DNA from: a virus
DNA: 64,000 nt
Reading direction: 5' to 3' (one strand)
IMG/VR virus record: IMGVR_UViG_3300025127_000022
Span: 12,276 to 76,275 of that record
The position numbers were made by a program, and so were the translations under genes. The first letter of the stretch is position 1, and the number at the start of each line of letters is the position of its first letter. Positions 1 through 64,000 of the stretch are shown here, piece after piece. The notes beneath the pieces are model-generated. The model saw nothing but the letters and a program-made list of their open reading frames with translations. It was not told where the DNA came from and searched no databases.

Positions 1-312
1 CCTAAACCACCAAAGGAGCCAATTGAAGATATTATTCCTATAGCACTACCTAGCCCTGGTCCTATTACTAGTCCTATTGTTACACCACCAGCAGCACCAA
101 CATCACCCACACCAACACAACCTGAGGATAATGAAGAGATTAACAGACCTTTAAGTTTGAGTTGTTGTAAAAAATGTGATAACGGGATGTACACTAATAG
201 ATGTTTTCCGTTTGATAGTGATGAGGATGAAGATTGTAGGTTCCCTACTCTAGAAATTTGTGAAGATGAAAGTGACCCTAAACTTCCATCTATGTTAGAT
301 ATTTTCGCTTAG
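1..312 (+). CDS. 3' part of a Pro-rich/Cys-rich protein (starts before window)
   Basis: Frame 1 is open from base 1 (PKPPKEPIED...CCKKCDNG...RC...DC...EIC) to TAG at 310-312. Confidence 0.7.
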   Translation, partial: PKPPKEPIEDIIPIALPSPGPITSPIVTPPAAPTSPTPTQPEDNEEINRPLSLSCCKKCDNGMYTNRCFPFDSDEDEDCRFPTLEICEDESDPKLPSMLDIFA

Positions 313-516
313 TAAACTAGAAAGTTTTTCTCTTTCTTCTCTCATCCCATCCAAAGTCCACCCATCATAGTAACGTCCATGAGATATTTCTATAGTTAGT
401 TGATTTATCCTGTTTTTTATTTTGTTCTTTTCAATAGGACTTAACCCTTCTACCCAGGAAAGTAATTCACTTTTACTAGTAGAACGATATTCATCCCAAA
501 ATGTATCTTTATTCAT
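295..516 (-). CDS. hypothetical protein
   Basis: 73-aa ORF overlapping the end of the dCMP deaminase gene on the same strand. Confidence 0.6.
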   Translation of the reverse strand: MNKDTFWDEYRSTSKSELLSWVEGLSPIEKNKIKNRINQLTIEISHGRYYDGWTLDGMREEREKLSSLLSENI

Positions 517-964
517 CTTTTATAAATTTAACTTTTACACCACATTCATCAAACATTTGTTTAGAGATTTTCCACGATTCACCCCACTTGTGGTGTTTCC
601 AGTCGGGTTTAGGTGAATAAACTTCTTTAATTCCAGATTGGATTATAGCTCTTGCACAATCACAACAAGGAAAATATGTGACGTACATTTTACAACCATC
701 TAAAGATACACCATTTCTTCCTGCAGCATAAATAGCATTTCTTTCAGCATGTTCTACCCACATGTATTTTAATGGTTTTTCGTATCTTTTTTTAATGTCT
801 ACATTATCTAAGTCACAATTATTAGGTAAACCATTATATCCCATAGATTTTTCTCTATTATCTTGACCTACTATTACAGCTCCACATTTCCTATTAGGGT
901 CTCTAGACCATTTAGAAATATGATTCGCTAAGTCTAAAAATCTTTTATTCCAGTTAGTTGACAT
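509..964 (-). CDS. dCMP deaminase (ComEB family)
   Basis: S-x-D-P...GAVIV, GYNG, HAERNAI and PCxxC zinc motifs. Confidence 0.93.
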   Translation of the reverse strand: MSTNWNKRFLDLANHISKWSRDPNRKCGAVIVGQDNREKSMGYNGLPNNCDLDNVDIKKRYEKPLKYMWVEHAERNAIYAAGRNGVSLDGCKMYVTYFPCCDCARAIIQSGIKEVYSPKPDWKHHKWGESWKISKQMFDECGVKVKFIKDE

Positions 965-1307
965 TTTGATTATCTAATTTTTCTTCAATACGTTCTATTA
1001 AGTTTTTACAGTCTTCTATATCTGTATGAGTTTCTAATAGAGTATTAAATAAAGAATCGTTTTCCTCTTCATCTGGAAAACCGTTTTTATTTTTATCTAT
1101 TGGGTAAAATTTGTAAGGGATTGTATCCCAAGTACCATCTGACCATAAAATAATTTCTTCTTCTGTAAGAATTTTACACGTATCTTTTTTTACATTTTTA
1201 ACTATTTTTTCATGTGTGTTATCTTTTTTTTGATTTACACTACAAACATAAAAAATACCTATAAAAAATCCCCAGAATAATAAGGAACCTAATCTTTTTT
1301 TGTTCAT
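954..1307 (-). CDS. hypothetical membrane-anchored protein
   Basis: N-terminal hydrophobic segment; overlaps the start of the deaminase gene. Confidence 0.6.
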   Translation of the reverse strand: MNKKRLGSLLFWGFFIGIFYVCSVNQKKDNTHEKIVKNVKKDTCKILTEEEIILWSDGTWDTIPYKFYPIDKNKNGFPDEEENDSLFNTLLETHTDIEDCKNLIERIEEKLDNQNVN

Positions 1308-1398
1308 CTCTAATCTTTTTAATAACGATAATTAAATGAAGTTAAAAATTCAAGCGTTATCCATACGTTTAACCAGCCAACTTTAATACAAAGTTAAG

Positions 1399-1406
1399 TA
1401 TTTATA
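1399..1406 (+). promoter_or_regulatory. TATTTATA late-type promoter motif for the 1422-7126 cassette
   Basis: Same motif precedes terL, protease, scaffold and about 20 other genes. Confidence 0.6.
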
Positions 1407-1418
1407 GTAAAACTTTAA

Positions 1419-1919
1419 TTGATGAAAAAATTCTTAATTTATTTTAATTTATTAGTATTTGTAACTTTATTTTGGGGTTGTGAAAAGGAAGACTTCGAAC
1501 CTATAGTTTACGATGCTACTGAAAGAAATCTAGAAGGTGTATGGGAAATGACTAGTTTTAAATTTAGAGAAATAAATCAATGTGCTGATGTTGAGGACTC
1601 CACACTTAATTTAGGTACAGTCGTTATTACTGATAAATTAGACTTCAACTCCATATACGGTACTAGAGATGAGGGTTATCCAGCTGAAATGAGATGGGGT
1701 AACAATGAAAACTCAGAACTAGAAGCAAACTCACTACTAGGGTGGGAATGGTGTGAAGAAAAACCTCTATGTAATATCACTTCCTTTGACTATGACTTAG
1801 AAGGTGACCAGTTAATAATAGGTAATGAAATTTGGTTAGTGACCACTTCATTTGCAGATATATTGGTATTAACCAATAGCCGTGGTACCCAATACAGAGA
1901 GTTAGTATTAGAGAAGTAA
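1419..1919 (+). CDS. lipoprotein, lipocalin-like (probable start 1422)
   Basis: Signal peptide II ending FWG-C followed by EKEDFE; LEGVW motif typical of Bacteroidota lipocalin-like lipoproteins. Confidence 0.7.
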   Translation: MMKKFLIYFNLLVFVTLFWGCEKEDFEPIVYDATERNLEGVWEMTSFKFREINQCADVEDSTLNLGTVVITDKLDFNSIYGTRDEGYPAEMRWGNNENSELEANSLLGWEWCEEKPLCNITSFDYDLEGDQLIIGNEIWLVTTSFADILVLTNSRGTQYRELVLEK

Positions 1920-2308
1920 TGGAAAAGTATATCTATAGAGCTAAATTAGAGAGAGTAATCGATGGTGACACTATTGATGCTCTTATCGATGTTGGTTTCG
2001 ATATCTGGGTCAAAAAACGAATTAGATACAAAGGCATTGATACTTGGGAATCTAGAACCAGAAACCTAGAAGAAAAGAAAAAAGGTTTAGCTGCGAAAAC
2101 TAGAAATCAACAATTATTGGAAGAGATAAGTTCTAAACCAGGATTCTTTAGACTAAAATCTTACGGTGTTGGAAAATACGGTAGGGTGTTAGGTGAAATT
2201 TTTATTTTAGATAAAGACGATAAACCTATTAGTATAAATGAAACATTAATAAAGGAGGGCCACGCCTATGTTTATGAAGGTGGTAAAAAAAAATTATTTA
2301 AAGGATGA
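1919..2308 (+). CDS. thermonuclease (SNase-like) nuclease
   Basis: RVIDGDTID, RIRxxGIDTxE, GKYGRVLG and EGHA motifs. Confidence 0.88.
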   Translation: MEKYIYRAKLERVIDGDTIDALIDVGFDIWVKKRIRYKGIDTWESRTRNLEEKKKGLAAKTRNQQLLEEISSKPGFFRLKSYGVGKYGRVLGEIFILDKDDKPISINETLIKEGHAYVYEGGKKKLFKG

Positions 2309-5300
2309 AAAAGTTACTATTCTTACTATGTTTAATACCAACTATCGTATTAGGACAAAGCAGTTGGTTTAATTTACAAATACAATATGATTTTTATGCA
2401 CCGTCAGAGTCTTCAGTTCTGATTAATGGTAATGGTGATACCGTACTCACGCATCAACCCACTCAACCATATGAGTTCTTTCAGACAATAGTATATGTAG
2501 ATTCTGGAGCATTTACCGTAAGTTTATATGATTCATTTGGAGATGGTTGGATAGACTTTAACCAAACAGATGTGTGGGTTAAAGTTTCAAATCAATGTCA
2601 AGGTTCTATACTAAATTTAGACGCAGCTTTTAATTTTACACAATTTGATACGGTAATAAACATATTACCTTGTCCCCCACCTATATTGGGGTGTACAGAT
2701 ACCATGGCTACAAATTATGACCCTACCGCTTATTTAGATGATGGAAGTTGTTCATATATTTTTGGTTGTACTGACCCCAATGCTGTTAACTACGACCCTA
2801 ATGCGGCGATAGAGTTAGAAGGTGATGTGGAAATATCTTCCTGTAATTCTATATGGACACAAAATTATTTTGGGATAAATTTAAATTTTTACAATTCAAA
2901 TTCTTCCGCTTTTTCTATAGGTGATAAAATTATTGTAGGTGGAATCGACTATTGGATTGACGCTATAGTACTCCCTACCAACTGTAACTCAAATGTAGCT
3001 TTAATTTATGTTGCTAATAGTCCATATGCTGTTGATGGTTCATGGACTTCTGTAGGTGGAGTGTTACAAAATCCAGTTGGGTTACAAGATAATTGGTCTA
3101 TTGGTGGTTGTTATTACAATCCAGGATGTACCAACCCTATGTATGTAGAATTTGACCCTAACGCTGATTTTGATGATGGTAGTTGTCAGACACTTGCAGT
3201 ATTTGGATGTACGGATAGTACCGCAATTAATTTTAATCCCTGGGCAGATAACGATAACGGTTCTTGTATTTTACCTCCTTCATGTGGTTTCACTGAGTTT
3301 GAATGTCAAGTTTCTCTTACTCTAGATAATTACCCAGGTGAGACTGGATGGTTAGTTACTGCGGATAATGGAACTACAGTAGATACTGTATATTATGTAC
3401 CACCAGGTTCATATAACTTTGGTCAGTCTGGAACTGTAGTTAATACAAATTTTTGTGTACCAGCGAATCTTAGTACATTTATAACTTTTACTTTAACAGA
3501 TTCTTACGGTGACGGTTTAGCTGGAACTACTACTGGTGGTACTGTTGATGGTGATGTTATAGTTGAAAATATTTCATGTGGTGACACTATATTTGAGTTA
3601 CCTAACCCGTCTTTTGGTAGTTCAGTTTCTAGTGATGGGACGTACTCTAGTCCATGGCCTATGTTATGTAACGGGTTGTTAATAGTTCCTGGATGTATGG
3701 ACCCACAATATCAAGAATATAATCCTTTAGCTACCAATGACGACGGAAGTTGTCAAACATTACACATTTACGGATGTATGGATACCACATCATTTAACTA
3801 TGATTCAAACGCTACTTCTCCAGCTTACATTAGTCCTACACAATATCAAGTAATTTTAGAAGATGACGGAGGTGATGGATGGGGGAATTCCTTTATTGGT
3901 TTACGTCAAGGGAATCAATTATGGGATTTTAAATTAGACCCAGGAGTTTTCGTAGATACATTCTATATTGATTTAACTGTAGACGTATATCAAACACCTT
4001 TAGAGATGTTTTATTTCGAAATACCTTTACCACAACAAAACCCGTCTCAGCTCCAAATTCAAACTATTCAAAATTCAGTTGTGGTTAAAAATGATTATGG
4101 GACAATAATAGAAGAAGGGACTTACCCTTGGGCTAATGGAAATAAACTGAAAAATTTTAATGGTCCTCAGGACATATACAACGCTATTCCTTTTGGTGGG
4201 TATGATTGTACACCCAAAATTTATGGTTGTACAGATTCTACCGCACATGTAGATTCTTATAATCCTAACGCTAATACAGATGATGGTTCATGTTTTTATA
4301 ATCCTGAATGTAACAATGCAGGATTTGTTGAATTTTGGGAGGCTGATTCTACAGTGGTAGATTATTGGAGCATAGATTACTGTTACACTACTGCTATTTT
4401 TGGTTGTACTGACAGTACAATGTTTAATTATAATTCTTTAGCAAATGTAGATAATGGTTCTTGTATTCCATATATCTACGGTTGTACGGACCCTACAATG
4501 TTTAATTATAATTCACAAGCAAATGTAGATGATAGTAGTTGTGTACCTTTCACTTATGGTTGTACTGACCCTACGATGTTTAATTATGACCCAGTTGCTA
4601 ATGTAGATGATGGTACTTGTATACCATATGTGTATGGTTGTACTGATAGTACAATGTGGAATTACGACCCCTTAGCAAATACCGATAATGGGAGTTGTCA
4701 ACCATATGTTTACGGGTGTATGGACCCTAATGCGTTTAATTATAATCCTTTAGCTAATACTAATCAGGTATCCGCTAACGACTTCTCCAACCCTTGTGTC
4801 CCAGTAATTTATGGTTGTACAGATTCAACAGCATTTAACTACGACTCTAATGCTAATACAGATGATGGTTCATGTATAATAACTGTTTACGGGTGTACAG
4901 ATGTTACTGCGTATAATTATTTACCTACCGCTAATACAGATGATGGTAGTTGTTTATATGACGCTGGTTGTATAGATGGTCCTGGTGTACCTTATTGGTT
5001 GAATGACACTTGTTACGCTTGGGTTATTTCAGTAGACCCTTATTGTTGTAACAATGTGTGGGACTCCTTTTGTCAAGCAGAATATAATTTCTGTCAAGAT
5101 GGTACTCCATTAAATCTAGATGAAGTAGAAGATAATGGACGTAAAATTATAGTCTACCCTAACCCAACACAAGAACTTATTAATATAAAACATAACTTAA
5201 AAACTAATGTAATAGTAGAAATTAGAGATATGATGGGTAAATTAGTTACCACTTCTACTAATCAAAATAAAATTGATGTATCATTTTTATCTAGAGGTTT

Positions 5301-5361
5301 ATATAACCTAACTATTAAATCTGATGAAATTATAGTAACTAAAAGAATTATTAAACAATGA
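2305..5361 (+). CDS. secreted repeat protein with T9SS type-A C-terminal sorting domain
   Basis: Sec signal peptide; about 14 GC(T/M)DxxxxNYxxxANxDDGSC repeats; C-terminus VYPNP...IRDMMGK...IDVSFLSRGLYNL...KRIIKQ. Confidence 0.85.
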   Translation: MKKLLFLLCLIPTIVLGQSSWFNLQIQYDFYAPSESSVLINGNGDTVLTHQPTQPYEFFQTIVYVDSGAFTVSLYDSFGDGWIDFNQTDVWVKVSNQCQGSILNLDAAFNFTQFDTVINILPCPPPILGCTDTMATNYDPTAYLDDGSCSYIFGCTDPNAVNYDPNAAIELEGDVEISSCNSIWTQNYFGINLNFYNSNSSAFSIGDKIIVGGIDYWIDAIVLPTNCNSNVALIYVANSPYAVDGSWTSVGGVLQNPVGLQDNWSIGGCYYNPGCTNPMYVEFDPNADFDDGSCQTLAVFGCTDSTAINFNPWADNDNGSCILPPSCGFTEFECQVSLTLDNYPGETGWLVTADNGTTVDTVYYVPPGSYNFGQSGTVVNTNFCVPANLSTFITFTLTDSYGDGLAGTTTGGTVDGDVIVENISCGDTIFELPNPSFGSSVSSDGTYSSPWPMLCNGLLIVPGCMDPQYQEYNPLATNDDGSCQTLHIYGCMDTTSFNYDSNATSPAYISPTQYQVILEDDGGDGWGNSFIGLRQGNQLWDFKLDPGVFVDTFYIDLTVDVYQTPLEMFYFEIPLPQQNPSQLQIQTIQNSVVVKNDYGTIIEEGTYPWANGNKLKNFNGPQDIYNAIPFGGYDCTPKIYGCTDSTAHVDSYNPNANTDDGSCFYNPECNNAGFVEFWEADSTVVDYWSIDYCYTTAIFGCTDSTMFNYNSLANVDNGSCIPYIYGCTDPTMFNYNSQANVDDSSCVPFTYGCTDPTMFNYDPVANVDDGTCIPYVYGCTDSTMWNYDPLANTDNGSCQPYVYGCMDPNAFNYNPLANTNQVSANDFSNPCVPVIYGCTDSTAFNYDSNANTDDGSCIITVYGCTDVTAYNYLPTANTDDGSCLYDAGCIDGPGVPYWLNDTCYAWVISVDPYCCNNVWDSFCQAEYNFCQDGTPLNLDEVEDNGRKIIVYPNPTQELINIKHNLKTNVIVEIRDMMGKLVTTSTNQNKIDVSFLSRGLYNLTIKSDEIIVTKRIIKQ
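4400..4955 (+). repeat. coding tandem repeat, about 78-nt (26-aa) period
   Basis: Recurrent ggttgtac(t/a/g)ga...tttaatta...gc(t/a)aat...gat(g/a)atgg units. Confidence 0.85.
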
Positions 5362-6443
5362 AAAAATTATTAGTAATCTTATTATTAACTCCGATTGTTT
5401 TATTGGGGCAAACAGAAAAAAACTCTGTTAAAAAAGAACCTTCTAAATTTTCAAAAGAAGTAAAACGTGTATTTAAGTACTCAACATTTTACGCCGCGAT
5501 GAATGGTAGTAATTCGATTTCAGATGGGGACTTATATACGATTACCCCACAAGGTCAACTATCTTATGATAGAGAACAAACACCTTTTGACTTTTCTATT
5601 GCTTTAGGAATTAGAAAACGTGCAAGATTCGGATATGAAAATAGAGCTAATACATTTTATGATGGGACTGAAAAATCATTAAGTGACGCATCTACCATAG
5701 GTAAGGTTAAAGGATTTGAATACCTAGCTGAAATAGACTATAGAAGATTGTTAGGTGAAAATTACCTAAATCAACATTATTTTTTAAGATATGTAGCTAA
5801 ACACTGGTTAGCCAAAGTGGAATATTTAGAAAATAATTTTACTGATATCAGTTTTTATGAAGCATCACAAAGATATAGATACAACGTAAATAATAAATTA
5901 TCTTTTAATCTTGGTTTAGTACAAAGAATTTCTGCCCCTTATGGTTATGACCCAGTAGAAGAATGGTTAATAGAAAATGATTACGCCGACTACACCTATC
6001 TAGCACAAGAAGAAGGTTATAGTTTTGACCCTAACAATGGTAATTATTACAATGCTGATGGTACTTTAGTTGCCACTAGTAGTGCAGTTTTTGAAAATAC
6101 AGTAATACCTACAGTGATTAGTGACTATAGTAGACGTAAAAGGGGTGAAATACCATCACAGTGGTCTCACTCTTTAATTATAGGTGGTGATTACTACCAC
6201 TTTACAGATGATTTTTGGACCCACGCTTGGATTAACGTATTACCATATCATTTAGATATTGGGAAAGATTACTCTTACCACCGTTTTAATGAAAATAAAA
6301 ATTGGATAGATTATGGTGGAGGTTTAATTTTTGGTTGGAGAATAACTAAAAGTTTAGGAATCTTCCTTGAAGGAAACTACACGAAGTATTGGAATCGTGA
6401 GTGGCATGATTTTAAGGTGGGTGCTAACTATATTATATTTTAA
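5358..6443 (+). CDS. putative outer-membrane beta-barrel protein
   Basis: Signal peptide, aromatic-rich alternating strands, C-terminal FKVGANYIIF ending in Phe (BAM beta-signal-like). Confidence 0.65.
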   Translation: MKKLLVILLLTPIVLLGQTEKNSVKKEPSKFSKEVKRVFKYSTFYAAMNGSNSISDGDLYTITPQGQLSYDREQTPFDFSIALGIRKRARFGYENRANTFYDGTEKSLSDASTIGKVKGFEYLAEIDYRRLLGENYLNQHYFLRYVAKHWLAKVEYLENNFTDISFYEASQRYRYNVNNKLSFNLGLVQRISAPYGYDPVEEWLIENDYADYTYLAQEEGYSFDPNNGNYYNADGTLVATSSAVFENTVIPTVISDYSRRKRGEIPSQWSHSLIIGGDYYHFTDDFWTHAWINVLPYHLDIGKDYSYHRFNENKNWIDYGGGLIFGWRITKSLGIFLEGNYTKYWNREWHDFKVGANYIIF

Positions 6444-6457
6444 TACATAATTTAACA

Positions 6458-6748
6458 ATGACAAAAGAATTAAATGAAGACACATCGTTTAAAGTCAGTA
6501 TTAAGACTTTAATTGCGATTGCAGCAGGAATAGCAACTGTGGTGGGAATGTGGTTTGCACTACAAGCTGATATAGAAGAAGCTAAAAAATTACCTGTACT
6601 AGAAATACCAGAACCCGAAGTTACTAGAATGGAATTTGACATGAAAGACCAATTAATTAGACAAACTATCATGACAACCCAACAAGATGTTGAAGAAATA
6701 AAGGAGGATTTAAAACGAATCGAGGAAAAACTGGATAAACTTAGATAA
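6458..6748 (+). CDS. single-TM coiled-coil membrane protein
   Basis: TM LIAIAAGIATVVGMWFAL followed by a heptad-like C-terminus. Confidence 0.65.
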   Translation: MTKELNEDTSFKVSIKTLIAIAAGIATVVGMWFALQADIEEAKKLPVLEIPEPEVTRMEFDMKDQLIRQTIMTTQQDVEEIKEDLKRIEEKLDKLR

Positions 6749-6760
6749 CCTAACTAATTA

Positions 6761-7126
6761 ATGAAAACTTTTAAAATCTTATCTGCTTTAATATTAACAT
6801 TAATGTGTTTTACCGCACAAGCACAAAGTAAAATGAATAAAATTCCTCAGTATGGGGTAGTGGTGGTAGAATTTAACGCTGGATGGAATTCCTCTAAAAA
6901 TGTTACTTGGATTAACAAGTTAAAAGAGGCAGAAGTGGGGAGACTCTTGATAGACGAAAATCCTAAATTCCAATCAAAATATAAAATAGTGGTTGTGCCG
7001 ACTCTAATAGTCTTTAAAGATGGTGTGGAAGTGCAAAGATTCCAAGCTAATATTATGATGGACATGGAAGCTACTTTAGAAGATGTTCAAGAGGGTGTGG
7101 ATGATGCACACATGGAAGGATTTTAA
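6761..7126 (+). CDS. exported thioredoxin-fold protein lacking CxxC
   Basis: Signal peptide; VVVEFNAGWN replaces FxAxWCxxC; YKIxxVPTLIVFKDG cis-Pro motif. Confidence 0.75.
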   Translation: MKTFKILSALILTLMCFTAQAQSKMNKIPQYGVVVVEFNAGWNSSKNVTWINKLKEAEVGRLLIDENPKFQSKYKIVVVPTLIVFKDGVEVQRFQANIMMDMEATLEDVQEGVDDAHMEGF

Positions 7127-7365
7127 CGTCTAAAACCTTTTATTTCAGTTCTAGTTCCCATTCCAATCATAGTATTAATAAAATTAATCCTTTCTTCTAT
7201 TTTGTTCTTAGCGATTTGTAAAATTTCTAAATCAAATTCTGAGTCTACCCAATTTACAAAATCCTCACTACTAAAAGAAGCTTCATAATTTGTCAAATCG
7301 ACCTCTTCTTCTATTTTATTTAGAAGTTTTTGATACTGGTGTTCTGTTAAAATAACTTTAGACAT
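7123..7365 (-). CDS. small protein with class-A leader
   Basis: MSKVILTEHQYQKLL; minus-strand TATTTATA at 7382-7389. Confidence 0.7.
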   Translation of the reverse strand: MSKVILTEHQYQKLLNKIEEEVDLTNYEASFSSEDFVNWVDSEFDLEILQIAKNKIEERINFINTMIGMGTRTEIKGFRR

Positions 7366-7496
7366 GTACTATTCTTTTTATTATAAATACTTATAAGTTA
7401 GGCAAGTTACTCCACCGAATAAACTTAATTTATTTATAGGACACGTTACACTTTTAAGATAATTTTTCCTATATTTGTATCACAAAAAAAAATGTT

Positions 7497-7706
7497 ATGG
7501 GAAAAATGAAAGAAGTTTTTATGAAAGAAAGAGAATCAGAAAATGATAAATATGTAGATGAATCCTATTTTTATAATAAATGGAAAGAGGAACAACAAGA
7601 ACCAAAAAATTACATCGGTGGTGATGAAGATTTTGTAGACTTTGTTGATGAATTACCTCCTGTAGTTCGAGAATATAAACCTGTGGACGATTCTAACGAA
7701 TACTGA
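7497..7706 (+). CDS. small acidic hypothetical protein
   Basis: Preceded by host-type TATATTTG at 7470-7477. Confidence 0.65.
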   Translation: MGKMKEVFMKERESENDKYVDESYFYNKWKEEQQEPKNYIGGDEDFVDFVDELPPVVREYKPVDDSNEY

Positions 7707-7760
7707 TATCTTTTCTTTAAAAATTTTCTTCTTTTATACCTGGGTGGGTTAACCGCTAAC

Positions 7761-7877
7761 TTAAATTGAATCACCATATTTGTCTTTTAAGTATTTGTGC
7801 CATTCTTCTTGTTTTCTTCCGTTTACAAACATCCAACCTATTCTAAGGTCAAACCATCTTCTTAATTTTTTAATCAT
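7761..7877 (-). CDS. 38-aa hypothetical protein (not in ORF track)
   Basis: MIKKLRRWFDLRIGWMFVNGRKQEEWHKYLKDKYGDSI; overlaps the stop of the upstream same-strand gene. Confidence 0.5.
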   Translation of the reverse strand: MIKKLRRWFDLRIGWMFVNGRKQEEWHKYLKDKYGDSI

Positions 7878-8118
7878 ATTTAGTTTTTTTAATGTTTACA
7901 GTTATACCAGCTTTTCCTACCGATAAATCGTAAGTGTTACTTCTATTGTCATTTATGAATCCATAATCTTTAAAATAAAAAATAATTACTTCTTCATCAT
8001 TTAACCATCCATGGATAGCGTTAGTAGCGTAGTCAATTGAGGGGTGTTTTATATATTCCATCTTCCAAGACTCACGGTATTCCTCAACTAGTTCATCAGG
8101 GGTTATATGTATTATCAT
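7870..8118 (-). CDS. hypothetical protein
   Basis: 82-aa ORF in operon with thyA. Confidence 0.65.
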   Translation of the reverse strand: MIIHITPDELVEEYRESWKMEYIKHPSIDYATNAIHGWLNDEEVIIFYFKDYGFINDNRSNTYDLSVGKAGITVNIKKTKYD

Positions 8119-8120
8119 TT

Positions 8121-9128
8121 TTAATTACTAAGAGGTGCTTTAATCGGTGAGTGTGGGTTATAGTTTTCGAGAGACACTTCAGCGTATCCTAGTAACAAAT
8201 CTAGATTACCTACCTTAACGTTTGGTAACTCCATAGGTTCTCTACTTAATTGTTCCTTAGCTTGTTCAAGATGATTGTTATATAAATGTACATCACCTAA
8301 ATTTCCTATTAATTCACCTGGTACCATATTAACTTCTTTAGCGATTAATTTTAAAAGTAACCCATAAGATGCTATGTTGAATGGTAAACCTAAAAAGGTA
8401 TCTACAGAACGTTGGTTCCACATTAATGATAATATTCTTTTAGGTACTCTTAAAGAATCTAATTTAATGTGTGAATCTACATCATGTTCACAAAATTCCT
8501 GTCTTTCTTTTAGACTTAACTCTCTTGTATAAACTTGAAATCCATAATGACATGGTGGGAGAGTCATTTTATCTAGTTCACTCACATTCCATGCGTTAAC
8601 CATTAATCGTCTACTGTCTGGATTTGTTTGAAGTTCCTTTATAAGATTTTTGATTTGGTCAACAGAAGATTTGACATTAGGAAATGAGCCTTCATCAATT
8701 AATTGGTTATCGTATTTATCCCAATTCCTCCATTGTTTACCATACACTGGACCTAAATCACCCCACTTCTTTGCGAACTCACCATCTGTTTTTATTGCAT
8801 CAATGAATTCTGGTTGTGTCATCGTAGGGTAGGGATATGGAGATTCTTGACAATAAGCCTTATATGCGTCACCATCCCAAATATGACAATTGTTATCAAC
8901 AAGATATTTGATGTTTGTATCACCACGTAAGAACCATAATAATTCTGTCACAATTCCTTTCCAATACATTTTCTTTGTTGTTAGTAATGGAAAACCATTT
9001 TTCATATTATGTCTCACCGTGTAACCAAATATAGATTTGGTTCCTGTGCCTGTTCTGTCTTCTTTATCCACACCATACTCCAGTATAGTTTTAAGTAATT
9101 CTTGATATTGTTTATCTAAGTTGTTCAT
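8121..9128 (-). CDS. thyA: thymidylate synthase
   Basis: DRTGTGT, FPLLTTKK, LGPVYGKQWR, LPPCH, QRSVDxxLGLPFN and HLYxNH motifs. Confidence 0.97.
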   Translation of the reverse strand: MNNLDKQYQELLKTILEYGVDKEDRTGTGTKSIFGYTVRHNMKNGFPLLTTKKMYWKGIVTELLWFLRGDTNIKYLVDNNCHIWDGDAYKAYCQESPYPYPTMTQPEFIDAIKTDGEFAKKWGDLGPVYGKQWRNWDKYDNQLIDEGSFPNVKSSVDQIKNLIKELQTNPDSRRLMVNAWNVSELDKMTLPPCHYGFQVYTRELSLKERQEFCEHDVDSHIKLDSLRVPKRILSLMWNQRSVDTFLGLPFNIASYGLLLKLIAKEVNMVPGELIGNLGDVHLYNNHLEQAKEQLSREPMELPNVKVGNLDLLLGYAEVSLENYNPHSPIKAPLSN

Positions 9129-9502
9129 TTTATTATTTTAACCTCTTTGTTTTTTAATTCATCATAAATAAATTCAATTAATTCGTCAATACCGTATTCA
9201 CTTAAAAAGTCATCCCAGTCCATAGTAGAGTAGGTTTGATAGACAGTTTCTCTAGCGTAGTCCCAGTGGTCCTCAAAAGTTTCCAGGTCTCTTGTGTCCA
9301 TAAAACTATTAAAAGAATCTGTATCTAAGAATTCTTCTACATCCCCATCTTCAGTGTATTTCACAATAATAATTTCATCATAATCACCATAATAATAGAC
9401 ATCATATAAATTACCATCATATTCTACACATTCCTCCTTTTCTAAAGAATAGATATTTTTTTCAACGAAGGTTTTAAGTTGATTAAATTTAGATTTTTCC
9501 AT
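9125..9502 (-). CDS. acidic hypothetical protein
   Basis: 125-aa ORF with 4-nt overlap to the thyA start. Confidence 0.65.
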   Translation of the reverse strand: MEKSKFNQLKTFVEKNIYSLEKEECVEYDGNLYDVYYYGDYDEIIIVKYTEDGDVEEFLDTDSFNSFMDTRDLETFEDHWDYARETVYQTYSTMDWDDFLSEYGIDELIEFIYDELKNKEVKIIK

Positions 9503-9561
9503 AATACTCCAATAATAAGAATTAGGTGGTAAAGTATCAAGTATATGATATTTATAAAATA

Positions 9562-10275
9562 ATGAAAACAGGTTTATTAGACATATTAAAAGAATCTATA
9601 AATGAAGGTGGGGTCAAAAAAGACCTTTACACTAATTTAAAATTATCTAAACGTAATGAATTTTACGAAGAAGATGATTTAACACAGATACCACTAAGCC
9701 CACAAGAAAAATATGATAGAGAGGTAACTGAACTAAGAGTTAAAAATGATAAACTATTCGAAAAAAAATTAAGGCATTATTTTACTTATTTACAACGTTT
9801 AGGTGGGATGGACGAAGTAAAAAATTCATTAGAAACTCATCCTGATGGCACAAGAAATGTCCCCGCTTATAAAGATGCGATAGGTGGATTAAAATTAGTT
9901 GGATTTAATCCTGAATATTATAGACCCTTATCTATGGACTTAATGGATAAAATTTACGTGTTAGTCGTTAATTATATACACAATGGTGGAGACAGTAGAA
10001 ATTTTATGGAAGGACCTTTAGACATTATACCCGCTAAACAGTGGGACGTAGATACCGATTACTCAGAAGACGTGATTGAATATGGAACGTCTTTTGGTTC
10101 CGCGTATGGTGATAATGAAGAGCGTGTTAAAGAACTGGTGTTAGCTCATCCATGGCATTTCGAACAAGATAGAGAGACTCACGACCATGATTATGTGGGG
10201 GACTACAAAAGCAAAAAAATAACAAATCTATCAGTTAAGGACATTAAATTAGTAAGACAAGCATTTGAACGATGA
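9562..10275 (+). CDS. late hypothetical protein, probable paralog of 12747..13556
   Basis: TATTTATA at 9549-9556 then ATG 9562 (ORF track starts at 9526); leader MKTGLLDILKESINE. Confidence 0.7.
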   Translation: MKTGLLDILKESINEGGVKKDLYTNLKLSKRNEFYEEDDLTQIPLSPQEKYDREVTELRVKNDKLFEKKLRHYFTYLQRLGGMDEVKNSLETHPDGTRNVPAYKDAIGGLKLVGFNPEYYRPLSMDLMDKIYVLVVNYIHNGGDSRNFMEGPLDIIPAKQWDVDTDYSEDVIEYGTSFGSAYGDNEERVKELVLAHPWHFEQDRETHDHDYVGDYKSKKITNLSVKDIKLVRQAFER

Positions 10276-10463
10276 AAAATATAGAAAACAAAATTAAAAG
10301 AATGAGGAAATTAATGTTGGAGTCTGAAGGTAGCCCTGAAGAAAACGACTTTATAGATGGTGTCAGAGACATATTAAAAAAACAGAAAGAGAACAAGGAT
10401 GAGAACGCTTATTACGATGATTTCCAAAAACTATTCAAAAAATTAGACATACCTTTTCATTAA
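10272..10463 (+). CDS. small protein with class-B-like leader
   Basis: MKNIENKIKRMRKLMLESE. Confidence 0.6.
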   Translation: MKNIENKIKRMRKLMLESEGSPEENDFIDGVRDILKKQKENKDENAYYDDFQKLFKKLDIPFH

Positions 10464-10501
10464 ATTTGATTTTTAAGTTAAAGTTACTTATATTTTAAGT
10501 A

Positions 10502-10675
10502 ATGAAGTTAAGTAAAAAAAATAAAAAAATCTTGGGGGTCTGTGGTGGTATCGCTAAAAAACTAAATGCCGACCCAGGACTCACAAGATTTGTATTTATA
10601 ATATTATTTTTATATCCAGGAACACCAGCTATATTAATTTATTTAATATTCTGGTTAATAATGGAAAAAAATTAA
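10502..10675 (+). CDS. pspC: PspC-domain membrane protein (57 aa, not in ORF track)
   Basis: MKLSKKNKKILGVCGGIAKKLNADPGLTRFVFIILFLYPGTPAILIYLIFWLIMEKN matches the PspC GVCGGIA...D...R...IY...W pattern. Confidence 0.85.
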   Translation: MKLSKKNKKILGVCGGIAKKLNADPGLTRFVFIILFLYPGTPAILIYLIFWLIMEKN

Positions 10676-11142
10676 AAATCACCAGGAGCAACTTGCATAC
10701 AAGTTAAACCATTTTTTCTCCACATATCCACAACCTTTTGACGGTCATCGAAAACAGCTACAATTCTATCTCTTATATCACCAGGAAATAAGTCGTCTAA
10801 CCAGTGTTGTTTTAATTCATCATCTGGCATGTACATCCACTCCTTACTTGTAGGTCTCATTTTAATAATGTGGTAAGGTACGTTATTTCTATTTAACCAA
10901 GATTTAGTAGTTAATTGTGTTCCTTTACTTCTCCCAGATAAAATTGCAATCATATGACCAGACTCTGCTAAGACTTGTGCCATTTTAATTACTGCAGGGT
11001 TAGGTTTATCTAATTTAATGTTTTCAGGGTCAAAAAATTTATCCCAATCCATTTTACCATTATCTTTTGTAGATAATTTTCTTCTCTCTTCGATGTTAGC
11101 GAGAGTACCGTCCAAATCAAATATTACCCAAGAATCTTTCAT
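10672..11142 (-). CDS. HAD phosphatase, polynucleotide 3'-phosphatase-like (T4 PseT C-terminal type)
   Basis: IFDLDGTLA, LSGR, MRP...D..LK, FDDRxxVVxMWR motifs; host-type promoter at 11177-11184. Confidence 0.85.
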   Translation of the reverse strand: MKDSWVIFDLDGTLANIEERRKLSTKDNGKMDWDKFFDPENIKLDKPNPAVIKMAQVLAESGHMIAILSGRSKGTQLTTKSWLNRNNVPYHIIKMRPTSKEWMYMPDDELKQHWLDDLFPGDIRDRIVAVFDDRQKVVDMWRKNGLTCMQVAPGDF

Positions 11143-11347
11143 TTTTTGTTTTTGTTTTAAAAATTATTAATCAATACAAATATAAAAAAAAATTATCATT
11201 TGACCTAATTTATCTTAAAAAAACTTAATAAGTCTACCCTACCCCCTATTTATATAATATATAAGTAGAAATACGTACACCTTCCTTACGTGTTTATAAG
11301 GGACATTTATCTACTATAAGTGTCTATAAAGTTAAAAAAAATATATT

Positions 11348-12199
11348 ATGAAAAAGTTACTCCTCGTACTACTATTGTTAGTACCATTTCTAGCTAAAAC
11401 TCAATGTAATAACGGAACAAATTATTATCCATCTTCAATATACACCCCAACACCTGATACTTGGGGGTATGCCTCTACATGTAACTGGGCAGGAGAAGTA
11501 ATGAGAATGAATATTGTATCAGGAGACTCATATCAATTTTCTACTTGTGATAATTATGGAGGTGTGCTTGCAAGCTATGATACACAAATCACTTTACGTG
11601 ATGGTAGTGGTACATTATTAGCATATAATGATGACTTTTCTGGTTGTTCTGGGTTTTCATCTTACTTGAATTGGACAGCAACTTATACAGGTGTATTATA
11701 TGTTCATTTGAATGAATACAATTGTGCAACAAATATGGTATGTACAAGAATAATGGTATACCGAACAGAACCTATATCATTACCTATTACATTACATTAC
11801 TTTGATGCATTTCACATAGACAATATCGATAATACAATTCAAATAGAATGGATAACATATTCTGAACAAAACAATGATTATTTCACCGTATTAAAATCTT
11901 ATGATGGATATGAATGGTCTGAATTATGTAAGGTACCTGGTGCTGGAAATTCTAATATGGAATTATCATATTCAGTAAGAGATACAAATCCTCGACCAGG
12001 TGTACAATATTACAAATTACGACAAACCGATTATGATGGGCAGTGGGAAGAATTCGATGTTGTATCAGTAATAATCAAAACAGAACGTAAAGAAATTGTA
12101 AGAGCTTACAATCAAATGGGTCAAGAAGTTGGTATAGATACTAAAGGCCTCTTATTTCTAGTGTGGGATAATGGTGATGTAACAAAAATTATAAACTAA
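11348..12199 (+). CDS. secreted Bacteroidota-type protein with probable short T9SS-like C-terminal domain
   Basis: Signal peptide; PPC-like YQFSTC...DTQITL...AYNDD; LPITLxYF...IEWxTxSExNNDYF...YYKLRQTDYDG domain; YNQMGQEV...G..TKII end. Confidence 0.7.
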   Translation: MKKLLLVLLLLVPFLAKTQCNNGTNYYPSSIYTPTPDTWGYASTCNWAGEVMRMNIVSGDSYQFSTCDNYGGVLASYDTQITLRDGSGTLLAYNDDFSGCSGFSSYLNWTATYTGVLYVHLNEYNCATNMVCTRIMVYRTEPISLPITLHYFDAFHIDNIDNTIQIEWITYSEQNNDYFTVLKSYDGYEWSELCKVPGAGNSNMELSYSVRDTNPRPGVQYYKLRQTDYDGQWEEFDVVSVIIKTERKEIVRAYNQMGQEVGIDTKGLLFLVWDNGDVTKIIN

Positions 12200-12576
12200 T
12201 GAAAAATTTAATTTTAACTATAATTTTATTGGTCTGTGGCGTATCTTATGGACAATACCACGGTGTTGACTGGAATACCCAGGATAATTGCCAACATCAA
12301 ACAATAATATATTACGATAACGGACATATAAAAGAAGTAGGTTGTCATAATAATGATTTAAAAAAAACAGGACAATGGCATATGTACGCACCGAACGGTG
12401 AAAGAATTGCACTTGCAGGATTTGACCATCATGGTAAAAAACACGGTGAGTGGATGATATGGGATGACCAAGGTAAACTTAAAGCTCATATGATTTACGA
12501 ACACGGAAAAAGAACTGGTGTGTGGAAAGCCTATTTAAGTGATGGTACTGTCCAAAAAAGAAAATATAAAGATTAA
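12199..12576 (+). CDS. exported MORN2-repeat (YwqK-like) protein
   Basis: Signal peptide; repeated YYDNG, KKTGQW, KKHGEW and KRTGVW units. Confidence 0.75.
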   Translation: MKNLILTIILLVCGVSYGQYHGVDWNTQDNCQHQTIIYYDNGHIKEVGCHNNDLKKTGQWHMYAPNGERIALAGFDHHGKKHGEWMIWDDQGKLKAHMIYEHGKRTGVWKAYLSDGTVQKRKYKD

Positions 12577-12651
12577 TTTTTTTAGGTCCAACCCAGACTT
12601 TTGCGAAAAAATCCTATATATATTATAGCAGCATGCGTTAAAGCAAAAAGA

Positions 12652-12683
12652 AAAAAAGCAAGTTTTAAATAGCTTGCTTTTTT
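12652..12683. terminator. bidirectional intrinsic terminator-like hairpin
   Basis: aaaaaagcaag-ttttaaatag-cttgctttttt. Confidence 0.6.
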
Positions 12684-12746
12684 AATGCTTGGAAAATCCA
12701 AAATTAATTTTTCATTTTATATGTTTAATAGAACTATTTATAAGAT

Positions 12747-13556
12747 ATGAAAAACGACATCCGTAAAGTTTTAAGAGAATACTGGGACAACCAACCAGAT
12801 AAATGGGGGTTGTTAGAAATGGATGTTCGTGCTCTTACCGATAGAATTATTGAACGTCACAAAGATAACTGGGACGGGGACCAATACGCTGTTATTGATG
12901 CAATACAACAAGTATTTGAAGGTATGTTCGAAAAAGTACCAATTAATGAAGTCGTAGATACTGTTGGTGGTGGAGAAGAAAAGTTAAAAGACTCTGGTAA
13001 TACTCTTATCGGGTCACAACACTATAGAGGTTATGGTGAGAATACGGGTTATTACGCTGAAACTATAAATAAAGATATGTTTTTTAACCTAATAAAAGCA
13101 ATCGTCCAGTATACCCCTTGGGAAAAAATAGAAGAACTTAATGATGATGAAGCGTGGCGTTGGTCGGAAGTTATAAACCCCATAGTTAAAGTATTTGGTA
13201 TTAAAGATATAAACTATTCACCAGACGGATTAGGTACAAGAATTTGGTTTACAATTAAAAACCCTAAAAATTATGATGGTATAAAAGATGGTACCATCAC
13301 TAACGTTAATGGATTAGAAATACCTGAAAGAAAAACTTTTGAAGTTTATATGGAACAAACTGAGAGGGAAAATGTAAGTTATAGATATACTGTAACTGTT
13401 GAAGGTTATGATGAAGACGCTGTTTATAGTGCAGTAGAATACGATGAAGATGGTGAATATAATTGGTATGACTATGAAGACAGTAAAGGTTTTGATAGGG
13501 AAGTGTATGATGGAGAGTCAATGGAAAAAGAAGTTATATCCATAAAAGAAGTATAA
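12747..13556 (+). CDS. late hypothetical protein with leader
   Basis: TATTTATA at 12735-12742; MKNDIRKVLRE; internal PINE site. Confidence 0.75.
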   Translation: MKNDIRKVLREYWDNQPDKWGLLEMDVRALTDRIIERHKDNWDGDQYAVIDAIQQVFEGMFEKVPINEVVDTVGGGEEKLKDSGNTLIGSQHYRGYGENTGYYAETINKDMFFNLIKAIVQYTPWEKIEELNDDEAWRWSEVINPIVKVFGIKDINYSPDGLGTRIWFTIKNPKNYDGIKDGTITNVNGLEIPERKTFEVYMEQTERENVSYRYTVTVEGYDEDAVYSAVEYDEDGEYNWYDYEDSKGFDREVYDGESMEKEVISIKEV

Positions 13557-13580
13557 AGATTTTAAAAGTATTTATATAAT

Positions 13581-14183
13581 ATGAAAAGAAAAGTCACAAA
13601 TAACGACATTAGAAAAGCCATTAGGGGAGTTATAAATGAAGGACATAGTTCGTATATGGCTAAGTCTCAGTTATACAACATCGCTAGAAAAGCACAAAGT
13701 ATGTACGACCAATTAGAAAAGGGTGAACCTTTGGAAGATTGGATGGAATCTAATATTGCAAAAATGGACAATATGATGGACAGTGTTAGTGACGCTTTCT
13801 CATATGACCAACACCAGGAGAGAAGTTGTCCAGATGGAATGTACTGGTGTAATGAAGACCAAATTTGTAAACCTGACTCACAAGATATGAGTATTATGGT
13901 TTCTACACAGGAAATGAATGAAGCTATAGGTTTTACTAAAAGTTATGAGGGTGAGTTAAAGACTCATATGGATGCTTTTATTAACATTGTATGTGGTTAT
14001 ATAAAAGAACAAGTAAGTAAAAAATCTATGTATGGGGATGAAGTGATAGTACAAAGATTATATCAGTTATTAGCTGAGGGAGGAGAACTACATTCTCCAG
14101 TACAAGAACTTATAGATATAATAGATAACTTACCTAATAAAGACCAAGGACCGATGGGTTTTAGAATAGGACAAAATTATTAA
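13581..14183 (+). CDS. late hypothetical protein with leader
   Basis: TATTTATA at 13569-13576; MKRKVTNNDIRKAIRGVINE. Confidence 0.75.
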   Translation: MKRKVTNNDIRKAIRGVINEGHSSYMAKSQLYNIARKAQSMYDQLEKGEPLEDWMESNIAKMDNMMDSVSDAFSYDQHQERSCPDGMYWCNEDQICKPDSQDMSIMVSTQEMNEAIGFTKSYEGELKTHMDAFINIVCGYIKEQVSKKSMYGDEVIVQRLYQLLAEGGELHSPVQELIDIIDNLPNKDQGPMGFRIGQNY

Positions 14184-14185
14184 AA

Positions 14186-15466
14186 ATGACAAAAATTTTA
14201 ATCTCAGAAAAACAATTAGAAAGACTAAGTAAAATAGTTTTAAAAGAACAGAATAGACCTGTTACTGTAAGTCCAGGAGAATTGGTTCAGATGTATATGA
14301 CAAACGACTTAAATAAAATTCTTTTAAGTAAACAAGATGAACTCGCGGGACAATATTTTATAGCTATTGTTGGGAATGATGAACAAATACAATTAAGATA
14401 TGGTGAAAATGGTAGTGAAGGAGCTGAATTTGAAATGGAAGATTTTGGTACGAGAGGAAAAAGATTTAGACTACCCATTGGTAGATGGTCTATAACAGTA
14501 CCTACTAACGATATTGATTTAATAGCTGAATTAGAAAATTCAGAACCTTATGGGAAAGATTATAAAGCGTTTTTTGCTGTTAATGACGATTTAACTAATT
14601 ACGTTAAAAGAGAAATAAATAGAGTTAAAGTTAAATTTTTATTCTATATAGATAGACAAGCATCTAGTGACGGTTTCGGAGGTTTTACATTTTACCAATT
14701 ACCAGGGAGGAAAAAACCTAAAGGGGTACCCATAGTTAATTTAGGGCAATCTTTCCCTATAACTGAAATTACTCCACTAGGAAGTAAAAGAGGTTCGAGA
14801 GCTAATACGATGGGACTCAAACTTGGTAAAAGAATTTACGGTGAGGTTTATGGTTCAGGACTACAAGCAAAACTCGAAAGATTACAATTAACTATCCCAG
14901 CTGAATTATTACCCCAAAAACCAGGAGGCGACCCAATAACAACACCAGATATACCAGAAGAAGATATCATCATACCTATATTTTCAGTTGTGGGTGCTAA
15001 TTTACCATATGCGGATAATATGATTATGCCTTACTTTAACAAATATCCACAAGCTGAAGAACATTTTGGTAAAATAGTTGAAGCTTTTGTAAAATATATA
15101 AATGCGGGTGGTGGTGACAAACTTACTAATGTAACTATTAAAGGTAGTGCAGATTCAGCAGCACCAAATGAAAAGGTTCCTAGTGGCTATAATAAATTAG
15201 ACCATCCAGGAGGTAAACTTTTCGGTGGAATTCCAAAAACTGACTTAAAAGGAAGAAACCAATGGTTGGCAGATAATAGAGCAAAACAATACGCTAATGC
15301 TTTAATTACAGCCATTAAGGATAGAACTGGATTTGATTTGAAGATAGAAGTATTACCTGGAGATAACTACTATGGTCAAGGAAGTAGTAAACGAGGTCAG
15401 GAATATAGAAAAATTACATTAACACCAAACGCTCCAACACACAAGGGTCCATCACAGAAAAAATAA
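14186..15466 (+). CDS. leader-bearing protein with C-terminal OmpA-like peptidoglycan-binding domain
   Basis: MTKILISEKQL...VLKE; VTIKGSAD...NQWLADNRA...YRKITL pattern. Confidence 0.6.
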   Translation: MTKILISEKQLERLSKIVLKEQNRPVTVSPGELVQMYMTNDLNKILLSKQDELAGQYFIAIVGNDEQIQLRYGENGSEGAEFEMEDFGTRGKRFRLPIGRWSITVPTNDIDLIAELENSEPYGKDYKAFFAVNDDLTNYVKREINRVKVKFLFYIDRQASSDGFGGFTFYQLPGRKKPKGVPIVNLGQSFPITEITPLGSKRGSRANTMGLKLGKRIYGEVYGSGLQAKLERLQLTIPAELLPQKPGGDPITTPDIPEEDIIIPIFSVVGANLPYADNMIMPYFNKYPQAEEHFGKIVEAFVKYINAGGGDKLTNVTIKGSADSAAPNEKVPSGYNKLDHPGGKLFGGIPKTDLKGRNQWLADNRAKQYANALITAIKDRTGFDLKIEVLPGDNYYGQGSSKRGQEYRKITLTPNAPTHKGPSQKK

Positions 15467-16000
15467 CTACTTGTTAAAATTTTCGGTTGGGAACATCTGA
15501 ACAGCTATTATTAAATTTAATTTTTGATTATAAGTAATGTAGTGTCCATAATAAGATGTGAATGTTTTTCCTTTATTAAAAACGTCATGAACTTCTGTTA
15601 GAACATTCATTCTGTGATAGGTAGAACTCATAAAATTATTATGGATTCTTTGAGCGATTTCTAAACTTGTTTGAGTACTATCATAATTAAAGGCTGTGAT
15701 ATTCTCTGAAGAGATAATATATTTTAAATCACTACTAATTTTAATTCTGTCATCTGGAAACTCATATAATGGATTTTCATTTGTGTGTGCGATTTTTTTA
15801 CGGGTATCAACATTACTTAAATATACCGCTTGAATTTTTGCCCCGTTATTAATCAACGTATCGGTTGCAAATGCACTTAATCCCCTACTAGACCTTTCTT
15901 TATTTATTACATTTAATAAATGTGTTTCTATCTCAGTAAAATTTTGAGAGTAACTTAAATTACAAACAAATGTTAATATGATTATTAGTATATTTTTCAT
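15467..16000 (-). CDS. secreted CAP/SCP-domain protein
   Basis: Signal peptide; INKERSSRGL, AH, ENI and FMSSxxHRxNVL motifs. Confidence 0.8.
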   Translation of the reverse strand: MKNILIIILTFVCNLSYSQNFTEIETHLLNVINKERSSRGLSAFATDTLINNGAKIQAVYLSNVDTRKKIAHTNENPLYEFPDDRIKISSDLKYIISSENITAFNYDSTQTSLEIAQRIHNNFMSSTYHRMNVLTEVHDVFNKGKTFTSYYGHYITYNQKLNLIIAVQMFPTENFNK

Positions 16001-16074
16001 ACTACAAATATAAAAAAAATTTTGATATAAACCAAGGAATTGGAGGATACTTATAAAAATTTGGTAAGTTAATA

Positions 16075-17412
16075 TTAAGATATTGACTTACAAGGGTTAA
16101 ACGCTTTTCCTAGAGGTCTTTCATTTCCAGAAACATCTCCACTAATTTTTCCGTAAGGTTCTTTCGGACCATAAATTATTTTTTCTAATTTTCCATTTCT
16201 ATCTACAGTGTACGCACATATCATAGGTGCATCACCATGGTATCCTTTTGTTTGACCTTTATCACTTCTTGTTAAACTACCTTGTTTACCCTCTATACTT
16301 AATTGTAATAAACCTGTAGGTGATTTTTCTATCATTTGTTTTAATAATTTGTCGTTAACTGCAAATACATTAACAGCTGACTCTCCCTCACCACCTCTTC
16401 CTGGTTCTGTTGGGGGTGGTTTACTAGGGGAAATTCTTTTGATTAAATTAGGATTATCTGATTTAGAAATACCCAGTCTAGTTCCACTCTTTTTCTTAAA
16501 GTACCCCTGACCGTTATTCATATTAGCAATACCGACTTCCACCCCATTACATTTAATATTAAAGGTAGCAAAATCACAACCATGTTCTCTACTACTTGCT
16601 GGTACAGTAATCCCATCAATAGTCTCACCACCACCACCTTTTTTAAAATAACCTACAATTATTCTTAGTCCACTAGCACATTTAAATAATTTTTCTTTTT
16701 GACCCGCACTAATTGAAAACCCGGCAAAAAAAGTAATGTCAACATATTGTCCAGGGTTGGGATACTTTGAAACATCTCTTTTTTCATCAATACAACCTCC
16801 AGTATCAGTAATTTTTGCGGTTATGTTTTGAGGAGTAATTTCATTCTTTACTGCAAATCCTATATCTTTACCTTTCTTTTTAATTGTACTAATTAATTTT
16901 TTCCATCTGTTTTCTGCATAACCCAGATTTTGGTCCCATCTTGTATTACCCGCTTTAGGTAAAGTTTCAAATGGGGGTTGGGAAAGCTCTACATCTGTAT
17001 ATTCCTTTCCTACATTATTATAAGTGGGTTGTAAAGCATATTCATTGTAGTTACTAGCGGACCCCACAACTCGTTGAACAGTGAGTACATCTATACTATG
17101 AGTATCTAAAAAATTTTTATTTTTAGGGAGTTGTTCTATCAATTTTTGTTTTACCATTAACAATGCTTTTTCATAAACTTTTTCACTAGATATGGTAGCT
17201 CCAAAGTAAGCTGTAAATCTAATTTTACACCTTTCTGGCTTACCATCATCACCTTTACTAACGGCTACGGTACGGAGCTTAGGGTCTGGAATATTATTAC
17301 TTCCACTACAATTACCATATTTTTCTTCTTGCTCAGTAATGGTTTCACCTATATTATAATCTATAAGTGATTTCATTTTTCTGATTTCGTTCTCTACTAA
17401 ATGTCTTTTCAT
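16075..17412 (-). CDS. class-B leader protein with a possible divergent OmpA-like segment
   Basis: MKRHLVENEIRKMKSLIDYNIGETITEQ; VVGSASN...NLGYAENR...GQYVDI. Confidence 0.55.
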   Translation of the reverse strand: MKRHLVENEIRKMKSLIDYNIGETITEQEEKYGNCSGSNNIPDPKLRTVAVSKGDDGKPERCKIRFTAYFGATISSEKVYEKALLMVKQKLIEQLPKNKNFLDTHSIDVLTVQRVVGSASNYNEYALQPTYNNVGKEYTDVELSQPPFETLPKAGNTRWDQNLGYAENRWKKLISTIKKKGKDIGFAVKNEITPQNITAKITDTGGCIDEKRDVSKYPNPGQYVDITFFAGFSISAGQKEKLFKCASGLRIIVGYFKKGGGGETIDGITVPASSREHGCDFATFNIKCNGVEVGIANMNNGQGYFKKKSGTRLGISKSDNPNLIKRISPSKPPPTEPGRGGEGESAVNVFAVNDKLLKQMIEKSPTGLLQLSIEGKQGSLTRSDKGQTKGYHGDAPMICAYTVDRNGKLEKIIYGPKEPYGKISGDVSGNERPLGKAFNPCKSIS

Positions 17413-17414
17413 AA

Positions 17415-18020
17415 TTAATCAAATAATCCCATAGCCTTATAAACTTCGTATGCTGAAACTGGACTATTACCACCTACTGACCAGTAATCTATATCTTGTG
17501 GGTGAACACCATATTGTTTGTAGTCATATATAGAAGCTCTAACACCATTGTCAAATTCAATGTCCCATTCCACCTGTGTTTTACCATCTGGGGAAGACTG
17601 GTCCCAGGTTGGTGGTCCGAATACTCTGACAATATCATCCATGTAAATACCTTCCAGTTCACCTTGTCTACTACCACCCACAAAAGGTAACCCTCTTTGG
17701 GGAGTACCAACTATAAAACCTCTAGGTTGTAATTCAAATTCCAAGTCTTCTAAATCCCAATCTGAAGACATAGGGTCGTAAGATTCAATAAATAACGAAA
17801 ATAACATATCTATTACCTTACGGTCATTACTAAAACCAAATAACTTAGCCTCATCCTCTATTAACTTATGTAGTGAAGAACTAAATCTATAAGTGTGTGC
17901 TTGACCTGGATGGGTTAACCTACCATCTTCATGTATGGAATCTAGGTCTTCCGCCATTTCTATATTCATTTTAGGTCTAATGTGCCTAAATAATTGTTGT
18001 ATAGTTTTAATATTGTTCAT
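17415..18020 (-). CDS. late hypothetical protein
   Basis: Minus-strand TATTTATA at 18026-18033; C-terminal domain FGPP...DGKTQVEW...IYDYK...WSVGG. Confidence 0.7.
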   Translation of the reverse strand: MNNIKTIQQLFRHIRPKMNIEMAEDLDSIHEDGRLTHPGQAHTYRFSSSLHKLIEDEAKLFGFSNDRKVIDMLFSLFIESYDPMSSDWDLEDLEFELQPRGFIVGTPQRGLPFVGGSRQGELEGIYMDDIVRVFGPPTWDQSSPDGKTQVEWDIEFDNGVRASIYDYKQYGVHPQDIDYWSVGGNSPVSAYEVYKAMGLFD

Positions 18021-18105
18021 TTAAATATAAATACCCTAACTCTTTATTAAAATTTTTCCTTTGTGAGGTATATTTATAGTAAAATAAAATCATTAACCAA
18101 ATATA

Positions 18106-19746
18106 ATGAAAAAAATGAAAAAGAATTTAATTAACGAAGACATCAGAAAAATGATGGGTCTTATCGATTATGATAGGGGTAAAACTTTAACAGAAAATAA
18201 AGAATCTAATAAATCACAATTATTAAATGAAATTTTTCCCGCATTAGTAGCCTACGGTGCTGTAGCTGCAGGTCTATATAAAGCATGGGAATGGGGAGTA
18301 GACGCTTGGGGTTCTAAAAGTATAGATGCAAGAATAACTGACGCTTTAGACCAGACAACTTGGCCAAAAATCGAGAAGGCTATTAGAGAGACTGAGAAAG
18401 CAACGGGAGAAGATATTGAAGGAAAGTTTGATGTGGCAAGTGCATCAGAAGCTAAAAGAATGGCTAACGATTTAAATGCAGCATTTGATTATACATTCGG
18501 AACAGATGAGGACAAAATAGGTGATACATTTGCTGATATGGGTTCATTTATGGATTTAGCACGTGTTTCTTATGAATATGGTGACCGTCCTGACGGTGAT
18601 TTAGCTTATGAATTAGACGACGAATTGAGTCAATCTGATTTTAAAACTTACGTAAGTAATAATATGAAAAGTAAACCTTTAGCTGTTTTTAATGGTAAAT
18701 CTTACGATAGTCTAGAGAAATTATTAGCTGCTATAGCAGAAATGGCTAAACCAGCTGAGGAAGAAAAAACACCTAAATCAATCATTAAAGAAAAATTTGA
18801 AAATTTCCCATGTGTTCAGGTAGAAATTGAAAACGCAAAAGAAATTAAATACCCTTATAAAGGAAAAGAGGACCGAGTATATATTATCGCAGAAAATGGC
18901 GACCTAATGTTAGTAACAGTAGATGGAAGGTATAAAGCTAAAGTGGGTGGAGAAGTATCTTCAGGTAATATTGAATGTCCAGATGATTTTAGTATTGAAG
19001 ATGAAGGAGAATTAACATTATCAGAAGGTAGATATATTTTTGAACAAAACTTTGGTGGTATTAAATTAAATCCTAAAGGTAAACCTGCTGATGATGCCTC
19101 TGGTGAAGAAGAAGGTGGTGGAAGTTCATCTGGTGGAGGAAGTTCATCTGGTGGGGGAAGTAGATATACTAGAACCGATTTAGATTATATGGATGTTGTA
19201 TCTTGTAATGGTGAAGTAAAAAAAGGTGATAGAGGACAAGTAGTGAAAGACATTCAATCAAAATTAAATGAATCTCCTAAAGTAAATCCTAAATTAAAAG
19301 TAGATGGTATATTCGGTTCAAAAACTGAAGCAGCCATTAAACAAGCGGGGGGGACAAATGTATTTAACTGTGAACTTGCTAAAGCATTAGACGCTGAATC
19401 TAATAAACCTGAAGATAATGTAGCGGGTAAAGAAGAAAAAGATGGTGGTGAAAAAATAAGCCAAGCAGAAGCTAACGAACTAGATAAAGTTACAATAGAA
19501 AAAGAAGGTACTGATAAAGTGACCATTAAAGACCAGATAGCTGATTTAAATCAAGCGATTAGTCAACAACCTACTAAAGATGATTGTAAAGATTTAATTG
19601 CAAGTGCAGCCGCAGGAATAAAGATGGGTGTTCGAGTGAATGACCTTGGTTCATTAAAACAATGTTTTAATTCATATAATTTTTTCCCTTCTATTTCAGC
19701 GGGGAAAGTTAAAAAAACTTACGGAATAAAAGGAAAAGGTAATTAA
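18106..19746 (+). CDS. putative internal virion protein: class-B leader, annexin-like repeat, PG_binding_1 domain
   Basis: GTDEDKI...Y...LxxELDDELS; KKGDRGQVVKDIQSKL...VDGIFGSKTEAAIK. Confidence 0.7.
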   Translation: MKKMKKNLINEDIRKMMGLIDYDRGKTLTENKESNKSQLLNEIFPALVAYGAVAAGLYKAWEWGVDAWGSKSIDARITDALDQTTWPKIEKAIRETEKATGEDIEGKFDVASASEAKRMANDLNAAFDYTFGTDEDKIGDTFADMGSFMDLARVSYEYGDRPDGDLAYELDDELSQSDFKTYVSNNMKSKPLAVFNGKSYDSLEKLLAAIAEMAKPAEEEKTPKSIIKEKFENFPCVQVEIENAKEIKYPYKGKEDRVYIIAENGDLMLVTVDGRYKAKVGGEVSSGNIECPDDFSIEDEGELTLSEGRYIFEQNFGGIKLNPKGKPADDASGEEEGGGSSSGGGSSSGGGSRYTRTDLDYMDVVSCNGEVKKGDRGQVVKDIQSKLNESPKVNPKLKVDGIFGSKTEAAIKQAGGTNVFNCELAKALDAESNKPEDNVAGKEEKDGGEKISQAEANELDKVTIEKEGTDKVTIKDQIADLNQAISQQPTKDDCKDLIASAAAGIKMGVRVNDLGSLKQCFNSYNFFPSISAGKVKKTYGIKGKGN

Positions 19747-19747
19747 T

Positions 19748-19942
19748 ATGAATAAGTTAAAAGAAATATTCTCAAAGGTAACAAGTTGGGTGGACTCGAA
19801 AGGGTTCTCCGCTTTAGCATCTCTAGGAATTGGTATTGGTTTATGGATATTTGGATACAAAATTTATGCTGGAATTGCATTTGGTGTATTCTTAACCAGG
19901 AACTGGGACATTCTCCGAGGATGGTTAAAAAAAATAAATTAA
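19748..19942 (+). CDS. small two-TM membrane protein
   Basis: Hydrophobic Gly-rich hairpin; followed by a terminator. Confidence 0.65.
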   Translation: MNKLKEIFSKVTSWVDSKGFSALASLGIGIGLWIFGYKIYAGIAFGVFLTRNWDILRGWLKKIN

Positions 19943-19944
19943 AG

Positions 19945-19969
19945 AAAAAGGACTTCGGTCCTTTTTTTT
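19945..19969 (+). terminator. intrinsic terminator
   Basis: aaaaggac-ttcg-gtcc-tttttttt. Confidence 0.85.
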
Positions 19970-19996
19970 ATGCTCTAACGTAATATATTTATAGAT

Positions 19997-21001
19997 ATGT
20001 TAGAACTTCTTGAGTCAAAAAATAAAACACATATATTATCTAAAAAACTACCTCTAGAGTTAGATAATCGACTTTATAGTATGATTCACCTAATAGGTGG
20101 AATGGACTTTAGAGACGTGATAAGATTTGCAAATAATGCAAGTTTTGACCAGGTAACAGAACTACAACAGAAGGTAGAACAATTCCCATCAACCATAGAA
20201 GAAATAATGCCTTATGTAGGTGGTTTTCAGTACCTAAAGGACTCAAAAGAATACAATGAAATTTTAGATTTAATCTTTAGTCCTAACCCAGAAAACTTAT
20301 ATGAAGATGTGGAAGTAGGACCTGACGGCCTATACAATACAGACACTAACCCCTATTTTACCAGATACATCACACCAGAATTAAAAAAGATATTATTTAA
20401 AATGTGGGACAAAAAAGGGAGACCTAGTTACACAGATTTAAAATTATTGGGTGTTGATTCTGAAGAGTTATTCAAAGACGAACCGTTTGCGAATGTTCCC
20501 GATATTATAATGCCTGTCTTAATGATAGAATGGGTAGGGGGTATTCAAAATACAGAATTTGCTAAAGATAAGAGTTTTATTACATGGGAAGGTAATACAC
20601 AAGGAAGAGGAGATGGATTAATAAGATTTAGATTAGAACCTACAGGTTTTGATTATTCATTTGATGAACAAGAAAATTTTGGTGACGCGGGTTATTCATG
20701 TTGGTTTCTGAAAATATACATAGATAAAAATTCTATAGTTCCACGTAGTTACATCACCAGTAATGACAAGTTAGAATGGGAAGGGAGCAAGTGGAAAAGT
20801 GGTAAAGGTTATGGGGTGACGGAAGACGGATTTATAAAAATAACTAACTTATTCCCACCAGAGTATCTTAATAAAGAAATGTCATATAGAGACTACACCA
20901 ACCCACAAATGGACCTCATCGAAGGAATGTGGGAAAGTTACACAGAGTTAGCTTGTGAGTACTTCTGTAGTTTTTGTAGAGTGGAAGTAGTCTTAGTTTA
21001 A
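19997..21001 (+). CDS. hypothetical protein
   Basis: 334-aa ORF starting MLELLE. Confidence 0.7.
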   Translation: MLELLESKNKTHILSKKLPLELDNRLYSMIHLIGGMDFRDVIRFANNASFDQVTELQQKVEQFPSTIEEIMPYVGGFQYLKDSKEYNEILDLIFSPNPENLYEDVEVGPDGLYNTDTNPYFTRYITPELKKILFKMWDKKGRPSYTDLKLLGVDSEELFKDEPFANVPDIIMPVLMIEWVGGIQNTEFAKDKSFITWEGNTQGRGDGLIRFRLEPTGFDYSFDEQENFGDAGYSCWFLKIYIDKNSIVPRSYITSNDKLEWEGSKWKSGKGYGVTEDGFIKITNLFPPEYLNKEMSYRDYTNPQMDLIEGMWESYTELACEYFCSFCRVEVVLV

Positions 21002-21189
21002 AGACTTACTTTATCCTCACTGTATTTTTTACCCTCCTTTATAGATTCTAAATAAGCTCTAACTTTAGTACCAAGAGTAAAATTATTAGGGTTTTCTTTT
21101 CTTAAATTTTGTAGTTTTTCCAAGATTTCTATGTAATCATGGATTGTCATTATTTTTTCTTCCATTTTAAATTGTTTGAGTGAACCCAC
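20998..21189 (-). CDS. small hypothetical protein
   Basis: Convergent TTAA overlap with the previous gene; true start is probably downstream. Confidence 0.5.
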   Translation of the reverse strand: MGSLKQFKMEEKIMTIHDYIEILEKLQNLRKENPNNFTLGTKVRAYLESIKEGKKYSEDKVSL

Positions 21190-21382
21190 TTAAATCCAAT
21201 GATAGTTGGTTAGGGTTATTGTTTTTAATTTTTCTTATATACGTATTTCGTTCTTTTCTTTTTTTAATAGTTCTGGTATGAGCCTTTACAAAAGTACCGT
21301 CTTTTCTTCTATATTCTTTTATATGAACTTCAATATACGTTTCCATAACCATAATTTTAAACAATTTTTTATACTTTGTCAC
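21167..21382 (-). CDS. small basic protein with VxxYxRKDGTxVxxHxR motif
   Basis: VHIKEYRRKDGTFVKAHTR; C-terminal QLSLDL. Confidence 0.6.
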   Translation of the reverse strand: MTKYKKLFKIMVMETYIEVHIKEYRRKDGTFVKAHTRTIKKRKERNTYIRKIKNNNPNQLSLDLSGFTQTI

Positions 21383-21404
21383 TATTTATTATAAAAAAAG
21401 TATT

Positions 21405-21752
21405 ATGAATTTAAATCATCCACGTTGGGAAGGACATCAGTTTAATTATAGAAGGTCAAATCCTGTTCACTATAATAACTCAGCTGGTGAAACTTCTAGA
21501 ATTAGAAACTTGCACTCCACTAACACTGAATCAAGTAAGAATCAATTAAATGAATGGGCTAGTTTAAGTTCAGATAAGGGACAACTTAACATGGAACCAG
21601 AAAACCACGCCTTATCTGATGATAGACATGGTTTGGTGGTTAACCATTTAAATGAAGTTAGTCGATATGTTGACCAAGAGTCACTACATGAATTTGTAGA
21701 AGAGGTTAATAAAGTCGAGGAAAGATTAGGGTACGTTAAGAAAAATCGTTAA
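21405..21752 (+). CDS. hypothetical protein
   Basis: 115-aa ORF. Confidence 0.55.
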   Translation: MNLNHPRWEGHQFNYRRSNPVHYNNSAGETSRIRNLHSTNTESSKNQLNEWASLSSDKGQLNMEPENHALSDDRHGLVVNHLNEVSRYVDQESLHEFVEEVNKVEERLGYVKKNR

Positions 21753-22216
21753 GCGTTACCCCAAGTAATTTTTTTAATATCAATCCTTCTTCCTCCCCAT
21801 GCTCTTATATCTTCACAAATACCAAATAATTTAAGATAATTAGCAATTTTTTTCTGGGAAATACTACGAATATGCTCTCTAATTCGTTTGTGGTGTTCGT
21901 GACCCCAAGCTCTATCATAACGGTAATAGTCATTTCTTCCCACTTTAGCTACTTCTTCGATAGGTTTTAAGTTATTACCATCATCATTCCAAGAACCTCT
22001 AGTGGTTGCAGTTCCAGATACAACTATATTAACATATAACTTACTCCAAGAAGTAGGATTAAGTGGCGTTTCGTCTTCATACCAGCGTTCTTCTGTAGTT
22101 CCGATGGTCTGAATTCGAACAGTAATGTCCACACCAGTATCACGGTCTTCTAAACTGTTAAACTTAAATCTTTCTTTCTTAATAATCTGTTGTATTTTTT
22201 TCGGTAATCTTTTCAT
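21749..22216 (-). CDS. early hypothetical protein
   Basis: Preceded by TTTG-N19-TATCTTTG. Confidence 0.7.
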   Translation of the reverse strand: MKRLPKKIQQIIKKERFKFNSLEDRDTGVDITVRIQTIGTTEERWYEDETPLNPTSWSKLYVNIVVSGTATTRGSWNDDGNNLKPIEEVAKVGRNDYYRYDRAWGHEHHKRIREHIRSISQKKIANYLKLFGICEDIRAWGGRRIDIKKITWGNA

Positions 22217-22220
22217 ACTA

Positions 22221-22251
22221 CAAAGATAATAAAAAAATCCTAACCACCAAA
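22221..22251 (-). promoter_or_regulatory. Bacteroidota primary-sigma promoter (-33 TTTG, -7 TAnnTTTG)
   Basis: TTTG (22248-22251), 19-nt spacer, TATCTTTG (22221-22228). Confidence 0.75.
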
Positions 22252-22281
22252 CTAAATGTGAAATAAAATATATTTATTGGT

Positions 22282-23691
22282 ATGAAAATTAAATTATCTG
22301 AAGAACAGTATAAAAAATTGATGAACGAAATAGGTGGGTATGATGACCCAGCTACAGGTATGAGAGATGAACAAGCTATGATGGATAGAGTAATCGAAGC
22401 TTATAAAAATCTCACAAACGGAATGAATATACTTAGTGATTTAATTCCAGGTGTCATAGTACAAGACCGTCTGAGAAACCAACTGATGGAAATTAGAGAA
22501 TCTTTAGTTAATCCGTTAAATGGATTTAGTGCACTATTGAGGGATATCCATGGTCAACAAGATGAAGGACATATGGAAGATACAGATATCGAATTAGATG
22601 AAGGAAGAAAAAAGAAAAGAAAATCTAAAAAGAAAAAATCTAAAAAGAAAAAATCTAAAAAAGGTGATAGGTGTACTAGAATAGCTAAAAGAAAATATGA
22701 TGTATGGCCTTCAGCTTATGCGTCAGGTGCGGTAGTTAGATGTAGGAGAGGAGAGATTTGGAAAGGACTTAACGAAGAAGATATTTCAAATGTTAATGAA
22801 GGTTGGTCTGACGAATATAAAAAATCCATAGATTGTAATAACCCAAAAGGATTCTCACAAAAAGCTCACTGTGACGGTAAAAAAAAAGCGTCACTAGAAG
22901 AAGCTAAAAGAAAAAAAAGAAAATCAAAAAAAAGAAAGTTAACTTCTAAACCTAGTTCTGAAGGCAGTTTACGTGATTGGTTTAAAAGAAAAGGTGCTAA
23001 AGGTAGTACTGGAGGTTGGGTAGATTGTAACGCACCCGATGGTGATGGTGGTTATAAATCCTGTGGTAGACAAAAAGGCGAAAAAAGAAGTAAGTATCCC
23101 GCTTGTAGACCAACACCGTCCGCGTGTAAAAGTAAGGGCAAAGGTAAAAAATGGGGAAAAAAAGCTTCACGTAACGAATCTTTAATGTACCACCTAAAAA
23201 ATAATATTCCTTTAAATGAAAGTGTTTTTAGATATGGGAGTGACTCTCACTTTAACTTAATTAATGACGCTAGAAATTTATTTAAAGAAAATGAGTTACA
23301 ATTAAATCCTGTAGAAAAAGATTTGGTGGAAAGTGATATGGGTAGATTTGGTTATTACCAAAATGAGTTAGTCCCGTTAGACTTACCAATGGAACTTAAT
23401 GAAGCTGAATATAGAGGTAAAAAAGTTACATTAAACAAACCTAAAAGAGGTGGGTCTAAAGCGTATTACGTTTACGTTAAAAATCCAAAAACAGGGAATG
23501 TTAAAAAAGTGGCTTTTGGTTCTTCAGGTCTTAGAGCAAAAATTAATAATCGAGGTGCTGTTAAGAGTTTTGTAGCACGTCATAGATGTAAAGAAAAAAA
23601 CGATAAAACTAAACCAGGTTATTGGTCCTGTAGATTACCTAGATATGCTAAATCTTTAGGATTATCTGGTGGAGGTGGACAATGGTGGTAA
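22282..23691 (+). CDS. multi-module basic protein (putative head-packaged polyprotein)
   Basis: Class-A leader; Lys-rich Cys-containing modules each starting after an LDE/VNE/LEE/LNE site. Confidence 0.7.
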   Translation: MKIKLSEEQYKKLMNEIGGYDDPATGMRDEQAMMDRVIEAYKNLTNGMNILSDLIPGVIVQDRLRNQLMEIRESLVNPLNGFSALLRDIHGQQDEGHMEDTDIELDEGRKKKRKSKKKKSKKKKSKKGDRCTRIAKRKYDVWPSAYASGAVVRCRRGEIWKGLNEEDISNVNEGWSDEYKKSIDCNNPKGFSQKAHCDGKKKASLEEAKRKKRKSKKRKLTSKPSSEGSLRDWFKRKGAKGSTGGWVDCNAPDGDGGYKSCGRQKGEKRSKYPACRPTPSACKSKGKGKKWGKKASRNESLMYHLKNNIPLNESVFRYGSDSHFNLINDARNLFKENELQLNPVEKDLVESDMGRFGYYQNELVPLDLPMELNEAEYRGKKVTLNKPKRGGSKAYYVYVKNPKTGNVKKVAFGSSGLRAKINNRGAVKSFVARHRCKEKNDKTKPGYWSCRLPRYAKSLGLSGGGGQWW

Positions 23692-23695
23692 TAAC

Positions 23696-23956
23696 ATGAA
23701 TTTTCCATTTAAAGAACATACCCAAGATGGGTACCACATTAGAACTTTTTCACAAAAAGTAGATAGTGAAGAATTAATGTGGCATAGAGACAAAGAAGAT
23801 AGAATAGTGGAATCTGTTGGTGACACTAACTGGATGATTCAACTAGATGACAAATTACCACAACCACTAACAGAAAAAGTATTTATACCCAAAGAGGTGT
23901 ATCACAGAGTAATAAAAGGAAATGGTGATTTAACAGTAAAAGTTAAAAAATTATGA
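23696..23956 (+). CDS. cupin-like protein
   Basis: WHRDxEDR and FIPKxxYHRVIKG metal-binding cupin pattern; ATG 23696 follows the upstream stop. Confidence 0.65.
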   Translation: MNFPFKEHTQDGYHIRTFSQKVDSEELMWHRDKEDRIVESVGDTNWMIQLDDKLPQPLTEKVFIPKEVYHRVIKGNGDLTVKVKKL

Positions 23957-24600
23957 AAATTAGAATAACAGAGTCACAATATAATTTAATTCTAGAAGGT
24001 AAAGAAGATAACTTTAAAAGAGTTAAACTTCCTTATGACTATTCTGATTTAGAAAAATTTGTCGGTAGAGAAACCATGTGGGAGCACTATAATCGTCATT
24101 ATAAAGGTTACACCACCAAACTTAATGAAGCGTTTTCCCATAGAAAAAATCCACCTAAAGATATTGTAGGTATTATTAAAAACATTGGTAGGTACGATAA
24201 ATTTACCAGAGATAATGCGGGTGGTTATTATAATCATAGTTTATTCTGGAATTACTTAAGTCCTAAACCTACTAAACCCTCACCAGAATTAAGTAAAAAA
24301 ATAAATGAGGATTTTGGGAGTATGTCTAAATTTAAAAAGAAATTTGACGAAGAGTCTGCTAAAGTTTTTGGTTCAGGTTGGTGCTGGTTAGTATTTAAAA
24401 GTGGTAAACTCAAAGTTATTACTACACCAAACCAAGATAACCCTCTTATGGATAATTTAGGTAAACCTCTTTTAGGGTTAGATGTGTGGGAACACGCTTA
24501 CTATTTAAATTACATGGCAGACCGTAAAAAATACATTAAAAATTTCTGGAAAGTAGTTAACTGGGATACAGTTTCTAAAGAATTTAATTTGGTAGTTTAA
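23953..24600 (+). CDS. sodA: Mn/Fe superoxide dismutase with N-terminal class-A leader
   Basis: LPYxYxxLE, H...H..Y, NAGGxxNHSLFW, FGSGWxWL, NQDNP and DVWEHAYY motifs. Confidence 0.93.
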   Translation: MKIRITESQYNLILEGKEDNFKRVKLPYDYSDLEKFVGRETMWEHYNRHYKGYTTKLNEAFSHRKNPPKDIVGIIKNIGRYDKFTRDNAGGYYNHSLFWNYLSPKPTKPSPELSKKINEDFGSMSKFKKKFDEESAKVFGSGWCWLVFKSGKLKVITTPNQDNPLMDNLGKPLLGLDVWEHAYYLNYMADRKKYIKNFWKVVNWDTVSKEFNLVV

Positions 24601-24619
24601 AAAATTTTACTTATATTTG
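24588..24619 (+). promoter_or_regulatory. Bacteroidota primary-sigma promoter
   Basis: TTTG (24588-24591), 20-nt spacer, TATATTTG (24612-24619). Confidence 0.7.
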
Positions 24620-24644
24620 TATTATAATATTTAAACCGATACAA

Positions 24645-24926
24645 ATGACAGTAAAAGAATTAAAAGAAAAATGTAGAGAACAAGGTCTGAAAGTTTCAGG
24701 TACTAAACAACAACTACTTGACCGATTAAATAATCCTGACAGTGAAGATGTCATGACTCTACCTAACTCTAATAAAGTAATCGTAGGATTTGCACTAAAA
24801 GACCCCAACAAAATTAAACTTAATCCCTTACTTCTTAAAGGATTCGCTCATTTCAAGTATTATTCTTGCGATAAATGGTATTATGAAGTTAATAAAGAAA
24901 AATGGGCTGAAGCGTTAAAATCTTAA
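24645..24926 (+). CDS. SAP-domain protein
   Basis: MTVKELKEKCREQGLKVSGTKQQLLDRL matches the SAP consensus. Confidence 0.8.
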   Translation: MTVKELKEKCREQGLKVSGTKQQLLDRLNNPDSEDVMTLPNSNKVIVGFALKDPNKIKLNPLLLKGFAHFKYYSCDKWYYEVNKEKWAEALKS

Positions 24927-25021
24927 AAAAAAAAGATAAAAAAAGTGACTTATCGTAATTTTTGATATATTTATCTTTGTATTACCTTAACAGGTAAAAC
25001 TTTTACTTTCCTCATCATAAA

Positions 25022-25047
25022 AAAAAGGGACCCTCGGGTCCCTTTTT
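25022..25047. terminator. bidirectional intrinsic terminator
   Basis: aaaaagggaccc-tc-gggtcccttttt. Confidence 0.85.
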
Positions 25048-25141
25048 GTTTTAGATACTTTCTCTCCTTTTTAAAATTTTTAGTAATGTTTATTTAACTA
25101 GTTACATCTATAAATATCATGTAAAAAGCGTAAAATAACCG

Positions 25142-25486
25142 TTACCTCCAAAAAATCTGTATCATTACTAACACTAAAGCAAGTGATAAAGAAACAAATG
25201 TTTTGGTGGTGATACCCTCACCCATAAAAAACCAAGTACACGCAGCAAATATAAAAATTCCTAAACCAAAGCCTAAAAGTCTTTGAGCCCATAGAACATT
25301 ATTAAATCCCTGATAACCAAGTTTAGTGGCTACTATAAAAAAATAACTAACTGGTGCACCCATTAAAGAAAGTACCAGTGGGTTTTTATCAAACCATTTC
25401 CAAATAAATTGGCCATTTAACTGAAACCAAACACATATTTGCCCTACCATGAGGAGTAACATACAAAGTAATATATCTTTATTCAT
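25142..25486 (-). CDS. four-TM small membrane protein (SMR/DMT-like topology)
   Basis: Four hydrophobic helices in 114 aa. Confidence 0.6.
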   Translation of the reverse strand: MNKDILLCMLLLMVGQICVWFQLNGQFIWKWFDKNPLVLSLMGAPVSYFFIVATKLGYQGFNNVLWAQRLLGFGLGIFIFAACTWFFMGEGITTKTFVSLSLALVLVMIQIFWR

Positions 25487-25537
25487 AATTAAAATATAGT
25501 ATTTTTATTTAAACAAGTCCACGATATTTATTATTAT

Positions 25538-28207
25538 ATGGAAAAATACAATCCTAAAATACAAAAAGAGTTAGTACAAATTTACCTAGAAAAATTCTGG
25601 CCTAAGTGGCGTAGAGAAATTTTTGGTGAATTATATCGTACTTTCCATCCTAGTACTTATGAAGAGAGTTTTTCGAAGCCTACAGACAACTTTATCGACA
25701 TGTTAGATATTCTAGAAGATAAGGCGGTACGAGAAGGTGTAAAATTAGGTTTAATTAATCCAGATACTTTTAATAGTTTTCCTAGATTAGATGGTGAATT
25801 AATTATAGATGAAGGGGCTAATTTAGATTGGGTACATGGTATGTTACTTTATTCAGTAGTATATGATTTGGTGATGGACTTCAGATGTTACGAAGGTGCA
25901 AATGGTATTGACCCTAATTGTGAAGGAAAATATATGAATGATTTTTACTGTCTTAAACAAGTCTACGAAAAGTTATACGATTATATGTTAATGTTAGAAG
26001 ATTTTAATATACCTGTCGGGGAATTAATTGGTCAAGAAAAATTAAAAAAAATTCCACTGGTGGATTTACCAGTAGAAGAAGAATGTAGTGGTCACAAACA
26101 TTCGTGGAAAAGAATAGATAGAGAAACTGAAGAATGTAGAGGAAGAGGTGGTTGTGGTCTTTTAAGAACTAACGCACTGGAACCAGGAGTTATGTGGAGA
26201 GGAACTGATGGTATTAATGATGAAGAAACTGAAGTTGTGGATACATTATATGGTGTAGATAATAACCAAGGTTTTGATGAAGATGATGTAATTCAGGATT
26301 ACCAAGACCCTAACGAATTATTACAAGAAGCTTTAAAGGATGATACTGAGGTACAATACCTTTTAGATAATATAGACCTCGTTAAAGTAATGAAGGGACC
26401 AGACTCAATTCTTATCTCTGATTATGTGGAAGGACTACGCGAGTGGGGAAGATATAATACGATTATGACAGATTTATCTCCATTTCTAACTGACCCAGAG
26501 ACTGTACTTAAAGGAGAATTATCTTCAGAGATAATGCAGTGGGCAACCGAAAACGAATCTTGGCCCCCAAACTATGAAGAATTCTTCAACCAACAGGAAG
26601 ACCCTTTACCTTACTTATGGGCTATGAGACAAAAGATTAGAGACGCTATGACCAGATTAACCATGAGGTCTATGGAACAAACTGGCGAACCTATGGATAT
26701 GGATAATGTAAATAAAATATTCAAAGAGTTAGCTAGAAGAATTTATGTTTTCGTATTACGTGGACCTCATCTTAAAAGAGCACAGGATAGAAAAAGAAGA
26801 TTAGATGAAGCTGATGAACTTAATCCACCAGTACAAATAGGTGACGTAATAGAGTTACTACACTTAGAAGACCCATACAGTCCTATTCCACTTTTAACTA
26901 AAGGGATTGTTGTTGGATTCGATAAAGACCCGTGGGAAAATAGATTATTAGTTAGATGGATTATAGACCCTGATGGTCCAGAGTTTAAGAATATGCCTTT
27001 ATATCCATCCATAGACGCTTATAGACTCGTTAGAAGTGAAGAACTACTAGAAGAATCAATAATATTAAATGAACAATCCACACAAACAATTGATTACACC
27101 AGTATAAGTGAACCTAAATTCTATGGTGGTAAAGGGTTTGTATTTTTAAAAACTAATGATAAAATACGTCCTGGAGTTGAACAACTTGTCCTAGTGGGTC
27201 CCACATCCAACCACCCAACCATATCTATAGATTCTTTTGAAGCACGTCCAGGAAAATATGGAGGACTACAAGTAAATTACAATGTGGATACAAGAGGAGA
27301 TTTTGATTTACTATTTAAAAAATTAGAAAGAACACAACCTAAAGAAAAAACTTGTAACTTTAATTGGGTCACTAACCCCAAATATTGGACAAGAAGTTCT
27401 TGGAGAAAAAAGTTAGCTAAAGTAATTCAAGATAGTCTTAATGAAATGTATGCTCAATATAAGGCTCCAGATGGATTACCAACACCTAATCATATTAAAA
27501 ATGGTTTTATTAATGTCCCTGGTACTGAAGCTCATGGAACTAATCATGGATGGTCTATTTTAAACTTTTTTCAAACTAACCCGTTAGTTAGACAAATTTT
27601 AATTAAAGAGTATGAAAAATTTGTTAATAACCAAGACGGAAATGATATAAAATATGCGGTAGGTTGTAAATTTAATATAGATGAGTTTATAAACTGGATT
27701 GGTACTAACAAACAATCTCTTTTCGGTATGAATAGTTCCACGTTCAAAGAAATGGTGAGAAGAAATCAGTCTTCTTGGAAGAAGGGGAACGAAAACGAAC
27801 AGAAAGCCGCTCAAGAACTAATGAAATTATATGATGGGTGGGATGTTATATATGGTGGTGAACCAGGTATTTTTAGAGATGCTTTAGAAGGTTCTGATAT
27901 TAGAATTACTAATAAAGAAACGGGTGAAAGTATGGAAATACAAGTTAAACCCTTACAAAAATCCAGTGATGTTTATCAACAAGATGGTAAATGGTGGGTT
28001 AAGTCTGGATGGTTAAAACAATACCCACTTAGTGTAACACACTATTTATTCGGACCTTCAAAAGATTCTGATGAAAAGGTAGTTATTTTTAAAAATGAAG
28101 GACAGGGACCCACACACACTAAAGAAGGTGAATTTATGATATTTAACTCACCACCATTAAATAAAGGTGTTGTTAATGAATCAGTTTATAGTTCTTTTTG
28201 GAGTTAA
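25538..28207 (+). CDS. large modular late protein
   Basis: TATTTATT at 25525-25532; modules separated by LQE/LDE/LNE; C-terminal PD-(D/E)xK-like segment (SDIRI...EIQVK). Confidence 0.7.
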   Translation: MEKYNPKIQKELVQIYLEKFWPKWRREIFGELYRTFHPSTYEESFSKPTDNFIDMLDILEDKAVREGVKLGLINPDTFNSFPRLDGELIIDEGANLDWVHGMLLYSVVYDLVMDFRCYEGANGIDPNCEGKYMNDFYCLKQVYEKLYDYMLMLEDFNIPVGELIGQEKLKKIPLVDLPVEEECSGHKHSWKRIDRETEECRGRGGCGLLRTNALEPGVMWRGTDGINDEETEVVDTLYGVDNNQGFDEDDVIQDYQDPNELLQEALKDDTEVQYLLDNIDLVKVMKGPDSILISDYVEGLREWGRYNTIMTDLSPFLTDPETVLKGELSSEIMQWATENESWPPNYEEFFNQQEDPLPYLWAMRQKIRDAMTRLTMRSMEQTGEPMDMDNVNKIFKELARRIYVFVLRGPHLKRAQDRKRRLDEADELNPPVQIGDVIELLHLEDPYSPIPLLTKGIVVGFDKDPWENRLLVRWIIDPDGPEFKNMPLYPSIDAYRLVRSEELLEESIILNEQSTQTIDYTSISEPKFYGGKGFVFLKTNDKIRPGVEQLVLVGPTSNHPTISIDSFEARPGKYGGLQVNYNVDTRGDFDLLFKKLERTQPKEKTCNFNWVTNPKYWTRSSWRKKLAKVIQDSLNEMYAQYKAPDGLPTPNHIKNGFINVPGTEAHGTNHGWSILNFFQTNPLVRQILIKEYEKFVNNQDGNDIKYAVGCKFNIDEFINWIGTNKQSLFGMNSSTFKEMVRRNQSSWKKGNENEQKAAQELMKLYDGWDVIYGGEPGIFRDALEGSDIRITNKETGESMEIQVKPLQKSSDVYQQDGKWWVKSGWLKQYPLSVTHYLFGPSKDSDEKVVIFKNEGQGPTHTKEGEFMIFNSPPLNKGVVNESVYSSFWS

Positions 28208-29151
28208 TCATCTAGGTCTTCTAAACTTTTTTTCATGGCTTGTGCCATATAAGTATACTCTAAACTTTTAGTCACTAGACTATCTACATCCAGTGTTGTT
28301 GTAGTGTTATCTTCATATAATGTCCATTGAGGTTCTACAGTTGTTTGTGTTGTTGGTGTTGGATTTCCATCATATACGTCTGCTCTTACCCCAAAATCTA
28401 TAGGTATTACATTACAATTATCAGCACTTTTTTTTAGTTGTTGTGCTCTTTCTTTGTCCCTACCTTTAAAGTAATCTGAATTAGGTTGTTTAATGGTTAA
28501 ATAATGGTCTAAAACAATTTGTGTAATTTTAGAAGGTACATCAAGTGTAAGAGAGTCTACTTTCCTATCTTCAACATCCCACCAACTCATCTCTATACTT
28601 TTATTTTTTTCAAAATACCAATGAACACCAAATTTTTCATCTGTACCTAATTTTATGACGTATAGTAATACCCCGTCATTTGAATAATTGTAAAAGGCTT
28701 TGTCATCTTCTCTACTACTCGTACACCACTTAGTTCCCGCACCATAAATTTTAGAAGACTCATAACTTAATGGTTTTATTATTAACCATTCTTTGTCTTT
28801 ATATAAAATAGAGATTTCTTTTTTTAAATCTTTTTTCTTTAGTTTTAATTCAGCATAAACTAATTGTTCATGTAAATCTCTAAAATCTTTAATTAGTGAT
28901 ATATCCTTAATATTAGTTCTATTATTATTTAAGTGTTCATTAAAATCTCTTAATGCACGTAAATTTTCTATACCAATCAAATGAGTTATTTCAGATGTGA
29001 CATATTTTTTAAACTCAGAAGATTCTTCTTTAAATCGTTTAAGTAATAATGTTAGAAACTTATTAGTTTTTGAAGGGTCTAGTTCTGCTAGGATATCAAT
29101 AATATTAATAACCAAGCCCTTATGTTGGTTTTTTAAATCTTTTTTTCCCAT
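28204..29151 (-). CDS. phage protein with YGxGTKWC motif
   Basis: WLIIKPLSYESSKIYGAGTKWCT; minus-strand TATTTATA at 29203-29210. Confidence 0.7.
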   Translation of the reverse strand: MGKKDLKNQHKGLVINIIDILAELDPSKTNKFLTLLLKRFKEESSEFKKYVTSEITHLIGIENLRALRDFNEHLNNNRTNIKDISLIKDFRDLHEQLVYAELKLKKKDLKKEISILYKDKEWLIIKPLSYESSKIYGAGTKWCTSSREDDKAFYNYSNDGVLLYVIKLGTDEKFGVHWYFEKNKSIEMSWWDVEDRKVDSLTLDVPSKITQIVLDHYLTIKQPNSDYFKGRDKERAQQLKKSADNCNVIPIDFGVRADVYDGNPTPTTQTTVEPQWTLYEDNTTTTLDVDSLVTKSLEYTYMAQAMKKSLEDLDD

Positions 29152-29234
29152 AACATAATTGTATTAATTTTTTTTAGTAAAGGAAATGTCTTTTGCTTAC
29201 ATTATAAATACTTATTCTCAAAAATAATATCATT

Positions 29235-29381
29235 ATGGAATTGTACGACATTATAGAATTACTAAATGAAGCCATTCAAGACGAGGATTGGGATTTAGTA
29301 GAAACATGTAAGAACAAGTTAGAGGAGGCTTATGATTTAAACGACGGTAGTCTAGACAATTATTTTGAAATAGAGGACTAG
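29235..29381 (+). CDS. 48-aa highly acidic protein (not in ORF track)
   Basis: MELYDIIELLNEAIQDEDWDLVETCKNKLEEAYDLNDGSLDNYFEIED; CTAG overlap with the convergent gene. Confidence 0.55.
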   Translation: MELYDIIELLNEAIQDEDWDLVETCKNKLEEAYDLNDGSLDNYFEIED

Positions 29382-30289
29382 TTAATTCTTTCCATCCACA
29401 CACTTATAGAACCCGAGGTTCCAAAAATACCATTCATTGTAAGGTTATTTAATTCTCCTTCATCGATGAAAGACAACCCTACTTGCCCTGAATAGTTACC
29501 ACCAAAAGTCACACATTCGTATAATGTAAGATTATAAAGATTATTACCAGTATTGTTAGAGAAAGAGTAAGTATTAGGATTGGAACCGTTTATATCATAG
29601 GAAACACCACTTACAAAGTTAATAGTATCATTAGGATAAACTGGTGTCATACCATCATCATATCTAGTGATAACCCAAGAAGTACCATTTAATTGTAAAT
29701 GTCCAGGAACTGTACCAGTCACTAAATCTACGGTTCCACCGTATTCATAGTCAAATTGACTGTCGTAAGTACAAGAGGGACAACTATAGCCACTTCTTAC
29801 AAAAGTTAAAACACTGTAGTAGTGGTAATTATCACCATGATTAGATTCATTAGATTCGTATACTTTAACATTTAAAACATCATCAGTGAAATTTAAAATT
29901 CCTAAACTTCTCGCAGACCCATAGGGAGGTATACCTAAAAGTCTATACTGTGTCCTACTTCCACTACCATGAGTACTATACTCATAAGTGTTACCATTAT
30001 CTAAAGTAAAAATTCCATCCTCAAAATACCAAGTAGTAACATTTTGTTCTATGTTGTCTACATCCACTAAAGAACCTCCGAATATATCTAAATTAGATAC
30101 TGTCTGATTACCATCAAAATGGTCATAATAAATCAAATCTCCTGTAGTTAAATTTTCAGTATAAACTTTTGCATTAACTAAAACCCACTCAGTACCTTCA
30201 ATGGTCGGTATGTCTACCTCAAATTCATATTTTTCACAACTCGTGAAAACTAAACTCAATAAAGTAAGATATAAAAAAATTCTGTTCAT
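29378..30289 (-). CDS. lipoprotein with two lipocalin-like repeats
   Basis: LVFTS-C lipobox; IEGTEW and LNGTSW motifs; promoter TTTG-N20-TATCTTTG at 30331-30362. Confidence 0.7.
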   Translation of the reverse strand: MNRIFLYLTLLSLVFTSCEKYEFEVDIPTIEGTEWVLVNAKVYTENLTTGDLIYYDHFDGNQTVSNLDIFGGSLVDVDNIEQNVTTWYFEDGIFTLDNGNTYEYSTHGSGSRTQYRLLGIPPYGSARSLGILNFTDDVLNVKVYESNESNHGDNYHYYSVLTFVRSGYSCPSCTYDSQFDYEYGGTVDLVTGTVPGHLQLNGTSWVITRYDDGMTPVYPNDTINFVSGVSYDINGSNPNTYSFSNNTGNNLYNLTLYECVTFGGNYSGQVGLSFIDEGELNNLTMNGIFGTSGSISVWMERIN

Positions 30290-30385
30290 AGATAAATGTT
30301 TTAAATGTGTGTATTTTGTCTTTAATAGTACAAAGATAAATAATTATTCTTTAATAACCAAATATTTATAGGAAAAAAGTATAAA

Positions 30386-30709
30386 ATGGGAAACGCATTT
30401 AAATTAAGTCTTCATCTTGAACATATTGTAAAAGATATAGTTAACAAGAAAAAAGTGCACTACACTGAAGAAGGTTTAAGAGAAAACATATTTACCTTTC
30501 TTGATACTATTTATGATAATAGGAAGAAGTTTAAATTGACCGAAGCAACAAAATTAATTAAGGGAGGTTTTAGGGACCAATTAATTGAAGAAGCTGTATG
30601 TGAAATGTCAGATGATGAAGATTATCTTACTTCTACTATTAATAAAAAAATTAATAACCTTTCAAAACACTACATAAGAGAGTGGATAAATAAAAAAATA
30701 AGCAAATGA
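30386..30709 (+). CDS. late hypothetical protein
   Basis: TATTTATA at 30363-30370. Confidence 0.65.
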   Translation: MGNAFKLSLHLEHIVKDIVNKKKVHYTEEGLRENIFTFLDTIYDNRKKFKLTEATKLIKGGFRDQLIEEAVCEMSDDEDYLTSTINKKINNLSKHYIREWINKKISK

Positions 30710-31026
30710 AAAAAGTAATAAGACTTACTGAATCTGAATTAGTTAGAATTATAGAGAATTTAACCTTAGGTCATGAATTAGAAGAAAAAAAAGAAACCTC
30801 TAAAACAAAAAGTGAACCATTACCTAAAAGTGCTAATCCCGTAGCTAAAGATATTTTTAAAAAAATTGAAGGACATTTAAATGCAACTAAAGGAGCTTTC
30901 AGCTTAAAAGATAAAAATGTAACTGAAAATTTTGAAGACGATAAGTTGTATAAGAAATGGAATTGGAAAACCAATAATGGTAAAGTTAATGTAACTGTTA
31001 CTGTTGATGTTAAAATGAATGATTAA
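30706..31026 (+). CDS. class-A leader protein
   Basis: MKKVIRLTESELVRIIE. Confidence 0.7.
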   Translation: MKKVIRLTESELVRIIENLTLGHELEEKKETSKTKSEPLPKSANPVAKDIFKKIEGHLNATKGAFSLKDKNVTENFEDDKLYKKWNWKTNNGKVNVTVTVDVKMND

Positions 31027-31028
31027 TA

Positions 31029-32120
31029 ATGAATAAGGTAACAGTAAATGAAACTGAATTAATTACAATCATTAAAACAATGATTAGTGAACAAGAAGGT
31101 ACTGCTGGAGGTGGTGTTGAAGCTGGAACTTCAGATGCTGGTGGTACTGGTGCAAAAACGTGGGAAACTGGTTTAACCAGAGGTTCAGCTAATCCTGCTG
31201 GTGGTGGTGTAAGTCACTGGGCAGACTCTTATTCTATTAGTAGAGGTAAAGCAAATCCTTTATGGGAAGATAGTGATGAAGAAGGTATGTTTGATATGGA
31301 GGTAGAAGATGATGGGTTTACTACAGCAGATAGAGATATTAGGTCTTATTATAACAAACCTTCATTTGATGAGATGAAAAGAAAACATTCATTAGATTAT
31401 GATACAGAGTTTGATGTGGACTTACTAAATGAAAGTAAGTGGTACAATACTTTTTTAGATTTTGTGGGGATTGTAGACCCAACAGGTATCGCTGATGGTA
31501 TTAACGCCATGTCTTACTTTAGACAAGGTGATATTCTATATGGAATGTTAAGTTTGATATCTCTAGTACCATATGTTGGAGACGCTATAGCTAAACCATT
31601 TATTGGTTTAATGAAAGCAGGAAAAATAAATGCTAAAGCTATTAACGCTGGACTTAAAAGTGGTAATGCTGCTAAAGTAGCTTCGGAGATGGGTAAAACA
31701 AAGGCTGGTAAAGCTGTTCTTGAAAGTATGAAAAATCCATCAACACAAGGATTCTTAGGTAAGATAATATCTAAAATAGGGAAATTACCAGGATTTAGGG
31801 CTTTCTCTAAAGACGCAAAGACATATGTTAGAGTATTCACTCAAGCAGCAAAACAAACAGGAAAAGTTAAAATATTCCGTAAGAGTGGTGGATTACTAAC
31901 TAGAATGCAAAGAAAAGGATTATTAAACAGAACAAAATTATATTCTAAATTTATAAACTACCTTACAGGAACTGGTGTAGGAGCAGCAGCAATAGAAGGT
32001 ATGGATGAAGGAACATTAAATGGCAAATTTGAGGAATTTTTAAAGTCAGACGAGGGAACCAGTTTCTTTAACGACTTAAATAAACAAGACCAAGGAGATT
32101 TTGTGGATGCCTTAAAGTAA
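31029..32120 (+). CDS. class-A leader protein with pre-toxin TG-like segment
   Basis: LDFVGIVDPTGIADGINA...GD...GMLSLISLVPYVGD. Confidence 0.65.
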   Translation: MNKVTVNETELITIIKTMISEQEGTAGGGVEAGTSDAGGTGAKTWETGLTRGSANPAGGGVSHWADSYSISRGKANPLWEDSDEEGMFDMEVEDDGFTTADRDIRSYYNKPSFDEMKRKHSLDYDTEFDVDLLNESKWYNTFLDFVGIVDPTGIADGINAMSYFRQGDILYGMLSLISLVPYVGDAIAKPFIGLMKAGKINAKAINAGLKSGNAAKVASEMGKTKAGKAVLESMKNPSTQGFLGKIISKIGKLPGFRAFSKDAKTYVRVFTQAAKQTGKVKIFRKSGGLLTRMQRKGLLNRTKLYSKFINYLTGTGVGAAAIEGMDEGTLNGKFEEFLKSDEGTSFFNDLNKQDQGDFVDALK

Positions 32121-32170
32121 TAAACAATAAATTTTAATAGATAACTAAATATTTATAAAAAAAAACAAAA

Positions 32171-34528
32171 ATGGAAAAACCTAAAATGTCATTGACCGAA
32201 GAACTAAGAAAAATAGACCATTTAAATGGCTATGATAAAGAATTTACCTTAGAAGAGTCAAAAAAATACAGTGAAGAAACTAAAAATCGTACTTACGATT
32301 TAAACATATTAACAGAAGAAGAAGCTAAAATCAAATATAAAGATTTTTTAAATGAGGGAAAAAAACCTGAACTACTTCTAGAATTTTTACCTGCTATTGC
32401 TAGTGGTATCGTTAGACTTTTACCTTTTGCTGGAAGAGCTCTTGCAAGTGTAGGTAGGTTCGGAGCTAGAGGGGGTAAACTATTTAAAAAGTTTCCTAAA
32501 ATGGGAAAAGCTTTAGGTTTTGGTAAAATTTCAACAAAAGGATTAAACCTTGGTAAGGCAACTCCATTAGCTGCTAGAGGTTTTACAGGTGCGGGTGGTA
32601 AAATGGGTGGTAAAGTAGTACCAGGTTTACTTAATGCACAAGCTACTAGAGGATTAGGTTCTTTACTTACATGGGGAACTGGAGCGTGGTTGGTTAACTC
32701 TTTTGCAAGTGGTAGTAGTACCCCTTTACCAGGAGACGCGGTAGCGGGTCAAGAAGATTGGGCAAATGGTGAACAACCATCAAAAGAAGATTGGATGTCT
32801 ATGTGTTTTGCACCCGAGTACTATGAAAGTTTAGTACAAATGGATAATGATGATAGTAATGTAACCGTAACTTTTCAGTCAGAAGCAGATATTGTACAAA
32901 TCGCAACAGCTATTAATGACGCTACTGAAGGTGGTGAAAAATATTTTGGTAAAGGTATTGTTGATTTTTTAACTTTTGATGTAGCCGCGGGAGCAGGTAC
33001 TGACGAAGACACTATTTTTAGAGCCTTCCAACAAATTAATACTGTTGGGGACTGTTCACATCTAGCTAAAATGTATCAACTTAAATTTGATGTTCCTTTA
33101 ATAGAGGAATTATATGATGAATTAGATGAAGCTGACTTAAATCAAATTTACAATATTCTAAAAGGAAAACCATTAGCAATTATTAATGGTAAAAGAATAT
33201 TCACTAATGATGATTTAGATGAGTTATTAGAAAAAGAAGCTAAAGAGGTAATTGAAAGACCTGAAGGTTTACCAGCTTATAGATTAAAATTTAATAGTTT
33301 ATTTGGAGGAGCACTGGTAGATGTATTTGTAGGTGTGGATGACGCGGGAACTTCAGCATTAGCAGCTGTATTTAAATCTGGTAGTAAAGATTATTTGGGA
33401 CAATTCCAATATGTAGAAAACTCTGAAGAAAAATACTTTTTCCAAACACCAACAGGTGAAGTAGGTGCAGTTACTGATGAAGACGACAAAGCAAAACTTG
33501 CAAAAATATTCGGTAAAGCAGATGATGAATCAGACGCGGAAAAAGATATATTAATTTTAACTAAAGATATTGAAGTTGATGGTACAATATATGATGTAGA
33601 CGAAAATTTGGCAGACATCGAAGGACCAGAAGGTACTGCTGATGAATATATAGATGAGTTAGTTAGAGATAACCCTACTACAGCTAAAAGAAAACCTACC
33701 GCACTCCAAGGAGCTGCTATCGCATTAGCGATGGGTGTTAAAGATTTTGAGGTTTTAACAGAATCAATCACAGGATTAGCTGAAGTTTTAGGTGAAAGTA
33801 AATTAGTCGTAGAACAAAAATACACCGTTAACTTTGATAAAGATGATGACAAATACTCAATTCGAAGAGTAAGAAGAACAAGTGGAAATACTGAAGAAAA
33901 ACCAGAAACTACAAAAGATGATAGTAGTAGTAGTTCATCTTATGGTGTAGCACCAACGTTAACTGCAGTTGCAGCTGGTAATGGGATAATCAAGAAAGGT
34001 ATGAGAGGAGATTCAGTAGCAGCAATACAAAGAATGTTAAATATGAGTCCTATAACTGGTATATTTAATTCAGCTACAGAAAAAGAAGTGAGAGATTACC
34101 AATCTTCAAATAGACTTAAAGTAGATGGTATAGTTGGTCCAGAAACTGCTGGTTTAATGGTTAAAGGAATGGATTTTAAAGGAAATGAAAAACCTACACC
34201 AGAAAGAGAAGTCGCTTCTTCGGAAACCAAATCTACTGAAGAAGAAATAAAAAATACTTCTGGAAGATTTAGTAGTAAAGATGCCGCTGAACAAAGTTTA
34301 AAGAATCTAGAAAAGATAAACGATACCAAAGCTACAAAAAGTGAATGTGTAATGGTTATAGCTGCAGCATCTAAAGCACTACCAACAATAGGAGGACCTA
34401 ACACTTATAAAGTATTACAATACTGTTACGCAGCGTACAACTTTGGTTTAGGAAAAGAAACTAGACGTGTTAAAAGAGCGTATGGAATTAAAGGTGACGG
34501 TGATTTAAGAAATAAAAGAAGAAGATAA
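32171..34528 (+). CDS. putative internal virion protein: class-B leader, amphipathic peptide, annexin-like repeat, PG_binding_1 domain
   Basis: GAGTDEDTI...Y...F...LIEELYDEL; KKGMRGDSVAAIQRML...LKVDGIVGPET; paralog of 18106..19746. Confidence 0.7.
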   Translation: MEKPKMSLTEELRKIDHLNGYDKEFTLEESKKYSEETKNRTYDLNILTEEEAKIKYKDFLNEGKKPELLLEFLPAIASGIVRLLPFAGRALASVGRFGARGGKLFKKFPKMGKALGFGKISTKGLNLGKATPLAARGFTGAGGKMGGKVVPGLLNAQATRGLGSLLTWGTGAWLVNSFASGSSTPLPGDAVAGQEDWANGEQPSKEDWMSMCFAPEYYESLVQMDNDDSNVTVTFQSEADIVQIATAINDATEGGEKYFGKGIVDFLTFDVAAGAGTDEDTIFRAFQQINTVGDCSHLAKMYQLKFDVPLIEELYDELDEADLNQIYNILKGKPLAIINGKRIFTNDDLDELLEKEAKEVIERPEGLPAYRLKFNSLFGGALVDVFVGVDDAGTSALAAVFKSGSKDYLGQFQYVENSEEKYFFQTPTGEVGAVTDEDDKAKLAKIFGKADDESDAEKDILILTKDIEVDGTIYDVDENLADIEGPEGTADEYIDELVRDNPTTAKRKPTALQGAAIALAMGVKDFEVLTESITGLAEVLGESKLVVEQKYTVNFDKDDDKYSIRRVRRTSGNTEEKPETTKDDSSSSSSYGVAPTLTAVAAGNGIIKKGMRGDSVAAIQRMLNMSPITGIFNSATEKEVRDYQSSNRLKVDGIVGPETAGLMVKGMDFKGNEKPTPEREVASSETKSTEEEIKNTSGRFSSKDAAEQSLKNLEKINDTKATKSECVMVIAAASKALPTIGGPNTYKVLQYCYAAYNFGLGKETRRVKRAYGIKGDGDLRNKRRR

Positions 34529-34541
34529 AATATAATAGATA

Positions 34542-35390
34542 ATGTCTAAAATACAATTTAAAGAATCAGAATTAGTATCATTTATTGAAGATTTAGTAAA
34601 TGAAGAAAAAGTAAAACAACAAAAACCAGTTCTTTCAGAATCAAAAGAAAGAAAAATAGGTATATGGATGGATAGATTTTCCAGAAGAAATCAAGGTAAA
34701 TCACCAGACACTATATTTGAAAACTATGTACAAGAAATCCATAGATTAAATAGAAATGGGATTACTACTGACGACTTATCTAACTATCTTGTAAAACATG
34801 AAAATATACTTAGTGAACAAGCTGCATTTACAATGTCTCAAAACCAAGGAGTTATGGGTACATTGTGGGAAACAATTCGTGAAAAATTATATAGATGGAT
34901 TTTAGGTTTTATGGGCATTAAAGACGGTGAATTAAAAGAAATACTTGCAACATCTCTAGGTAACGTACCATTTACCCAGTTACCTAAATTAATGAATTGT
35001 GAATACTTAACTCCTATATTAACTAAAGGTGTTTTAGAATATGGTGTAAGAAGAGTTAACAGACAATTAACTGGTATGGGTGGAACAGTAGAACAAATAT
35101 TTGGTAACTCACTGACTAACTTAGGTGATAACATGGAATTCTATAAAGAATTAGAAAAACAAGTAAGAGACTATCTATGTGGAGCTTTAGGTAAAAAGAA
35201 AGACCAAGTACAGGATGCTTTAAAGGATGTAGAAGAAAAGAAAAACCAACAATTTAAAGGGCAAGACCTTGGTGGTGGTGGAGAAGTACCACCTGAAACA
35301 TCAGGTCAAGGTACCGCATCTTCTGGTGGCGGACTTAGTGATATAGCTCAAAAGTATTTCCAACAGTTTATGCAAAATCTCGGAAGATAA
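34542..35390 (+). CDS. class-A leader protein
   Basis: MSKIQFKESELVSFIEDLVNE; further VLSE and ILSE sites. Confidence 0.7.
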   Translation: MSKIQFKESELVSFIEDLVNEEKVKQQKPVLSESKERKIGIWMDRFSRRNQGKSPDTIFENYVQEIHRLNRNGITTDDLSNYLVKHENILSEQAAFTMSQNQGVMGTLWETIREKLYRWILGFMGIKDGELKEILATSLGNVPFTQLPKLMNCEYLTPILTKGVLEYGVRRVNRQLTGMGGTVEQIFGNSLTNLGDNMEFYKELEKQVRDYLCGALGKKKDQVQDALKDVEEKKNQQFKGQDLGGGGEVPPETSGQGTASSGGGLSDIAQKYFQQFMQNLGR

Positions 35391-35414
35391 TTATTAAATA
35401 ATACATAAAAACAG

Positions 35415-35440
35415 AAAAGGTCCCAATCGGGACCTTTTTT
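35415..35440. terminator. bidirectional terminator between late operon and tmRNA
   Basis: aaaaggtccc-aatc-gggacctttttt. Confidence 0.85.
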
Positions 35441-35443
35441 AAT

Positions 35444-35852
35444 TGGTGGAGATGGGGGGATTCGAACCCCCGTCTTGTCCACTGTCTATTGTACCTATCC
35501 TACACGCTTAGTTTATTCTTTTATTCTCGGACTTACCCTTCTAGAATAAACAACCATCCAGAAGCCCCAACCATAATGTTGTTTAACCACCTTAATGGTA
35601 TTGGTGCGGTCGATTTGTAGGATGACACCTCATATACTATAGAAACAAATCTTAAATTCTATAGAAGAGATGGAGCTTTAGTCGTAATTTAATTACGCTA
35701 CAGCTACAGTTGACTCCTCACGGATAAGACCGAGAGTTGCCATGGTATCTAATACGTCGCCGATTAGAAGTATAAACCAGTTTTACAAGGTTAGTTTAGC
35801 CTCGACGTGCTGATATCAATCAAACTAATGTCAATCAATTCCAGTCATCCCC
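35444..35852 (-). ncRNA. ssrA: tmRNA
   Basis: 5' GGGGAUG pairs with 3' CAUCUCC-ACCA including G3:U70; T-arm GGGGG-UUCGAAU-CCCCC; internal tag ORF 35761-35693. Confidence 0.92.
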
Positions 35853-35908
35853 ATAATTCAAAGAACTTATATAAATACACCCGATAAATTAAAAAATTTA
35901 TCTTAGGG

Positions 35909-35985
35909 TAGACGGAATGGGACTTGAACCCACATGTAACCAGTTACCCTTTCTACAAGGTATAAGCTTGAGGGGATACCCGTCT
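35909..35985 (-). tRNA. non-canonical tRNA-like RNA, putative tRNA-Ile(UAU)
   Basis: 7-bp acceptor stem, canonical T-arm, CUUAUAC anticodon-type loop, no D-arm in the normal position. Confidence 0.6.
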
Positions 35986-35993
35986 ATATCTAG

Positions 35994-36067
35994 TACACCC
36001 GATAGGATTCGAACCTATGACCTACTGCTTAGAAGGCAGTTGCTCTATCCAGCTGAGCTACGGGTGC
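35994..36067 (-). tRNA. tRNA-Arg(UCU)
   Basis: Full cloverleaf GCACCCG...ACTGC-CTTCTAA-GCAGT...TTCGAAT; CCA not encoded. Confidence 0.95.
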
Positions 36068-36075
36068 ATGTTGGG

Positions 36076-36161
36076 TACTCGGGGCGGGAATCGAACCCGC
36101 ACGGACCTCACGGTCCAACAGATTTTAAGTCTGTCGTGTCTACCTATTCCACCACCCGAGC
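36076..36161 (-). tRNA. tRNA-Leu(UAA)
   Basis: Cloverleaf with long variable arm, ACAGA-CTTAAAA-TCTGT; CCA not encoded. Confidence 0.95.
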
Positions 36162-36184
36162 ATGTTTGTGTGATGATTACAGGA

Positions 36185-36216
36185 CAAATATAGAATATAA
36201 TTTCAATTAAACCAAA
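36185..36216 (-). promoter_or_regulatory. Bacteroidota primary-sigma promoter for the tRNA cluster
   Basis: TTTG (36213-36216), 20-nt spacer, TATATTTG (36185-36192). Confidence 0.7.
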
Positions 36217-36272
36217 TTAAAAAAGTTTAAATTTTATTTTTTTGTTTAAAATATTATTTGTATATTTGTAGT

Positions 36273-37094
36273 ATGAATAGAGAAACACTAAATAAATTAA
36301 AAAACTTACTTTCCGTCCCTACCCATACTTGGGAAGAGGATAGACTCATAGAACATGTTATTAATTATATTAGTTCTCTAGACTCGGTTAATTATTATCA
36401 AGATAAGTTGGGGAGTCTCTATATTACTAAAGGAGATTCTTCGACCTATCCTTGTTTAGTAGCTCATCTAGATAGTGTGCATAGTATTACTGAAATGGAG
36501 GTTATGGAGGAACAACTACCTAACGCACAGGGTGAACTTAAATTAGCCCTAAAAGCTTACGACAAAGAAGAAGGTTTGCCCACTGGTATCGGTGGGGACG
36601 ATAAAGCAGGTGTATTTATCTGTTTACAATTACTAGAAAAATTAGACTCATGTAAAGTATTTCTACCCGTAGCGGAAGAAACAGGATGTAATGGTTCAAA
36701 AGAAGCTGACCCTAAATTCTTTAAAGATGTGGGTTATGCAATCCAATTCGACTCTACAGAAAATGATACGATGAGTAAAACTTTAATGGGTGTTAAATTA
36801 TATGAAGAAGAAAGTAAATTTTTTGGTTCTGTAAAAGATATAATTTTAGAACACGGTTTCACTAAATGGTTAAATCACCCATATACTGATACAATGATGT
36901 TAAAGAAAAAATTTAACTTCCCATGTTTAAATTTTGCTGCGGGTTATTATCGTTATCATACCTCTAATGAATATGTGGTGGTTGAGGATGTTCAAAACGC
37001 TATTAATTTAGGTTTTAAAGTAGTTAATCAACTAGGGAACAAAAAATACGAGTTTATCCACGTACCTCAAACCTATCCCTATAATCTTTTATAA
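36273..37094 (+). CDS. M20/M28-family metallopeptidase
   Basis: LVAHLD, GGDDKAG, EETGCxGS, QFD and YH motifs; ATG 36273 follows TATATTTG. Confidence 0.82.
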   Translation: MNRETLNKLKNLLSVPTHTWEEDRLIEHVINYISSLDSVNYYQDKLGSLYITKGDSSTYPCLVAHLDSVHSITEMEVMEEQLPNAQGELKLALKAYDKEEGLPTGIGGDDKAGVFICLQLLEKLDSCKVFLPVAEETGCNGSKEADPKFFKDVGYAIQFDSTENDTMSKTLMGVKLYEEESKFFGSVKDIILEHGFTKWLNHPYTDTMMLKKKFNFPCLNFAAGYYRYHTSNEYVVVEDVQNAINLGFKVVNQLGNKKYEFIHVPQTYPYNLL

Positions 37095-37136
37095 TCTTAT
37101 TTTATTATCGGTAATATTTATTATAAAACAATAGAT

Positions 37137-38849
37137 ATGCCATTACCAATACCTTTTTATTTAAGAACAAGTCAAAACACAGCACTAACACATGCTCAGT
37201 TAGATGGAAACCTTAGTATTTTAAGTACTAAAATAGATAATACAACCTGTGGGAATATAGGTACAGGGATTGGTATTTTCCAAACTAAAGAAATAGGTAA
37301 TAATGACGGTTTAATGAATTTACGTTCATTATCTGGTACTGGAGGTATTCTTATAGGAATAACGGGAGATAGTATCGTAATTGATGGTTCTGGTACAGGT
37401 GGTGGTTCTAATTTTTGGGCAGAATTCGGGACATTTAATAAAGCTTTAAAAGACGTTAAAGGAACTTATAATACAAGTGGTACTTCCACTAATACATTAA
37501 TCGCTGGTGGAAGTGGACACACATCTCACAATACCCTTACAAGTTTTTTCGGTGGTGGTCAAGTTAATAGAATAATTTCTGGTAATACTTCAGCAATAGT
37601 TGGGGGTAAATACAATACTATAAAAGAGGGAGACGGTAATGTTATTATAGGTGGGTCAGGAAATACAATGGGTGACATTAGTTCATGGAATGTAGTTACG
37701 GGTCTAGGAAATGAATGTTCTGGGTCCACCTCTGTAGTTTTTGGAGGACTCCAAAAAAACGGTATTTCAGGAAATACAGTCATCGGTCATGGAAACTTTG
37801 TTGAGGGGTCAGGAAATAATATACAAGCAAATTTTAATTTCGTTTCAGGTACATTTATAGACTCTAAAGCTAACAACATATCTTCATTTGGTTCTAATCA
37901 TAGAATAAATAATACGGGTGTTCAGTACACCGATTTTGTGCAAAGTTTTGTTACTGGATTAAATCATATTGTGGGTAGTGATGTACAAACTACTACTCTT
38001 TTCGGACAAGCACACCAAATAGGTACTATAGTGGGTGAAGAAGGCAAAGAATCTCCAGTAAAAACTTTAATAGCTGGACTATCCAATATGGTTACTGGAG
38101 CCACATCAGCATCTTCTATTTTATCAGGTCAAGATAATAGAATAGGATATGGTTCTGGAACGGTAGTAAATAACTCAGCAATCTTAGCAGCAAAAAACAG
38201 TTGTTTAGGTGCTGGAGGAAGAGTAAGACAGAGTAGTATATTAGCTGGACAAAGTATGTCAGCTTATACTGATGATACCGCTTATGTACAAAAATTACAA
38301 CCAACAGAAAAAGTTAGAGTTTCAAGTTATGATTATATATTATCTAATAGTATTACTACAACAGATAGCCCCACTATACATAATGTAGTTCACGACACTA
38401 ATCACATAGATGCAATTCCTATAAATGATGGTGGTGGAGAAATTGTTAGATATGGTTTATGTGCTTCCGAAGAAGTAGTGTACACTGCAGGTCAATTTGT
38501 AAATTTAGAAGGTAATGGGTGTTGGAAAAGAACTGATGTCTCTACAAGTGGTAGAACAGACGGAAGAATGGTAGGTTTCGCCTTATCTAATAGTCCTACT
38601 GTTGCGGGAGCAGGTAAAGGTATATTAATTAGAGGTCATTTAAAATTACCTAGTTTACCAGAAGGAGCACTACCTGGAGAACCACTCTATTTAGATGCTA
38701 GTGTTACAGGAGCTGTTACAAAAACACCACCTGCAAGTTCAGGAAATATAGTAAGAGCGGTAGGTCATTTAGTGGGTGGGCCATCTTTAGACCCAGAACA
38801 AGGTTATATGTTCCTTAATCCAGATATAACTTATTTACAAGTTACTTAA
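37137..38849 (+). CDS. tail/head fibre protein
   Basis: N-terminal LTHAQLDGN anchor motif, Gly/Asn/Ser-rich beta-roll repeats (IxGGxxN), C-terminal beta domain; TATTTATT at 37115. Confidence 0.7.
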   Translation: MPLPIPFYLRTSQNTALTHAQLDGNLSILSTKIDNTTCGNIGTGIGIFQTKEIGNNDGLMNLRSLSGTGGILIGITGDSIVIDGSGTGGGSNFWAEFGTFNKALKDVKGTYNTSGTSTNTLIAGGSGHTSHNTLTSFFGGGQVNRIISGNTSAIVGGKYNTIKEGDGNVIIGGSGNTMGDISSWNVVTGLGNECSGSTSVVFGGLQKNGISGNTVIGHGNFVEGSGNNIQANFNFVSGTFIDSKANNISSFGSNHRINNTGVQYTDFVQSFVTGLNHIVGSDVQTTTLFGQAHQIGTIVGEEGKESPVKTLIAGLSNMVTGATSASSILSGQDNRIGYGSGTVVNNSAILAAKNSCLGAGGRVRQSSILAGQSMSAYTDDTAYVQKLQPTEKVRVSSYDYILSNSITTTDSPTIHNVVHDTNHIDAIPINDGGGEIVRYGLCASEEVVYTAGQFVNLEGNGCWKRTDVSTSGRTDGRMVGFALSNSPTVAGAGKGILIRGHLKLPSLPEGALPGEPLYLDASVTGAVTKTPPASSGNIVRAVGHLVGGPSLDPEQGYMFLNPDITYLQVT

Positions 38850-38850
38850 A

Positions 38851-39294
38851 ATGGCAATCAGAGCAATATATGGTATAGAATGGTGTACCAAAGTAGAAAA
38901 GGTTTTTAGTCGACGAGCAAAAAATGGAGCTCATCATGTAAGAAGTTTTATGGGTAATCAATTAGAGACTTGTAGTGAAGGTGGTAGTTGTAACGCCATC
39001 TTATTAAAATCCAGTAAAGCTAATTGTGTTGCAAAGGATGGTCCTTGTAATATTGGCCTTCCCTGTAAAACTTTTTATAGTAATAAATCCAACCCATGTC
39101 TACTAACCACAGGTGACTACATATACGAAACCAGTGAATGTGTGTGTACAGAAACTACATCAGCTTTTCCATTATACTTTTCCAATGGAACTGGTGAAGG
39201 TTGTACGACCTGTGAGGAAGGACAAATAAAGTGTTTTACTAGAGACGCAGAAACTTGTCAAATTAAAGCCACAGACTGTGGTTCTAAAAAGTAG
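38851..39294 (+). CDS. Cys-rich protein downstream of the fibre
   Basis: About 14 Cys in 147 aa. Confidence 0.65.
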   Translation: MAIRAIYGIEWCTKVEKVFSRRAKNGAHHVRSFMGNQLETCSEGGSCNAILLKSSKANCVAKDGPCNIGLPCKTFYSNKSNPCLLTTGDYIYETSECVCTETTSAFPLYFSNGTGEGCTTCEEGQIKCFTRDAETCQIKATDCGSKK

Positions 39295-41320
39295 ATACCA
39301 CAACTTTATTATCTTTATCTACACTTAAAGAATAATGTACATCTTCTAGAATGTCACCTTTTAATATATTTTCAGAAATAAAATCTTCTATCTTATTTTG
39401 AATTGCTCTTTTGATTGGTCTAGCACCGAACTTTTCATCATACCCCTCTTCAACAATATACTTTGTAATTGAATTATCAAAAGATACGTTATAATTCTTT
39501 TCAACTAACCTATCCTGTAGTGATTTTAATTCTAATTTAACAATTTTAGATATTACTCTTTTTTGTAATGGTTTAAATACGACAGTTTGGTCTATTCTAT
39601 TTAAGAACTCTGGTCTAAATGTGTTTTTTAAAGCTTTTTTAATAATAGCTTCCTTTTTTTCTTCCATTCTAGACTCGGTATCTTTGGTAGAAAAACCTAA
39701 GGGTTTATTAAATTCTGAAACTTGTTTAGCTCCCACGTTCGAGGTCATAATAAGTAGAGTATTTTTAAAATTAATTTTTCTACCTAAACCATCAGTTATG
39801 TGTCCATCATCAAATATTTGGAGTAACAAGTCATATATGTCCGAGTGAGCTTTTTCTATTTCATCTAAAAGAATTACAGAATAAGGTTTTTTTCTAACTG
39901 CTTCCGTTAGCTGCCCACCTTCATTATAACCAACATAACCTGGAGGAGAACCTATTAGTCTGGTAGAATTAAATTTTTCTTTATATTCTGACATATCTAA
40001 TCTAATTAAAGCATCTTCACTACCGAATATCTCTTTTGCGATTGCTTTAGCTAGATGAGTTTTACCTACACCAGTAGAACCTAAAAACATAAAAGAACCG
40101 ATAGGTTTTTTAACTTCACGTATACCCACCCTATTTCTACGAATTGCTTTTGCTATTTTTTTAATAGCTTCATCCTGGCCTATTACTAGTTTTTGTAAAG
40201 ACTTTTCTAAATTTAGTAAACTTTTTGTTTCATTACTATCTAGTTTAGTTAAAGGAATTTTAGTTATTTGAGATACTACTTTATATATGTCCTCTTCAGT
40301 GATGTCTATCCTACTTTCTTCCATTTGGATTTCCCATTCTAATTTTTTATCCTCAAGTAAACCTATAACTTTTCTTTCTTCATCTCTAAGTTCAGCAGCT
40401 TTTTCATATTTTTGTGACTTAACGACATCCACTTTTTCCAACTTTAAATTAGATAATTTATTTCTAAGGTCTTCTATTTCTTGTGGAAAAGCTACGTCTA
40501 CTTGTACTTTAGCTCCCACTTCATCCATAATATCTATAGCTTTATCGGGGAACTCTCTATTGGTAATATATCGTTCTGCTAACATGACACAGGTTGATAA
40601 AGAATCTTCTGTAAACCTAACTTTGTGATGGTCCTCATATCTTTCCTTAAGATTTTTAAGAATTTGTAATGTTTCTTCCATAGTGGTTGGCTCAACCATT
40701 ACTTTTTGAAATCTTCTTTCTAACGCTCCATCCTTTTCGATGTTTTCTCTATATTCATCTATAGTTGTAGCACCAATACACTGAACTTCTCCTCTAGCTA
40801 AAGCTGGTTTAAAAATATTAGCAGCATCTAGAGAACCTGAAGCATTACCAGTCCCTACTACAGTGTGAATTTCGTCTATAAAAATTATAATGTCTTCATT
40901 TTCTTTTAACTCATCAATTATAGCTTTCATTCTTTCCTCGAACTGACCTCGATACTTTGTTCCCGCAACAATAGAAGTTAAATCTAGACCTATAATTTTT
41001 TTATCTAAAAGATTACGAGGGCATCTACCTTCACTAATTTTAATAGCTAGTCCTTCTACTAGAGCAGTTTTACCACATCCTGGTTCCCCAATTAAAACTG
41101 GATTATTCTTTTTTCTTCTAGAAAGTATTTGAGCTATCCTATTTATTTCCGCTTCTCTACCAACAACTGGGTCTAATTTACCTTCTTCGGCGTATTGTAT
41201 TAAATCTCTAGAAAAGTTATCGAGAACTGGAGTCCTACTTTTAATACTACTTTTTTCTTTTCTTGGTTTACTTTTAGAATCGTCCGACTCAAAATCTGCG
41301 TAATTTCCTTCTAATCTCAT
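39284..41320 (-). CDS. clpC: ClpC-type AAA+ unfoldase lacking the N-terminal Clp-repeat domain
   Basis: [24 protein letters not shown]-type M-domain [29 protein letters not shown] loop. Confidence 0.92.
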
Positions 41321-41403
41321 TGATATATTTTTTAATTTTTAATTCACTATAATATTACTCATAATTGTACCAATAATCAACCATTGTATTTATGTCATAC
41401 ATA

Positions 41404-41445
41404 ACTGACAAAATGTCAGTATTTTTCTTATGGTATGTTATTTGA
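41404..41445 (+). promoter_or_regulatory. palindromic operator plus sigma54-like promoter upstream of dnaK
   Basis: ACTGACA-AAA-TGTCAGT (41404-41420); TGGTATG-TTAT-TTGA (41431-41445) with -24/-12 spacing. Confidence 0.5.
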
Positions 41446-41518
41446 CTACTTGATTTAATGAAAAGTATTAATATATTTTTCATAAATAAACAAATAACCA
41501 TAAATAAAAAAAACAAAA

Positions 41519-43384
41519 ATGGGAAAAGTAATTGGTATAGATTTAGGAACGACAAATTCCTGTGTTGCCGTAATTGAGGGTAACGAACCTAAAGTTATTG
41601 TTAATGGTGAAGGTCAACGAACCACACCATCTGTAGTAGCTTTTAAAAATAAAGGAGAAAGAGTAGTGGGTGACCCTGCTAAACGACAAGCGGTCACTAA
41701 TCCTGAAAAAACTATCTACTCAGTAAAAAGATTTATGGGTAGTACATACTCAGAAATTAAAAAAGAGGCAAGTAAGATGCCATATAAAGTATCACAAATA
41801 TATAATAATGGTGTGGGTATAGAAATAGATGATACGGATTATATTCCACAAGAAATTTCAGCTGTGGTATTACAAAACCTTAAAAAAACAGCAGAAGAAT
41901 ACCTTGGTGAAACCGTAACAGATGCGGTTATTACAGTACCAGCTTATTTTAATGATTCACAAAGAAACGCAACTAAAGAAGCTGGAGAAATTGCTGGTCT
42001 AAATGTTTTAAGAATTATAAACGAACCAACCGCAGCTTCATTAGCTTATGGTCTGGACGATAACAAAGATAAAAAAGTTGTGGTATACGATTTAGGTGGT
42101 GGTACTTTTGATGTCTCTATTTTGGAAATGGGTGACGGTGTTTTCGAAGTACTATCTACAAATGGTGATACACATTTGGGAGGTGATAATTTTGACGAAG
42201 TAATTATGGATTGGATAATTACTGAATTTAAAAAAGAAAACGGAGTTGACATTAGTAAGGACCCTATGGCTTTACAAAGAATTAAAGAAGCCGCGGAAAA
42301 AGCAAAAGTAGAATTATCTTCATCTAGTAATACTGAAATTAACCTACCTTATTTAACAGCTGATTCTACAGGACCTAAACATTTAGTGGTTTCATTATCA
42401 CGTTCTAAGTTTGAAACAATGGTGGGTGAACTAGTAAATAGAAGTATTAAACCTTGTGAAAAAGCTCTTAAGGATGCTAAAGTTAAAGTAGATGATATCG
42501 ATGAAGTATTATTAGTTGGGGGCTCAACTAGAATTCCTGTTATTCAAGAATCGGTAGAAAAGTTCTTTAAACGTAAACCGTCTAAAGGTGTTAACCCTGA
42601 TGAGGTAGTAGCTATGGGAGCAGCTATCCAAGGAGGAGTATTATCTGGAGAAGTTAACGATGTTTTATTATTAGATGTCACACCACTTTCACTGGGTATT
42701 GAAACTATGGGTGGGGTAATGACTACATTAATTGAATCTAATAGTACTATCCCTACCTCTAAATCCCAAGTTTTCTCTACAGCAGTAGATAATCAACCAA
42801 CTGTAGATATACATGTATTACAAGGTGAAAGACCTATGGCTGCGGACAATAGAAGTTTAGGTAGATTCCAATTAACCGATATTCCACCAGCTCCAAGAGG
42901 GATTCCTCAAGTTGAGGTTACTTTTGATATTGACGCTAACGGTATCATTAATGTAAACGCTAAAGACAAAGGTACTGGTAAGTCCCAGAATATAAAAATT
43001 GAATCTGGTACTACTTTGTCTGATGAAGAAATCGAAAGAATGAAAATGGAAGCTGAACAAAATCAAGCTAAAGACCAAGAAAAAAAGGAAAAAGTGGAAA
43101 AACTAAATGAAGCTGACACTATGATTTTTCAAACTGAAAAACAAATGAAGGAATATGGTGATAAATTAAGTGAAGAAGATAAAAATAGATTAACACAGAC
43201 TTTAGATAAACTTAAAGAATCTCATAAGAGTGAAGATTTAGAGTCTATAGAAGAATCTCTTAAAAATCTTAATGAAGAGTGGCAATCCATATCTACAAAG
43301 ATGTACCAACAAACAGAACAACCATCAGAAGGTACTGATAAAGAAGAGGAAACAACTGACGTTGAATACGAAGAAGTAAAATAA
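41519..43384 (+). CDS. dnaK: Hsp70 chaperone DnaK
   Basis: [41 protein letters not shown] and DVTPLSLG motifs. Confidence 0.98.
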
Positions 43385-43385
43385 T

Positions 43386-43631
43386 ATGGGAGTTTTATCT
43401 GAAATTTACAGCGGAGATAGAATTATTAATCAATATAAATCTTCTAACATTAAAGGGTCAATCTACAATAGGTCCACTAAAAAACTTATAGTTGAATTCA
43501 ACGCGGGACGTAAATACGAATATGAAGATGTGCCTGATAATGTAGCAGCTGGGCTAAGAATAGCTAAAAGCCAAGGTAGTTACTTTAATAAACAAATAGC
43601 TAAAAAGTACAAATATAAATTACTTGACTAA
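43386..43631 (+). CDS. KTSC-domain protein
   Basis: SSNI...Y......LxVEFxxGxxYxYxDVP......L..AxSxGSYFNxxI. Confidence 0.88.
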   Translation: MGVLSEIYSGDRIINQYKSSNIKGSIYNRSTKKLIVEFNAGRKYEYEDVPDNVAAGLRIAKSQGSYFNKQIAKKYKYKLLD

Positions 43632-43659
43632 CTTACGTTAATATGAAGTATTTATAGGT

Positions 43660-44424
43660 ATGAACTTAGCAGATAGAATTTTACAAAGTTTCGACCAAAA
43701 GAAAAGTTTGAATCCCGAAATCTGGACCTTAGATAAAAACAAACGTTATCGTCTAAGAAAAGAGGTTCGGGATAAACTTTTGCTTAGTGCTAATGATTTT
43801 TTAGATTTTGTCGATATAGAAAATTTAGATTGTGATACTAACACCCAAGATTGTGATATTGCAGATATAACTATTACTGGAAGTATCTGTAACTATAATT
43901 GGTCCCAGTATTCAGATATAGATTTACATATTCTTTTTGATTTTGAATTAATAGATGAAAATGTAGATTTAGTTAAAAATATATTGAACACTAAAAAAAA
44001 TCTGTGGAACGCTTCACACGATGTCCAAGTTAAAGGATATGAAGTAGAAGTGTACGCGCAAGATGTAGATGAAGTTCACCATTCTAGTGGAGTTTATTCA
44101 GTTCTTTTTGATAAATGGTTAATACCACCTAAAAGAACTAACGTAGATATCGACATGGGTAAAATATTAGAAAAAGCTCAAGGATGGATGGAAATAATAG
44201 ATACCATCCAACACGAAGCGTATCAAAAATCACCAGAAGAAATACTAGATTTAATAGAAAAAATTAAAACTAGATTAAAAAAATTCAGAGCTACTGGGTT
44301 AGAAAAAGGTGGTGAATATTCTTACGAAAATTTAACCTTTAAATTTTTAAGAAGAAGTGGATACATAAAAAAATTATTTGATTTAAAAAATAAAGTGGTA
44401 GATTTAACTCTAAGTTTAGATTAG
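43660..44424 (+). CDS. Pol-beta-superfamily nucleotidyltransferase
   Basis: TGSxxNYNWSxYSDIDLH and EVEVY catalytic pattern; TATTTATA at 43649-43656. Confidence 0.78.
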   Translation: MNLADRILQSFDQKKSLNPEIWTLDKNKRYRLRKEVRDKLLLSANDFLDFVDIENLDCDTNTQDCDIADITITGSICNYNWSQYSDIDLHILFDFELIDENVDLVKNILNTKKNLWNASHDVQVKGYEVEVYAQDVDEVHHSSGVYSVLFDKWLIPPKRTNVDIDMGKILEKAQGWMEIIDTIQHEAYQKSPEEILDLIEKIKTRLKKFRATGLEKGGEYSYENLTFKFLRRSGYIKKLFDLKNKVVDLTLSLD

Positions 44425-44476
44425 AAAGGTTTTTTTTCTACTAGAGTTAATATTTATATAAAAAAATAAACTTATT

Positions 44477-44830
44477 ATGGCAAATTACGCTGGACTATCA
44501 TATGGAGAAGAATTGTACTGTGGAACTGGGATACAACCATTTCTAACAGCTGCTGGTGATTTAACAGGTAAAACTTGTACTTCTATCCGTGCTACTGGTG
44601 CTGTATCTGGTTTAGTTATAAACGGTGCTACAGTTAATATTAGTGACGGTAATTCTTTAGATATTGTTATAAAGAATGTGAGTGGTACACTAACCAACGC
44701 TTGTTTCTTATGTGATTGTAGAACCTGTTTAGACCCAGATGGTAACGCTCAAAGAGCCACATTCAGTGGGCAAACAATAAACCCAGCAAGTCCTTACACT
44801 TTAATAGGTATGGGATTTTTACAAAGTTAA
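44477..44830 (+). CDS. small Cys-containing putative virion protein
   Basis: First gene after the TATTTATA at 44451; CFLCDCRTC. Confidence 0.65.
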   Translation: MANYAGLSYGEELYCGTGIQPFLTAAGDLTGKTCTSIRATGAVSGLVINGATVNISDGNSLDIVIKNVSGTLTNACFLCDCRTCLDPDGNAQRATFSGQTINPASPYTLIGMGFLQS

Positions 44831-44857
44831 ATAAAAAAAGAAATTAAATAACAAAAA

Positions 44858-46369
44858 ATGGCAGATTTAAAACCAGTAGGGAGTGAAAAACTTCCATTAG
44901 ATAAAAAACTCCAAAGAATAATGGAGATAGCTAACTATGGAATGACACCTAAAGTTAAAACCCATAAGACAGCTTCTTTAGAATATACAATTAAAGCAGC
45001 TGATGGTAACAAATATGGTATTGTTAGAGAAAATGCACAATACATGATATTGAAAGAGGGTACTGATGGATACACTTACATGTCAGGAATGAGAAATAAT
45101 TCTAGATATACTTTTAATTCATATTCCGAAGCTCTAAAAAAGCTTAATCTACTTATGAAACCTTTAAATGAAAATTATAATGGTGGAAAACAATTAAATC
45201 TAATTGGTGAACAAGAGGAAGAAGAAACAAAATTTGTACTTAAACAACCAGAATCAGAAGATGCTGGTGAAGAAACTGAAGATTTTGGATTTGACGATGC
45301 TATGGATATGGGTGGTGAAGAAGAAACTACAGACATGGACTTAGATATGGAAGATGATTTAGGTGGTGAAGAGATTGAAGCTGATGTTGATGTTGAAGTT
45401 ACAGATGATGAAGATGCTACAAAAGCCATTCAAAAACTAACTGGTAAATTGGGTCAAAAACTTAGAGACTTACCTGAACCAGAAATGACTGCAGATATCA
45501 TTAAGTATGTTCTTAATTCTGTTATTTCAGCTGTTGATTTAGAAAAGTTAAGTTCTGACGACAAAGACGAAATTGTAGAAAAGTTCGAAGATGAAGATAT
45601 TGAATATACTGAAGAAGGAGAATTTGATGTTGAATTATCTGGTGATGAAGAAATGGATTTAGGTGATAATGATTTAGGTGGTGATGACCTAGATATGGAT
45701 TTAGAAACTGAATTAGCTGAAGGTATGGTTATGGGTGACGACGAAGAAATGGATGAAAATCTAGGAGCGTTAGCAAGAATGGCAGTAGGAGCTGCAGCAG
45801 CAGGGTTTGGTGAAAGAGCCGCAGACAAGGTTTTCAGTGAAGAAGAAGATATGGAAGAAAGTTTTGTTTTAGCAGCAGATGAAGCAAGAGATAAAGGTAA
45901 AAAAGAATTTGAATATCCTAAAGGTAGTGGAAAAATGCATCCAGTAACAATTAAAACTGACATTGATGTTAATGAAGAAGACACAATAAATTTTGCGGGT
46001 GATGAAGAAGACGTAGATGCTGTATCAGCAATCGCTGATGTATTCAACGAGAGTACAGTAAACAGAACTTTATCTAAATACTTTCAGTTAACACCACAAG
46101 AAAAGAAACAACAAAAAATTAAACAACAAAGAAGAATAGAAGAACAAAAAAGAAGAAAAGAAAACTTTTTAAATGAAAGTATAAAACAAGTAAAAAGAAA
46201 AAGACTAGTAGAATCTTCTTTTAGTTCTTACGAACAAGAAAGAACAACTAAACAATTTTTAAGAGAAAACAGAAACTTTAACTTTATTGGAAAAAATAAA
46301 AGAGGTGGTTTAGTTTTTAAAGAAAATAAAAATTTAGTAGAAATAACGACAACAGGAAAAGTTCTTTAA
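44858..46369 (+). CDS. acidic head-associated (core-like) protein
   Basis: D/E/M-rich; many LxE sites; lies in the head module. Confidence 0.65.
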   Translation: MADLKPVGSEKLPLDKKLQRIMEIANYGMTPKVKTHKTASLEYTIKAADGNKYGIVRENAQYMILKEGTDGYTYMSGMRNNSRYTFNSYSEALKKLNLLMKPLNENYNGGKQLNLIGEQEEEETKFVLKQPESEDAGEETEDFGFDDAMDMGGEEETTDMDLDMEDDLGGEEIEADVDVEVTDDEDATKAIQKLTGKLGQKLRDLPEPEMTADIIKYVLNSVISAVDLEKLSSDDKDEIVEKFEDEDIEYTEEGEFDVELSGDEEMDLGDNDLGGDDLDMDLETELAEGMVMGDDEEMDENLGALARMAVGAAAAGFGERAADKVFSEEEDMEESFVLAADEARDKGKKEFEYPKGSGKMHPVTIKTDIDVNEEDTINFAGDEEDVDAVSAIADVFNESTVNRTLSKYFQLTPQEKKQQKIKQQRRIEEQKRRKENFLNESIKQVKRKRLVESSFSSYEQERTTKQFLRENRNFNFIGKNKRGGLVFKENKNLVEITTTGKVL

Positions 46370-46370
46370 A

Positions 46371-46778
46371 ATGAAGTTAGTATACATCAATGGATTAGGT
46401 TCTAATTTCAGAGGTAATTATGTATACGAATTCATCTTTTCTTCTGAACTTGTAGACATATGGGGACCAGACTGGGATTCAACTCCAGCACTCGGAAAAC
46501 CATTACCTCCCGACATTGAGTATATTGAAAAAGTGGGGACACTTTCAAAAGAAGGTCTGGAATTTGAATTAGTTCAAAATTCAGACTATTTTTCATTTAC
46601 TGACTCAATTGATGATGTTATAGCGTTAGGGTGGGAAAAGTACGATGAAGAAGAAGACATAAAAGATACTAGGTTGGTATTTAGGTTTGGAGAAACTATG
46701 GAATCTGTAACAGATAAACTATACTCAAGAGATTTAATTTTAACCTCAAATGAAACAGAAAAACATGAAAAAATTTAG
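46371..46778 (+). CDS. hypothetical protein of the head module
   Basis: 135-aa ORF in operon. Confidence 0.7.
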   Translation: MKLVYINGLGSNFRGNYVYEFIFSSELVDIWGPDWDSTPALGKPLPPDIEYIEKVGTLSKEGLEFELVQNSDYFSFTDSIDDVIALGWEKYDEEEDIKDTRLVFRFGETMESVTDKLYSRDLILTSNETEKHEKI

Positions 46779-48192
46779 TAAAATAGATACATTATCCAAA
46801 CTAGTAAAAGAAGGTTTTAACATTGATACACTTTTAAAGTTTGACAATAATCAACTTCAAGCTCTTAGAGAAAGAGTTTTAAATGAACAAACTACAACAC
46901 AATCGACTACCACAACTTACGATTTAAAAAATCCTGGACAAAAAGAATCATTTATAGATAAAGTTACTTCTGATGTTGATGATTCTGAAAATGTAGATAT
47001 AGACACTACGGGAGACACAGCTAAAGTAACTGAAATGAATGAGGACCAAGAACTTACACCTACAAACACACCAATTCAAAAATATCAAAAAGGTGGTAAA
47101 GAAGTGGAAGTGTTAGAAAAAGAAGATTTAGATGAAGTCATAATGGATATGGGAGCTGGTGATTTTGATGAGACTTCTTTTGAAAATCCAGACGATGGAG
47201 GATTTCATACTTCCCAAGGACCTATGGATTCTTATTACTCAACAGACAATAAAGGAACTTTAATAGGTGCAGGTACAAAACAAAATAAAGGACAATATAG
47301 TGGAAACGCAAAATATTTAGACACACCATCATTCCATAATCCAGACGCTGAAGGTTTTGATTCAGACGGACCAATGGATTCTTATGGTGGAAACGGATGG
47401 GACGAAGAAGGTTTCGCTGGTGAATTAAATGAATTTGCACCAGAACCAAAATACTCATTTATGAATCCTGTCGCAAAGGGACATCAATCCGATGGACCAA
47501 GAGGACACAGTAGTGGTTTACACGAAGATGCTGAACAGGAGTTAGTACGTACCCAAAAAGATAAAGCGGGGTATGATACAGACCAAGACGCACCACAGAA
47601 AGGACCAGATAATGATGATAACTCTGATGATGGTATGGGTATGTTTGAAAGACATATAACAAAAAAAGATTTAATGGAAGTAGCTAAATCTAAATCACAA
47701 TATAATTTTCATAAATTAGTTTTAGCTTGTAAAAAAAGTAAGTATAAAGATTGTGGTGATGGAAGAAACGATAATGCAGTTCTTAAAGCAGCTAAAGAGA
47801 TGTCTTTAGAATCTATAAAGGATTATACTGACACACCTAATCCAGAAAATTTACCCGAAAAAGTTGATGAACAAAAATTAACTGAAAATTGGTTACTAGG
47901 ATTAGTAGAAAAATATGAAAGACCTTCTATGACAAAATCACAATTTTTACAAACTTTAAATGAGATTGCTGTGGAAACACAAGATGTGGAAGTTGTTGAT
48001 AATGACGTTGATGATGCTAAATATGAATTACCAGCTTGGATGGATTTCGATACTTTATTTATGAACGCACCGTCTCCGACAACTAAACCAGCACCAACCA
48101 AGACTCCTTCTCCTACTAAAAGACCAGGTAGAAAGTCACCTTACCAACCTAAACACAAACCAAGACCAAAAGCGAGAAGAGATGAAAAGTAA
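46750..48192 (+). CDS. acidic head-associated protein with internal repeats
   Basis: Three FxNPxxxGxxSxGP repeats; LNE/MNE/LHE sites; Pro-rich tail; likely start 46765. Confidence 0.65.
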   Translation: MKQKNMKKFSKIDTLSKLVKEGFNIDTLLKFDNNQLQALRERVLNEQTTTQSTTTTYDLKNPGQKESFIDKVTSDVDDSENVDIDTTGDTAKVTEMNEDQELTPTNTPIQKYQKGGKEVEVLEKEDLDEVIMDMGAGDFDETSFENPDDGGFHTSQGPMDSYYSTDNKGTLIGAGTKQNKGQYSGNAKYLDTPSFHNPDAEGFDSDGPMDSYGGNGWDEEGFAGELNEFAPEPKYSFMNPVAKGHQSDGPRGHSSGLHEDAEQELVRTQKDKAGYDTDQDAPQKGPDNDDNSDDGMGMFERHITKKDLMEVAKSKSQYNFHKLVLACKKSKYKDCGDGRNDNAVLKAAKEMSLESIKDYTDTPNPENLPEKVDEQKLTENWLLGLVEKYERPSMTKSQFLQTLNEIAVETQDVEVVDNDVDDAKYELPAWMDFDTLFMNAPSPTTKPAPTKTPSPTKRPGRKSPYQPKHKPRPKARRDEK

Positions 48193-49585
48193 AAGAACAT
48201 TAAAAGAATTTAAACGACAGTTATTTGAAGCACCTATTGATTATGGTGATAGACCAGAAAGAATGGACCCTTCCTTACAAAGAAAAATAGAAACTGGAGA
48301 TTTTCCAGGTGCAGATTCTGACGCTTATCCTTCAGTAGACCCTTCAGGTATCCCAAGTAATTTTGAAGAGTTGGTAGCTTCAGAAAGATTTAAATCAGTA
48401 GTAGATAAGGTTAAAAATTACACGGGCTTAAGAAACGTTACCCCACAATCGTTTATGCAATTACAACAAATGTTAATGGGTGCAACACAAAGAATATTAC
48501 AACTAGAATCTCAACACAAACAAGAATTAGAAGAACTCGCTGTAAAAATAGTAAGAGAAGAAATGGCTATTCCACCAGACGCTCTACAGTTTGATGCAAA
48601 AATTGTCGGTATGGGTGAAATTAGTATGGAAGGAATGCAAGGCCAATCTCAAGAACAACAAACTCCACAACAACAAACTCCACAACAACAGATGGACTCT
48701 GAAGAAGAAGCAATGGAAGAGTTTGAGGACTTCGATATAGAAAAACAAAAAAGAAGATTTTTAAATCAATTAATCCAAGGAGCTTCTAAAAAAGGACATT
48801 ATATGTTTCATTTAGTCGAAGAAGAATTAAATAACATTAGTCCTGATTTAATTAATTTATATGGGGTAATGATGTCTATTAATGATTTGGTGTACTGGAT
48901 TATGCCTGACCAAACAACTATGATGATGGCTCAAAGTGGTCAAGGTATGGCTGGTAAAGAAGAAGTAGACCCCGATACAGACCCACCTACTGTTAAAGCT
49001 CAAGGAATAACTTTTCCTGTATTAGTTCACGAATTAGTTAAAGGTGTTATGGAAGTACTTGCCACTCAAGGTTTACCCGACGACCCAAATAAAGCACAAC
49101 GAGTAATGGATTCAGAAGATACATTAGTTGCGGAAGTTTGGGATTTAAGATTAGGTCCAGTGATTTGGGAAAAATTTAGAGAATCTTATCCAGAAGACTT
49201 ACTTCAGGATGATAAAAGAGAAATTCAAAATTACTTATTTAGTGAGTTTGCTAGTATGGAAGCGACTGACATGTTTGCATTAGCTAAGAAAATTTTAAGT
49301 GGTGGTGATGAAGGTAGAAAAGAATTAGAAAGAATCGTTAAAGGAATTATAGCTCAATTAAATGAAGAAGCTTACGAAGACTCTACTGGTGACTATGAAG
49401 ATGATGGTGATACTGCAGTTGCGGGTTCTGATACAGCAGATATACTAGGAACTCTCGATGTACCTAAACCTGACACAGGTCAAGAATATGACGTTGACGA
49501 TATTTTAGATAAAATAGGTAGAAGTGGTATGGCCTCTTTAACTAAAGGTGAATTAGAATTTCTGAGAAATCAATCCAAGTCTTAA
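48182..49585 (+). CDS. structural/packaging-associated protein upstream of terL
   Basis: 467-aa ORF beginning MKSKRTLKE...LFE|A; directly precedes terminase. Confidence 0.65.
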   Translation: MKSKRTLKEFKRQLFEAPIDYGDRPERMDPSLQRKIETGDFPGADSDAYPSVDPSGIPSNFEELVASERFKSVVDKVKNYTGLRNVTPQSFMQLQQMLMGATQRILQLESQHKQELEELAVKIVREEMAIPPDALQFDAKIVGMGEISMEGMQGQSQEQQTPQQQTPQQQMDSEEEAMEEFEDFDIEKQKRRFLNQLIQGASKKGHYMFHLVEEELNNISPDLINLYGVMMSINDLVYWIMPDQTTMMMAQSGQGMAGKEEVDPDTDPPTVKAQGITFPVLVHELVKGVMEVLATQGLPDDPNKAQRVMDSEDTLVAEVWDLRLGPVIWEKFRESYPEDLLQDDKREIQNYLFSEFASMEATDMFALAKKILSGGDEGRKELERIVKGIIAQLNEEAYEDSTGDYEDDGDTAVAGSDTADILGTLDVPKPDTGQEYDVDDILDKIGRSGMASLTKGELEFLRNQSKS

Positions 49586-49613
49586 TAAAGACTAAAATCA
49601 AGTATTTATTGGT

Positions 49614-51338
49614 ATGGGAATGACTAAACAAGAACTCATACAAGAATATGTTAAGTGCCATGGTAACACACCATATGCACTTAAAACTTATTTGCAAACT
49701 TACGATAATACACAACAAAAACATGTACCATTTGAATTGTTTCCAGAACAAAAGGAGATGATAAATGATTTTGAAAATCATGCTGACAATATAGTACTAA
49801 AATATAGACAAGCTGGAGTTTCAACAGCAACAGCTGGATGGATTTCTAAAAAACTACAATTTGCTTCAAAAGAGTCACCAGAAAAAATTCTTATACTTGC
49901 TAATAAATTAGATACTGCCACAGAAATGGCAAACAAGATAAAAGGTTTTTTAAGACAATGGCCTGATTGGATAAATGTAGGATTTGATAAAGACAAAAAT
50001 TCACAAAAACATTACAAACTTAATAATGGGTCTGAGGTAAAAGCAGTTGCGACTTCAGTAGATGCACTTAGAGGTTATACCCCAACCATATTAGTATTTG
50101 ATGAGGCGGCTTATATAGAATCTGGTGCGGATTTATGGGCGGCATGTATGGCGTCTTTAGCTACTGGAGGTAAAGTAGTTGTAATTTCTACACCTAATGG
50201 ATTTGACCAAATATACTATGAAGTTTTTGACCAGTCAGTTAGGGGATTAAATAATTTTAAAATAAGTTATTTAAGTTGGTATCACGACCCTAGATTTACA
50301 CAAGACCTAAGATGGGTCAAAACTAAAGATATTGTACATTTCCTTTTAAATAGAGATGAATATAAGGAAGAAGATATATTAGTAGATATAGATAAAGATA
50401 ACTATCAAACTTATTTAGATAAGGGTTACAAACCATTTTCAGATTGGTTTGAAGCTATGTGTAAAAAATTAAAATTTGATAGACGAAAAATATCACAAGA
50501 GTTAGAGTGTGCTTTTTTAGGTTCTGGAGATAATGTAATTAACAGTACAACCATGGACCAACTACAGGAACATATTTGTGAACCTACAGAAAAATGGGTA
50601 GGTAATGGTTTATGGGTTTGGAAAGAACCAATACCGGGTCACAAATATATTATGGGTATTGATGTTTCTAGAGGTGATAGTGAAGATTCTAGTGGTTTTG
50701 TTATAATAGATTTTGATGACCGAGAAGAAGTTGTAGAATATTTAGGTAAAATCCCTCCTGATATTGTAGCAGATTTAGCTAATAAATGGGCTACAAAATA
50801 CAGTTGTTTTGTTGTTATAGACATTACAGGTGGAATGGGTGTAGCTACCTCTAGAAAAATGTTAGAACTGGGGTATAAAGATTTTTACTACGATGGGGTA
50901 AAACCAGATGAGATGTGGAAATTTAATCCTGACACTAAAACTCCAGGTATAAACTTTAATAGTAAAAGAGCTCAGTTGGTACAAGCTTTAGAAGAACAAT
51001 TAAGAACAGGCTTTAAAATAAGGTCACAAAGATTGATGAATGAATTAAAAACATTTGTTTATATTAATGGTAGACCTGACCACATGAAAGGTCATCATGA
51101 TGATTTAATTATGTCTTTAGCTATGGCACTTTATGTAGCACAAAACTCATTCACACAATTAAAAAAGAATGTAGCTCAAGCAAAAGCAATGATAGATGCG
51201 TGGGTTACAGATGAACGTAAATTTAATACAACCAAGGGAGAACCAGTTTTTAAACCTGGAAAAGTGAGTGGTAGAGCTTTACCACCATCTTCTAATGACC
51301 CTAAAGACTATTTATGGATGTATACAGGATTAAAATAA
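49614..51338 (+). CDS. terL: terminase large subunit (T4 gp17-like)
   Basis: KYRQAGVST (deviant Walker A), VFDEAA, ISTPNG, QELECxF, GIDVSRG and HDDLIMS motifs. Confidence 0.93.
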   Translation: MGMTKQELIQEYVKCHGNTPYALKTYLQTYDNTQQKHVPFELFPEQKEMINDFENHADNIVLKYRQAGVSTATAGWISKKLQFASKESPEKILILANKLDTATEMANKIKGFLRQWPDWINVGFDKDKNSQKHYKLNNGSEVKAVATSVDALRGYTPTILVFDEAAYIESGADLWAACMASLATGGKVVVISTPNGFDQIYYEVFDQSVRGLNNFKISYLSWYHDPRFTQDLRWVKTKDIVHFLLNRDEYKEEDILVDIDKDNYQTYLDKGYKPFSDWFEAMCKKLKFDRRKISQELECAFLGSGDNVINSTTMDQLQEHICEPTEKWVGNGLWVWKEPIPGHKYIMGIDVSRGDSEDSSGFVIIDFDDREEVVEYLGKIPPDIVADLANKWATKYSCFVVIDITGGMGVATSRKMLELGYKDFYYDGVKPDEMWKFNPDTKTPGINFNSKRAQLVQALEEQLRTGFKIRSQRLMNELKTFVYINGRPDHMKGHHDDLIMSLAMALYVAQNSFTQLKKNVAQAKAMIDAWVTDERKFNTTKGEPVFKPGKVSGRALPPSSNDPKDYLWMYTGLK

Positions 51339-51347
51339 AAAACTAAA

Positions 51348-51635
51348 ATGGCAATAATTAAAAAACCTGGATTTGGTTCGGGAGGTAGATACAGAAGTGG
51401 TAAGTTACTAAGACAAGTTTTAGGGACTACAGTATACTCATGGAAACCTACACCACCAGATTATGTGGTTAAAAATAGTGGTACAATAGAATCTTCTCCA
51501 GAGAAGGAATGTTGTGAGATTTGTAATGGACTAACAATAGATAATTGTGTCACATATGTTAATGGTGGAAGTTGTAATGACGGACTAGGTTCCCCACCAA
51601 CAGCCGCTTATGTAAAGTGTGATTATGTTGTTTAA
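51348..51635 (+). CDS. small Cys-rich protein between terL and portal
   Basis: 95-aa ORF, CCEIC plus three more Cys. Confidence 0.6.
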   Translation: MAIIKKPGFGSGGRYRSGKLLRQVLGTTVYSWKPTPPDYVVKNSGTIESSPEKECCEICNGLTIDNCVTYVNGGSCNDGLGSPPTAAYVKCDYVV

Positions 51636-51675
51636 GTGTTGACTAGACCAAAAAATTGTGTAAAATTATAAAGTT

Positions 51676-53499
51676 ATGGCAGAACAAAATAGAATGACAA
51701 TTTTCCAAAGGTTAAATAACCTTTTCGGTGCGGAGGGACCTTCAGCACCTAAACGTACCTATAACTTCGATAAGAAAGATATATTAAGAACTACTTCTAA
51801 AGTAGATTATGAAAGAACAAAGTTAGAATTACAACAAGGGCAATATCTTGCCAACCAATGGCAAAAAATAGAATCACAACTATATTCTCAGGCAGTATAC
51901 TATGAACCTACGAGACTAGCTTCATATTATGATTATGAATCTATGGAATTTACTCCTGAAATATCAGCAGCTTTAGATATAGTATCAGAAGAAGCTTGTA
52001 CTATATCAGAACGAGGATATATGTTAAACATTTATTCGGAATCAAAAAGAATTAAAGCGGTTTTAGGAGATTTGTTTAATAATATTTTGGACATAGAATC
52101 TAATTTACCTATGTGGGTTAGAAACACTTGTAAATACGGTGATAACTTTGTTTATCTCAAAATTGACCCAGAAAAAGGTATAGTAGGAGCAAGTCAATTA
52201 CCTAACATTGAAATAGAAAGAATCGAAAAGGGTATGAACACCTATGAAAGTAGGACTGGTGATAAGGAAGAACGAGAGGTTAAATTTATATGGAAAAATA
52301 AAAATATGGAATTTAACACTTGGGAAGTAGCACATTTCAGATTATTAGCTGATGATAGAAGATTACCTTATGGTACATCTATGTTAGAAAAATCTAGACG
52401 TATATGGAAACAACTTTTATTAGCAGAAGACGCGATGTTAATTTATAGAACTTCTAGAGCACCAGAACGTAGAGTTTTTAAAGTTTATGTTGGTAATATG
52501 GAAGACCAGGATGTGGAAGCTTACGTACAGAGAGTCGCTAATAAATTTAAAAGAGACCCAATCGTAGATAAGGAAACTGGAAATGTTGATTTACGTTATA
52601 ATCAAATGGCTGTGGACCAAGACTTTTTTATTCCAGTTAGAGACTTATCCGCTCCCAATCCAATTGAAACTCTACCTGGAGCAACTAACTTAGCAGAAAT
52701 TGCTGATATAGAATATATACAAAAGAAGTTATTAGCTGCACTAAGAATCCCTAAAGCATTTTTAGGATTTGAAGATGTTGTGGGGGAAGGTAAAAATTTA
52801 GCCATCCAAGACATTAGATTTGCTAGAATGATTAATAGAGTTCAAAAATCTATCATTCAAGAATTAAATAAAATAGCTATCATACATCTTTATATGTTGG
52901 GATTTGAAGAAGAACTGGGTAACTTTACTTTAGGTTTAACCAACCCTTCTACTCAATCTGAACTACTTAAAATCGAACAATGGAAAGAAAAAATTACTTT
53001 ATACAAAGATGCAGTTACCGACCCAGGTTCTGGTATTCAAGCGGTATCCGCTACATGGGGTAAAAAACATATTCTTGGTTTCTCAGATGAAGAAATTAAA
53101 CTTGATTTACAACAACAACGTATAGAAAAAGCAGTCGGTGAAGAATTAAATCAAACCGCTACTATTATTAAAAACACTGGAATATTCTCTAATATTGATA
53201 AACTATATGGGGAAATGAAACCTGATGAAGGTGGAGCTGAAGAAGCTGCTGCAGGAGGTGAAGTAGAATCACCAGCAGATACAGGATTAGAAGGGGGAGT
53301 TGAAGAAACACCACCTGCAGATACTGGGGGAGATGAAGGTGACGCTGGTGGTGGACTAGAGTTAGCATCTATAGATAAGTCCAAACTACCTTTAATATTA
53401 GAAGGTTTAGATAATAACAATTTTGAGGTTAATCTTAGTAGAGGTAAAGATAAATTAGAAGAGGTTTCTAAAAAGGTAGATAGTTTATTAAGTGAATAG
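51676..53499 (+). CDS. portal protein (T4 gp20-like)
   Basis: YESME..PEI..ALD, EDAMLIYRxxRAPERRVF, DFFIPVR, IETLPG and ALRIPK motifs. Confidence 0.93.
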   Translation: MAEQNRMTIFQRLNNLFGAEGPSAPKRTYNFDKKDILRTTSKVDYERTKLELQQGQYLANQWQKIESQLYSQAVYYEPTRLASYYDYESMEFTPEISAALDIVSEEACTISERGYMLNIYSESKRIKAVLGDLFNNILDIESNLPMWVRNTCKYGDNFVYLKIDPEKGIVGASQLPNIEIERIEKGMNTYESRTGDKEEREVKFIWKNKNMEFNTWEVAHFRLLADDRRLPYGTSMLEKSRRIWKQLLLAEDAMLIYRTSRAPERRVFKVYVGNMEDQDVEAYVQRVANKFKRDPIVDKETGNVDLRYNQMAVDQDFFIPVRDLSAPNPIETLPGATNLAEIADIEYIQKKLLAALRIPKAFLGFEDVVGEGKNLAIQDIRFARMINRVQKSIIQELNKIAIIHLYMLGFEEELGNFTLGLTNPSTQSELLKIEQWKEKITLYKDAVTDPGSGIQAVSATWGKKHILGFSDEEIKLDLQQQRIEKAVGEELNQTATIIKNTGIFSNIDKLYGEMKPDEGGAEEAAAGGEVESPADTGLEGGVEETPPADTGGDEGDAGGGLELASIDKSKLPLILEGLDNNNFEVNLSRGKDKLEEVSKKVDSLLSE

Positions 53500-53523
53500 A
53501 TATTTATTGTTAAAGACAATAGT

Positions 53524-54252
53524 ATGTTCGGAAAAACAAAAAATAAAATAGACAGTATTTTAGTTAATACTTTTTCAGAAAAACCTAAATTTAAAAAGGC
53601 TTTTCATACCCTTATGGAAAGTTTAAAGGACAATCCAACTAATAGAGAATTCTTTGTACTTTACTCTCAAATAGAAAATAAATCTTTTAACTCACGTAAT
53701 GATGCCGAAGAGTATTTAAATGAGTCAATAAAAACTTTAAAATCTAAAAAAAATAAAGTTAATCTAAAAAGAATTAATAATTCAATACATAAGTACAAAA
53801 CTTATACTGACAAAAAATCAAATCAACTTTATGAAAGTCTAGATACTCTAGTTTTTAACGAAAACGTTTTAGACATTGAAAAAAGAATCGAAGCTAAAAA
53901 ATTAATACTTAAAAAATTACAGTCTAAAAAATCCATTTCTATGTCAGAAAACAAAGTACCTAACTCATTATTAATTAATCTTTCAACTAAACAATTCAAT
54001 AAAAAATATAAAAATTTAAGTGAAAGTGACAGGAAACAATTTAAAACACTAATGAATAAAGATATGAATTCTTTAGAAAAAGAAATTGATTCACTGGTTG
54101 AGGAGGTTACGGATAAATTAGATACATTGATTAGTGAAACCTCGGATTCTAATTTATTGAAAAAACTGAGTGAAACGAAAGAAAAAATTAATGAAACTAA
54201 AATAAATAAAATCTCTTTTTATAAAATAAAAGAACTAAATAAAACACTTTAA
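53524..54252 (+). CDS. head-module hypothetical protein
   Basis: TATTTATT at 53501; Lys-rich helical ORF. Confidence 0.7.
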   Translation: MFGKTKNKIDSILVNTFSEKPKFKKAFHTLMESLKDNPTNREFFVLYSQIENKSFNSRNDAEEYLNESIKTLKSKKNKVNLKRINNSIHKYKTYTDKKSNQLYESLDTLVFNENVLDIEKRIEAKKLILKKLQSKKSISMSENKVPNSLLINLSTKQFNKKYKNLSESDRKQFKTLMNKDMNSLEKEIDSLVEEVTDKLDTLISETSDSNLLKKLSETKEKINETKINKISFYKIKELNKTL

Positions 54253-54253
54253 A

Positions 54254-54544
54254 ATGAATTTTATACAAAATATGTTAAGTAGTGAGGGTAAAATCTCTAG
54301 TAAGAGATTTGTTACTTTTACTTGTCTATTGTTTATGTTAATAGGATATACCGCAAATCTGTTCTGGGACTTCGATGTTAAGGACTCATTATTCGAGGCT
54401 TTACAATGGATTGTGATGGCTGGTTTAGGTTTTACTGCTTCAGAAAACTTTGCAGGTAAGAAAGAAGAACCTAAGGAAGAGGTTTCACCTTCACACACAA
54501 CTATCACTCATGAATATGATTATGGTGACGAAGAGGAAGTCTAA
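54254..54544 (+). CDS. two-TM membrane protein (holin-like)
   Basis: SSKRFVTF followed by two TM segments and an acidic tail. Confidence 0.5.
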   Translation: MNFIQNMLSSEGKISSKRFVTFTCLLFMLIGYTANLFWDFDVKDSLFEALQWIVMAGLGFTASENFAGKKEEPKEEVSPSHTTITHEYDYGDEEEV

Positions 54545-54605
54545 AGTTAATTTTGACACTAAAAGAAAATGCTGTTATATTTAGGTATATAACAGTATTT
54601 TTTTT

Positions 54606-55037
54606 ATGAAAACAGGAAAACAATTTAAATTAAATTTAAACAAAGACTTTAACACTTACTACGGTAGTGTGGATTACAAAAATCCTAAATCGATATACAT
54701 TAACATTTCTTCATGGTTCTCACCCCTCAAAGAGTGTGATAACTGGGAGAGGGCAGTTAGTGGTCTCAAAAGAAATATACAATCTCATATAAATTCTACC
54801 CACATGAATGATTTATTTCTACGTCAAAAACAAATAGTAGATTTAGATATTAGAACTAGTGGGATAAGACCAAACAAAAGAAGTTATATGAATTGTGAAA
54901 TAACTTTATTTTTAAATAAAGAAGAACCGATTAAATCAGATAACATTAAAGTAGCAGTACAAAGTCTTTTAAACAATGTAATAACCGATAGTTTAAAAGT
55001 GTCACCTTATTTTAATTTTTACAAGACAAAAAAGTAA
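54606..55037 (+). CDS. hypothetical protein
   Basis: 143-aa ORF between portal and protease. Confidence 0.7.
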   Translation: MKTGKQFKLNLNKDFNTYYGSVDYKNPKSIYINISSWFSPLKECDNWERAVSGLKRNIQSHINSTHMNDLFLRQKQIVDLDIRTSGIRPNKRSYMNCEITLFLNKEEPIKSDNIKVAVQSLLNNVITDSLKVSPYFNFYKTKK

Positions 55038-55082
55038 AAATGAGTTTTATTATTACTTAACTATTTATAGTTAAAAGTAATA

Positions 55083-55799
55083 ATGGAAATATTAAGACCA
55101 GGAAAATTAGGTACGGGGATTTTAATAGAATATGACGCGGGTCACATTTCCCCTAAAAACAACAACAACAAAAAGGTTATTAAAGAAATGACTGATAGGT
55201 CTATCCAAGAAGGGCCTATCATTTTTCATGCCATACTTCAAAAGAGTGGTGTTGAAAATAGAAATGGAAGAGTATACCCAGACAATATTTTAAAAAGAGA
55301 AGTAGACAACTATCAAAAGTTAATCGAAAAAGGAAGTGCCTTATCCGAACTTAATCACCCAGAATCATCTTTAGTAGATTTAGAAAGAAGTTCTCACAGA
55401 GTACTAGAAACTTGGTGGGATGGAAATATATTAATGGGTAAACTAGAAATTCTTACATCTCCAGCATACCACCAGACAGGTGTAATTTCTTGTGTGGGAG
55501 ATATAGCAGCTAATTTATTAAGACATGATGTGACACTAGGAATTTCTTCAAGAGGTGTAGGTTCGTTAGAAAGAGAAAGCGGACAAAATATGGTACAAGA
55601 CGATTTTGAATTAATTTGTTTTGACCTTGTATCATCACCATCAACACCAGGAGCTTACTTATTTAAAAACCTTGAAGACAAAGAACTTTATGATGAATCT
55701 TTAAGTCATGATAAATCACAAGAACAGATAACAAGTCAGGCTTTAAGTGGGTCATTAAAATTAATGGATAAACTAGATAATTTTTTATCTGGTTATTAA
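55083..55799 (+). CDS. prohead core protease (T4 gp21-like)
   Basis: NRNGRVYP, ELNHP, SH, GISSRGVGS and FDLVSSPSTPGA motifs. Confidence 0.93.
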   Translation: MEILRPGKLGTGILIEYDAGHISPKNNNNKKVIKEMTDRSIQEGPIIFHAILQKSGVENRNGRVYPDNILKREVDNYQKLIEKGSALSELNHPESSLVDLERSSHRVLETWWDGNILMGKLEILTSPAYHQTGVISCVGDIAANLLRHDVTLGISSRGVGSLERESGQNMVQDDFELICFDLVSSPSTPGAYLFKNLEDKELYDESLSHDKSQEQITSQALSGSLKLMDKLDNFLSGY

Positions 55800-55903
55800 A
55801 AATAATATTTTATAGGTTATTTATCTTAGACGGAAGGGTTTTTCCACTATTGATAATATTTATAAAACAAATAAAACTTTAAAAAGCGCTTAATAAAAAG
55901 GAT

Positions 55904-57613
55904 ATGGCAGATAATAAATCAGTCTTAGAACAAGCCCTACTAGAGGCACAACAGCTAGAAGAAGCTGTTAAATCTAATGCAAAGGAAATACTTGCATCAA
56001 CTATGAAGCAAGAGATTGAAGAGTTAGTTAAAGAATCATTAAATGAACAAGAAGAAGATGACTTTGTCGATATGGAAGACGAGGAGGAAGTTTCTATGGA
56101 TTTTGATGATGATGACGAAGAATATGAAGACCAAGAAGAAGAGGAGTTTATGATGGCTCCTGAAGAAGAAGAAGCAATGGTGTCCATGGAAATGGGTACG
56201 GATGAACCAGCACTCGACCTAACACAAGCATCTGACGACGAAGTATTAAAAGTTTTCAAATCAATGGGAGCTGAAGATGGAATCGTTGTTACACAGGATG
56301 GTGATACAATTGATATTGAGGACCAGGAAGCTGGTACTGAGTACAAAATTGAGTTAGCAGAGAGCAAACTTAGAAATAATCTTCTAATTAGAGAAGGTTA
56401 TGATAAAAAAGATTCAATGGATGAAACATTCGTTGATGATGTAGAAGAAATGAACGAAATGGATAAAGAAACCAAAGAAGGTCACTACGGTAAAAAACAC
56501 ATGGGTGAAATGGACCATATGGATAAAGAGTCTAACGAAGGTTATGGTAAAAAACATATGGGTGAAATGGACCACATGGATAAAGAAGCCAAAGAAGGTT
56601 ATGGTAAAAAGCACATGAACGAAATGGGTATGATGAAAGACGAACCAGTTTATGAAATTTCATTGGAAGATGAAATGGCATTAGATGAGATGGAAGACAT
56701 GGAAATGGACGTTGAAGAGTTAAATGAACTTGGAATGGACAAAGAAATGGAAGAAGGTCACATGAAAAACTGGGGTGGAAATAAACATGATTACCATAGA
56801 GAAATGGGAGCTGACGGACATAGACACCGCATGGGTGATGTTGGTGGTGGAAAATACGGAAAAGGTGGACACTACAAAGATTACGAAATGGGTGAAATGG
56901 ACCATATGGATAAAGAAACTAACGAAGGAGCTCACTGGGGTGGAAACAAAGATGACTACCACAGAGAAATGGGTGCTGATGGGCACAGACATAGAACAGG
57001 TGATATCGGTGGTGGAAAATATGGTAAAGGAGGCCACTATAAAGACTATGAAATGGGTGAAATGAAGTCTGACGAAGAAATGGAAGAAGCTTCAAGAACT
57101 TATGGTTTTGGTTCTAAATCTGGAAGAGGTTTGAGAAAAGCTATTTCAAACAATAGGAATTATGAATATCCTATGAATGAATCTTCTAGAAGTTCAATTC
57201 AGAAAATCATCGCAACAGCGAAACAGTTACAAACAGAGAATCGTCAATTCAGAGAAAAAAATAAGGAATATAGACAAGCTCTTAAAGTATTCAGAAACAA
57301 ATTAAATGAAGTAGCAGTATTTAACGCTAACTTGGCGTACTCTACTAAGTTATTTACTGAACACTCAACAACTAAAAAAGAGAAGGTTAACATCCTTAGA
57401 CGTTTTGATAACGTTAAGACTTTGAATGAAAGTAAAAACTTGTTTAAGGATTTAAATTCAGAATTAAATTCTAAAGTTAATAAATTAAATGAGTCGGTTC
57501 AAAAAACCATTACTAAAACCCCTTCTGGTGGTTCTTCAGTCAATTTGATTGAAAGTAAAACTTATGAAAGTCCTCAAATCACTAGGATGAGAGAGATTAT
57601 GGGTAAGTTATAA
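55904..57613 (+). CDS. prohead scaffold/core protein with His/Met-rich repeats
   Basis: Between protease and MCP; acidic coiled-coil; C-terminal LNEVAVFNANLAY...RFD; internal repeats. Confidence 0.75.
   Translation: MADNKSVLEQALLEAQQLEEAVKSNAKEILASTMKQEIEELVKESLNEQEEDDFVDMEDEEEVSMDFDDDDEEYEDQEEEEFMMAPEEEEAMVSMEMGTDEPALDLTQASDDEVLKVFKSMGAEDGIVVTQDGDTIDIEDQEAGTEYKIELAESKLRNNLLIREGYDKKDSMDETFVDDVEEMNEMDKETKEGHYGKKHMGEMDHMDKESNEGYGKKHMGEMDHMDKEAKEGYGKKHMNEMGMMKDEPVYEISLEDEMALDEMEDMEMDVEELNELGMDKEMEEGHMKNWGGNKHDYHREMGADGHRHRMGDVGGGKYGKGGHYKDYEMGEMDHMDKETNEGAHWGGNKDDYHREMGADGHRHRTGDIGGGKYGKGGHYKDYEMGEMKSDEEMEEASRTYGFGSKSGRGLRKAISNNRNYEYPMNESSRSSIQKIIATAKQLQTENRQFREKNKEYRQALKVFRNKLNEVAVFNANLAYSTKLFTEHSTTKKEKVNILRRFDNVKTLNESKNLFKDLNSELNSKVNKLNESVQKTITKTPSGGSSVNLIESKTYESPQITRMREIMGKL
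56456..57065 (+). repeat. coding repeats in scaffold: three about 57-nt units, then two units at 165-nt spacing
   Basis: EMDHMDKExxEGYGKKHM x3; WGGNKxDYHREMGADGHRHRxGDxGGGKYGKGGHYKDYEMGEM at 56771 and 56936. Confidence 0.9.
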
Positions 57614-57650
57614 TAATTAAATAAACGCTAACTAAAAACATAAATTAAAA

Positions 57651-59474
57651 ATGGGAGCATTATTAGAATCTGGTATGGTCGGAAATATAGGTTTAAAACA
57701 CCTTAAAGTTATCCGCGAAGATACTATAGGAAAATGGAACAAGCTTGGGTTCCTTAACGGATTAAATGGGCACACAAAAGAAAACATCGCTCAATTATAC
57801 GAAAATCAAGCTACACACTTAATTAACGAGGCTACGTCATCTGACGCTTCAGGTTCGTTTGAAACAGTTGTTTTCCCAATTATTAGGAGAGTATTCTCTA
57901 AATTATTGGCAAACGATATCGTTTCTGTACAAGCTATGAACTTACCAATTGGTAAATTGTTCTACTTTGTACCTAAAATTTCACAAAGAAGAACTGGTAC
58001 TGTTGGAGACCCTGCATTTACAGGTGAAGGTCACTACAACCCAATCGGAGGTAGTTTCTCAAACTCTGATACACAGTTTGACACAGTAAACCTTTATGAC
58101 GCATTCTACGAAGGTGACGGAAGAGAAGGTTTATTTGACCGTTCAAAAGGAGCTTATTCAGCTGTTTCTCGTTCTACTACAGTTCAGTCTTGGAACTCAG
58201 CTGGTTCTTCATTAGGAGACGCTACAGCTAACACTCTTGGAGCTATTGCAGTTTCAGGTGATACTGTAGACTGTGCTAATAACGGTCTAAGGTCAGCAAT
58301 TGTTGCTTTAAGAGGTTTCAGTTCTGCAGGAGCTGGTAAATTAATCGGTCCTTCAGGTAATGAAATGGATACTGAAGAGTTCTTAGCATCTCTTGAGTTA
58401 CAACCATCTGGTTCTTTAGCTTGTTGTGCTGACACTGGTAAAACTGTTTTCACTACGTCTACTAACTTACCATTTAGAGTTGTTACACAAAAGTACGGAC
58501 AACAAATCGTAAATTACGGTACGTCAACTAGTACTTTATTCCCTGGTGGGTCTTACAATGACATCTGTGACGCTACAGGAACAATCTACTTAGAAGTAGA
58601 CCTTACATGTCCAGCTTGTATCGATTGTAACTCAGTTGATGGATATGTTGGAGCTTACATTAGACCAGCAGACGCAACTACAATAAACGCTACTTATAGA
58701 ATCTACCAAGACTTGGAATTCGAAACTGAACTTGCTGAAGTTTCTTTTGACCTAGAATCTGTTACAGTTTCGGTTACTGAAAGAAAATTAAGAGCTCAGT
58801 GGTCTCCAGAATTGGCACAAGACGTTAGTGCATTCCACAACATCGATGCTGAAGCTGAATTAACAGCTTTATTATCTGAGGAAGTTGCAGCTGAAATTGA
58901 TAGAGAAATCTTGAAAGACCTTAGAAAAGGTGCAGCATGGCAATTAAGATGGGATTACAACGGATGGAAGAGATTCTCAGCTGGTCAAGCACCATACACT
59001 CAAAAAGATTGGAATCAAACATTGATTACTGCGATTAACCAAATCTCAGCTCAGATTCACAAGTCTACATTGAGAGGTGGAGCTAACTGGATTGTATGTT
59101 CTTCTGAAGTTTCTGCAATCTTTGATGATTTAGAATACTTCCACGTTTCTAACGCGTCTCCAGAGCAAGACCAATATAACATGGGTATCGAGAAAGTAGG
59201 TACACTTTCTGGACGTTACACAGTATACAGAGACCCTTACTTCCCAGCAAACAAATGTTTGTTAGGTCACAAAGGAACATCTCTACTTGATACTGGTTAT
59301 GTATACGCACCATACGTACCATTACAACTTACACCAACAATGTATAACCCATTCAACTTCGCACCAATCAAAGGTATTATGACCAGATACGCGAAGAAGA
59401 TGGTTAACAACAGATTCTATGGTCTTATCACTATAGACGGAGTAAGAACTTTCGATATCAGAGAGTTAAGATAA
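57651..59474 (+). CDS. major capsid protein (T4 gp23-like)
   Basis: VSVQAMxxPxG, RKLRAQWSPELAQD...H.IDAEAEL, EIDREI, YAPYVPL and GIMTRY motifs. Confidence 0.96.
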   Translation: MGALLESGMVGNIGLKHLKVIREDTIGKWNKLGFLNGLNGHTKENIAQLYENQATHLINEATSSDASGSFETVVFPIIRRVFSKLLANDIVSVQAMNLPIGKLFYFVPKISQRRTGTVGDPAFTGEGHYNPIGGSFSNSDTQFDTVNLYDAFYEGDGREGLFDRSKGAYSAVSRSTTVQSWNSAGSSLGDATANTLGAIAVSGDTVDCANNGLRSAIVALRGFSSAGAGKLIGPSGNEMDTEEFLASLELQPSGSLACCADTGKTVFTTSTNLPFRVVTQKYGQQIVNYGTSTSTLFPGGSYNDICDATGTIYLEVDLTCPACIDCNSVDGYVGAYIRPADATTINATYRIYQDLEFETELAEVSFDLESVTVSVTERKLRAQWSPELAQDVSAFHNIDAEAELTALLSEEVAAEIDREILKDLRKGAAWQLRWDYNGWKRFSAGQAPYTQKDWNQTLITAINQISAQIHKSTLRGGANWIVCSSEVSAIFDDLEYFHVSNASPEQDQYNMGIEKVGTLSGRYTVYRDPYFPANKCLLGHKGTSLLDTGYVYAPYVPLQLTPTMYNPFNFAPIKGIMTRYAKKMVNNRFYGLITIDGVRTFDIRELR

Positions 59475-59498
59475 TAAGTATTTTATACTTTATCATAA

Positions 59499-59530
59499 TA
59501 AAAAACCCCTCATTAGAGGGGTTTTTTTTT
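59499..59530. terminator. bidirectional intrinsic terminator after MCP
   Basis: aaaaaacccctc-atta-gaggggttttttttt. Confidence 0.9.
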
Positions 59531-60047
59531 AATCTATAACATAGGAGTCCTTATGTTCTTTAAAGACCGTCAAAGTACAAAAAATCCAGTCGTATTCGTC
59601 TTTTGACCATTTGTAGTTTCTACCTACCTTACAACTAATAGCAGCAAACTCTCCATCAGTTGGATTTAACAATAATTTATTGTGTGTGGGTGATTCTTTC
59701 CACATTTCTAAAATAGTACTAGCTATGTATTCTAGTGTTCGTCCGCTTTTTAAAATTACAGCACAATTTTCTCCAGAGTATTCCCAGTTAATATCATAAT
59801 ATGTTAATCTAGAACTAGGGGTGGGTGTTACAGTAATTTCATCATGGCCCATTTTACCTATCTTTACCTGATAATTTGAATGATGTTGTGCTGGTTTAAA
59901 AGCTCTATCAGACCATTCCCATTCATTCAATCCATTTTGTATCCTATATTCATTACATTTGTTAAATAAAAGATAATCTATATAAGTCTGGGAGAATAGA
60001 CTTAAAGTTAGAAATAAAGAAAATAGAAGTAATGTGATTTTTTTCAT
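59529..60047 (-). CDS. secreted CAP/SCP-domain protein
   Basis: Signal peptide; NEYRxxNGL, AQHHS, GH, GEN and WKESPTHNKLLL motifs; promoter TTTG-N19-TATATTTG at 60073-60103. Confidence 0.85.
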   Translation of the reverse strand: MKKITLLLFSLFLTLSLFSQTYIDYLLFNKCNEYRIQNGLNEWEWSDRAFKPAQHHSNYQVKIGKMGHDEITVTPTPSSRLTYYDINWEYSGENCAVILKSGRTLEYIASTILEMWKESPTHNKLLLNPTDGEFAAISCKVGRNYKWSKDEYDWIFCTLTVFKEHKDSYVID

Positions 60048-60104
60048 ATGTAGTATTTTTATTTTTATACTACAAATATAATAAAAAAATATTAAACTAC
60101 AAAA

Positions 60105-61667
60105 TTATTGTCTATAATCTGCGGGTGGATTACCAAAATAATTGGCCTGATTTACTACTTGAAATTTTAAAGTTTGATAGTAAGTATTAACTTCTAGGTC
60201 TGAAATAGCTTGTATGTCTAAATAATACTCATTAGGTATCATGTCTCCAGTATCTATTAAAAAGTAGTTTTGATTGTTAGCTCTACTTACATTTGTCCAT
60301 GGATGGGTTTCTACCTCTGTCGTACCCTGTTTTACATAGAGTCTATACTTAATGTTAGATATTGGTTGTGGGACTTCCGTAGTATATTCTTTTCTAGCAG
60401 ACACAATGACCTTTCTAATATCACCATTAGTTATTTTTTCATCTCTTTTTATTCCAGAAACAGAATACCCATAATGTTTAGGTAAACCAACATGGGTACC
60501 AATTTCAAAGTATTGTGAGTTTGCTTTAAGTGTAAATTTATTAGTGACATTAGATTGACAATTACCATCTATAACTAATCCAGACCATCTATCAGTAAAA
60601 ATACATGGTGTGGAATATGTATCACAAGGAATAGAAAAACAAACACAATAAACCCCTTTAGTTACTTGAGAAGCTTGTAGTGTGTATAGTAGTTGACCTG
60701 AACTATTATATATAGTAACAGTAGGTAGTGAATCTAAGTTGGTCGGTACTCCACCAGCATTAACATAAAGATAAAGACAGTTAGTTTTACCTTCATAGAA
60801 AAAGTTTCTAGCGTCATCTATATAGTCATCATAATTAGTTTCTAAATATGGTTCATAGAAGGTTTGTGTATATTTAGTGAAGAATCCTGTAGAATAACTT
60901 TCAGTTAAACCAGTTAACTGTTCTAATTCTCTAACAAAACCTATAGCGTAACCTATACTTCTGGTATTAGCGGTAAGAATATCATTGATAACCGCAGTCA
61001 TATCCATTTCTATATTTTCATTACCATTATCAAAAGTTTGTCTAGCTATGATAGTAGGGGTACACGATGTTAGTGCCCAGTTGTAAGCACCGGGACAAGA
61101 CCACTTATTAATACTACTCTCATCATACCAATTACTAGGTCTTTCAGAAAATGATTTATCACCCACATCTTCAAAATCAACATTAACATCCGCATAATCG
61201 TATCCTATACCTTCCGACCAAGTACTACCTGTTGTAGCACCAGTCAATTGTACTAAGACCAATTCAAATGAAGTAGCTCTCCTATTACCTTTAGCTGTTT
61301 TTGTGTTGAGTAAATCTGTATCAAAAGTAGATGTGTTTACCATCCTCAATGTATGAGTAGCAGCTGAGTTTAAACAACCACCCACTAAATTTATGGTACC
61401 ATCCTCATATTTTTCTGTAAGGTCTGTTAAATCTAAATCAAATAAAAATCTACTGTATGAATTATTTACCCTCATCTGTGTATAACCAGTAAGGGTGATA
61501 CCATCATCACCAGTACAAGTATCTCCAGAAAAATTGGTTGGTACACAAGTAAGTCTAGAGGTTTTACCCCCATAGTAAATCTCAGTTACTGGATTTTTTG
61601 CAGTATTAGTATTGCTATTAGCCAGTAGCGTATTATTTTTACTGAAATATGATTTATGTAACGTCAT
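60105..61667 (-). CDS. putative virion structural protein
   Basis: Thr/Asn-rich beta protein next to the spike gene; minus-strand TATTTATC at 61681-61688. Confidence 0.6.
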   Translation of the reverse strand: MTLHKSYFSKNNTLLANSNTNTAKNPVTEIYYGGKTSRLTCVPTNFSGDTCTGDDGITLTGYTQMRVNNSYSRFLFDLDLTDLTEKYEDGTINLVGGCLNSAATHTLRMVNTSTFDTDLLNTKTAKGNRRATSFELVLVQLTGATTGSTWSEGIGYDYADVNVDFEDVGDKSFSERPSNWYDESSINKWSCPGAYNWALTSCTPTIIARQTFDNGNENIEMDMTAVINDILTANTRSIGYAIGFVRELEQLTGLTESYSTGFFTKYTQTFYEPYLETNYDDYIDDARNFFYEGKTNCLYLYVNAGGVPTNLDSLPTVTIYNSSGQLLYTLQASQVTKGVYCVCFSIPCDTYSTPCIFTDRWSGLVIDGNCQSNVTNKFTLKANSQYFEIGTHVGLPKHYGYSVSGIKRDEKITNGDIRKVIVSARKEYTTEVPQPISNIKYRLYVKQGTTEVETHPWTNVSRANNQNYFLIDTGDMIPNEYYLDIQAISDLEVNTYYQTLKFQVVNQANYFGNPPADYRQ

Positions 61668-61689
61668 AATAGTCTTTAATGATAAATAT

Positions 61690-63360
61690 CTAATTTATTC
61701 TTATATTCTTATTTAGATAATCTCCTTTTCTTAATAAATCATCTATCTCCGCAAGTAATTGTACTCCATCAGCGATTGGTGGTGTATTAGCCTCACCATG
61801 AACGTGAGTTTTGAGAAATTCTACAATTTTAGTTAACAATAAAGTTAGTTGGTCTCCTCGTACAGTGGGTTCTGTTTCATTATCATTAACTTTTATTAGT
61901 ATTTCTTGTGATAACCCTAAATTATCTCCTACCTCGTTGTTATTTTCATTTTCCACTATAGGGTTAGTGGTCGGTTTATTAGGTACTGAACTATCATAAG
62001 AATAAAGAACTATTTTATCCGATAATGCTGTAAGTAAACCTTGTCTAGTAGAAGTATCAAAATCTCTATTTATTTCTATTGTGGATTGTTTTTCTAAAGT
62101 AGGTTCTGGTTGTTCCTTACTTAAAACAAAACCATAATATTTTTTATTATTTACCCCTGTTATACCAACGTCTTTAATAATTTTATTAGCGGTTTCTATA
62201 TCAGTACTTAATGTAGAATCTTCACTATTAATTATTTGAGTAAATCCTATCGCTGGTCTAAAATAAAAAGGGAATAAATTTAAATTTTGGTCGTTTGGTG
62301 AGGGAGCCGCGGAGGAAAAAGAATCTATGTATTCTCCCCTTTTTTCGAAAGCCCCACTAGTTAAACCACTTAAAGTACCTTCATTAAATGGTGGGTCAGT
62401 CAATGTCTTTTCATTAAACGTCCCAACTTCTTCTAAAAATTCATTTATTAAAAATGTCGTACCCGTAATAGATTGATTTGTGAAATTAACTTCAGCTCTT
62501 ACTTTTAAATCTGCCTGAGATTGGAAGTCTGTGGTTAAACCTGGACTATCTAAATTTGTAGGTAAATCAAAAGGAGGTTTAATTAATAACTCGTAAAGTT
62601 TTATGTTACCATTTAAACTATCGGGTGTATCTAAACTAAAAACATCATACTCTACCAGATAACGTATTTTAGCTTCTACAGGTTTTTCAAAAACTTTAGT
62701 ATCTTCTTGTAAAGACAGTTTAGTTGGAAAATTATTTAATTGTAATGTTGTAGGTTTAGGGTTAAAAATAGGAAAAGCTGGTTCTGATACATTAGGTATA
62801 AATTTTCCTGCTCTTAAAGTTATTTCACCATCTTCACCTTCAGTTCCACTAAACACTATATCTGCGTTACTTCTACCGTCTATAGAAACTTTAGTTGGTT
62901 CAGCAAAAGTGTTATCCGAAATATCCGAATCAGTTATATTTTTACTTGATTCTACTCTGGTACCTCTAGAACTGTGTAATCTACCTGTAGTATATTTGTC
63001 GTAAGGTAATTTTTCAGGACTAGAAACTGAAGGACCAATATACTCCCCATTTTGAGTATTATTGTCTGGGTCATAAAAAATTATTTTAACACTTTCATCC
63101 TCTTTAGGTACTATATTTATAAAGTAGGGTAAAAAGGGTGAATAAAGGTGTGGGTCATCTTTAGACCATTTTAATTCTTCTACAGTAGTATACATACTGT
63201 ATTTTTCTTGAGTTAATAAATCTTTTAAAGTTAAAGCATCATAGTCTGTGGGAGTTTGGGTACCCTTGTAATCCTCATCTAATACAGCTCTAATTCTACC
63301 CGCTTTAGCTGGGTCAATAGAATCTACACATACACCAAAAAAAATAATTTTATTAGCCAT
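61690..63360 (-). CDS. baseplate hub/spike protein (gp5/VgrG-like)
   Basis: N-terminal OB-fold GxCVDxxDPxxxGRIR...PxxxExV; C-terminal THVH metal-binding spike-tip motif. Confidence 0.65.
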   Translation of the reverse strand: MANKIIFFGVCVDSIDPAKAGRIRAVLDEDYKGTQTPTDYDALTLKDLLTQEKYSMYTTVEELKWSKDDPHLYSPFLPYFINIVPKEDESVKIIFYDPDNNTQNGEYIGPSVSSPEKLPYDKYTTGRLHSSRGTRVESSKNITDSDISDNTFAEPTKVSIDGRSNADIVFSGTEGEDGEITLRAGKFIPNVSEPAFPIFNPKPTTLQLNNFPTKLSLQEDTKVFEKPVEAKIRYLVEYDVFSLDTPDSLNGNIKLYELLIKPPFDLPTNLDSPGLTTDFQSQADLKVRAEVNFTNQSITGTTFLINEFLEEVGTFNEKTLTDPPFNEGTLSGLTSGAFEKRGEYIDSFSSAAPSPNDQNLNLFPFYFRPAIGFTQIINSEDSTLSTDIETANKIIKDVGITGVNNKKYYGFVLSKEQPEPTLEKQSTIEINRDFDTSTRQGLLTALSDKIVLYSYDSSVPNKPTTNPIVENENNNEVGDNLGLSQEILIKVNDNETEPTVRGDQLTLLLTKIVEFLKTHVHGEANTPPIADGVQLLAEIDDLLRKGDYLNKNIRIN

Positions 63361-63550
63361 TACCTTTTAATCTATTTTCATATTCGTTATATAGTTTCTT
63401 ATAATCCTTTTCAATAGCGTCCATTTGATGGGTTATTTCTATAACCCTAGATTTATCGTTCTCAAAACGTTCCTTAAGAAAATTTAAAGCGTCAAACAAA
63501 TCATTGTTAGATGCTTTTTTTGGTCCTTCTATAACTTTTTTTAAATCCAT
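63353..63550 (-). CDS. small coiled-coil protein
   Basis: 65-aa ORF overlapping the spike gene start. Confidence 0.65.
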   Translation of the reverse strand: MDLKKVIEGPKKASNNDLFDALNFLKERFENDKSRVIEITHQMDAIEKDYKKLYNEYENRLKGNG

Positions 63551-63552
63551 AA

Positions 63553-64000
63553 TTATAACATTATCCCTACACCTTCTCCTTGTTCGGTCACTCCAGGTCC
63601 ACTGGATGTATTTACACTAGAAGGGAAGGTAGTAATCTGTACTTTTCCATTTTTATTTCTTTCTTCTTCTACACCTTTAATTAAACTATATGCCATTTTT
63701 ACATTAACATTAGGTGAACCGTCAGGCATAGGTTCTGTATTAATACCCGATTCTGAAAAATTCTTAATAACATTTTGTAAAGCTCTTACATCACTAAATC
63801 CAGGACGTAATTCTGCTGCAGCTACTAAATTTTTAGGTATATTAATAGGTGGTACTGGGGGTAATTTAATATATCTTAGTAACGTATCTAATAAACTTCT
63901 ACAATCAGAAATGTTATCTATACTTTCAGTAGCAGCTAAAAGTGTTTGTATAAGTGAATTTATAATAGCTTATTGTTTTACATCATTTTCTTTTAGAATT
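63553..64000 (-). CDS. 3' part of a probable structural gene with an in-frame TAA at 63970-63972
   Basis: Frame reads ILKENDVKQ*AIINSLIQ...DCRSLLD...LRPGFS..RA...GINTEPMPDGSPN...GVEEE...GIML*. Confidence 0.55.

What the first reader, a model, noticed from the sequence alone, without database searches (positions are those of the whole stretch)
1419..7126. Phage-borne envelope cassette that depends on the host T9SS, BAM and lipoprotein export
Seen: six tightly packed genes behind one TATTTATA motif: a lipoprotein with a C-E-K-E-D surface-export-like signal, an SNase nuclease, a 1018-aa Cys/Asp repeat protein with a type-A T9SS CTD, a predicted outer-membrane barrel, a TM coiled-coil protein and an exported redox-inactive thioredoxin fold. 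Known: T9SS CTDs route proteins to the Bacteroidota cell surface. Inference: a dedicated surface-display module (adhesin, barrel, anchor, folding helper) that remodels the infected cell for superinfection exclusion, aggregation with new hosts, or grazer avoidance.
Basis: partly seen in the sequence, partly recalled or inferred. Interest (0 to 1): 0.7.

Follow-up and report, generated by a model that had tools for sequence, protein, structure and literature searches.

The report
Phage envelope trio plus T9SS cargo
A large uncultured marine phage carries an operon joining a conserved, phage-only set of three envelope proteins (outer-membrane barrel, inner-membrane coiled coil, inactive thioredoxin), which in related phages sits beside the lysis genes, to a big cysteine-repeat protein tagged for the host's type IX secretion system; none of them has been tested experimentally.

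Summary
All six genes are present as described. The T9SS type A tail, the outer-membrane barrel fold, the TM coiled coil and the Cys-less thioredoxin fold were each confirmed with tools.

The unit is four genes, not six. REP, BAR, TMC and TRX co-occur on one strand in about 70 of 81 related phage loci whose flanks differ. The lipoprotein occurs only in near-identical relatives, and the SNase in 26 of 81 loci.

The "dedicated display machine" reading is only partly supported:
- Near-complete 50-72-kb phage genomes carry TMC-TRX-BAR, or a long TMC plus BAR, with no T9SS-tailed gene anywhere.
- In those genomes the set lies 0.1-1.1 kb from a holin, or 1.5-1.8 kb from a lysozyme.
- BAR is not PorP/SprF-like.

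My best reading (about 0.45) is a lysis-linked, envelope-spanning trio, possibly a spanin substitute, with REP as a lineage-specific T9SS-exported add-on. REP's repeats also occur in virion fibre proteins.

This scan has already found the same module in at least seven other genomes, and my independent tests agree with those follow-ups. Phage T9SS cargo (Bellas 2020) and phage barrel proteins (a 2026 preprint) are published. I found no paper on the trio.

The parts
1399..1406 (+). TATTTATA motif, a candidate phage (late-type) promoter element ahead of the operon
   Evidence: The window holds 23 copies against 14.1 expected. By my reading, about 16 lie shortly upstream of same-strand gene starts, including genes next to the head genes. 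That it acts as a promoter is inferred by analogy with the T4 late promoter TATAAATA (my knowledge).
1419..1919 (+). g1: predicted lipoprotein (L-F-W-G-C lipobox, then E-K-E-D). The start is probably the ATG at 1422. It is a lineage-restricted passenger, not part of the conserved set.
   Evidence: Searches give no family. One search finds only 6 protein clusters, all at least 53% identical. It is absent from the 80 related loci.
1919..2308 (+). g2: SNase-fold endonuclease without a signal peptide. A frequent but optional neighbour of the module.
   Evidence: PF00565 at 34.3 bits and phrog_452 at 2e-36. Present in 26 of 81 loci.
2305..5361 (+). g3 REP: Sec signal peptide; three beta-sandwich domains (aa 19-125, 330-445, 510-625); about 11-13 Cys repeats; a Cys-rich helical domain (aa 895-945); a T9SS type A CTD.
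   Evidence: There are 68 loci with homologues, all with signal peptides.
5146..5358 (+). T9SS type A C-terminal sorting domain of REP (aa 948-1018), ending K-R-I-I-K-Q
   Evidence: TIGR04183 47.6 bits and PF18962 51.7 bits. phmmer match to 8glj_D at E 0.0033. Structural match to 8glk_D: TM 0.81, rmsd 2.2; Z 9.9.
5358..6443 (+). g4 BAR: signal peptide plus a 12-14-stranded outer-membrane beta-barrel with a helical insert of about 70 aa (aa 193-267), a highly conserved low-confidence loop (aa 89-105) and a C-terminal aromatic residue
   Evidence: AlphaFold pLDDT 75, pTM 0.66. Tsx Z 14.1, EstA 14.0, KdgM 13.6. Foldseek NanC 1e-7. At least 3479 clusters, all from metagenomes or viruses and with no Pfam domain.
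6458..6748 (+). g5 TMC: bitopic inner-membrane protein with a short cytoplasmic N-terminus, a Gly/Ala-rich TM segment (aa 17-35), a Pro-rich linker and a periplasmic coiled coil of about 45 aa
   Evidence: The family has at least 8000 clusters at 70-83% identity, all unnamed. phrog_736 at 1.5e-4.
6761..7126 (+). g6 TRX: secreted thioredoxin-fold protein lacking the CxxC active site throughout the family
   Evidence: PF00085 24.0 bits and TIGR01068 at 8.8e-8. A 64-sequence alignment shows E-W-N-x-x-N in place of W-C-G-P-C with the cis-Pro loop kept.

Best explanation
The stretch is one tightly packed operon of a T4-like jumbo phage of a T9SS-bearing (Flavobacteriia-type) host. It joins two separable things.

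(1) A phage-specific envelope trio:
- BAR is exported by Sec and inserted by BAM as an outer-membrane barrel.
- TMC is anchored N-in in the inner membrane and extends a Pro-rich linker and a coiled coil into the periplasm.
- TRX is a secreted, redox-dead thioredoxin fold.

I infer that the three form a complex bridging the inner and outer membranes, with TRX as a periplasmic adaptor or spacer. I infer that it acts at the end of infection, together with holin and endolysin, to breach or control the outer membrane. That would make it a functional counterpart of two-component spanins in which an integral barrel replaces the lipoprotein partner.

(2) REP is a large disulfide-rich protein built from beta-sandwich domains and the same Cys repeats that marine phages use in virion fibre proteins. 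It is exported by Sec and then by the host T9SS through its type A tail, so it is displayed on or released from the infected cell. REP is a lineage-specific addition placed inside the trio's operon, not its reason for existing.

g1 (lipoprotein) and g2 (SNase) are local passengers.

Shown: the folds, the targeting signals, the conservation and the synteny. Inferred: complex formation, timing, the link to lysis and REP's role.
For: Co-occurrence:
- BAR is in 81 of 81 loci, TRX in 71, REP in 68 and TMC in 67. All lie on one strand, nearly always as TMC-TRX-REP with BAR directly before or after, while the flanking genes differ.

The trio stands without REP:
- The P0153 lineage has TMC-TRX-BAR.
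- Its genomes G006-G008 and G010, rated 97-100% complete, contain no PF18962 match, whereas the control genome G001 contains one.

Lysis linkage:
- A phrog_3427 holin (2.5e-26) lies 0.1-1.1 kb downstream of BAR in 50 of 73 P0153-lineage loci.
- A phrog_7 lysozyme lies 1.5-1.8 kb upstream of TMC-BAR in 5 P0288-lineage loci.
- A holin or an M15/phrog_894 endolysin lies within 5 kb of the module in 51 of 81 loci of the window's clade.
- The window's own contig has the M15 endolysin 5.8 kb upstream of g1.

Architecture fits a bridge:
- TMC has an N-in TM segment plus a periplasmic coiled coil.
- BAR has an outer-membrane barrel fold.
- In the lineage that lacks TRX, the periplasmic part of TMC is about twice as long (about 125 aa against about 60 aa).

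Phage-only and abundant:
- BAR has at least 3479 clusters and TMC at least 8000. None comes from cultured bacteria; the only genome hits are misbinned MAG contigs.

REP export signals.

REP repeats also occur in non-secreted giant phage proteins and in Synechococcus phage S-CAM3 gp232, annotated as a virion structural protein.
Against: - No experiment exists for any member.
- No interaction was modelled, because no multimer tool was available.
- PHROG matches of TMC to Rz-like spanins are insignificant (E 0.067-0.094).
- In this window the module is flanked by ORFs that look, by eye only, like nucleotide-metabolism genes. No holin of the phrog_3427 type was found in the 76-kb contig, which is only about 23% of the genome.
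- TMC is unusually conserved (70-83% identity across phages), whereas known spanins diverge fast. That hints instead at binding to a conserved host machine.
- In this lineage REP is almost always wedged between TRX and BAR, which suggests a functional tie that the lysis model does not explain.
- I did not systematically exclude canonical spanins in these genomes.
Confidence: 0.45

Rival explanations
1. This is the first reader's model: a dedicated surface-display machine. REP is the payload. BAR is its outer-membrane anchor or shuttle, analogous to PorP/SprF barrels encoded next to type B cargo. TRX is a periplasmic holdase for the 45-Cys cargo, and TMC is an inner-membrane tether. The purpose would be superinfection exclusion, receptor masking or aggregation.
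For: - In the window's clade REP is nearly always contiguous with the trio, often between TRX and BAR.
- T9SS biology has a precedent of cargo genes linked to cognate barrel shuttles or anchors (PMC9143113, PMC12618676).
- REP is very rich in disulfide-forming Cys.
- REP's repeats are shared with fibre proteins.
Against: - Near-complete phage genomes have the trio, or TMC-BAR, with no T9SS-tailed gene. The trio therefore has a REP-independent job.
- BAR gives no PF11751 match, either in 74 homologues or in the six-frame contig.
- BAR has no Cys and so lacks the twin-Cys tail reported for SprF (PMC12635249, abstract and section headings only).
- REP's tail is type A, which uses the host PorV rather than a private shuttle.
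- REP tail types switch about 7 times on the BAR tree, including between close BAR relatives.
Confidence: 0.2
2. The trio is a superinfection-exclusion or receptor-interference device unrelated to lysis. The phage barrel would bind or crowd a host receptor or envelope machine, as reported for lambda Lom blocking LamB. TMC and TRX would couple it to the inner membrane.
For: - Phage barrel proteins are common in large phages, and receptor interference has been proposed for them (bioRxiv 10.64898/2026.10.24.761521).
- The extreme conservation of TMC fits binding to a conserved host component.
- BAR carries a conserved helical insert of about 70 aa and a conserved loop.
Against: - The set lies consistently next to a holin or endolysin in three lineages.
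- Exclusion genes are usually variable, early and accessory, whereas this set behaves like a core late gene set.
- There is no PADLOC match.
Confidence: 0.15
3. There is no joint function. The genes are neighbours only because exported-protein genes accumulate in one hypervariable late region. BAR might be a solute or nucleoside channel (Tsx-like auxiliary gene).
For: - The top structural match is the nucleoside channel Tsx, Z 14.1.
- The region between the module genes is a hotspot for small variable ORFs.
Against: - The order TMC-TRX-(REP)-BAR is kept across phages with different head genes.
- The barrel matches are generic 12-stranded folds with 6-15% identity.
- Co-retention of three genes across lineages at 26-36% BAR identity is hard to explain by chance.
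Confidence: 0.1

Closest known systems
Phage-encoded T9SS type A cargo of 'Cryophage' (Bellas et al. 2020, Nat Commun, PMC7468147)
   Same: A phage gene with a Sec signal and a type A T9SS sorting domain, highly variable between phage variants, and presumed to hijack the host secretion system.
   Different: The Cryophage cargoes are enzymes or PA14 proteins in a glacier phage, and no conserved partner genes are described. Here the cargo is a Cys-repeat, fibre-like protein embedded in a conserved barrel / coiled-coil / dead-thioredoxin set, and about 40% of its homologues carry a shorter, unclassified tail.
Two-component spanins (lambda Rz/Rz1, T4 PseT.3/PseT.2)
   Same: An inner-membrane protein with an N-terminal TM segment and a periplasmic coiled coil, plus an outer-membrane partner, encoded near holin and endolysin. 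Together the parts could span the periplasm.
   Different: The outer-membrane partner is an integral beta-barrel of about 350 aa, not a small lipoprotein. A third, thioredoxin-fold component is usually present. There is no significant sequence match to spanin families. The function is untested.
PorP/SprF-like barrels encoded next to type B T9SS cargo (Gorasia 2022, PMC9143113; Paillat 2025, PMC12618676)
   Same: An outer-membrane barrel gene directly adjacent to a T9SS cargo gene. In this window REP and BAR overlap by 4 nt.
   Different: There is no PF11751 match. The cargo tail is type A, not type B. There is no Cys tail. The barrel also occurs in phages with no T9SS cargo.
Phage-encoded outer-membrane beta-barrels (lambda Lom; cyanophage Phage_OMP PF24653/IPR056410; survey by Yuan and Chen 2026, bioRxiv 10.64898/2026.10.24.761521)
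   Same: A signal-peptide-bearing barrel encoded by a large phage, with envelope-related neighbours.
   Different: BAR matches none of those families by sequence. It has 12-14 strands rather than 8 (Lom) or 6+6 (the cyanophage family). That survey does not mention T9SS or a thioredoxin partner.

Membership tests
T9SS type A cargo (TIGR04183 / PF18962) | N-terminal Sec signal peptide | tested here: met
   REP begins M-K-K-L-L-F-L-L-C-L-I-P-T-I-V-L-G-Q. All complete homologues begin the same way. This is by sequence inspection; no SignalP run was available.
T9SS type A cargo (TIGR04183 / PF18962) | C-terminal domain scores above the curated cut-off and lies at the extreme C-terminus | tested here: met
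   TIGR04183 47.6 bits (cut-off 23) and PF18962 51.7 bits (cut-off 27), covering aa 950-1018 of 1018.
T9SS type A cargo (TIGR04183 / PF18962) | Beta-sandwich CTD fold like solved substrate CTDs | tested here: met
   8glk_D TM 0.81, rmsd 2.2, 31% identity. Z 9.9 for 8glk_D, 9.1 for 8glj_D, 9.0 for 8gl8_D and 8.4 for the RgpB CTD.
T9SS type A cargo (TIGR04183 / PF18962) | Secretion depends on the host T9SS (SprA/PorV) | not testable with these tools
   The host is uncultured. This needs expression in wild-type and T9SS-null Flavobacterium.
PorP/SprF T9SS shuttle/anchor barrels (PF11751) | Sequence match to PF11751 | tested here: not met
   No hit at E up to 5 in 74 BAR homologues. No hit at E up to 10 in the six-frame contig.
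PorP/SprF T9SS shuttle/anchor barrels (PF11751) | Partner cargo carries a type B CTD (TIGR04131) | tested here: not met
   REP's tail is type A. The NCBIfam scans returned no TIGR04131 match for REP or for the alternative-tail homologues.
PorP/SprF T9SS shuttle/anchor barrels (PF11751) | Twin-cysteine C-tail for disulfide coupling to GldK (feature taken from the abstract and section headings of PMC12635249; text not read) | tested here: not met
   BAR has no Cys, and the family consensus has none.
Two-component spanin | i-spanin: N-in TM segment plus periplasmic coiled coil | tested here: met
   TMC has a TM segment at aa 17-35 (mean hydropathy 2.1), a Lys-bearing N-terminal side, and an acidic coiled coil after a Pro-rich linker.
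Two-component spanin | o-spanin: small outer-membrane lipoprotein with a lipobox, encoded within or next to the i-spanin gene | tested here: not met
   The gene after TMC is TRX, which in the family has a signal peptide without a lipobox Cys. The outer-membrane partner candidate is an integral barrel.
Two-component spanin | Located in the lysis cassette | tested here: inconclusive
   Met in relatives: a holin 0.1-1.1 kb away in 50 of 73 loci, a lysozyme 1.5-1.8 kb away in 5 loci, and either one within 5 kb in 51 of 81 loci. In this window the endolysin is 5.8 kb away and no holin was found in the partial contig.
Two-component spanin | Sequence membership in a spanin family | tested here: inconclusive
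   Only PHROG Rz-like hits at E 0.067 and 0.094.
Thioredoxin (PF00085) | Thioredoxin fold match | tested here: met
   PF00085 24.0 bits (cut-off 23.5). TIGR01068 E 8.8e-8, below its own cut-off.
Thioredoxin (PF00085) | CxxC redox active site | tested here: not met
   W-N-S-S-K in the window and E-W-N-x-x-N in the 64-sequence family. The mature protein has no Cys.
Staphylococcal nuclease (PF00565) | Domain match above the cut-off | tested here: met
   34.3 bits (cut-off 21) and phrog_452 at 2e-36.
Cyanophage Phage_OMP (PF24653) and Lom/Ail 8-stranded barrels | Sequence match, or an 8-stranded or 6+6 barrel | tested here: not met
   Neither family appeared in the Pfam scan of 74 homologues at E up to 5. 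The model has 12-14 strands. The language-model neighbour list merely includes a PF24653 cluster at 0.92.

The most novel reading that the evidence does not exclude
BAR, TMC and TRX are a previously unrecognised outer-membrane-breaching (spanin-replacing) machine of marine Bacteroidota phages. It would be built on a BAM-inserted barrel tethered to an inner-membrane coiled coil through a dead thioredoxin. In some lineages the phage additionally loads the host T9SS with a fibre-like Cys-repeat protein that works with this machine, for example by coating the dying cell and its debris so that progeny are not lost to re-adsorption.
Probability: 0.3. Interest if true: 0.8.

Novelty: new variant of a known kind. 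Interest (0 to 1): 0.6.

Why it matters
For most phages of Bacteroidota it is unknown how the outer membrane is breached at lysis, and about 15% of phages of Gram-negative hosts have no recognisable spanin (abstract of bioRxiv 10.1101/515445, seen).

A phage-only three-protein set would be a strong candidate for that missing step, or for another core manipulation of the host envelope. The set has thousands of homologues in ocean metagenomes. It sits beside holins and endolysins in at least three barrel lineages, and within the window's own lineage it occurs in phages with and without a T4-type head gene.

The attached T9SS cargo shows that large marine phages routinely use a host secretion system. 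That bears on how infected flavobacterial cells interact with particles, neighbouring cells and other phages.

All parts are small, expressible proteins, so the idea can be tested directly in Flavobacterium johnsoniae or in marine isolates.

Tried and rejected
- Cultured relatives: megablast of 20 kb and tblastn of BAR and TMC against 50,697 phage records found nothing. REP matched only through its Cys repeat.
- BAR families: Pfam, NCBIfam and PHROGs gave no family. There was no PorP/SprF match.
- Defence families: PADLOC gave none.
- Bacterial origin: rejected. A scan of one genome for each of 185,579 species returned only 7 loci, all on MAG contigs of incongruent taxa (Nitrosopelagicus, Rickettsiales, Parvibaculum and others), which I read as misbinned phage DNA.
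- Shared promoter motif: TATTTATA does not precede the module genes in the other loci. The motif is specific to this phage.
- The alternative REP tail (...I-T-D-L-L-G-R-P...D-D-G-T-V-E-K-K): no NCBIfam hit, and hhalign against the type A tail gave only E 0.013 over the last strands. Homology is suggestive but not shown.
- Tail type versus BAR phylogeny: about 7 switches, at least 2 forced by supported branches. This gives no evidence of BAR-tail co-adaptation.
Two single-protein scans and one alignment scan found nothing before P0288 and P0153 worked.
- The giant proteins upstream of BAR gave no Pfam hit.
- The sigma-70 promoter and terminator scans were below chance.
- REP's three N-terminal beta-sandwich domains were not assigned.

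Full report
**Observation**

They overlap by 1-4 nt or are separated by 12-14 nt, and a convergent gene closes the unit at 7123-7365. TATTTATA lies at 1399-1406, 15 nt before the ATG at 1422. The window holds 23 copies against 14.1 +/- 3.9 expected. By my reading, about 16 of them sit within 100 nt upstream of a same-strand ORF start. I read the motif as a phage promoter element comparable to the T4 late TATAAATA; this is inference from my own knowledge.

The window is phage DNA. It contains a terminase large subunit, a portal protein and a T4-type major head protein. The nearest cultured head proteins are from Microcystis phage Mel-JY01, Flavobacterium phage immuto and Rhodothermus phage RM378, at 36-43% identity. 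The 76-kb contig is rated 23% complete, and an identical copy of g1 lies on a 270-kb contig. This is therefore a jumbo phage.

**The six proteins**

- **g1** has a signal peptide ending L-F-W-G-C, followed by E-K-E-D, and matches no family.
- **g2** is an SNase-fold endonuclease (PF00565 at 34.3 bits, phrog_452 at 2e-36) with no signal peptide.
- **g3 (REP, 1018 aa)** has a signal peptide and 46 Cys, with about 11-13 units of roughly 26 aa (G-C-x-D...N-Y...A...D-D-G-S-C).
  - Its type A T9SS sorting domain covers aa 950-1018: TIGR04183 47.6 bits and PF18962 51.7 bits.
  - The AlphaFold model (pLDDT 71) shows three beta-sandwich domains, the repeat string, a small Cys-rich helical domain and a CTD.
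  - The CTD superposes on substrate CTDs solved inside the F. johnsoniae translocon: 8glk_D TM 0.81, rmsd 2.2, 31% identity (Z 9.9), and also 8glj_D, 8gl8_D and RgpB.
- **g4 (BAR)** has no sequence family. Its model (pLDDT 75, pTM 0.66) is a transmembrane barrel. The best matches are Tsx Z 14.1, the EstA autotransporter barrel 14.0, KdgM 13.6 and NalP 12.7; PorV scores only 8.8. BAR ends N-Y-I-I-F and contains no Cys.
- **g5 (TMC)** has one TM segment (aa 17-35), a Pro-rich linker and a coiled coil.
- **g6 (TRX)** is a secreted thioredoxin fold (PF00085 24.0 bits against a cut-off of 23.5). Its W-C-G-P-C motif is replaced by E-W-N-x-x-N across 64 homologues, while the cis-Pro loop is kept.

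**What the unit is**

A scan of IMG/VR with BAR returned 147 relatives, of which 80 loci were kept. After ORF calling and clustering, the four largest clusters were BAR (81 of 81 loci), TRX (71), REP (68) and TMC (67). The shortfalls are mostly at contig ends. The SNase was in 26 loci and g1 in none, and the window's flanking genes recurred only in L001.

The order is almost always TMC-TRX-REP, with BAR directly before TMC or after REP, all on one strand.

The families are large: at least 3479 BAR clusters and at least 8000 TMC clusters at 90% identity. They are confined to marine metagenomes and viral contigs. In one genome for each of 185,579 species, the only hits are MAG contigs of incongruent taxonomy, which I take to be misbinned phage DNA.

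Four complete 120-kb carriers lack a T4-type head protein, while a 147-kb carrier has one. The module has therefore moved between phage groups.

**Separating the trio from the cargo**

Earlier notes of this scan report the same module in at least seven other genomes and say the trio can occur without cargo. I tested that claim. Two distant BAR lineages, at 26-36% identity, were fetched.

- **P0153 lineage.** The order is TMC-TRX-BAR, with no Cys-repeat or P-N-P-tailed protein within 6 kb. Four genomes rated 97-100% complete (52-72 kb) have no PF18962 match anywhere.
- **P0288 lineage.** A longer TMC of 214-233 aa directly precedes BAR. It has an extra cytoplasmic domain, a TM segment and a periplasmic coiled coil of about 125 aa, and one member reaches PF24073 (DUF7365) at 27.2 bits. 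There is no TRX. Three genomes rated 94-100% complete have no PF18962 match, while the 120-kb control genome has exactly one.

BAR and TRX therefore cannot be a dedicated anchor or folding helper for REP.

**Lysis context**

- In the P0153 lineage, a phrog_3427 holin (2.5e-26) lies 0.1-1.1 kb downstream of BAR in 50 of 73 loci with enough sequence.
- In the P0288 lineage, a phrog_7 lysozyme lies 1.5-1.8 kb upstream in 5 loci.
- In the window's clade, a phrog_3427 holin or an M15 (phrog_894) or phrog_3000-type endolysin lies within 5 kb of the module in 51 of 81 loci.
- In the window's own contig, the M15 endolysin is 5.8 kb upstream of g1. No holin of that family was found in the partial contig.

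**Mechanism**

The features that are shown suggest a complex bridging the envelope:

- an N-in inner-membrane protein with a periplasmic coiled coil;
- a secreted globular thioredoxin fold;
- an integral outer-membrane barrel with a very conserved but poorly modelled loop (aa 89-105) and a helical insert;
- persistent adjacency to holin and endolysin;
- a doubling of the TMC periplasmic length where TRX is missing.

I infer that the complex acts at or controls the last step of lysis, like spanins, but with a barrel in place of the lipoprotein partner. My confidence is about 0.45.

Several points count against this. The PHROG spanin hits are insignificant. TMC is far more conserved than spanins usually are, which could instead mean that it binds a conserved host machine. 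I did not exclude canonical spanins in these genomes.

**REP**

REP is a Sec- and T9SS-exported protein. Its Cys repeat also occurs in non-secreted giant proteins encoded upstream of BAR in other phages, and in Synechococcus phage S-CAM3 gp232, annotated as a virion structural protein in a row of structural genes. Its closest predicted-structure relatives are viral, and one is already named a secretion-system sorting-domain protein.

Only 32 of 54 complete homologues have a recognised type A tail. The rest carry a shorter conserved tail with no family and only weak similarity to the last CTD strands. On the BAR tree, type A is ancestral and the short tail arises in one subclade, with about 7 switches.

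What REP does after export is unknown. Display of a fibre-like binder on the dying cell, whether as a decoy, for receptor masking or for adhesion, is speculation.

**Comparison with what is known**

- Phage-borne T9SS cargo was reported once, for "Cryophage", where it was called a unique occurrence (PMC7468147).
- Phage outer-membrane barrels were surveyed in a 2026 preprint that mentions neither T9SS nor thioredoxin.
- Cargo genes linked to barrel shuttles are a T9SS paradigm for type B tails (PMC9143113, PMC12618676). BAR fails the sequence, tail-type and twin-Cys criteria.
- I found no paper describing the barrel / coiled-coil / dead-thioredoxin trio.

**Verdict**

This is a new variant of known kinds (phage envelope and lysis accessories, and phage T9SS cargo). 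It is abundant and untested, and this scan has already flagged it on other DNA.

Noticed in passing
window 954-1307 (-): A divergently transcribed 117-aa protein has an N-terminal hydrophobic segment. Its C-terminal helix shares a motif (D-I/V-E...R-I-E-E-K-L-D) with the C-terminus of TMC: 46% identity over 26 aa, pairwise E 6e-6, and TMC HMM E 3e-5. It may be a TMC-like paralogue or a partner.
   Followed up: partly
L010, L028, L030, L033-L037, L042, L047, L054, L055, L060-L062, L066, L069, L070, L072, L074-L077, L080 (REP homologues): About 40% of REP homologues end in a conserved tail of about 50 aa (G-P-L-P-K-R...I-T-D-L-L-G-R-P...Y-D-D-G-T-V-E-K-K) instead of a recognised T9SS CTD. The tail has no family and may be a shortened or novel sorting signal.
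   Followed up: partly
L088-L101 (e.g. L090:6373-7074, L092:4997-5641): In a TRX-less lineage the TMC homologue is 214-233 aa. It has an extra cytoplasmic N-terminal domain of about 70 aa and a periplasmic coiled coil twice as long. One member reaches Pfam DUF7365 (PF24073) at the cut-off.
   Followed up: partly
L041:3398-8095, L007:5105-9610, L031:4770-6050; S-CAM3 NC_031906.1 36382-37932: The REP Cys repeat also occurs in large proteins without signal peptides encoded upstream of BAR, and in a cyanophage virion structural protein. It therefore looks like a fibre or adhesin building block shared among marine phages.
   Followed up: partly
G001-G004 (records of L008, L009, L011, L025) versus G005 (L048): Complete 120-kb carriers of the four-gene module lack a T4-type major head protein, whereas the window's phage and a 147-kb carrier have one. 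The module therefore occurs in at least two unrelated phage groups.
   Followed up: partly
window 11348-12199 (+): Another ORF (283 aa) begins with a Bacteroidota-style signal peptide (M-K-K-L-L-L-V-L-L-L-L-V-P-F-L-A-K-T-Q-C). It may be a further exported phage protein.
   Followed up: no
window 509-964 (-) and 8121-9128 (-): By eye, the ORFs flanking the operon look like a dCMP deaminase and a thymidylate synthase. In this phage the envelope operon would then sit among nucleotide-metabolism genes rather than in a lysis block. This was not checked with any tool.
   Followed up: no
loci L004-L080, between BAR, TMC, TRX and REP: Small variable genes are repeatedly inserted inside the module: 2-TM proteins of about 70 aa, a tail-anchored coiled-coil protein of 69 aa, a Zn-ribbon-like protein of 59 aa, and tandem copies of a protein of about 130 aa. 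The region behaves as a hotspot.
   Followed up: no

Follow-up and report, generated by a model that had tools for sequence, protein, structure and literature searches.

Short conserved N-terminal tags on unrelated jumbo-phage proteins as candidate capsid-targeting propeptides

Results

Tagged genes and head genes in the window

The window, by which we mean the whole 64,000-nucleotide stretch of viral DNA that was analysed, comes from an uncultured marine jumbo phage and encodes within 28 kb at least 14 otherwise unrelated proteins that bear short conserved N-terminal tags of a few kinds, one of these proteins being a superoxide dismutase (SOD). All of the genes and N-termini quoted in the original prediction are present, and the tag that we call class A, M-K-x-[IV]-x-[LIV]-[TS]-E-x-[EQ]-[LY]-x-x-[LI], starts the seven genes to which it had been assigned, two of which (14186 and 31029; genes are named by their first coordinate) are statistically weak members. 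On the minus strand, 7123..7365 encodes an 80-aa protein whose leader ends in I-E-E (E 2.9e-5 with the independent HMM described below), and TATTTATA sits 16 nt upstream of this gene. The other six lie on the plus strand: a 426-aa protein (14186..15466) with a weak leader ending in L-K-E/Q (slashes mark candidate cuts), which matches the class-A regular expression and is missed by the independent HMM; a 469-aa protein (22282..23691) with a short leader ending in M-N-E/I-G-G, which is found by both, has the TATTTATW motif 3 nt upstream and retains its leader in orthologues from the relatives L004, L005 and L007; an Fe/Mn SOD recognised by Pfam (23953..24600), with a 20-residue leader ending in I-L-E/G; a 106-aa protein (30706..31026; E 8e-11), in whose AF2 model the leader is followed by a disordered linker and then a small alpha+beta domain; a 363-aa Gly-rich protein (31029..32120; E 3.7e-4) with a leader ending in I-S-E/Q; and a 282-aa protein (34542..35390; E 3.3e-7) with a leader ending in V-N-E/E. 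The C-terminal part of 14186 is possibly OmpA-like, a lead that comes from a structural lookalike (TM 0.46-0.61, depending on the target).

The class-B tag is found on three genes, which encode a 445-aa protein on the minus strand (16075..17412), whose leader is kept in orthologues, and two plus-strand proteins of 546 aa (18106..19746) and 785 aa (32171..34528, with the motif 13 nt upstream), in both of which the leader is followed by a hydrophobic helix and a peptidoglycan-binding region, PG_binding_1 in the case of 32171 (Pfam 1.7e-11). The proteins from 16075 and 18106 are 53% identical in their first 30 residues and share nothing beyond (E 1e-5). Since 18106 and 32171 are paralogues across their C-terminal halves (E 8e-16), class B amounts to two independent families, not three, and the claim that the domains downstream of the leaders are unrelated holds in general and fails for this pair. 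Two of six orthologues have lost T-[LI]-x-E, the candidate cut site of class B. A fourth proposed member, the 63-aa protein of 10272..10463 (plus strand, in the operon behind 9562), has a weak class-B-like leader, K-I-K-R-M-R-K-L-M-L-E/S.

A third leader form, D-I-R-K or I-L-K-E-S, occurs on three plus-strand genes. These encode a 237-aa protein (9562..10275; I-L-K-E-S-I-N-E/G; motif 5 nt upstream), for which an ATG start at 9562 is favoured over a GTG at 9526, a 269-aa protein (12747..13556; D-I-R-K-V-L-R-E; motif 4 nt upstream) and a 200-aa protein (13581..14183; D-I-R-K-A-I-R-G-V-I-N-E/G; motif 4 nt upstream). These leaders are real, as had been proposed, but they stand nearer to class B, and to a tag borne by SODs of other phages, than they do to class A, of which they had been taken for relatives; the 9562 leader resembles the K-I-L-R-E-S-F-I-V-E/A tag of those SODs.

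The head genes lie further along the plus strand. At 55083..55799 is a prohead protease of the T4 gp21 family (Peptidase_S77, 2.2e-23), the presumed leader remover, which also matches the T4 prohead core protease in PDB entry 5jbl (8.5e-14). The major capsid protein (MCP; 57651..59474) belongs to the Gp23 family (Pfam Gp23, 1.5e-73) and also matches T4 gp23 in the PDB. Between the two is a very acidic 569-aa protein (55904..57613), a candidate gp22-like core scaffold by position and composition only, which carries many [LIV]-x-E sites; it has a relative at 44858, and family searches with both matched none.

Independent recovery of the class-A tag

Because the class-A regular expression was derived from the same seven sequences and is therefore post hoc, three less circular tests were run. 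The expression itself matches only these seven in a six-frame translation of the 76-kb contig, each at residues 3-5 and with 0 further matches, and shuffled proteomes gave a mean of 0.045 matches (2000 shuffles). Leave-one-out HMMs ranked four of the seven first among non-members and two near the top, and failed for 31029. When the N-termini of 91 genes were compared all against all, in an unbiased manner, the A and B groups were recovered alongside signal peptides. An independent HMM, built from 32 metagenomic proteins of which none is orthologous to a window gene, gave as its best six matches 30706, 34542, 7123, 23953, 31029 and 22282, all from residue 1 and with E values from 8e-11 to 0.014; 14186, which it misses, is a weak member.

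Searched against 1.84 billion proteins, the A2 profile gave 53 matches at E <= 1e-3, of which 44 begin at residue 1. When 59 class-A-tagged proteins of at least 80 aa were grouped by their sequence beyond residue 30, they fell into 42 families, in which PG_binding_1 and DUFs are the only recognisable domains, so that the predicted portability of the leaders holds across no fewer than 42 families that are unlike one another. In some metagenomic proteins, two tags stand in tandem. In a scan of related genomes of the kind that had been proposed, related contigs had 5-9 class-A genes each, and the MCPs of these contigs are 60-80% identical to that of the window. No class-A genes were detected in immuto, Mel-JY01 or T4, whose genome has no match anywhere, and a 484-kb phage gave a single marginal match. 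All of the tagged families come from a single clade of marine jumbo phages that are low in GC and have T4-type head genes; no cultured member of this clade was found in the phage collection.

Orthologues of as little as 57% identity retain the leader, while the linker behind it is variable. At the nucleotide level the leaders are 54% identical, with the same codon at only 56% of identical residues, and judging from these comparisons they are under selection as peptides, not as DNA.

These data bear on the reading that the tags have no common function, their likeness coming from diverged paralogues or from the composition of AT-rich gene starts. It is true that AT-rich genomes favour starts such as M-K-K, that 18106 and 32171 are paralogous and that 14186 and 31029 are statistically weak. 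The regular-expression and shuffle counts, the database matches, the independent HMM and the presence of the tag on a host-type SOD, whose cellular relatives lack it, nevertheless largely refute this reading, the want of codon conservation also speaks against it, and we consider it highly improbable. Sec, Tat or lipoprotein signals were considered as a further identity for the tags and rejected, the tags being polar and amphipathic, with neither a hydrophobic core nor a twin-arginine; the genuine signal peptides of this contig cluster apart from the tags, and cellular SOD signals differ from them too.

Tags and candidate cut sites on superoxide dismutases

The strongest evidence comes from the SODs. 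In the protein from 23953, the Pfam domain Sod_Fe_N starts at residue 22 and is followed by Sod_Fe_C (1.2e-41), and the AF2 model places the leader apart from the enzyme as a separate low-confidence helix (residues 7-16; leader pLDDT about 60, enzyme above 90). Cellular relatives begin M-A-F-E-L-P-K-L-P-Y or bear Sec or Tat signals, whereas at least five polar tags, each unlike the others, are found among the phage-type relatives; the comparison supports the view that 23953 encodes a host-type enzyme onto which a tag has been grafted.

Among 42 SODs flagged as having a polar extension, 34 have [LIV]-x-E 8-11 residues ahead of L-P-Y, and of the eight exceptions, six or more are hydrophobic signal or lipoprotein sequences that had been flagged in error. 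This distance from the enzyme core is where cellular SODs begin, so a cut at [LIV]-x-E would restore a native-like N-terminus, and the series gives strong indirect support for removal of the leader at that site. In related phages, the SOD orthologues bear class-A tags, D-I-R-K-type tags or others interchangeably; this speaks for functional equivalence of the tag classes and leaves the proposed two sorting routes without support.

The same ending recurs beyond the SODs. Class A and the third form close with [LIV]-x-E, which is the cutting rule of T4 gp21, a protease that cleaves after L/I-x-E (PMC9026906). The Glu lies at position 13-27, mostly 21-22, in 50 of 52 independent class-A leaders, a count that is partly circular, and behind the candidate cut, long class-A leaders mostly continue with Q, N or T. 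[LIV]-x-E is, moreover, a short tripeptide that is frequent in Glu-rich helices. The MCP has a candidate maturation site, H-L-I-N-E/A, at residues 56-61, with the putative cut at 60/61 as had been predicted; the site is conserved in five relatives, L031 having H-L-L-K-E/A, and its L-I-N-E/A and the leader ending V-I-N-E are tetrapeptides of one type. T4 gp23 does mature at 65/66 (521 aa in the precursor, 456 aa in the mature chains), and in an alignment the candidate site lies about 15 residues nearer to the conserved block than the T4 site.

Could the tags instead recruit their proteins to another part of the virion, such as the tail, baseplate or neck, or stay uncut as a structural docking element? 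Co-expression with head genes would fit this equally, the tags are conserved in the manner of a binding element, and tandem double tags occur. The tag, however, closes with the motif of the head protease, the SOD series points to removal, and in T4-type phages the precedent known for such portable tags is the head core (PMC9026906); we regard recruitment elsewhere or permanent docking as distinctly unlikely.

Expression class of the tagged genes

Of 110 ORFs, 24 have the promoter-like motif TATTTATW (for example 22271..22278, plus strand) at a distance of up to 60 nt on their upstream side, among them terL, the protease and the scaffold. As had been predicted, the tagged genes lie nearly all behind it, as the head genes do: on this contig, 16 of 17 tagged genes are in operons headed by the motif, compared with 38 of 80 others (p = 3e-4), and the association recurs in 18 other contigs (14/20 tagged, 50/197 others; p = 1e-4). 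The host-type promoter TAnnTTTG precedes none of the 17 tagged genes and 12 of the 80 others on this contig, so that the leaders are not equally common on host-promoter genes, a distribution that would have spoken against the original prediction. Since TATTTATW also heads operons of exported proteins that do not look like virion components, it marks a transcription class and not virion genes specifically.

The occurrence of exported proteins in this class is also what one would expect if the tags steered late proteins to a site or partner within the cell during infection (the inner membrane or the cell wall, for instance, a protein with which they oligomerise, or a complex for lysis or envelope remodelling), with [LIV]-x-E merely part of an amphipathic helix. 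With a hydrophobic helix behind the tag and a peptidoglycan-binding domain, 18106 and 32171 could just as well sit in the membrane of the infected cell; PG_binding_1 is present in one tagged metagenomic protein, and the OmpA-like lead for 14186 points the same way. Against this, the phage exports proteins with ordinary signal peptides whereas the tags are polar, the same tag sits on a cytoplasmic-type SOD and on many small soluble proteins, and the fixed distance of [LIV]-x-E among unrelated SOD tags would be difficult to account for if no processing took place; membrane and cell-wall modules, moreover, also occur in the ejected proteins of other phages. Steering within the infected cell is, on this balance, unlikely.

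Discussion

We propose, with a probability of roughly 0.6, that the leaders are T4-like capsid-targeting propeptides, which would load proteins into the head and then be cut off. Tagged proteins would be made late, from the TATTTATW-headed transcription units also used for head genes, and their first 15-25 residues, which run from a basic start through a short hydrophobic stretch and a T/S-E-S-E helix cap into an amphipathic helix, would bind the assembling prohead core. Once the shell had assembled, the gp21-family S77 protease would cut behind the tag-closing [LIV]-x-E and free the mature protein within the head, from which it may exit with the DNA at infection. Core binding, cleavage, presence in the virion and ejection are predictions from the comparisons above, and 'arsenal', the original term for the cargo, is a guess for a cargo made up mostly of uncharacterised proteins.

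In T4, the internal proteins reach the core by N-terminal propeptides of 10-19 residues (PMC9026906), and these sequences, carried by IPI, IPII, IPIII and Alt, are removed by the prohead protease gp21 (PMC9026906; PMC3012670). In both systems a short N-terminal propeptide is common to otherwise unrelated, fast-evolving proteins and closes with hydrophobic-x-Glu, the genes that bear it are scattered and of late type, and the genome encodes a gp21-family (S77) protease together with a Gp23 capsid protein. IPII and IPIII begin M-K-T-Y-Q-E-F-I-A-E/A (NC_000866), and the leader HMMs scored all below 1 bit against IPI, IPII and IPIII from that genome, so the analogy with T4 is one of architecture; by sequence, the leaders are analogues of the T4 tags and not homologues. 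They also differ in being 15-25 residues long, in at least three sequence forms, compared with 10-19 residues in T4, in their number (at least 14 tagged genes in 28 kb, as against a handful) and in the residue after the cut, which is often Q, N or T here and typically A or G in T4. Among the candidate cargo of the window, in contrast to that of T4, are a complete SOD and large peptidoglycan-binding proteins, and the tandem double tags of the metagenomic proteins are without T4 precedent.

A second comparison is with the giant phages phiKZ, 201phi2-1 and SPN3US, in which propeptide-bearing head and ejection proteins are cut at S/A-x-E by a diverged gp21-like protease (PMC9026906; PMC5694885; PMC10052503). 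These are likewise jumbo phages in which a gp21-type protease processes dozens of head-internal proteins behind a Glu, but their sites have a small P3 residue rather than L, I or V, and they belong to another capsid lineage and clade. To our knowledge, their propeptides do not form one portable consensus tag. The cargo-loading peptides of encapsulins are similar in that a short, portable peptide directs a variety of enzymes into an HK97-fold shell; they are usually C-terminal and not removed, unlike the N-terminal tags with predicted cuts described here, and encapsulins have neither a protease nor a DNA-filled capsid.

Leader-guided modification, too, puts one tag on many unrelated proteins, which makes it conceivable that the tag is a RiPP-like recognition sequence for a modifying enzyme. 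The cargo, however, contains full-size folded enzymes, and no Radical_SAM or other enzyme family over cut-off co-occurs with the tags: Radical_SAM was not found over cut-off in this contig (G000) or in G001, G007 and G011, with only a sub-threshold match in G015, and ten untagged neighbours in the 15-37 kb stretch matched no enzyme family over cut-off, an M42 peptidase remaining sub-threshold. We find this account barely credible.

Extending the capsid-targeting reading to the clade at large, marine Bacteroidota-type jumbo phages of roughly 300 kb, we tentatively suggest, at a little short of even odds, that these phages practise plug-and-play head loading, with several interchangeable tags and a single protease site. 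If so, about a fifth of the region's genes would have their products packed into the capsid, the cargo would comprise an active Fe/Mn SOD, membrane-spanning peptidoglycan-binding proteins and dozens of uncharacterised proteins, and a captured host gene would need no more than an added tag for its product to become new cargo.

A T4-type head module in a fragment of a jumbo phage genome

The window (bases 12276-76275 of a 76-kb viral contig; G+C about 32%) carries a T4-type head module with genes for terL (49614), the portal (51676), a prohead protease of the Peptidase_S77 family (S77; 55083; Pfam 2.2e-23, T4 protease structure 5jbl 8.5e-14), an acidic scaffold-like protein (55904) and a capsid protein of the Gp23 family (57651; 1.5e-73). 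The closest cultured phages, Flavobacterium phage immuto and Microcystis phage Mel-JY01, are distant, with a portal identity of about 39%. Since related contigs in IMG/VR are up to 245 kb long, with completeness estimated at 77%, we consider the contig to be a fragment of a jumbo phage genome of ~300 kb. Its host-type promoter boxes (TAnnTTTG), together with the nearest cellular SODs, suggest a Bacteroidota host.

Recurrent N-terminal tags

The leaders described in the original prediction are all present on the genes to which they had been assigned: class A on 7123- (the trailing sign denoting the minus strand), 14186, 22282, 23953, 30706, 31029 and 34542, and class B on 16075-, 18106 and 32171. 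A regular expression derived from the seven class-A sequences matches those seven genes only, at residues 3-5, with no further matches in a six-frame translation and a mean of 0.045 matches on shuffled sequences. When leave-one-out HMMs were used, four of the seven members ranked first among non-members, two came near the top, and 31029 failed. A blind all-against-all comparison of 91 N-termini likewise recovered the A and B groups, alongside signal peptides, and an extra pair upstream of the window with the common motif E-K-N-R-I-L-x-L-H. The cleanest test of class A came from an HMM built on 32 metagenomic tagged proteins, none of them orthologous to window genes, whose six best matches are class-A genes, all at residue 1; 14186 was the one member missed. 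The regular expression with its shuffles, the database profile matches and this independent HMM exclude chance or paralogy for the core set.

Within class B, 16075- and 18106 are alike over their first 30 residues only and, because 18106 and 32171 are paralogues, the class comprises two independent families. The leaders of 9562, 12747 and 13581, originally regarded as related to class A, are indeed conserved forms, but they lie nearer class B and make up a third tag type (D-I-R-K..., I-L-K-E-S-I-N-E).

Distribution of class A and its cargo

A profile of 17 class-A leaders (consensus M-K-K-I-R-L-T-E-S-E-L-x-x-L-I-K-K-V-I-N-E-Q) was run against 1.84 billion representative proteins and gave 53 matches at E <= 1e-3, 44 of which start at residue 1; those checked are all metagenomic proteins without names. 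A back-translated DNA pattern picked out 18 contigs in IMG/VR, where several tagged genes often adjoin one another. Their capsid gene, where present, is 60-80% identical to that of the window; S77 occurs in five of these 18 fragments, and large related contigs hold 5-9 class-A genes each. No class-A genes were found in T4, immuto or Mel-JY01, a 34-aa tag had no tblastn matches among cultured phages, and a 484-kb uncultured phage gave one marginal match. Searches for loci related to 14186 and to the metagenomic proteins P0034 and P0064 found none, and the class-B leader, used as the query of a region search, recovered orthologues only. Literature searches, using the tag as a text string or the T4 capsid targeting sequence (CTS) combined with jumbo, metagenome or SOD, found no publication on these tags.

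Once the first 30 residues were removed, 59 tagged proteins fell into 42 families with almost no known domains, and Pfam and PHROGs left most of this cargo without a name. In orthologues the tag is kept while the linker behind it drifts. Tag conservation is at the level of the peptide and not of the DNA, for which reason we rejected a recently spread DNA cassette. In an Atlas structure look-up, residues about 250-417 of 14186-15466 (+) gave a weak lead to an OmpA-like (peptidoglycan-associated) fold (TM 0.46-0.61 by target), and 16075- gave no lead. Were the former right, cell-wall binding would be a recurrent cargo feature, shared with 18106, 32171 and the metagenomic protein P0046.

A tagged SOD and its relatives

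The gene at 23953 encodes a complete Fe/Mn SOD whose Pfam domain begins at residue 22. Cellular relatives start with M-A-F-E-L-P-K-L-P-Y or with a hydrophobic signal of the Sec/Tat type; those of phage type bear at least five different polar N-terminal extensions. These include class A, K-I-L-R-E-S-F-I-V-E/A (the slash marking the proposed cut point), which resembles the leaders of 9562, 12747 and 13581, and N-R-M-H-L-I-E-D...F-L-S-E/M, and some of the others are near T4's own CTS in style. An [LIV]-x-E motif stands 8-11 residues before L-P-Y in 34 of the 42 SOD sequences flagged as having a polar extension, many of the 34 being related to each other and so not independent events, though five or more tag types are represented; of the eight exceptions, at least six were flagged in error and are hydrophobic signal or lipoprotein sequences. 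Cleavage at this motif would leave an N-terminus almost equal to that of the cellular enzyme. The SOD series shows tags that are grafted, interchangeable and closed by a constrained site, which is the pattern predicted by a removable address. As SOD orthologues swap tag classes, the proposal of two sorting routes finds no support.

In an AF2 model of the SOD, residues 1-20 (pLDDT about 60) include a helix at 7-16 and precede a confident SOD fold, and in the model of the 30706 family a helix at 9-21 and a disordered stretch at 22-40 precede a small domain, an arrangement consistent with a detachable tag. A similar strand-plus-helix start, and one homologue named 'transcriptional regulator' by one source, had raised the idea of a ribbon-helix-helix DNA-binding domain, which we rejected because a disordered linker, not a second helix, is predicted after the tag. 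A radical-SAM/RiPP-type recognition tag was likewise rejected, since the partner enzyme was not found among the genes scanned here.

Several SOD relatives (P0111, P0114, P0135, P0141, P0145, P0148, P0154 and P0158) are 338-376 aa long, with about 125-165 extra N-terminal residues followed by a tag-like stretch and an [LIV]-x-E that precedes the SOD core by 8-11 residues. Their length could reflect polyproteins that the head protease cleaves, or miscalled starts.

A promoter-like motif shared with head genes

Of 110 ORFs, 24, including terL, 53524, the protease, the scaffold and 37137, are preceded by the motif TATTTATW at a distance of up to 60 nt. As had been proposed, tagged genes are concentrated in operons headed by it (16/17 against 38/80 other genes, p = 3e-4), and none has a host-type box, compared with 12 of the 80 others. 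The association recurs in 18 independent contigs, where the motif is found at 14/20 tagged genes vs 50/197 other ORFs (p = 1e-4). We infer that TATTTATW is a late promoter; since it also heads operons for exported proteins, it marks a transcription class common with head genes and not virion genes alone.

Across the 24 window sites (for example 22271, 49603 and 55062) two distances from motif to ATG are preferred: one of 3-5 nt, and one of 11-18 nt in which the spacer is rich in A. The shorter distance would mean either that the mRNA has almost no leader or that the motif does not act as a -10 element. On the complementary strand, TATTTATA reads as the T4 late promoter TATAAATA. The Bacteroidota-type -7 box TAnnTTTG occurs within 60 nt upstream of 12 untagged genes, including 10672-, 15467-, 21749-, 29378-, 36273+ and 59529-, which suggests a separate class transcribed by the host polymerase.

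Candidate cut sites and comparison with T4

In T4, gp21 cleaves after L/I-x-E, and internal proteins carry N-terminal propeptides of 10-19 residues, which are removed once they have directed these proteins to the core (PMC9026906; PMC3012670). Here, the class-A consensus ends in V-I-N-E, and [LIV]-x-E is present in 50 of 52 independent leaders, its Glu falling at positions 13-27 and mostly at 21-22, a count that is partly circular because the motif column belongs to the detection model. The capsid protein (57651) does have the predicted L-I-N-E/A just ahead of its conserved block; this candidate site is kept in five relatives, in one as L-L-K-E/A, and in the alignment is closer to the block than the 65/66 site of T4, by about 15 residues.

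We therefore favour, at a probability of roughly 0.6, the reading of the leaders as a T4-like capsid-targeting propeptide system. The original interpretation, with its putative packaging, cutting and delivery, is partly supported, and its two routes are not. The system would work like that of the T4 internal proteins without being a sequence member of it, as leader HMMs score <1 bit on T4 IPI, IPII and IPIII; it departs from that system in how long the tags are, how many forms they take, how many genes carry them and what the cargo is. The main alternative is that these late tagged proteins have a cell-envelope or membrane role, as the hydrophobic helix and peptidoglycan-binding domain of 18106 and 32171 would suggest, and perhaps the OmpA-like lead in 14186; however, it leaves the SOD series and the small soluble cargo unexplained, and the phage exports proteins with ordinary signal peptides.

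If the tags are head-loading signals, sequence alone would serve to list the proteins that an uncultured clade of jumbo phages, spread across the ocean, injects into its hosts: dozens of uncharacterised proteins that are the first to meet the host. An added stretch of 15-25 residues would then be how a T4-type phage recruits a host enzyme, SOD, into its virion, and the tags would provide new and longer targeting peptides with which to load phage capsids with foreign proteins. A compact case for testing is the SOD series: the enzyme can be assayed, five or more tags occur naturally, and the neo-N-terminus is predicted.

Further tagged and tag-like genes

Three more tagged genes lie upstream of the window on the full contig (G000:C1, about 3327-4238, 7002-7409 and 11482-11949); one begins L-K-E-E-I-N-R-I-N-Q-L-L-T-E and two have E-K-N-R-I-L-x-L-H, with which the internal E-T-S-R-I-R-N-L-H of 21405 may be compared. 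The gene at 36273-37094 (+), which encodes 273 aa, adjoins the tagged gene block, is kept in all related loci and resembles M42 glutamyl aminopeptidase at a score below threshold (E 1e-4, 21.9 bits vs a cut-off of 23.2).

Just upstream of terL, three genes, all on the plus strand, have leader-like N-termini: 44858-46369 (class-B-like K-K-L-Q-R-I-M-E-I-A-N-Y-G), 46750-48192 (N-Q-L-Q-A-L-R-E-R-V-L-N-E/Q at residues 33-46) and 48182-49585 (M-K-S-K-R-T-L-K-E-F-K-R-Q-L-F-E/A). The first of these proteins is weakly similar to the scaffold-like protein 55904 (E 7e-6).

Class-A tags occur as tandem pairs, spaced by about 20-30 residues, in some of the metagenomic proteins P0038, P0041, P0043, P0055, P0080 and P0084, and some of this set are short ORFs with little besides class-A tags. 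These proteins may be fragments at contig ends, may have double tags for higher affinity, or may be polyproteins that can be cleaved.

What the first reader, a model, noticed from the sequence alone, without database searches (positions are those of the whole stretch)
18106..34528. Two paralogous phage proteins combining an annexin-like repeat with a peptidoglycan-binding domain
Seen: 18106..19746 and 32171..34528 share the order leader / hydrophobic peptide / annexin-like repeat / linker / PG_binding_1 / shared Cys-containing C-terminal domain (TKxxC..xIAxA...LxxCxxxYNF...VKxxYGIKGxG). The repeats (about 18448-18655, A.DLNAAF..FGTDEDKI...Y....LAYELDDELS; about 32888-33160, GAGTDEDTI...Y...F...LIEELYDEL) match the annexin consensus GxGTDExxLI...Y...xxL..dl..ElSG. 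Known: annexins bind acidic phospholipids through Ca2+; they are mainly eukaryotic, with scattered bacterial examples. Inference: these are ejected proteins that bridge peptidoglycan and membrane, such as a Ca2+-dependent DNA-entry conduit or a membrane-resealing factor. I know of no described phage example.
Basis: partly seen in the sequence, partly recalled or inferred. Interest (0 to 1): 0.85.

Follow-up and report, generated by a model that had tools for sequence, protein, structure and literature searches.

The report
Phage annexin-repeat, cell-wall-binding protein pair
An uncultured marine T4-like giant phage encodes two related proteins that each join a genuine annexin repeat (a calcium-dependent lipid-binding unit best known from animal cells) to a cell-wall-binding domain. 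They are probably loaded into the capsid and released onto the host envelope at infection, and I found no published report of annexins in viruses.

Summary
ORFs 18106-19746 (546 aa) and 32171-34528 (785 aa) are paralogues with the same domain order.

The annexin call holds at family level:
- Profiles of both families hit annexins in the PDB (E 1.9e-7 and 2.4e-6).
- The domain profile finds 736 proteins; all 10 hits tested are Pfam Annexin.
- hhalign to a Bacteroidota membrane-anchored annexin family gives 98.4% probability.
- AlphaFold models match only annexins at the top (Z 9.1-7.3; unrelated folds from 5.8).

The two sequences on their own miss Pfam's Annexin model.

PG_binding_1 is confirmed in both proteins.

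The window also holds a T4-type head module, including the Peptidase_S77 prohead protease. Both proteins start with a conserved leader, shared with an unrelated neighbour, that contains conserved L-x-E sites. They are therefore probably capsid cargo clipped by that protease. Ejection, calcium-dependent lipid binding and wall-membrane bridging are inferred, not shown.

I found no viral annexin in the literature and none in 50,697 deposited phage genomes.

This scan has noted the same kind of protein before, in at least 20 other genomes.

Verdict: a new variant of known domains, of moderate to high interest.

The parts
18106..19746 (+). Gene for P0001 (546 aa). Probable true start is 18115 (Met4).
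   Evidence: ORF. 27 homologues in metagenomes. The family alignment starts at Met4.
18106..18231 (+). P0001 N-terminal leader (aa 1-42) with L-x-E sites LTE30|N and LNE42|I. Putative capsid-targeting propeptide.
   Evidence: 14 of the 17 invariant columns of the family lie in aa 4-30, and E42 is nearly invariant. The leader is shared with unrelated ORF 16075-17412(-), 53% identity over 30 aa, E 3e-7. Sites listed.
18232..18285 (+). P0001 weakly hydrophobic Gly/Ala-rich peptide (aa 43-60)
   Evidence: Kyte-Doolittle 17-residue maximum 1.5. Modelled as helix 45-60.
18286..18417 (+). P0001 three helices upstream of the repeat (aa 61-104). Possibly a degenerate partial annexin repeat.
   Evidence: pLDDT 82-92. 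The family profile aligns this stretch to repeat 3 of annexin XII. Not established.
18433..18669 (+). P0001 annexin-type repeat (aa 110-188), helices A-E, with F-G132-T133 ... D172
   Evidence: Profile A2 against the PDB: annexin XII E 1.9e-7, annexin A5 2.7e-4. AF2 pLDDT 85-95. VIA Z 5.7, rmsd 2.5, 73/73 residues of annexin I domain 1. Motif positions.
18775..19074 (+). P0001 beta-rich middle domain (aa 224-323). C236 is nearly invariant; C291 (IECP motif) is conserved in many members. Fold unassigned.
   Evidence: Strands in the model. Conserved columns. This part was barely tested, so no fold assignment follows.
19183..19410 (+). P0001 PG_binding_1 domain (aa 360-435)
   Evidence: Pfam 20.6 bits, just under the cut-off of 23. 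21 of 22 orthologues match, best E 3e-13. Fold Z 9.2 to the AP3 endolysin PG-binding domain and 8.1 to phiKZ gp144.
19453..19746 (+). P0001 shared helical C-terminal domain with two Cys (aa 450-546), plus stop codon
   Evidence: BLASTP to P0002, E 3e-15 together with the PG-binding domain. Helices 453-539. No informative structural or Atlas match.
32171..34528 (+). Gene for P0002 (785 aa)
   Evidence: ORF. 21 homologues at 38-86% identity. Alignment A1.
32171..32383 (+). P0002 N-terminal leader (aa 1-71) with L-x-E sites LEE29|S and LLE71|F
   Evidence: M1, K5, L8, E10, E11 and E71 are invariant in 18 orthologues. Cross-hit with the P0001 leader HMM. Net charge -4.
32384..32716 (+). P0002 hydrophobic peptide (aa 72-88), Gly-rich basic stretch (aa 89-160: 15 K/R, no D/E) and second hydrophobic peptide (aa 161-182)
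   Evidence: Conserved G95, G101, P109, G161, G169, G171.
32882..33163 (+). P0002 annexin-type repeat (aa 238-331) with G274-A-G-T277 ... D316. Includes a conserved stretch (ATEGGEKYFGKG) before the GxGT loop.
   Evidence: Profile A3 against the PDB: the top 41 hits are all annexins, best E 2.4e-6. 736 database hits, of which 10 of 10 tested are Pfam Annexin. hhalign to the Bacteroidota annexin family: 98.4% probability, E 1.1e-14. AF2 pLDDT 85, pTM 0.79. Foldseek top 50 are all annexins. VIA Z 9.1-7.3 for annexins, unrelated folds from 5.8.
33164..33220 (+). Conserved beta-hairpin after the repeat (KPLAIINGK, aa 332-350), also present in P0001
   Evidence: K333 and P334 are invariant. Strands in the model. 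Aligned between the paralogues.
33968..34174 (+). P0002 PG_binding_1 domain (aa 600-668)
   Evidence: Pfam 44.5 bits against a cut-off of 23. PDB profile hits to SleB, phiKZ gp144 and endolysins, E about 2e-9.
34313..34528 (+). P0002 shared C-terminal domain with two Cys (C726, C752 invariant) and a polybasic tail RNKRRR
55083..55799 (+). T4-type prohead protease, the candidate enzyme for cutting the L-x-E sites
   Evidence: Pfam Peptidase_S77, 83.2 bits. phrog_207 head maturation protease. It sits between Portal_T4 (51676-53499) and the Gp23 capsid gene (57651-59474).
16075..17412 (-). Otherwise unrelated 445-aa protein carrying the same N-terminal leader
   Evidence: BLASTP finds only the first 30 residues (E 3e-7). 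Leader HMM E 6.6e-9.

Best explanation
SHOWN. The two genes are ancient paralogues kept side by side in a group of uncultured marine T4-like giant phages. Each encodes a beads-on-a-string protein with this order:
- a conserved N-terminal leader containing L/I-x-E sites;
- a weakly hydrophobic Gly/Ala-rich peptide;
- one annexin-type five-helix repeat that keeps the GxGT...(38 residues)...D calcium-site signature;
- flexible linkers;
- a PG_binding_1 domain;
- a shared helical C-terminal domain with two cysteines.

The closest relatives of the repeat are membrane-anchored two-repeat annexins encoded on Bacteroidota chromosomes.

INFERRED.
1. The leader acts like the capsid-targeting propeptide of T4 internal proteins and brings the proteins into the prohead core.
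2. The phage's Peptidase_S77 protease cuts after Glu at the conserved L-x-E sites. The mature protein then begins at or near the hydrophobic peptide.
3. At infection the proteins leave the capsid with or ahead of the DNA.
4. In the calcium-rich periplasm of a marine Bacteroidota host, they grip a membrane through the hydrophobic peptide and the annexin loop. They grip the cell wall through PG_binding_1. This holds wall and membrane together at the entry site.

Whether this serves DNA entry, sealing of the puncture or exclusion of other phages cannot be told from sequence.
For: Paralogy: BLASTP E 3e-15 and 2e-9. Both paralogues lie on the same related contigs (L008 with L012, L009 with L011).

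Annexin identity:
- Profile A2 hits annexin XII at E 1.9e-7, with three repeats matched in register.
- Profile A3 has only annexins as its top 41 PDB hits, best E 2.4e-6.
- The same profile finds 736 proteins, and 10 of 10 tested carry PF00191 at E 1e-5 to 1e-75.
- hhalign to a Bacteroidota family gives 98.4% probability, E 1.1e-14. The two members of that family scanned (P0093, P0105) pass Pfam's Annexin cut-off.
- 5 of 22 and 3 of 18 orthologues hit PF00191 weakly on their own.

Fold:
- AF2 pLDDT is 85-95.
- The Foldseek top 50 are all annexins.
- VIA gives annexin VI Z 9.1 and annexin I domain 1 Z 8.2, rmsd 2.2, 73/73 residues. Unrelated folds start at Z 5.8.

Calcium-site signature: G276, T277 and D316 are invariant in 18 orthologues.

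PG-binding domain.

Capsid cargo:
- Peptidase_S77, Portal_T4 and Gp23 are in the window.
- gp21-type proteases cut after L/I-X-E, and a short N-terminal sequence targets T4 internal proteins to the head (PMC9026906, PMC3012670).
- 14 of the 17 invariant columns of the P0001 family are in the leader, and E42 and E71 are conserved.
- The leader is shared with an unrelated protein.
- A TATTTATA motif lies upstream of both genes and of the protease and scaffold-like genes.

Against ordinary Sec insertion: P0002 has a 71-aa highly charged N-tail and a +15 stretch after its first hydrophobic segment.
Against: - Neither window protein reaches Pfam's Annexin model on its own (no hit at E<=10), and phmmer against the PDB finds no annexin.
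- The annexin E-values against multi-repeat targets are sums over repeats. The best single-repeat E-values against PDB chains are only 0.03-0.08.
- In P0002 it is not settled which segment is helix A. The AF2 model uses aa 238-253. Alignment to P0001 and to the Bacteroidota family puts it at about aa 256-270, which AF2 left unstructured with pLDDT under 50.
- In the P0001 family the GTDE motif varies (GTNE, GAGE, GQGE), so calcium binding may not be general.
- The leaders are 30-70 aa, against 10 aa in T4.
- T4 internal proteins go to the cytoplasm, where a wall-binding domain would be useless.
- L/I-x-E is a short motif.
- No virion proteome, cultured relative or lipid-binding data exist.
Confidence: 0.45

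Rival explanations
1. The proteins are not virion cargo. They are made during infection and inserted into the host inner membrane by their weakly hydrophobic segment, as a signal anchor or a releasable SAR-like anchor. The annexin repeat, PG-binding domain and Cys domain then sit in the periplasm. There they would act in lysis timing, envelope stabilisation or superinfection exclusion.
For: - PG_binding_1 and conserved cysteine pairs point to a periplasmic workplace.
- The Gly/Ala-rich, weakly hydrophobic segments resemble SAR anchors (my own knowledge).
- The closest cellular relatives are membrane-anchored by an N-terminal transmembrane helix.
- PHROG matches are to endolysin families, though only through the PG-binding domain.
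Against: - The 42-71 aa charged leaders before the hydrophobic segment are unlike signal anchors. They are the most conserved part of the protein and are shared with a protein that has no hydrophobic segment.
- P0002 has a +15 stretch after its first hydrophobic segment, which by the positive-inside rule should stay in the cytoplasm.
- Some family members lack the hydrophobic segment altogether, or carry it at the C-terminus.
- No catalytic domain was found.
Confidence: 0.25
2. The proteins are capsid-internal, but the annexin repeat has been re-used as a plain helical module for contacts inside the head or with DNA. It would have no calcium- or lipid-binding role. The basic stretches would bind DNA, as T4 internal proteins do.
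For: - P0002 has a +15 Gly-rich stretch and a polybasic C-terminus.
- The GTDE motif is not conserved across the P0001 family.
- A shared fold does not show a shared function (note).
Against: - The calcium-site signature (G276, T277, D316) is invariant across the P0002 family down to 38% identity.
- The constant pairing with PG_binding_1 across distant phage relatives (P0106, P0161, P0177) points to an envelope role rather than a DNA-packing role.
Confidence: 0.15
3. The annexin resemblance is a chance motif in an unrelated helical domain.
For: The single sequences miss Pfam Annexin and PDB annexins. Helical domains often give middling structural scores (note).
Against: Two separately built family profiles hit annexins: A2, the P0001 family alone, and A3, mainly the P0002 family with the P0001 domain as one of nine rows. 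A3's top 41 PDB hits are all annexins and its database hits are annexins. hhalign gives E 1.1e-14. Structural matches are to annexins alone at the top and cover a whole repeat.
Confidence: 0.03

Closest known systems
Bacterial annexins (Kodavali et al. 2014, PMC3894181). The closest are membrane-anchored two-repeat proteins on Bacteroidota chromosomes (Ferruginibacter, Lacibacter, Chitinophagales; alignment A5).
   Same: The repeat is the same type, including the DEL..E...I...KP ending (hhalign 98.4% probability, E 1.1e-14). A hydrophobic segment lies N-terminal to the repeat. The phylum matches the probable host.
   Different: The phage proteins have one repeat, not two. They add a long leader with L-x-E sites, a PG_binding_1 domain and a Cys-containing C-terminal domain. 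They are encoded by a virus. The 2014 survey found no annexins in viruses and does not mention peptidoglycan-binding fusions.
Eukaryotic annexins (A4, A5, A6, XII) and alpha-giardins; Pfam PF00191
   Same: The five-helix repeat fold (Z 9.1-7.3), the GxGT-38-D/E calcium-site signature, and profile-level sequence similarity.
   Different: There is a single repeat instead of the four-repeat disc. The single sequences fall below Pfam's cut-off. P0002 has extra conserved sequence before the GxGT loop. Calcium and lipid binding are untested.
T4 internal proteins IPI-III and Alt, with their capsid-targeting sequence and gp21 processing (PMC9026906, PMC3012670)
   Same: An N-terminal leader shared by unrelated proteins, L/I-x-E sites, and a Peptidase_S77 protease with a gp20/gp23 head module in the same genome.
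   Different: The leaders are three to seven times longer. The cargo carries envelope-binding domains, not anti-restriction or ADP-ribosylating activities. Packaging and cleavage are not shown.
Phage endolysins and virion-associated wall hydrolases with PG_binding_1 (phiKZ gp144, Burkholderia AP3 endolysin)
   Same: The PG_binding_1 domain (Z 8.1-9.2; Pfam).
   Different: No catalytic domain was detected in either protein.
Environmental protein P0076 (408 aa, JGI metagenome)
   Same: It joins PG_binding_1 to annexin repeats.
   Different: The order is reversed, with three canonical repeats. It has no leader, no hydrophobic peptide and no Cys domain. Its source organism is unknown.

Membership tests
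Annexin repeat (PF00191) | Significant sequence relationship to accepted annexins | tested here: met
   Family profiles hit annexin XII at E 1.9e-7 and annexin VI at E 2.4e-6, with 41 of 41 top hits being annexins. 10 of 10 tested database hits are PF00191. hhalign gives E 1.1e-14 to a Bacteroidota family whose two scanned members pass Pfam's cut-off. Caveat: the two window sequences alone give no PF00191 hit at E<=10. Only 5/22 and 3/18 orthologues give weak hits.
Annexin repeat (PF00191) | Five-helix (A-E) repeat fold of about 70 residues | tested here: met
   Tested on predicted models only. P0002 domain: Z 9.1 to annexin VI; Z 8.2, rmsd 2.2, 73/73 residues to annexin I domain 1; Foldseek top 50 all annexins. 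P0001: Z 5.7, 73/73 residues. The identity of helix A in P0002 is ambiguous.
Annexin repeat (PF00191) | Type II calcium-site signature GxGT-(38 residues)-D/E | tested here: met
   P0002 has G274-A-G276-T277 ... D316. G276, T277 and D316 are invariant and G274 is nearly so. P0001 meets it only partly: T-F-G132-T133 ... D172, and the motif varies in its family.
Annexin repeat (PF00191) | Ca2+-dependent binding to acidic phospholipids | not testable with these tools
   Needs liposome co-sedimentation with and without Ca2+.
Canonical (eukaryotic-type) annexin | Core of four repeats forming a disc | tested here: not met
   There is one clear repeat per protein. A possible degenerate partial repeat lies upstream in P0001. 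I therefore file these as single-repeat, bacterial-type annexin-domain proteins, not as canonical annexins.
PG_binding_1 (PF01471) | Pfam model at its curated cut-off, and the three-helix fold | tested here: met
   P0002 scores 44.5 bits against a cut-off of 23. P0001 scores 20.6 bits, just under, but its model matches PG-binding domains at Z 8.1-9.2. 21 of 22 orthologues match, best E 3e-13.
PG_binding_1 (PF01471) | Binding to peptidoglycan | not testable with these tools
   Needs a sacculus pull-down.
T4-type capsid-targeted, protease-processed head cargo | N-terminal propeptide ending in L/I-x-E, and a Peptidase_S77 protease in the genome | tested here: met
   Sites are LTE30 and LNE42 in P0001, and LEE29 and LLE71 in P0002. 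E42 and E71 are conserved. Peptidase_S77 scores 83.2 bits. The motif is short, so this is weak on its own.
T4-type capsid-targeted, protease-processed head cargo | Leader is portable between unrelated proteins | tested here: met
   ORF 16075-17412(-) shares only the 30-aa leader (E 3e-7; HMM E 6.6e-9).
T4-type capsid-targeted, protease-processed head cargo | Presence in virions, cleavage at the site, and ejection | not testable with these tools
   No cultured relative exists. Needs virion proteomics.
SAR or signal-anchor periplasmic phage proteins | Short basic N-tail followed directly by the anchor, with charge distribution obeying the positive-inside rule | tested here: inconclusive
   The charged leaders are 42 and 71 aa long. 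P0002 has +15 after its first hydrophobic segment. These are simple charge counts only; no topology predictor was available.

The most novel reading that the evidence does not exclude
These are the first viral annexins. They would be capsid-delivered, calcium-dependent membrane grips that the phage injects into the periplasm to clamp inner membrane to cell wall around the DNA entry site. There they would steady the entry channel or reseal the puncture, a bacterial-virus counterpart of annexin-mediated membrane repair in animal cells.
Probability: 0.2. Interest if true: 0.8.

Novelty: new variant of a known kind. Interest (0 to 1): 0.6.

Why it matters
- Annexins were long held to be eukaryotic. 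A few dozen bacterial examples are known, mostly in Bacteroidota, and the 2014 survey found none in viruses.
- A conserved family of phage proteins with a true annexin repeat extends the family to viruses. It also links the viral copies to the host phylum's own membrane-anchored annexins.
- If these proteins are capsid cargo that acts on the envelope, they give T4-like giant phages a kind of ejected protein not described for T4. T4's internal proteins act in the cytoplasm.
- They also provide a tractable handle on how DNA entry is secured at the inner membrane: a small domain, a clear calcium-site mutant and a lipid-binding assay.

Tried and rejected
- Single sequences against Pfam, PHROGs and the PDB gave only PG-binding hits and no annexin.
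- tblastn of both proteins, of the P0002 annexin domain and of P0161 against 50,697 deposited phage genomes found no match, or PG-binding-domain matches only.
- Foldseek with the whole 546-aa model gave annexins at the top but with weak E-values (0.04-0.5) and overextended alignments. The domain-only model was cleaner.
- The ESM Atlas gave nothing usable for the C-terminal domain of P0001 or for aa 350-600 of P0002. These parts remain unassigned.
- A complex prediction of the two annexin domains as a heterodimer gave no answer (score 0.00). This is not evidence either way.
- The third 'GTNE' candidate outside the window (L015:7002-7409) matched over only 13-16 residues around the motif (hhalign 23% probability to A5, 0.2% to A3). 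It had no Pfam hit at E<=0.01 and was not found by profile A3. It is not supported as an annexin repeat.
- The A5 alignment was too variable for a pattern scan, so a single protein was used instead.
- I considered a glycine-zipper pore or a fusion-peptide role for the hydrophobic segments. Nothing here tests either.

Full report
**What is there**

The window carries two ORFs on the + strand: 18106-19746 (546 aa, P0001) and 32171-34528 (785 aa, P0002).

BLASTP of one against the other gives collinear matches:
- the GTDED region, E 2e-9;
- the peptidoglycan-binding region plus the Cys-containing C-terminus, E 3e-15;
- the N-terminal leader, weakly, E 0.094.

Both have many intact relatives in marine and other aquatic metagenomes: 21 for P0002 at 38-86% identity and 27 for P0001. 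Some lie on contigs of 245-298 kb. These are therefore real, conserved genes of giant phages.

The two paralogues sit together, about 14 kb apart, on related IMG/VR contigs (L008 with L012, L009 with L011). The duplication is therefore old and both copies are kept. The record that holds the window is a 76-kb fragment, estimated 23% complete.

**Is it an annexin repeat?**

The two sequences alone do not reach Pfam's Annexin model (no hit at E<=10). Nor do they reach any annexin chain in the PDB.

Family profiles do.
- The P0001-family profile (A2, 22 sequences) hits annexin XII at E 1.9e-7 and annexin A5 at 2.7e-4. Each annexin repeat aligns in the same register: helix A, then G-x-G-T-D-E, then Y, L and E-L-S.
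- A domain-only profile (A3: the P0002 domain, seven IMG/VR orthologues and the P0001 domain) has annexins as all of its top 41 PDB hits, best E 2.4e-6.
- These whole-chain E-values add up several repeats. The best single-repeat values are 0.03-0.08.

Stronger evidence comes from the search of 1.84 billion representatives.
- It found 736 proteins at E<=0.001 and 116 at E<=1e-10, many with 4-10 matched repeats.
- All ten hits that I scanned carry PF00191, at whole-protein E-values from 1e-5 to 1e-75.
- Among the hits is a family of about 230-250 aa proteins with an N-terminal transmembrane helix and two annexin-like repeats.
- These lie on chromosomes of Bacteroidota: Ferruginibacter, Lacibacter sp. 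MH-610 and other Chitinophagales.
- The two members of that family that I scanned (P0093, P0105) pass Pfam's Annexin cut-off.
- hhalign of the phage domain against this family gives 98.4% probability, E 1.1e-14, over 89 columns.
- Five of 22 and three of 18 orthologues also hit PF00191 weakly on their own.

**Fold**

AlphaFold2 models are confident in this part.
- P0001 has pLDDT 85-95 for aa 60-210, with helices at 113-127, 135-143, 148-158, 166-173 and 176-188.
- The P0002 domain has pLDDT 85 and pTM 0.79.

For the P0002 domain:
- The Foldseek top 50 are all annexins or annexin-A2 fusion constructs (E 0.012-0.15, probability 0.91-1.0).
- The Foldseek-independent search puts annexin VI and A2 at Z 9.1, giardins at 8.9 and 8.8, and annexin I domain 1 at Z 8.2 (rmsd 2.2, all 73 residues).
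- The annexin-like domain of astrotactin-2 scores 7.5. Unrelated folds start at 5.8.

The P0001 model gives the same family at Z 5.7, with 73/73 residues aligned.

One uncertainty remains in P0002. The model uses aa 238-253 as helix A. Sequence alignment to P0001 and to the Bacteroidota family places helix A at about aa 256-270, a strongly conserved stretch (ATEGGEKYFGKG...) that AlphaFold left unstructured.

**Calcium site**

The annexin type II signature, GxGT followed 38 residues later by an acidic residue, is present.
- P0002 has G274-A-G-T277 ... D316. G276, T277 and D316 are invariant in 18 orthologues.
- P0001 has F-G132-T133 ... D172.
- In the wider P0001 family the motif drifts (GTNE, GAGE, GQGE).

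Binding itself cannot be tested here.

**Peptidoglycan-binding domain and the rest**

- P0002 scores 44.5 bits on PG_binding_1 against a cut-off of 23.
- P0001 scores 20.6 bits, just below the cut-off. Its model matches PG-binding domains of phage endolysins at Z 8.1-9.2, and 21 of 22 orthologues match the Pfam model.
- No catalytic domain was found.
- Three parts have no informative match: the beta-rich middle domain of P0001, aa 350-600 of P0002, and the shared C-terminal domain with its two cysteines.

**Context and the leader**

The window holds a T4-type head module:
- large terminase (49614-51338);
- Portal_T4 (51676-53499);
- Peptidase_S77 prohead protease (55083-55799);
- a scaffold-like gene;
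- Gp23 major capsid protein (57651-59474).

The nearest cultured capsid proteins are from Microcystis phage Mel-JY01 (43% identity) and Flavobacterium phage immuto (39%), with Rhodothermus phage RM378 further off at 36%.

T4's gp21 protease cuts after L/I-X-E. A short N-terminal sequence targets unrelated internal proteins to the T4 head (PMC9026906, PMC3012670).

In these proteins:
- 14 of the 17 invariant columns of the P0001 family lie in residues 4-30.
- L-x-E sites sit at E30 and E42 in P0001 and at E29 and E71 in P0002. E42 is nearly invariant and E71 is invariant.
- The last site lies directly before the hydrophobic peptide in both proteins.
- The otherwise unrelated neighbour ORF 16075-17412(-) shares the same 30-residue leader (E 3e-7).
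- A TATTTATA motif lies 11-47 nt upstream of both genes, of the protease gene and of the scaffold-like gene.

Together these make capsid loading and protease clipping the most likely reading. None of it is direct evidence.

Ordinary Sec insertion looks awkward, especially for P0002. It has a 71-aa highly charged N-tail, and a stretch of 15 K/R with no acidic residue follows its first hydrophobic segment.

**Mechanism**

Shown: the domain make-up, the paralogy, the conservation and the genomic company.

Inferred:
1. The proteins are loaded into the prohead by the leader.
2. They are clipped at L-x-E.
3. They are released at infection.
4. They then act in the periplasm, where PG_binding_1 holds the wall, and the hydrophobic peptide plus the annexin loop hold a membrane.

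Seawater has about 10 mM Ca2+ (my own knowledge). A calcium-bridged lipid contact would therefore be permanently available in the periplasm of a marine host.

The main rival is a membrane-anchored periplasmic protein made during infection.

**Wider family and novelty**

The same layout recurs in more distant phage proteins: leader, Gly/Ala-rich hydrophobic segment, one annexin repeat, a KP-x-I-x-N-G-K hairpin and a PG-binding domain. Examples are P0106, P0161 and P0177.

On novelty:
- BFVD holds one close structural match, an uncharacterised 801-aa protein of an uncultured phage.
- No deposited phage genome in the 50,697-record collection matched the annexin domain.
- The 2014 survey of bacterial annexins states that none were found in viruses (PMC3894181).
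- My literature searches found no later report.
- This scan has already noted annexin plus wall-binding phage proteins in at least 20 other genomes. Those notes agree with this report but are not independent evidence.

**Verdict**

The annexin and PG-binding assignments are supported. The 'ejected bridge' function is plausible and indirectly supported, but untested.

It is a new variant of known domains: single-repeat, bacterial-type annexin modules in a viral, probably capsid-delivered, wall-binding protein.

Noticed in passing
window 23953-24600 (+): An Fe/Mn superoxide dismutase (Pfam Sod_Fe_N and Sod_Fe_C) with an N-terminal extension MKIRITESQYNLILE. This resembles a second leader type seen on several neighbouring ORFs (22282, 14186, 30706, 31029, 34542).
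   Followed up: partly
window, e.g. 18071, 32150, 55062, 55857, 9549, 12735, 13569, 19986, 30363, 43649, 44451: TATTTATA occurs 17 times on the + strand, and 12 of these lie within 60 nt upstream of a + strand start codon. They include the prohead protease gene, the scaffold-like gene and both annexin genes. This is a candidate phage promoter element. The 9-mer ATATTTATA is only modestly enriched (9 found, 4.4 expected).
   Followed up: partly
L015:7002-7409 (G000 coordinates, 5 kb before the window): A 135-aa ORF with a leader and an SGPGTNEKAV motif, next to a Peptidase_M15_3 gene (L015:7416-7889). It matches annexin profiles over only 13-16 residues, so an annexin repeat is not supported.
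   Followed up: yes
window 39284-41320 (-) and 41519-43384 (+): A phage-encoded two-AAA+ ATP-dependent protease or chaperone-like protein (phrog_4871, E 1e-241), next to a protein that starts with the Hsp70-type GIDLGTTNS motif (phrog_22485).
   Followed up: no
window 35907-36162 (-): A cluster of three tRNA genes: Ile(TAT), Arg(TCT) and Leu(TAA). The first and third are unusually long, at 94 and 91 nt.
   Followed up: no
P0076 (environmental protein, JGI; not in the window): A 408-aa protein with PG_binding_1 followed by three canonical annexin repeats. The pairing of these two domains has therefore arisen at least twice, in different orders.
   Followed up: partly
L016-L042 (Bacteroidota genomes): A chromosomal family of about 230-250 aa proteins with an N-terminal transmembrane helix and two annexin-like repeats, each ending in KP. 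It is widespread in Chitinophagales, including a Lacibacter sp. MH-610 chromosome. I know of no described function.
   Followed up: partly
P0130 (344 aa) and P0033-P0042, L011/L012: Family variants. P0130 carries the Gly/Ala-rich hydrophobic region at the C-terminus. The P0034 type lacks it entirely and has a shorter repeat with a KG-x-GT-N-E-D-K-F motif.
   Followed up: no
window 34499-34528: P0002 and most orthologues end in a conserved polybasic tail (RNKRRR or similar).
   Followed up: no
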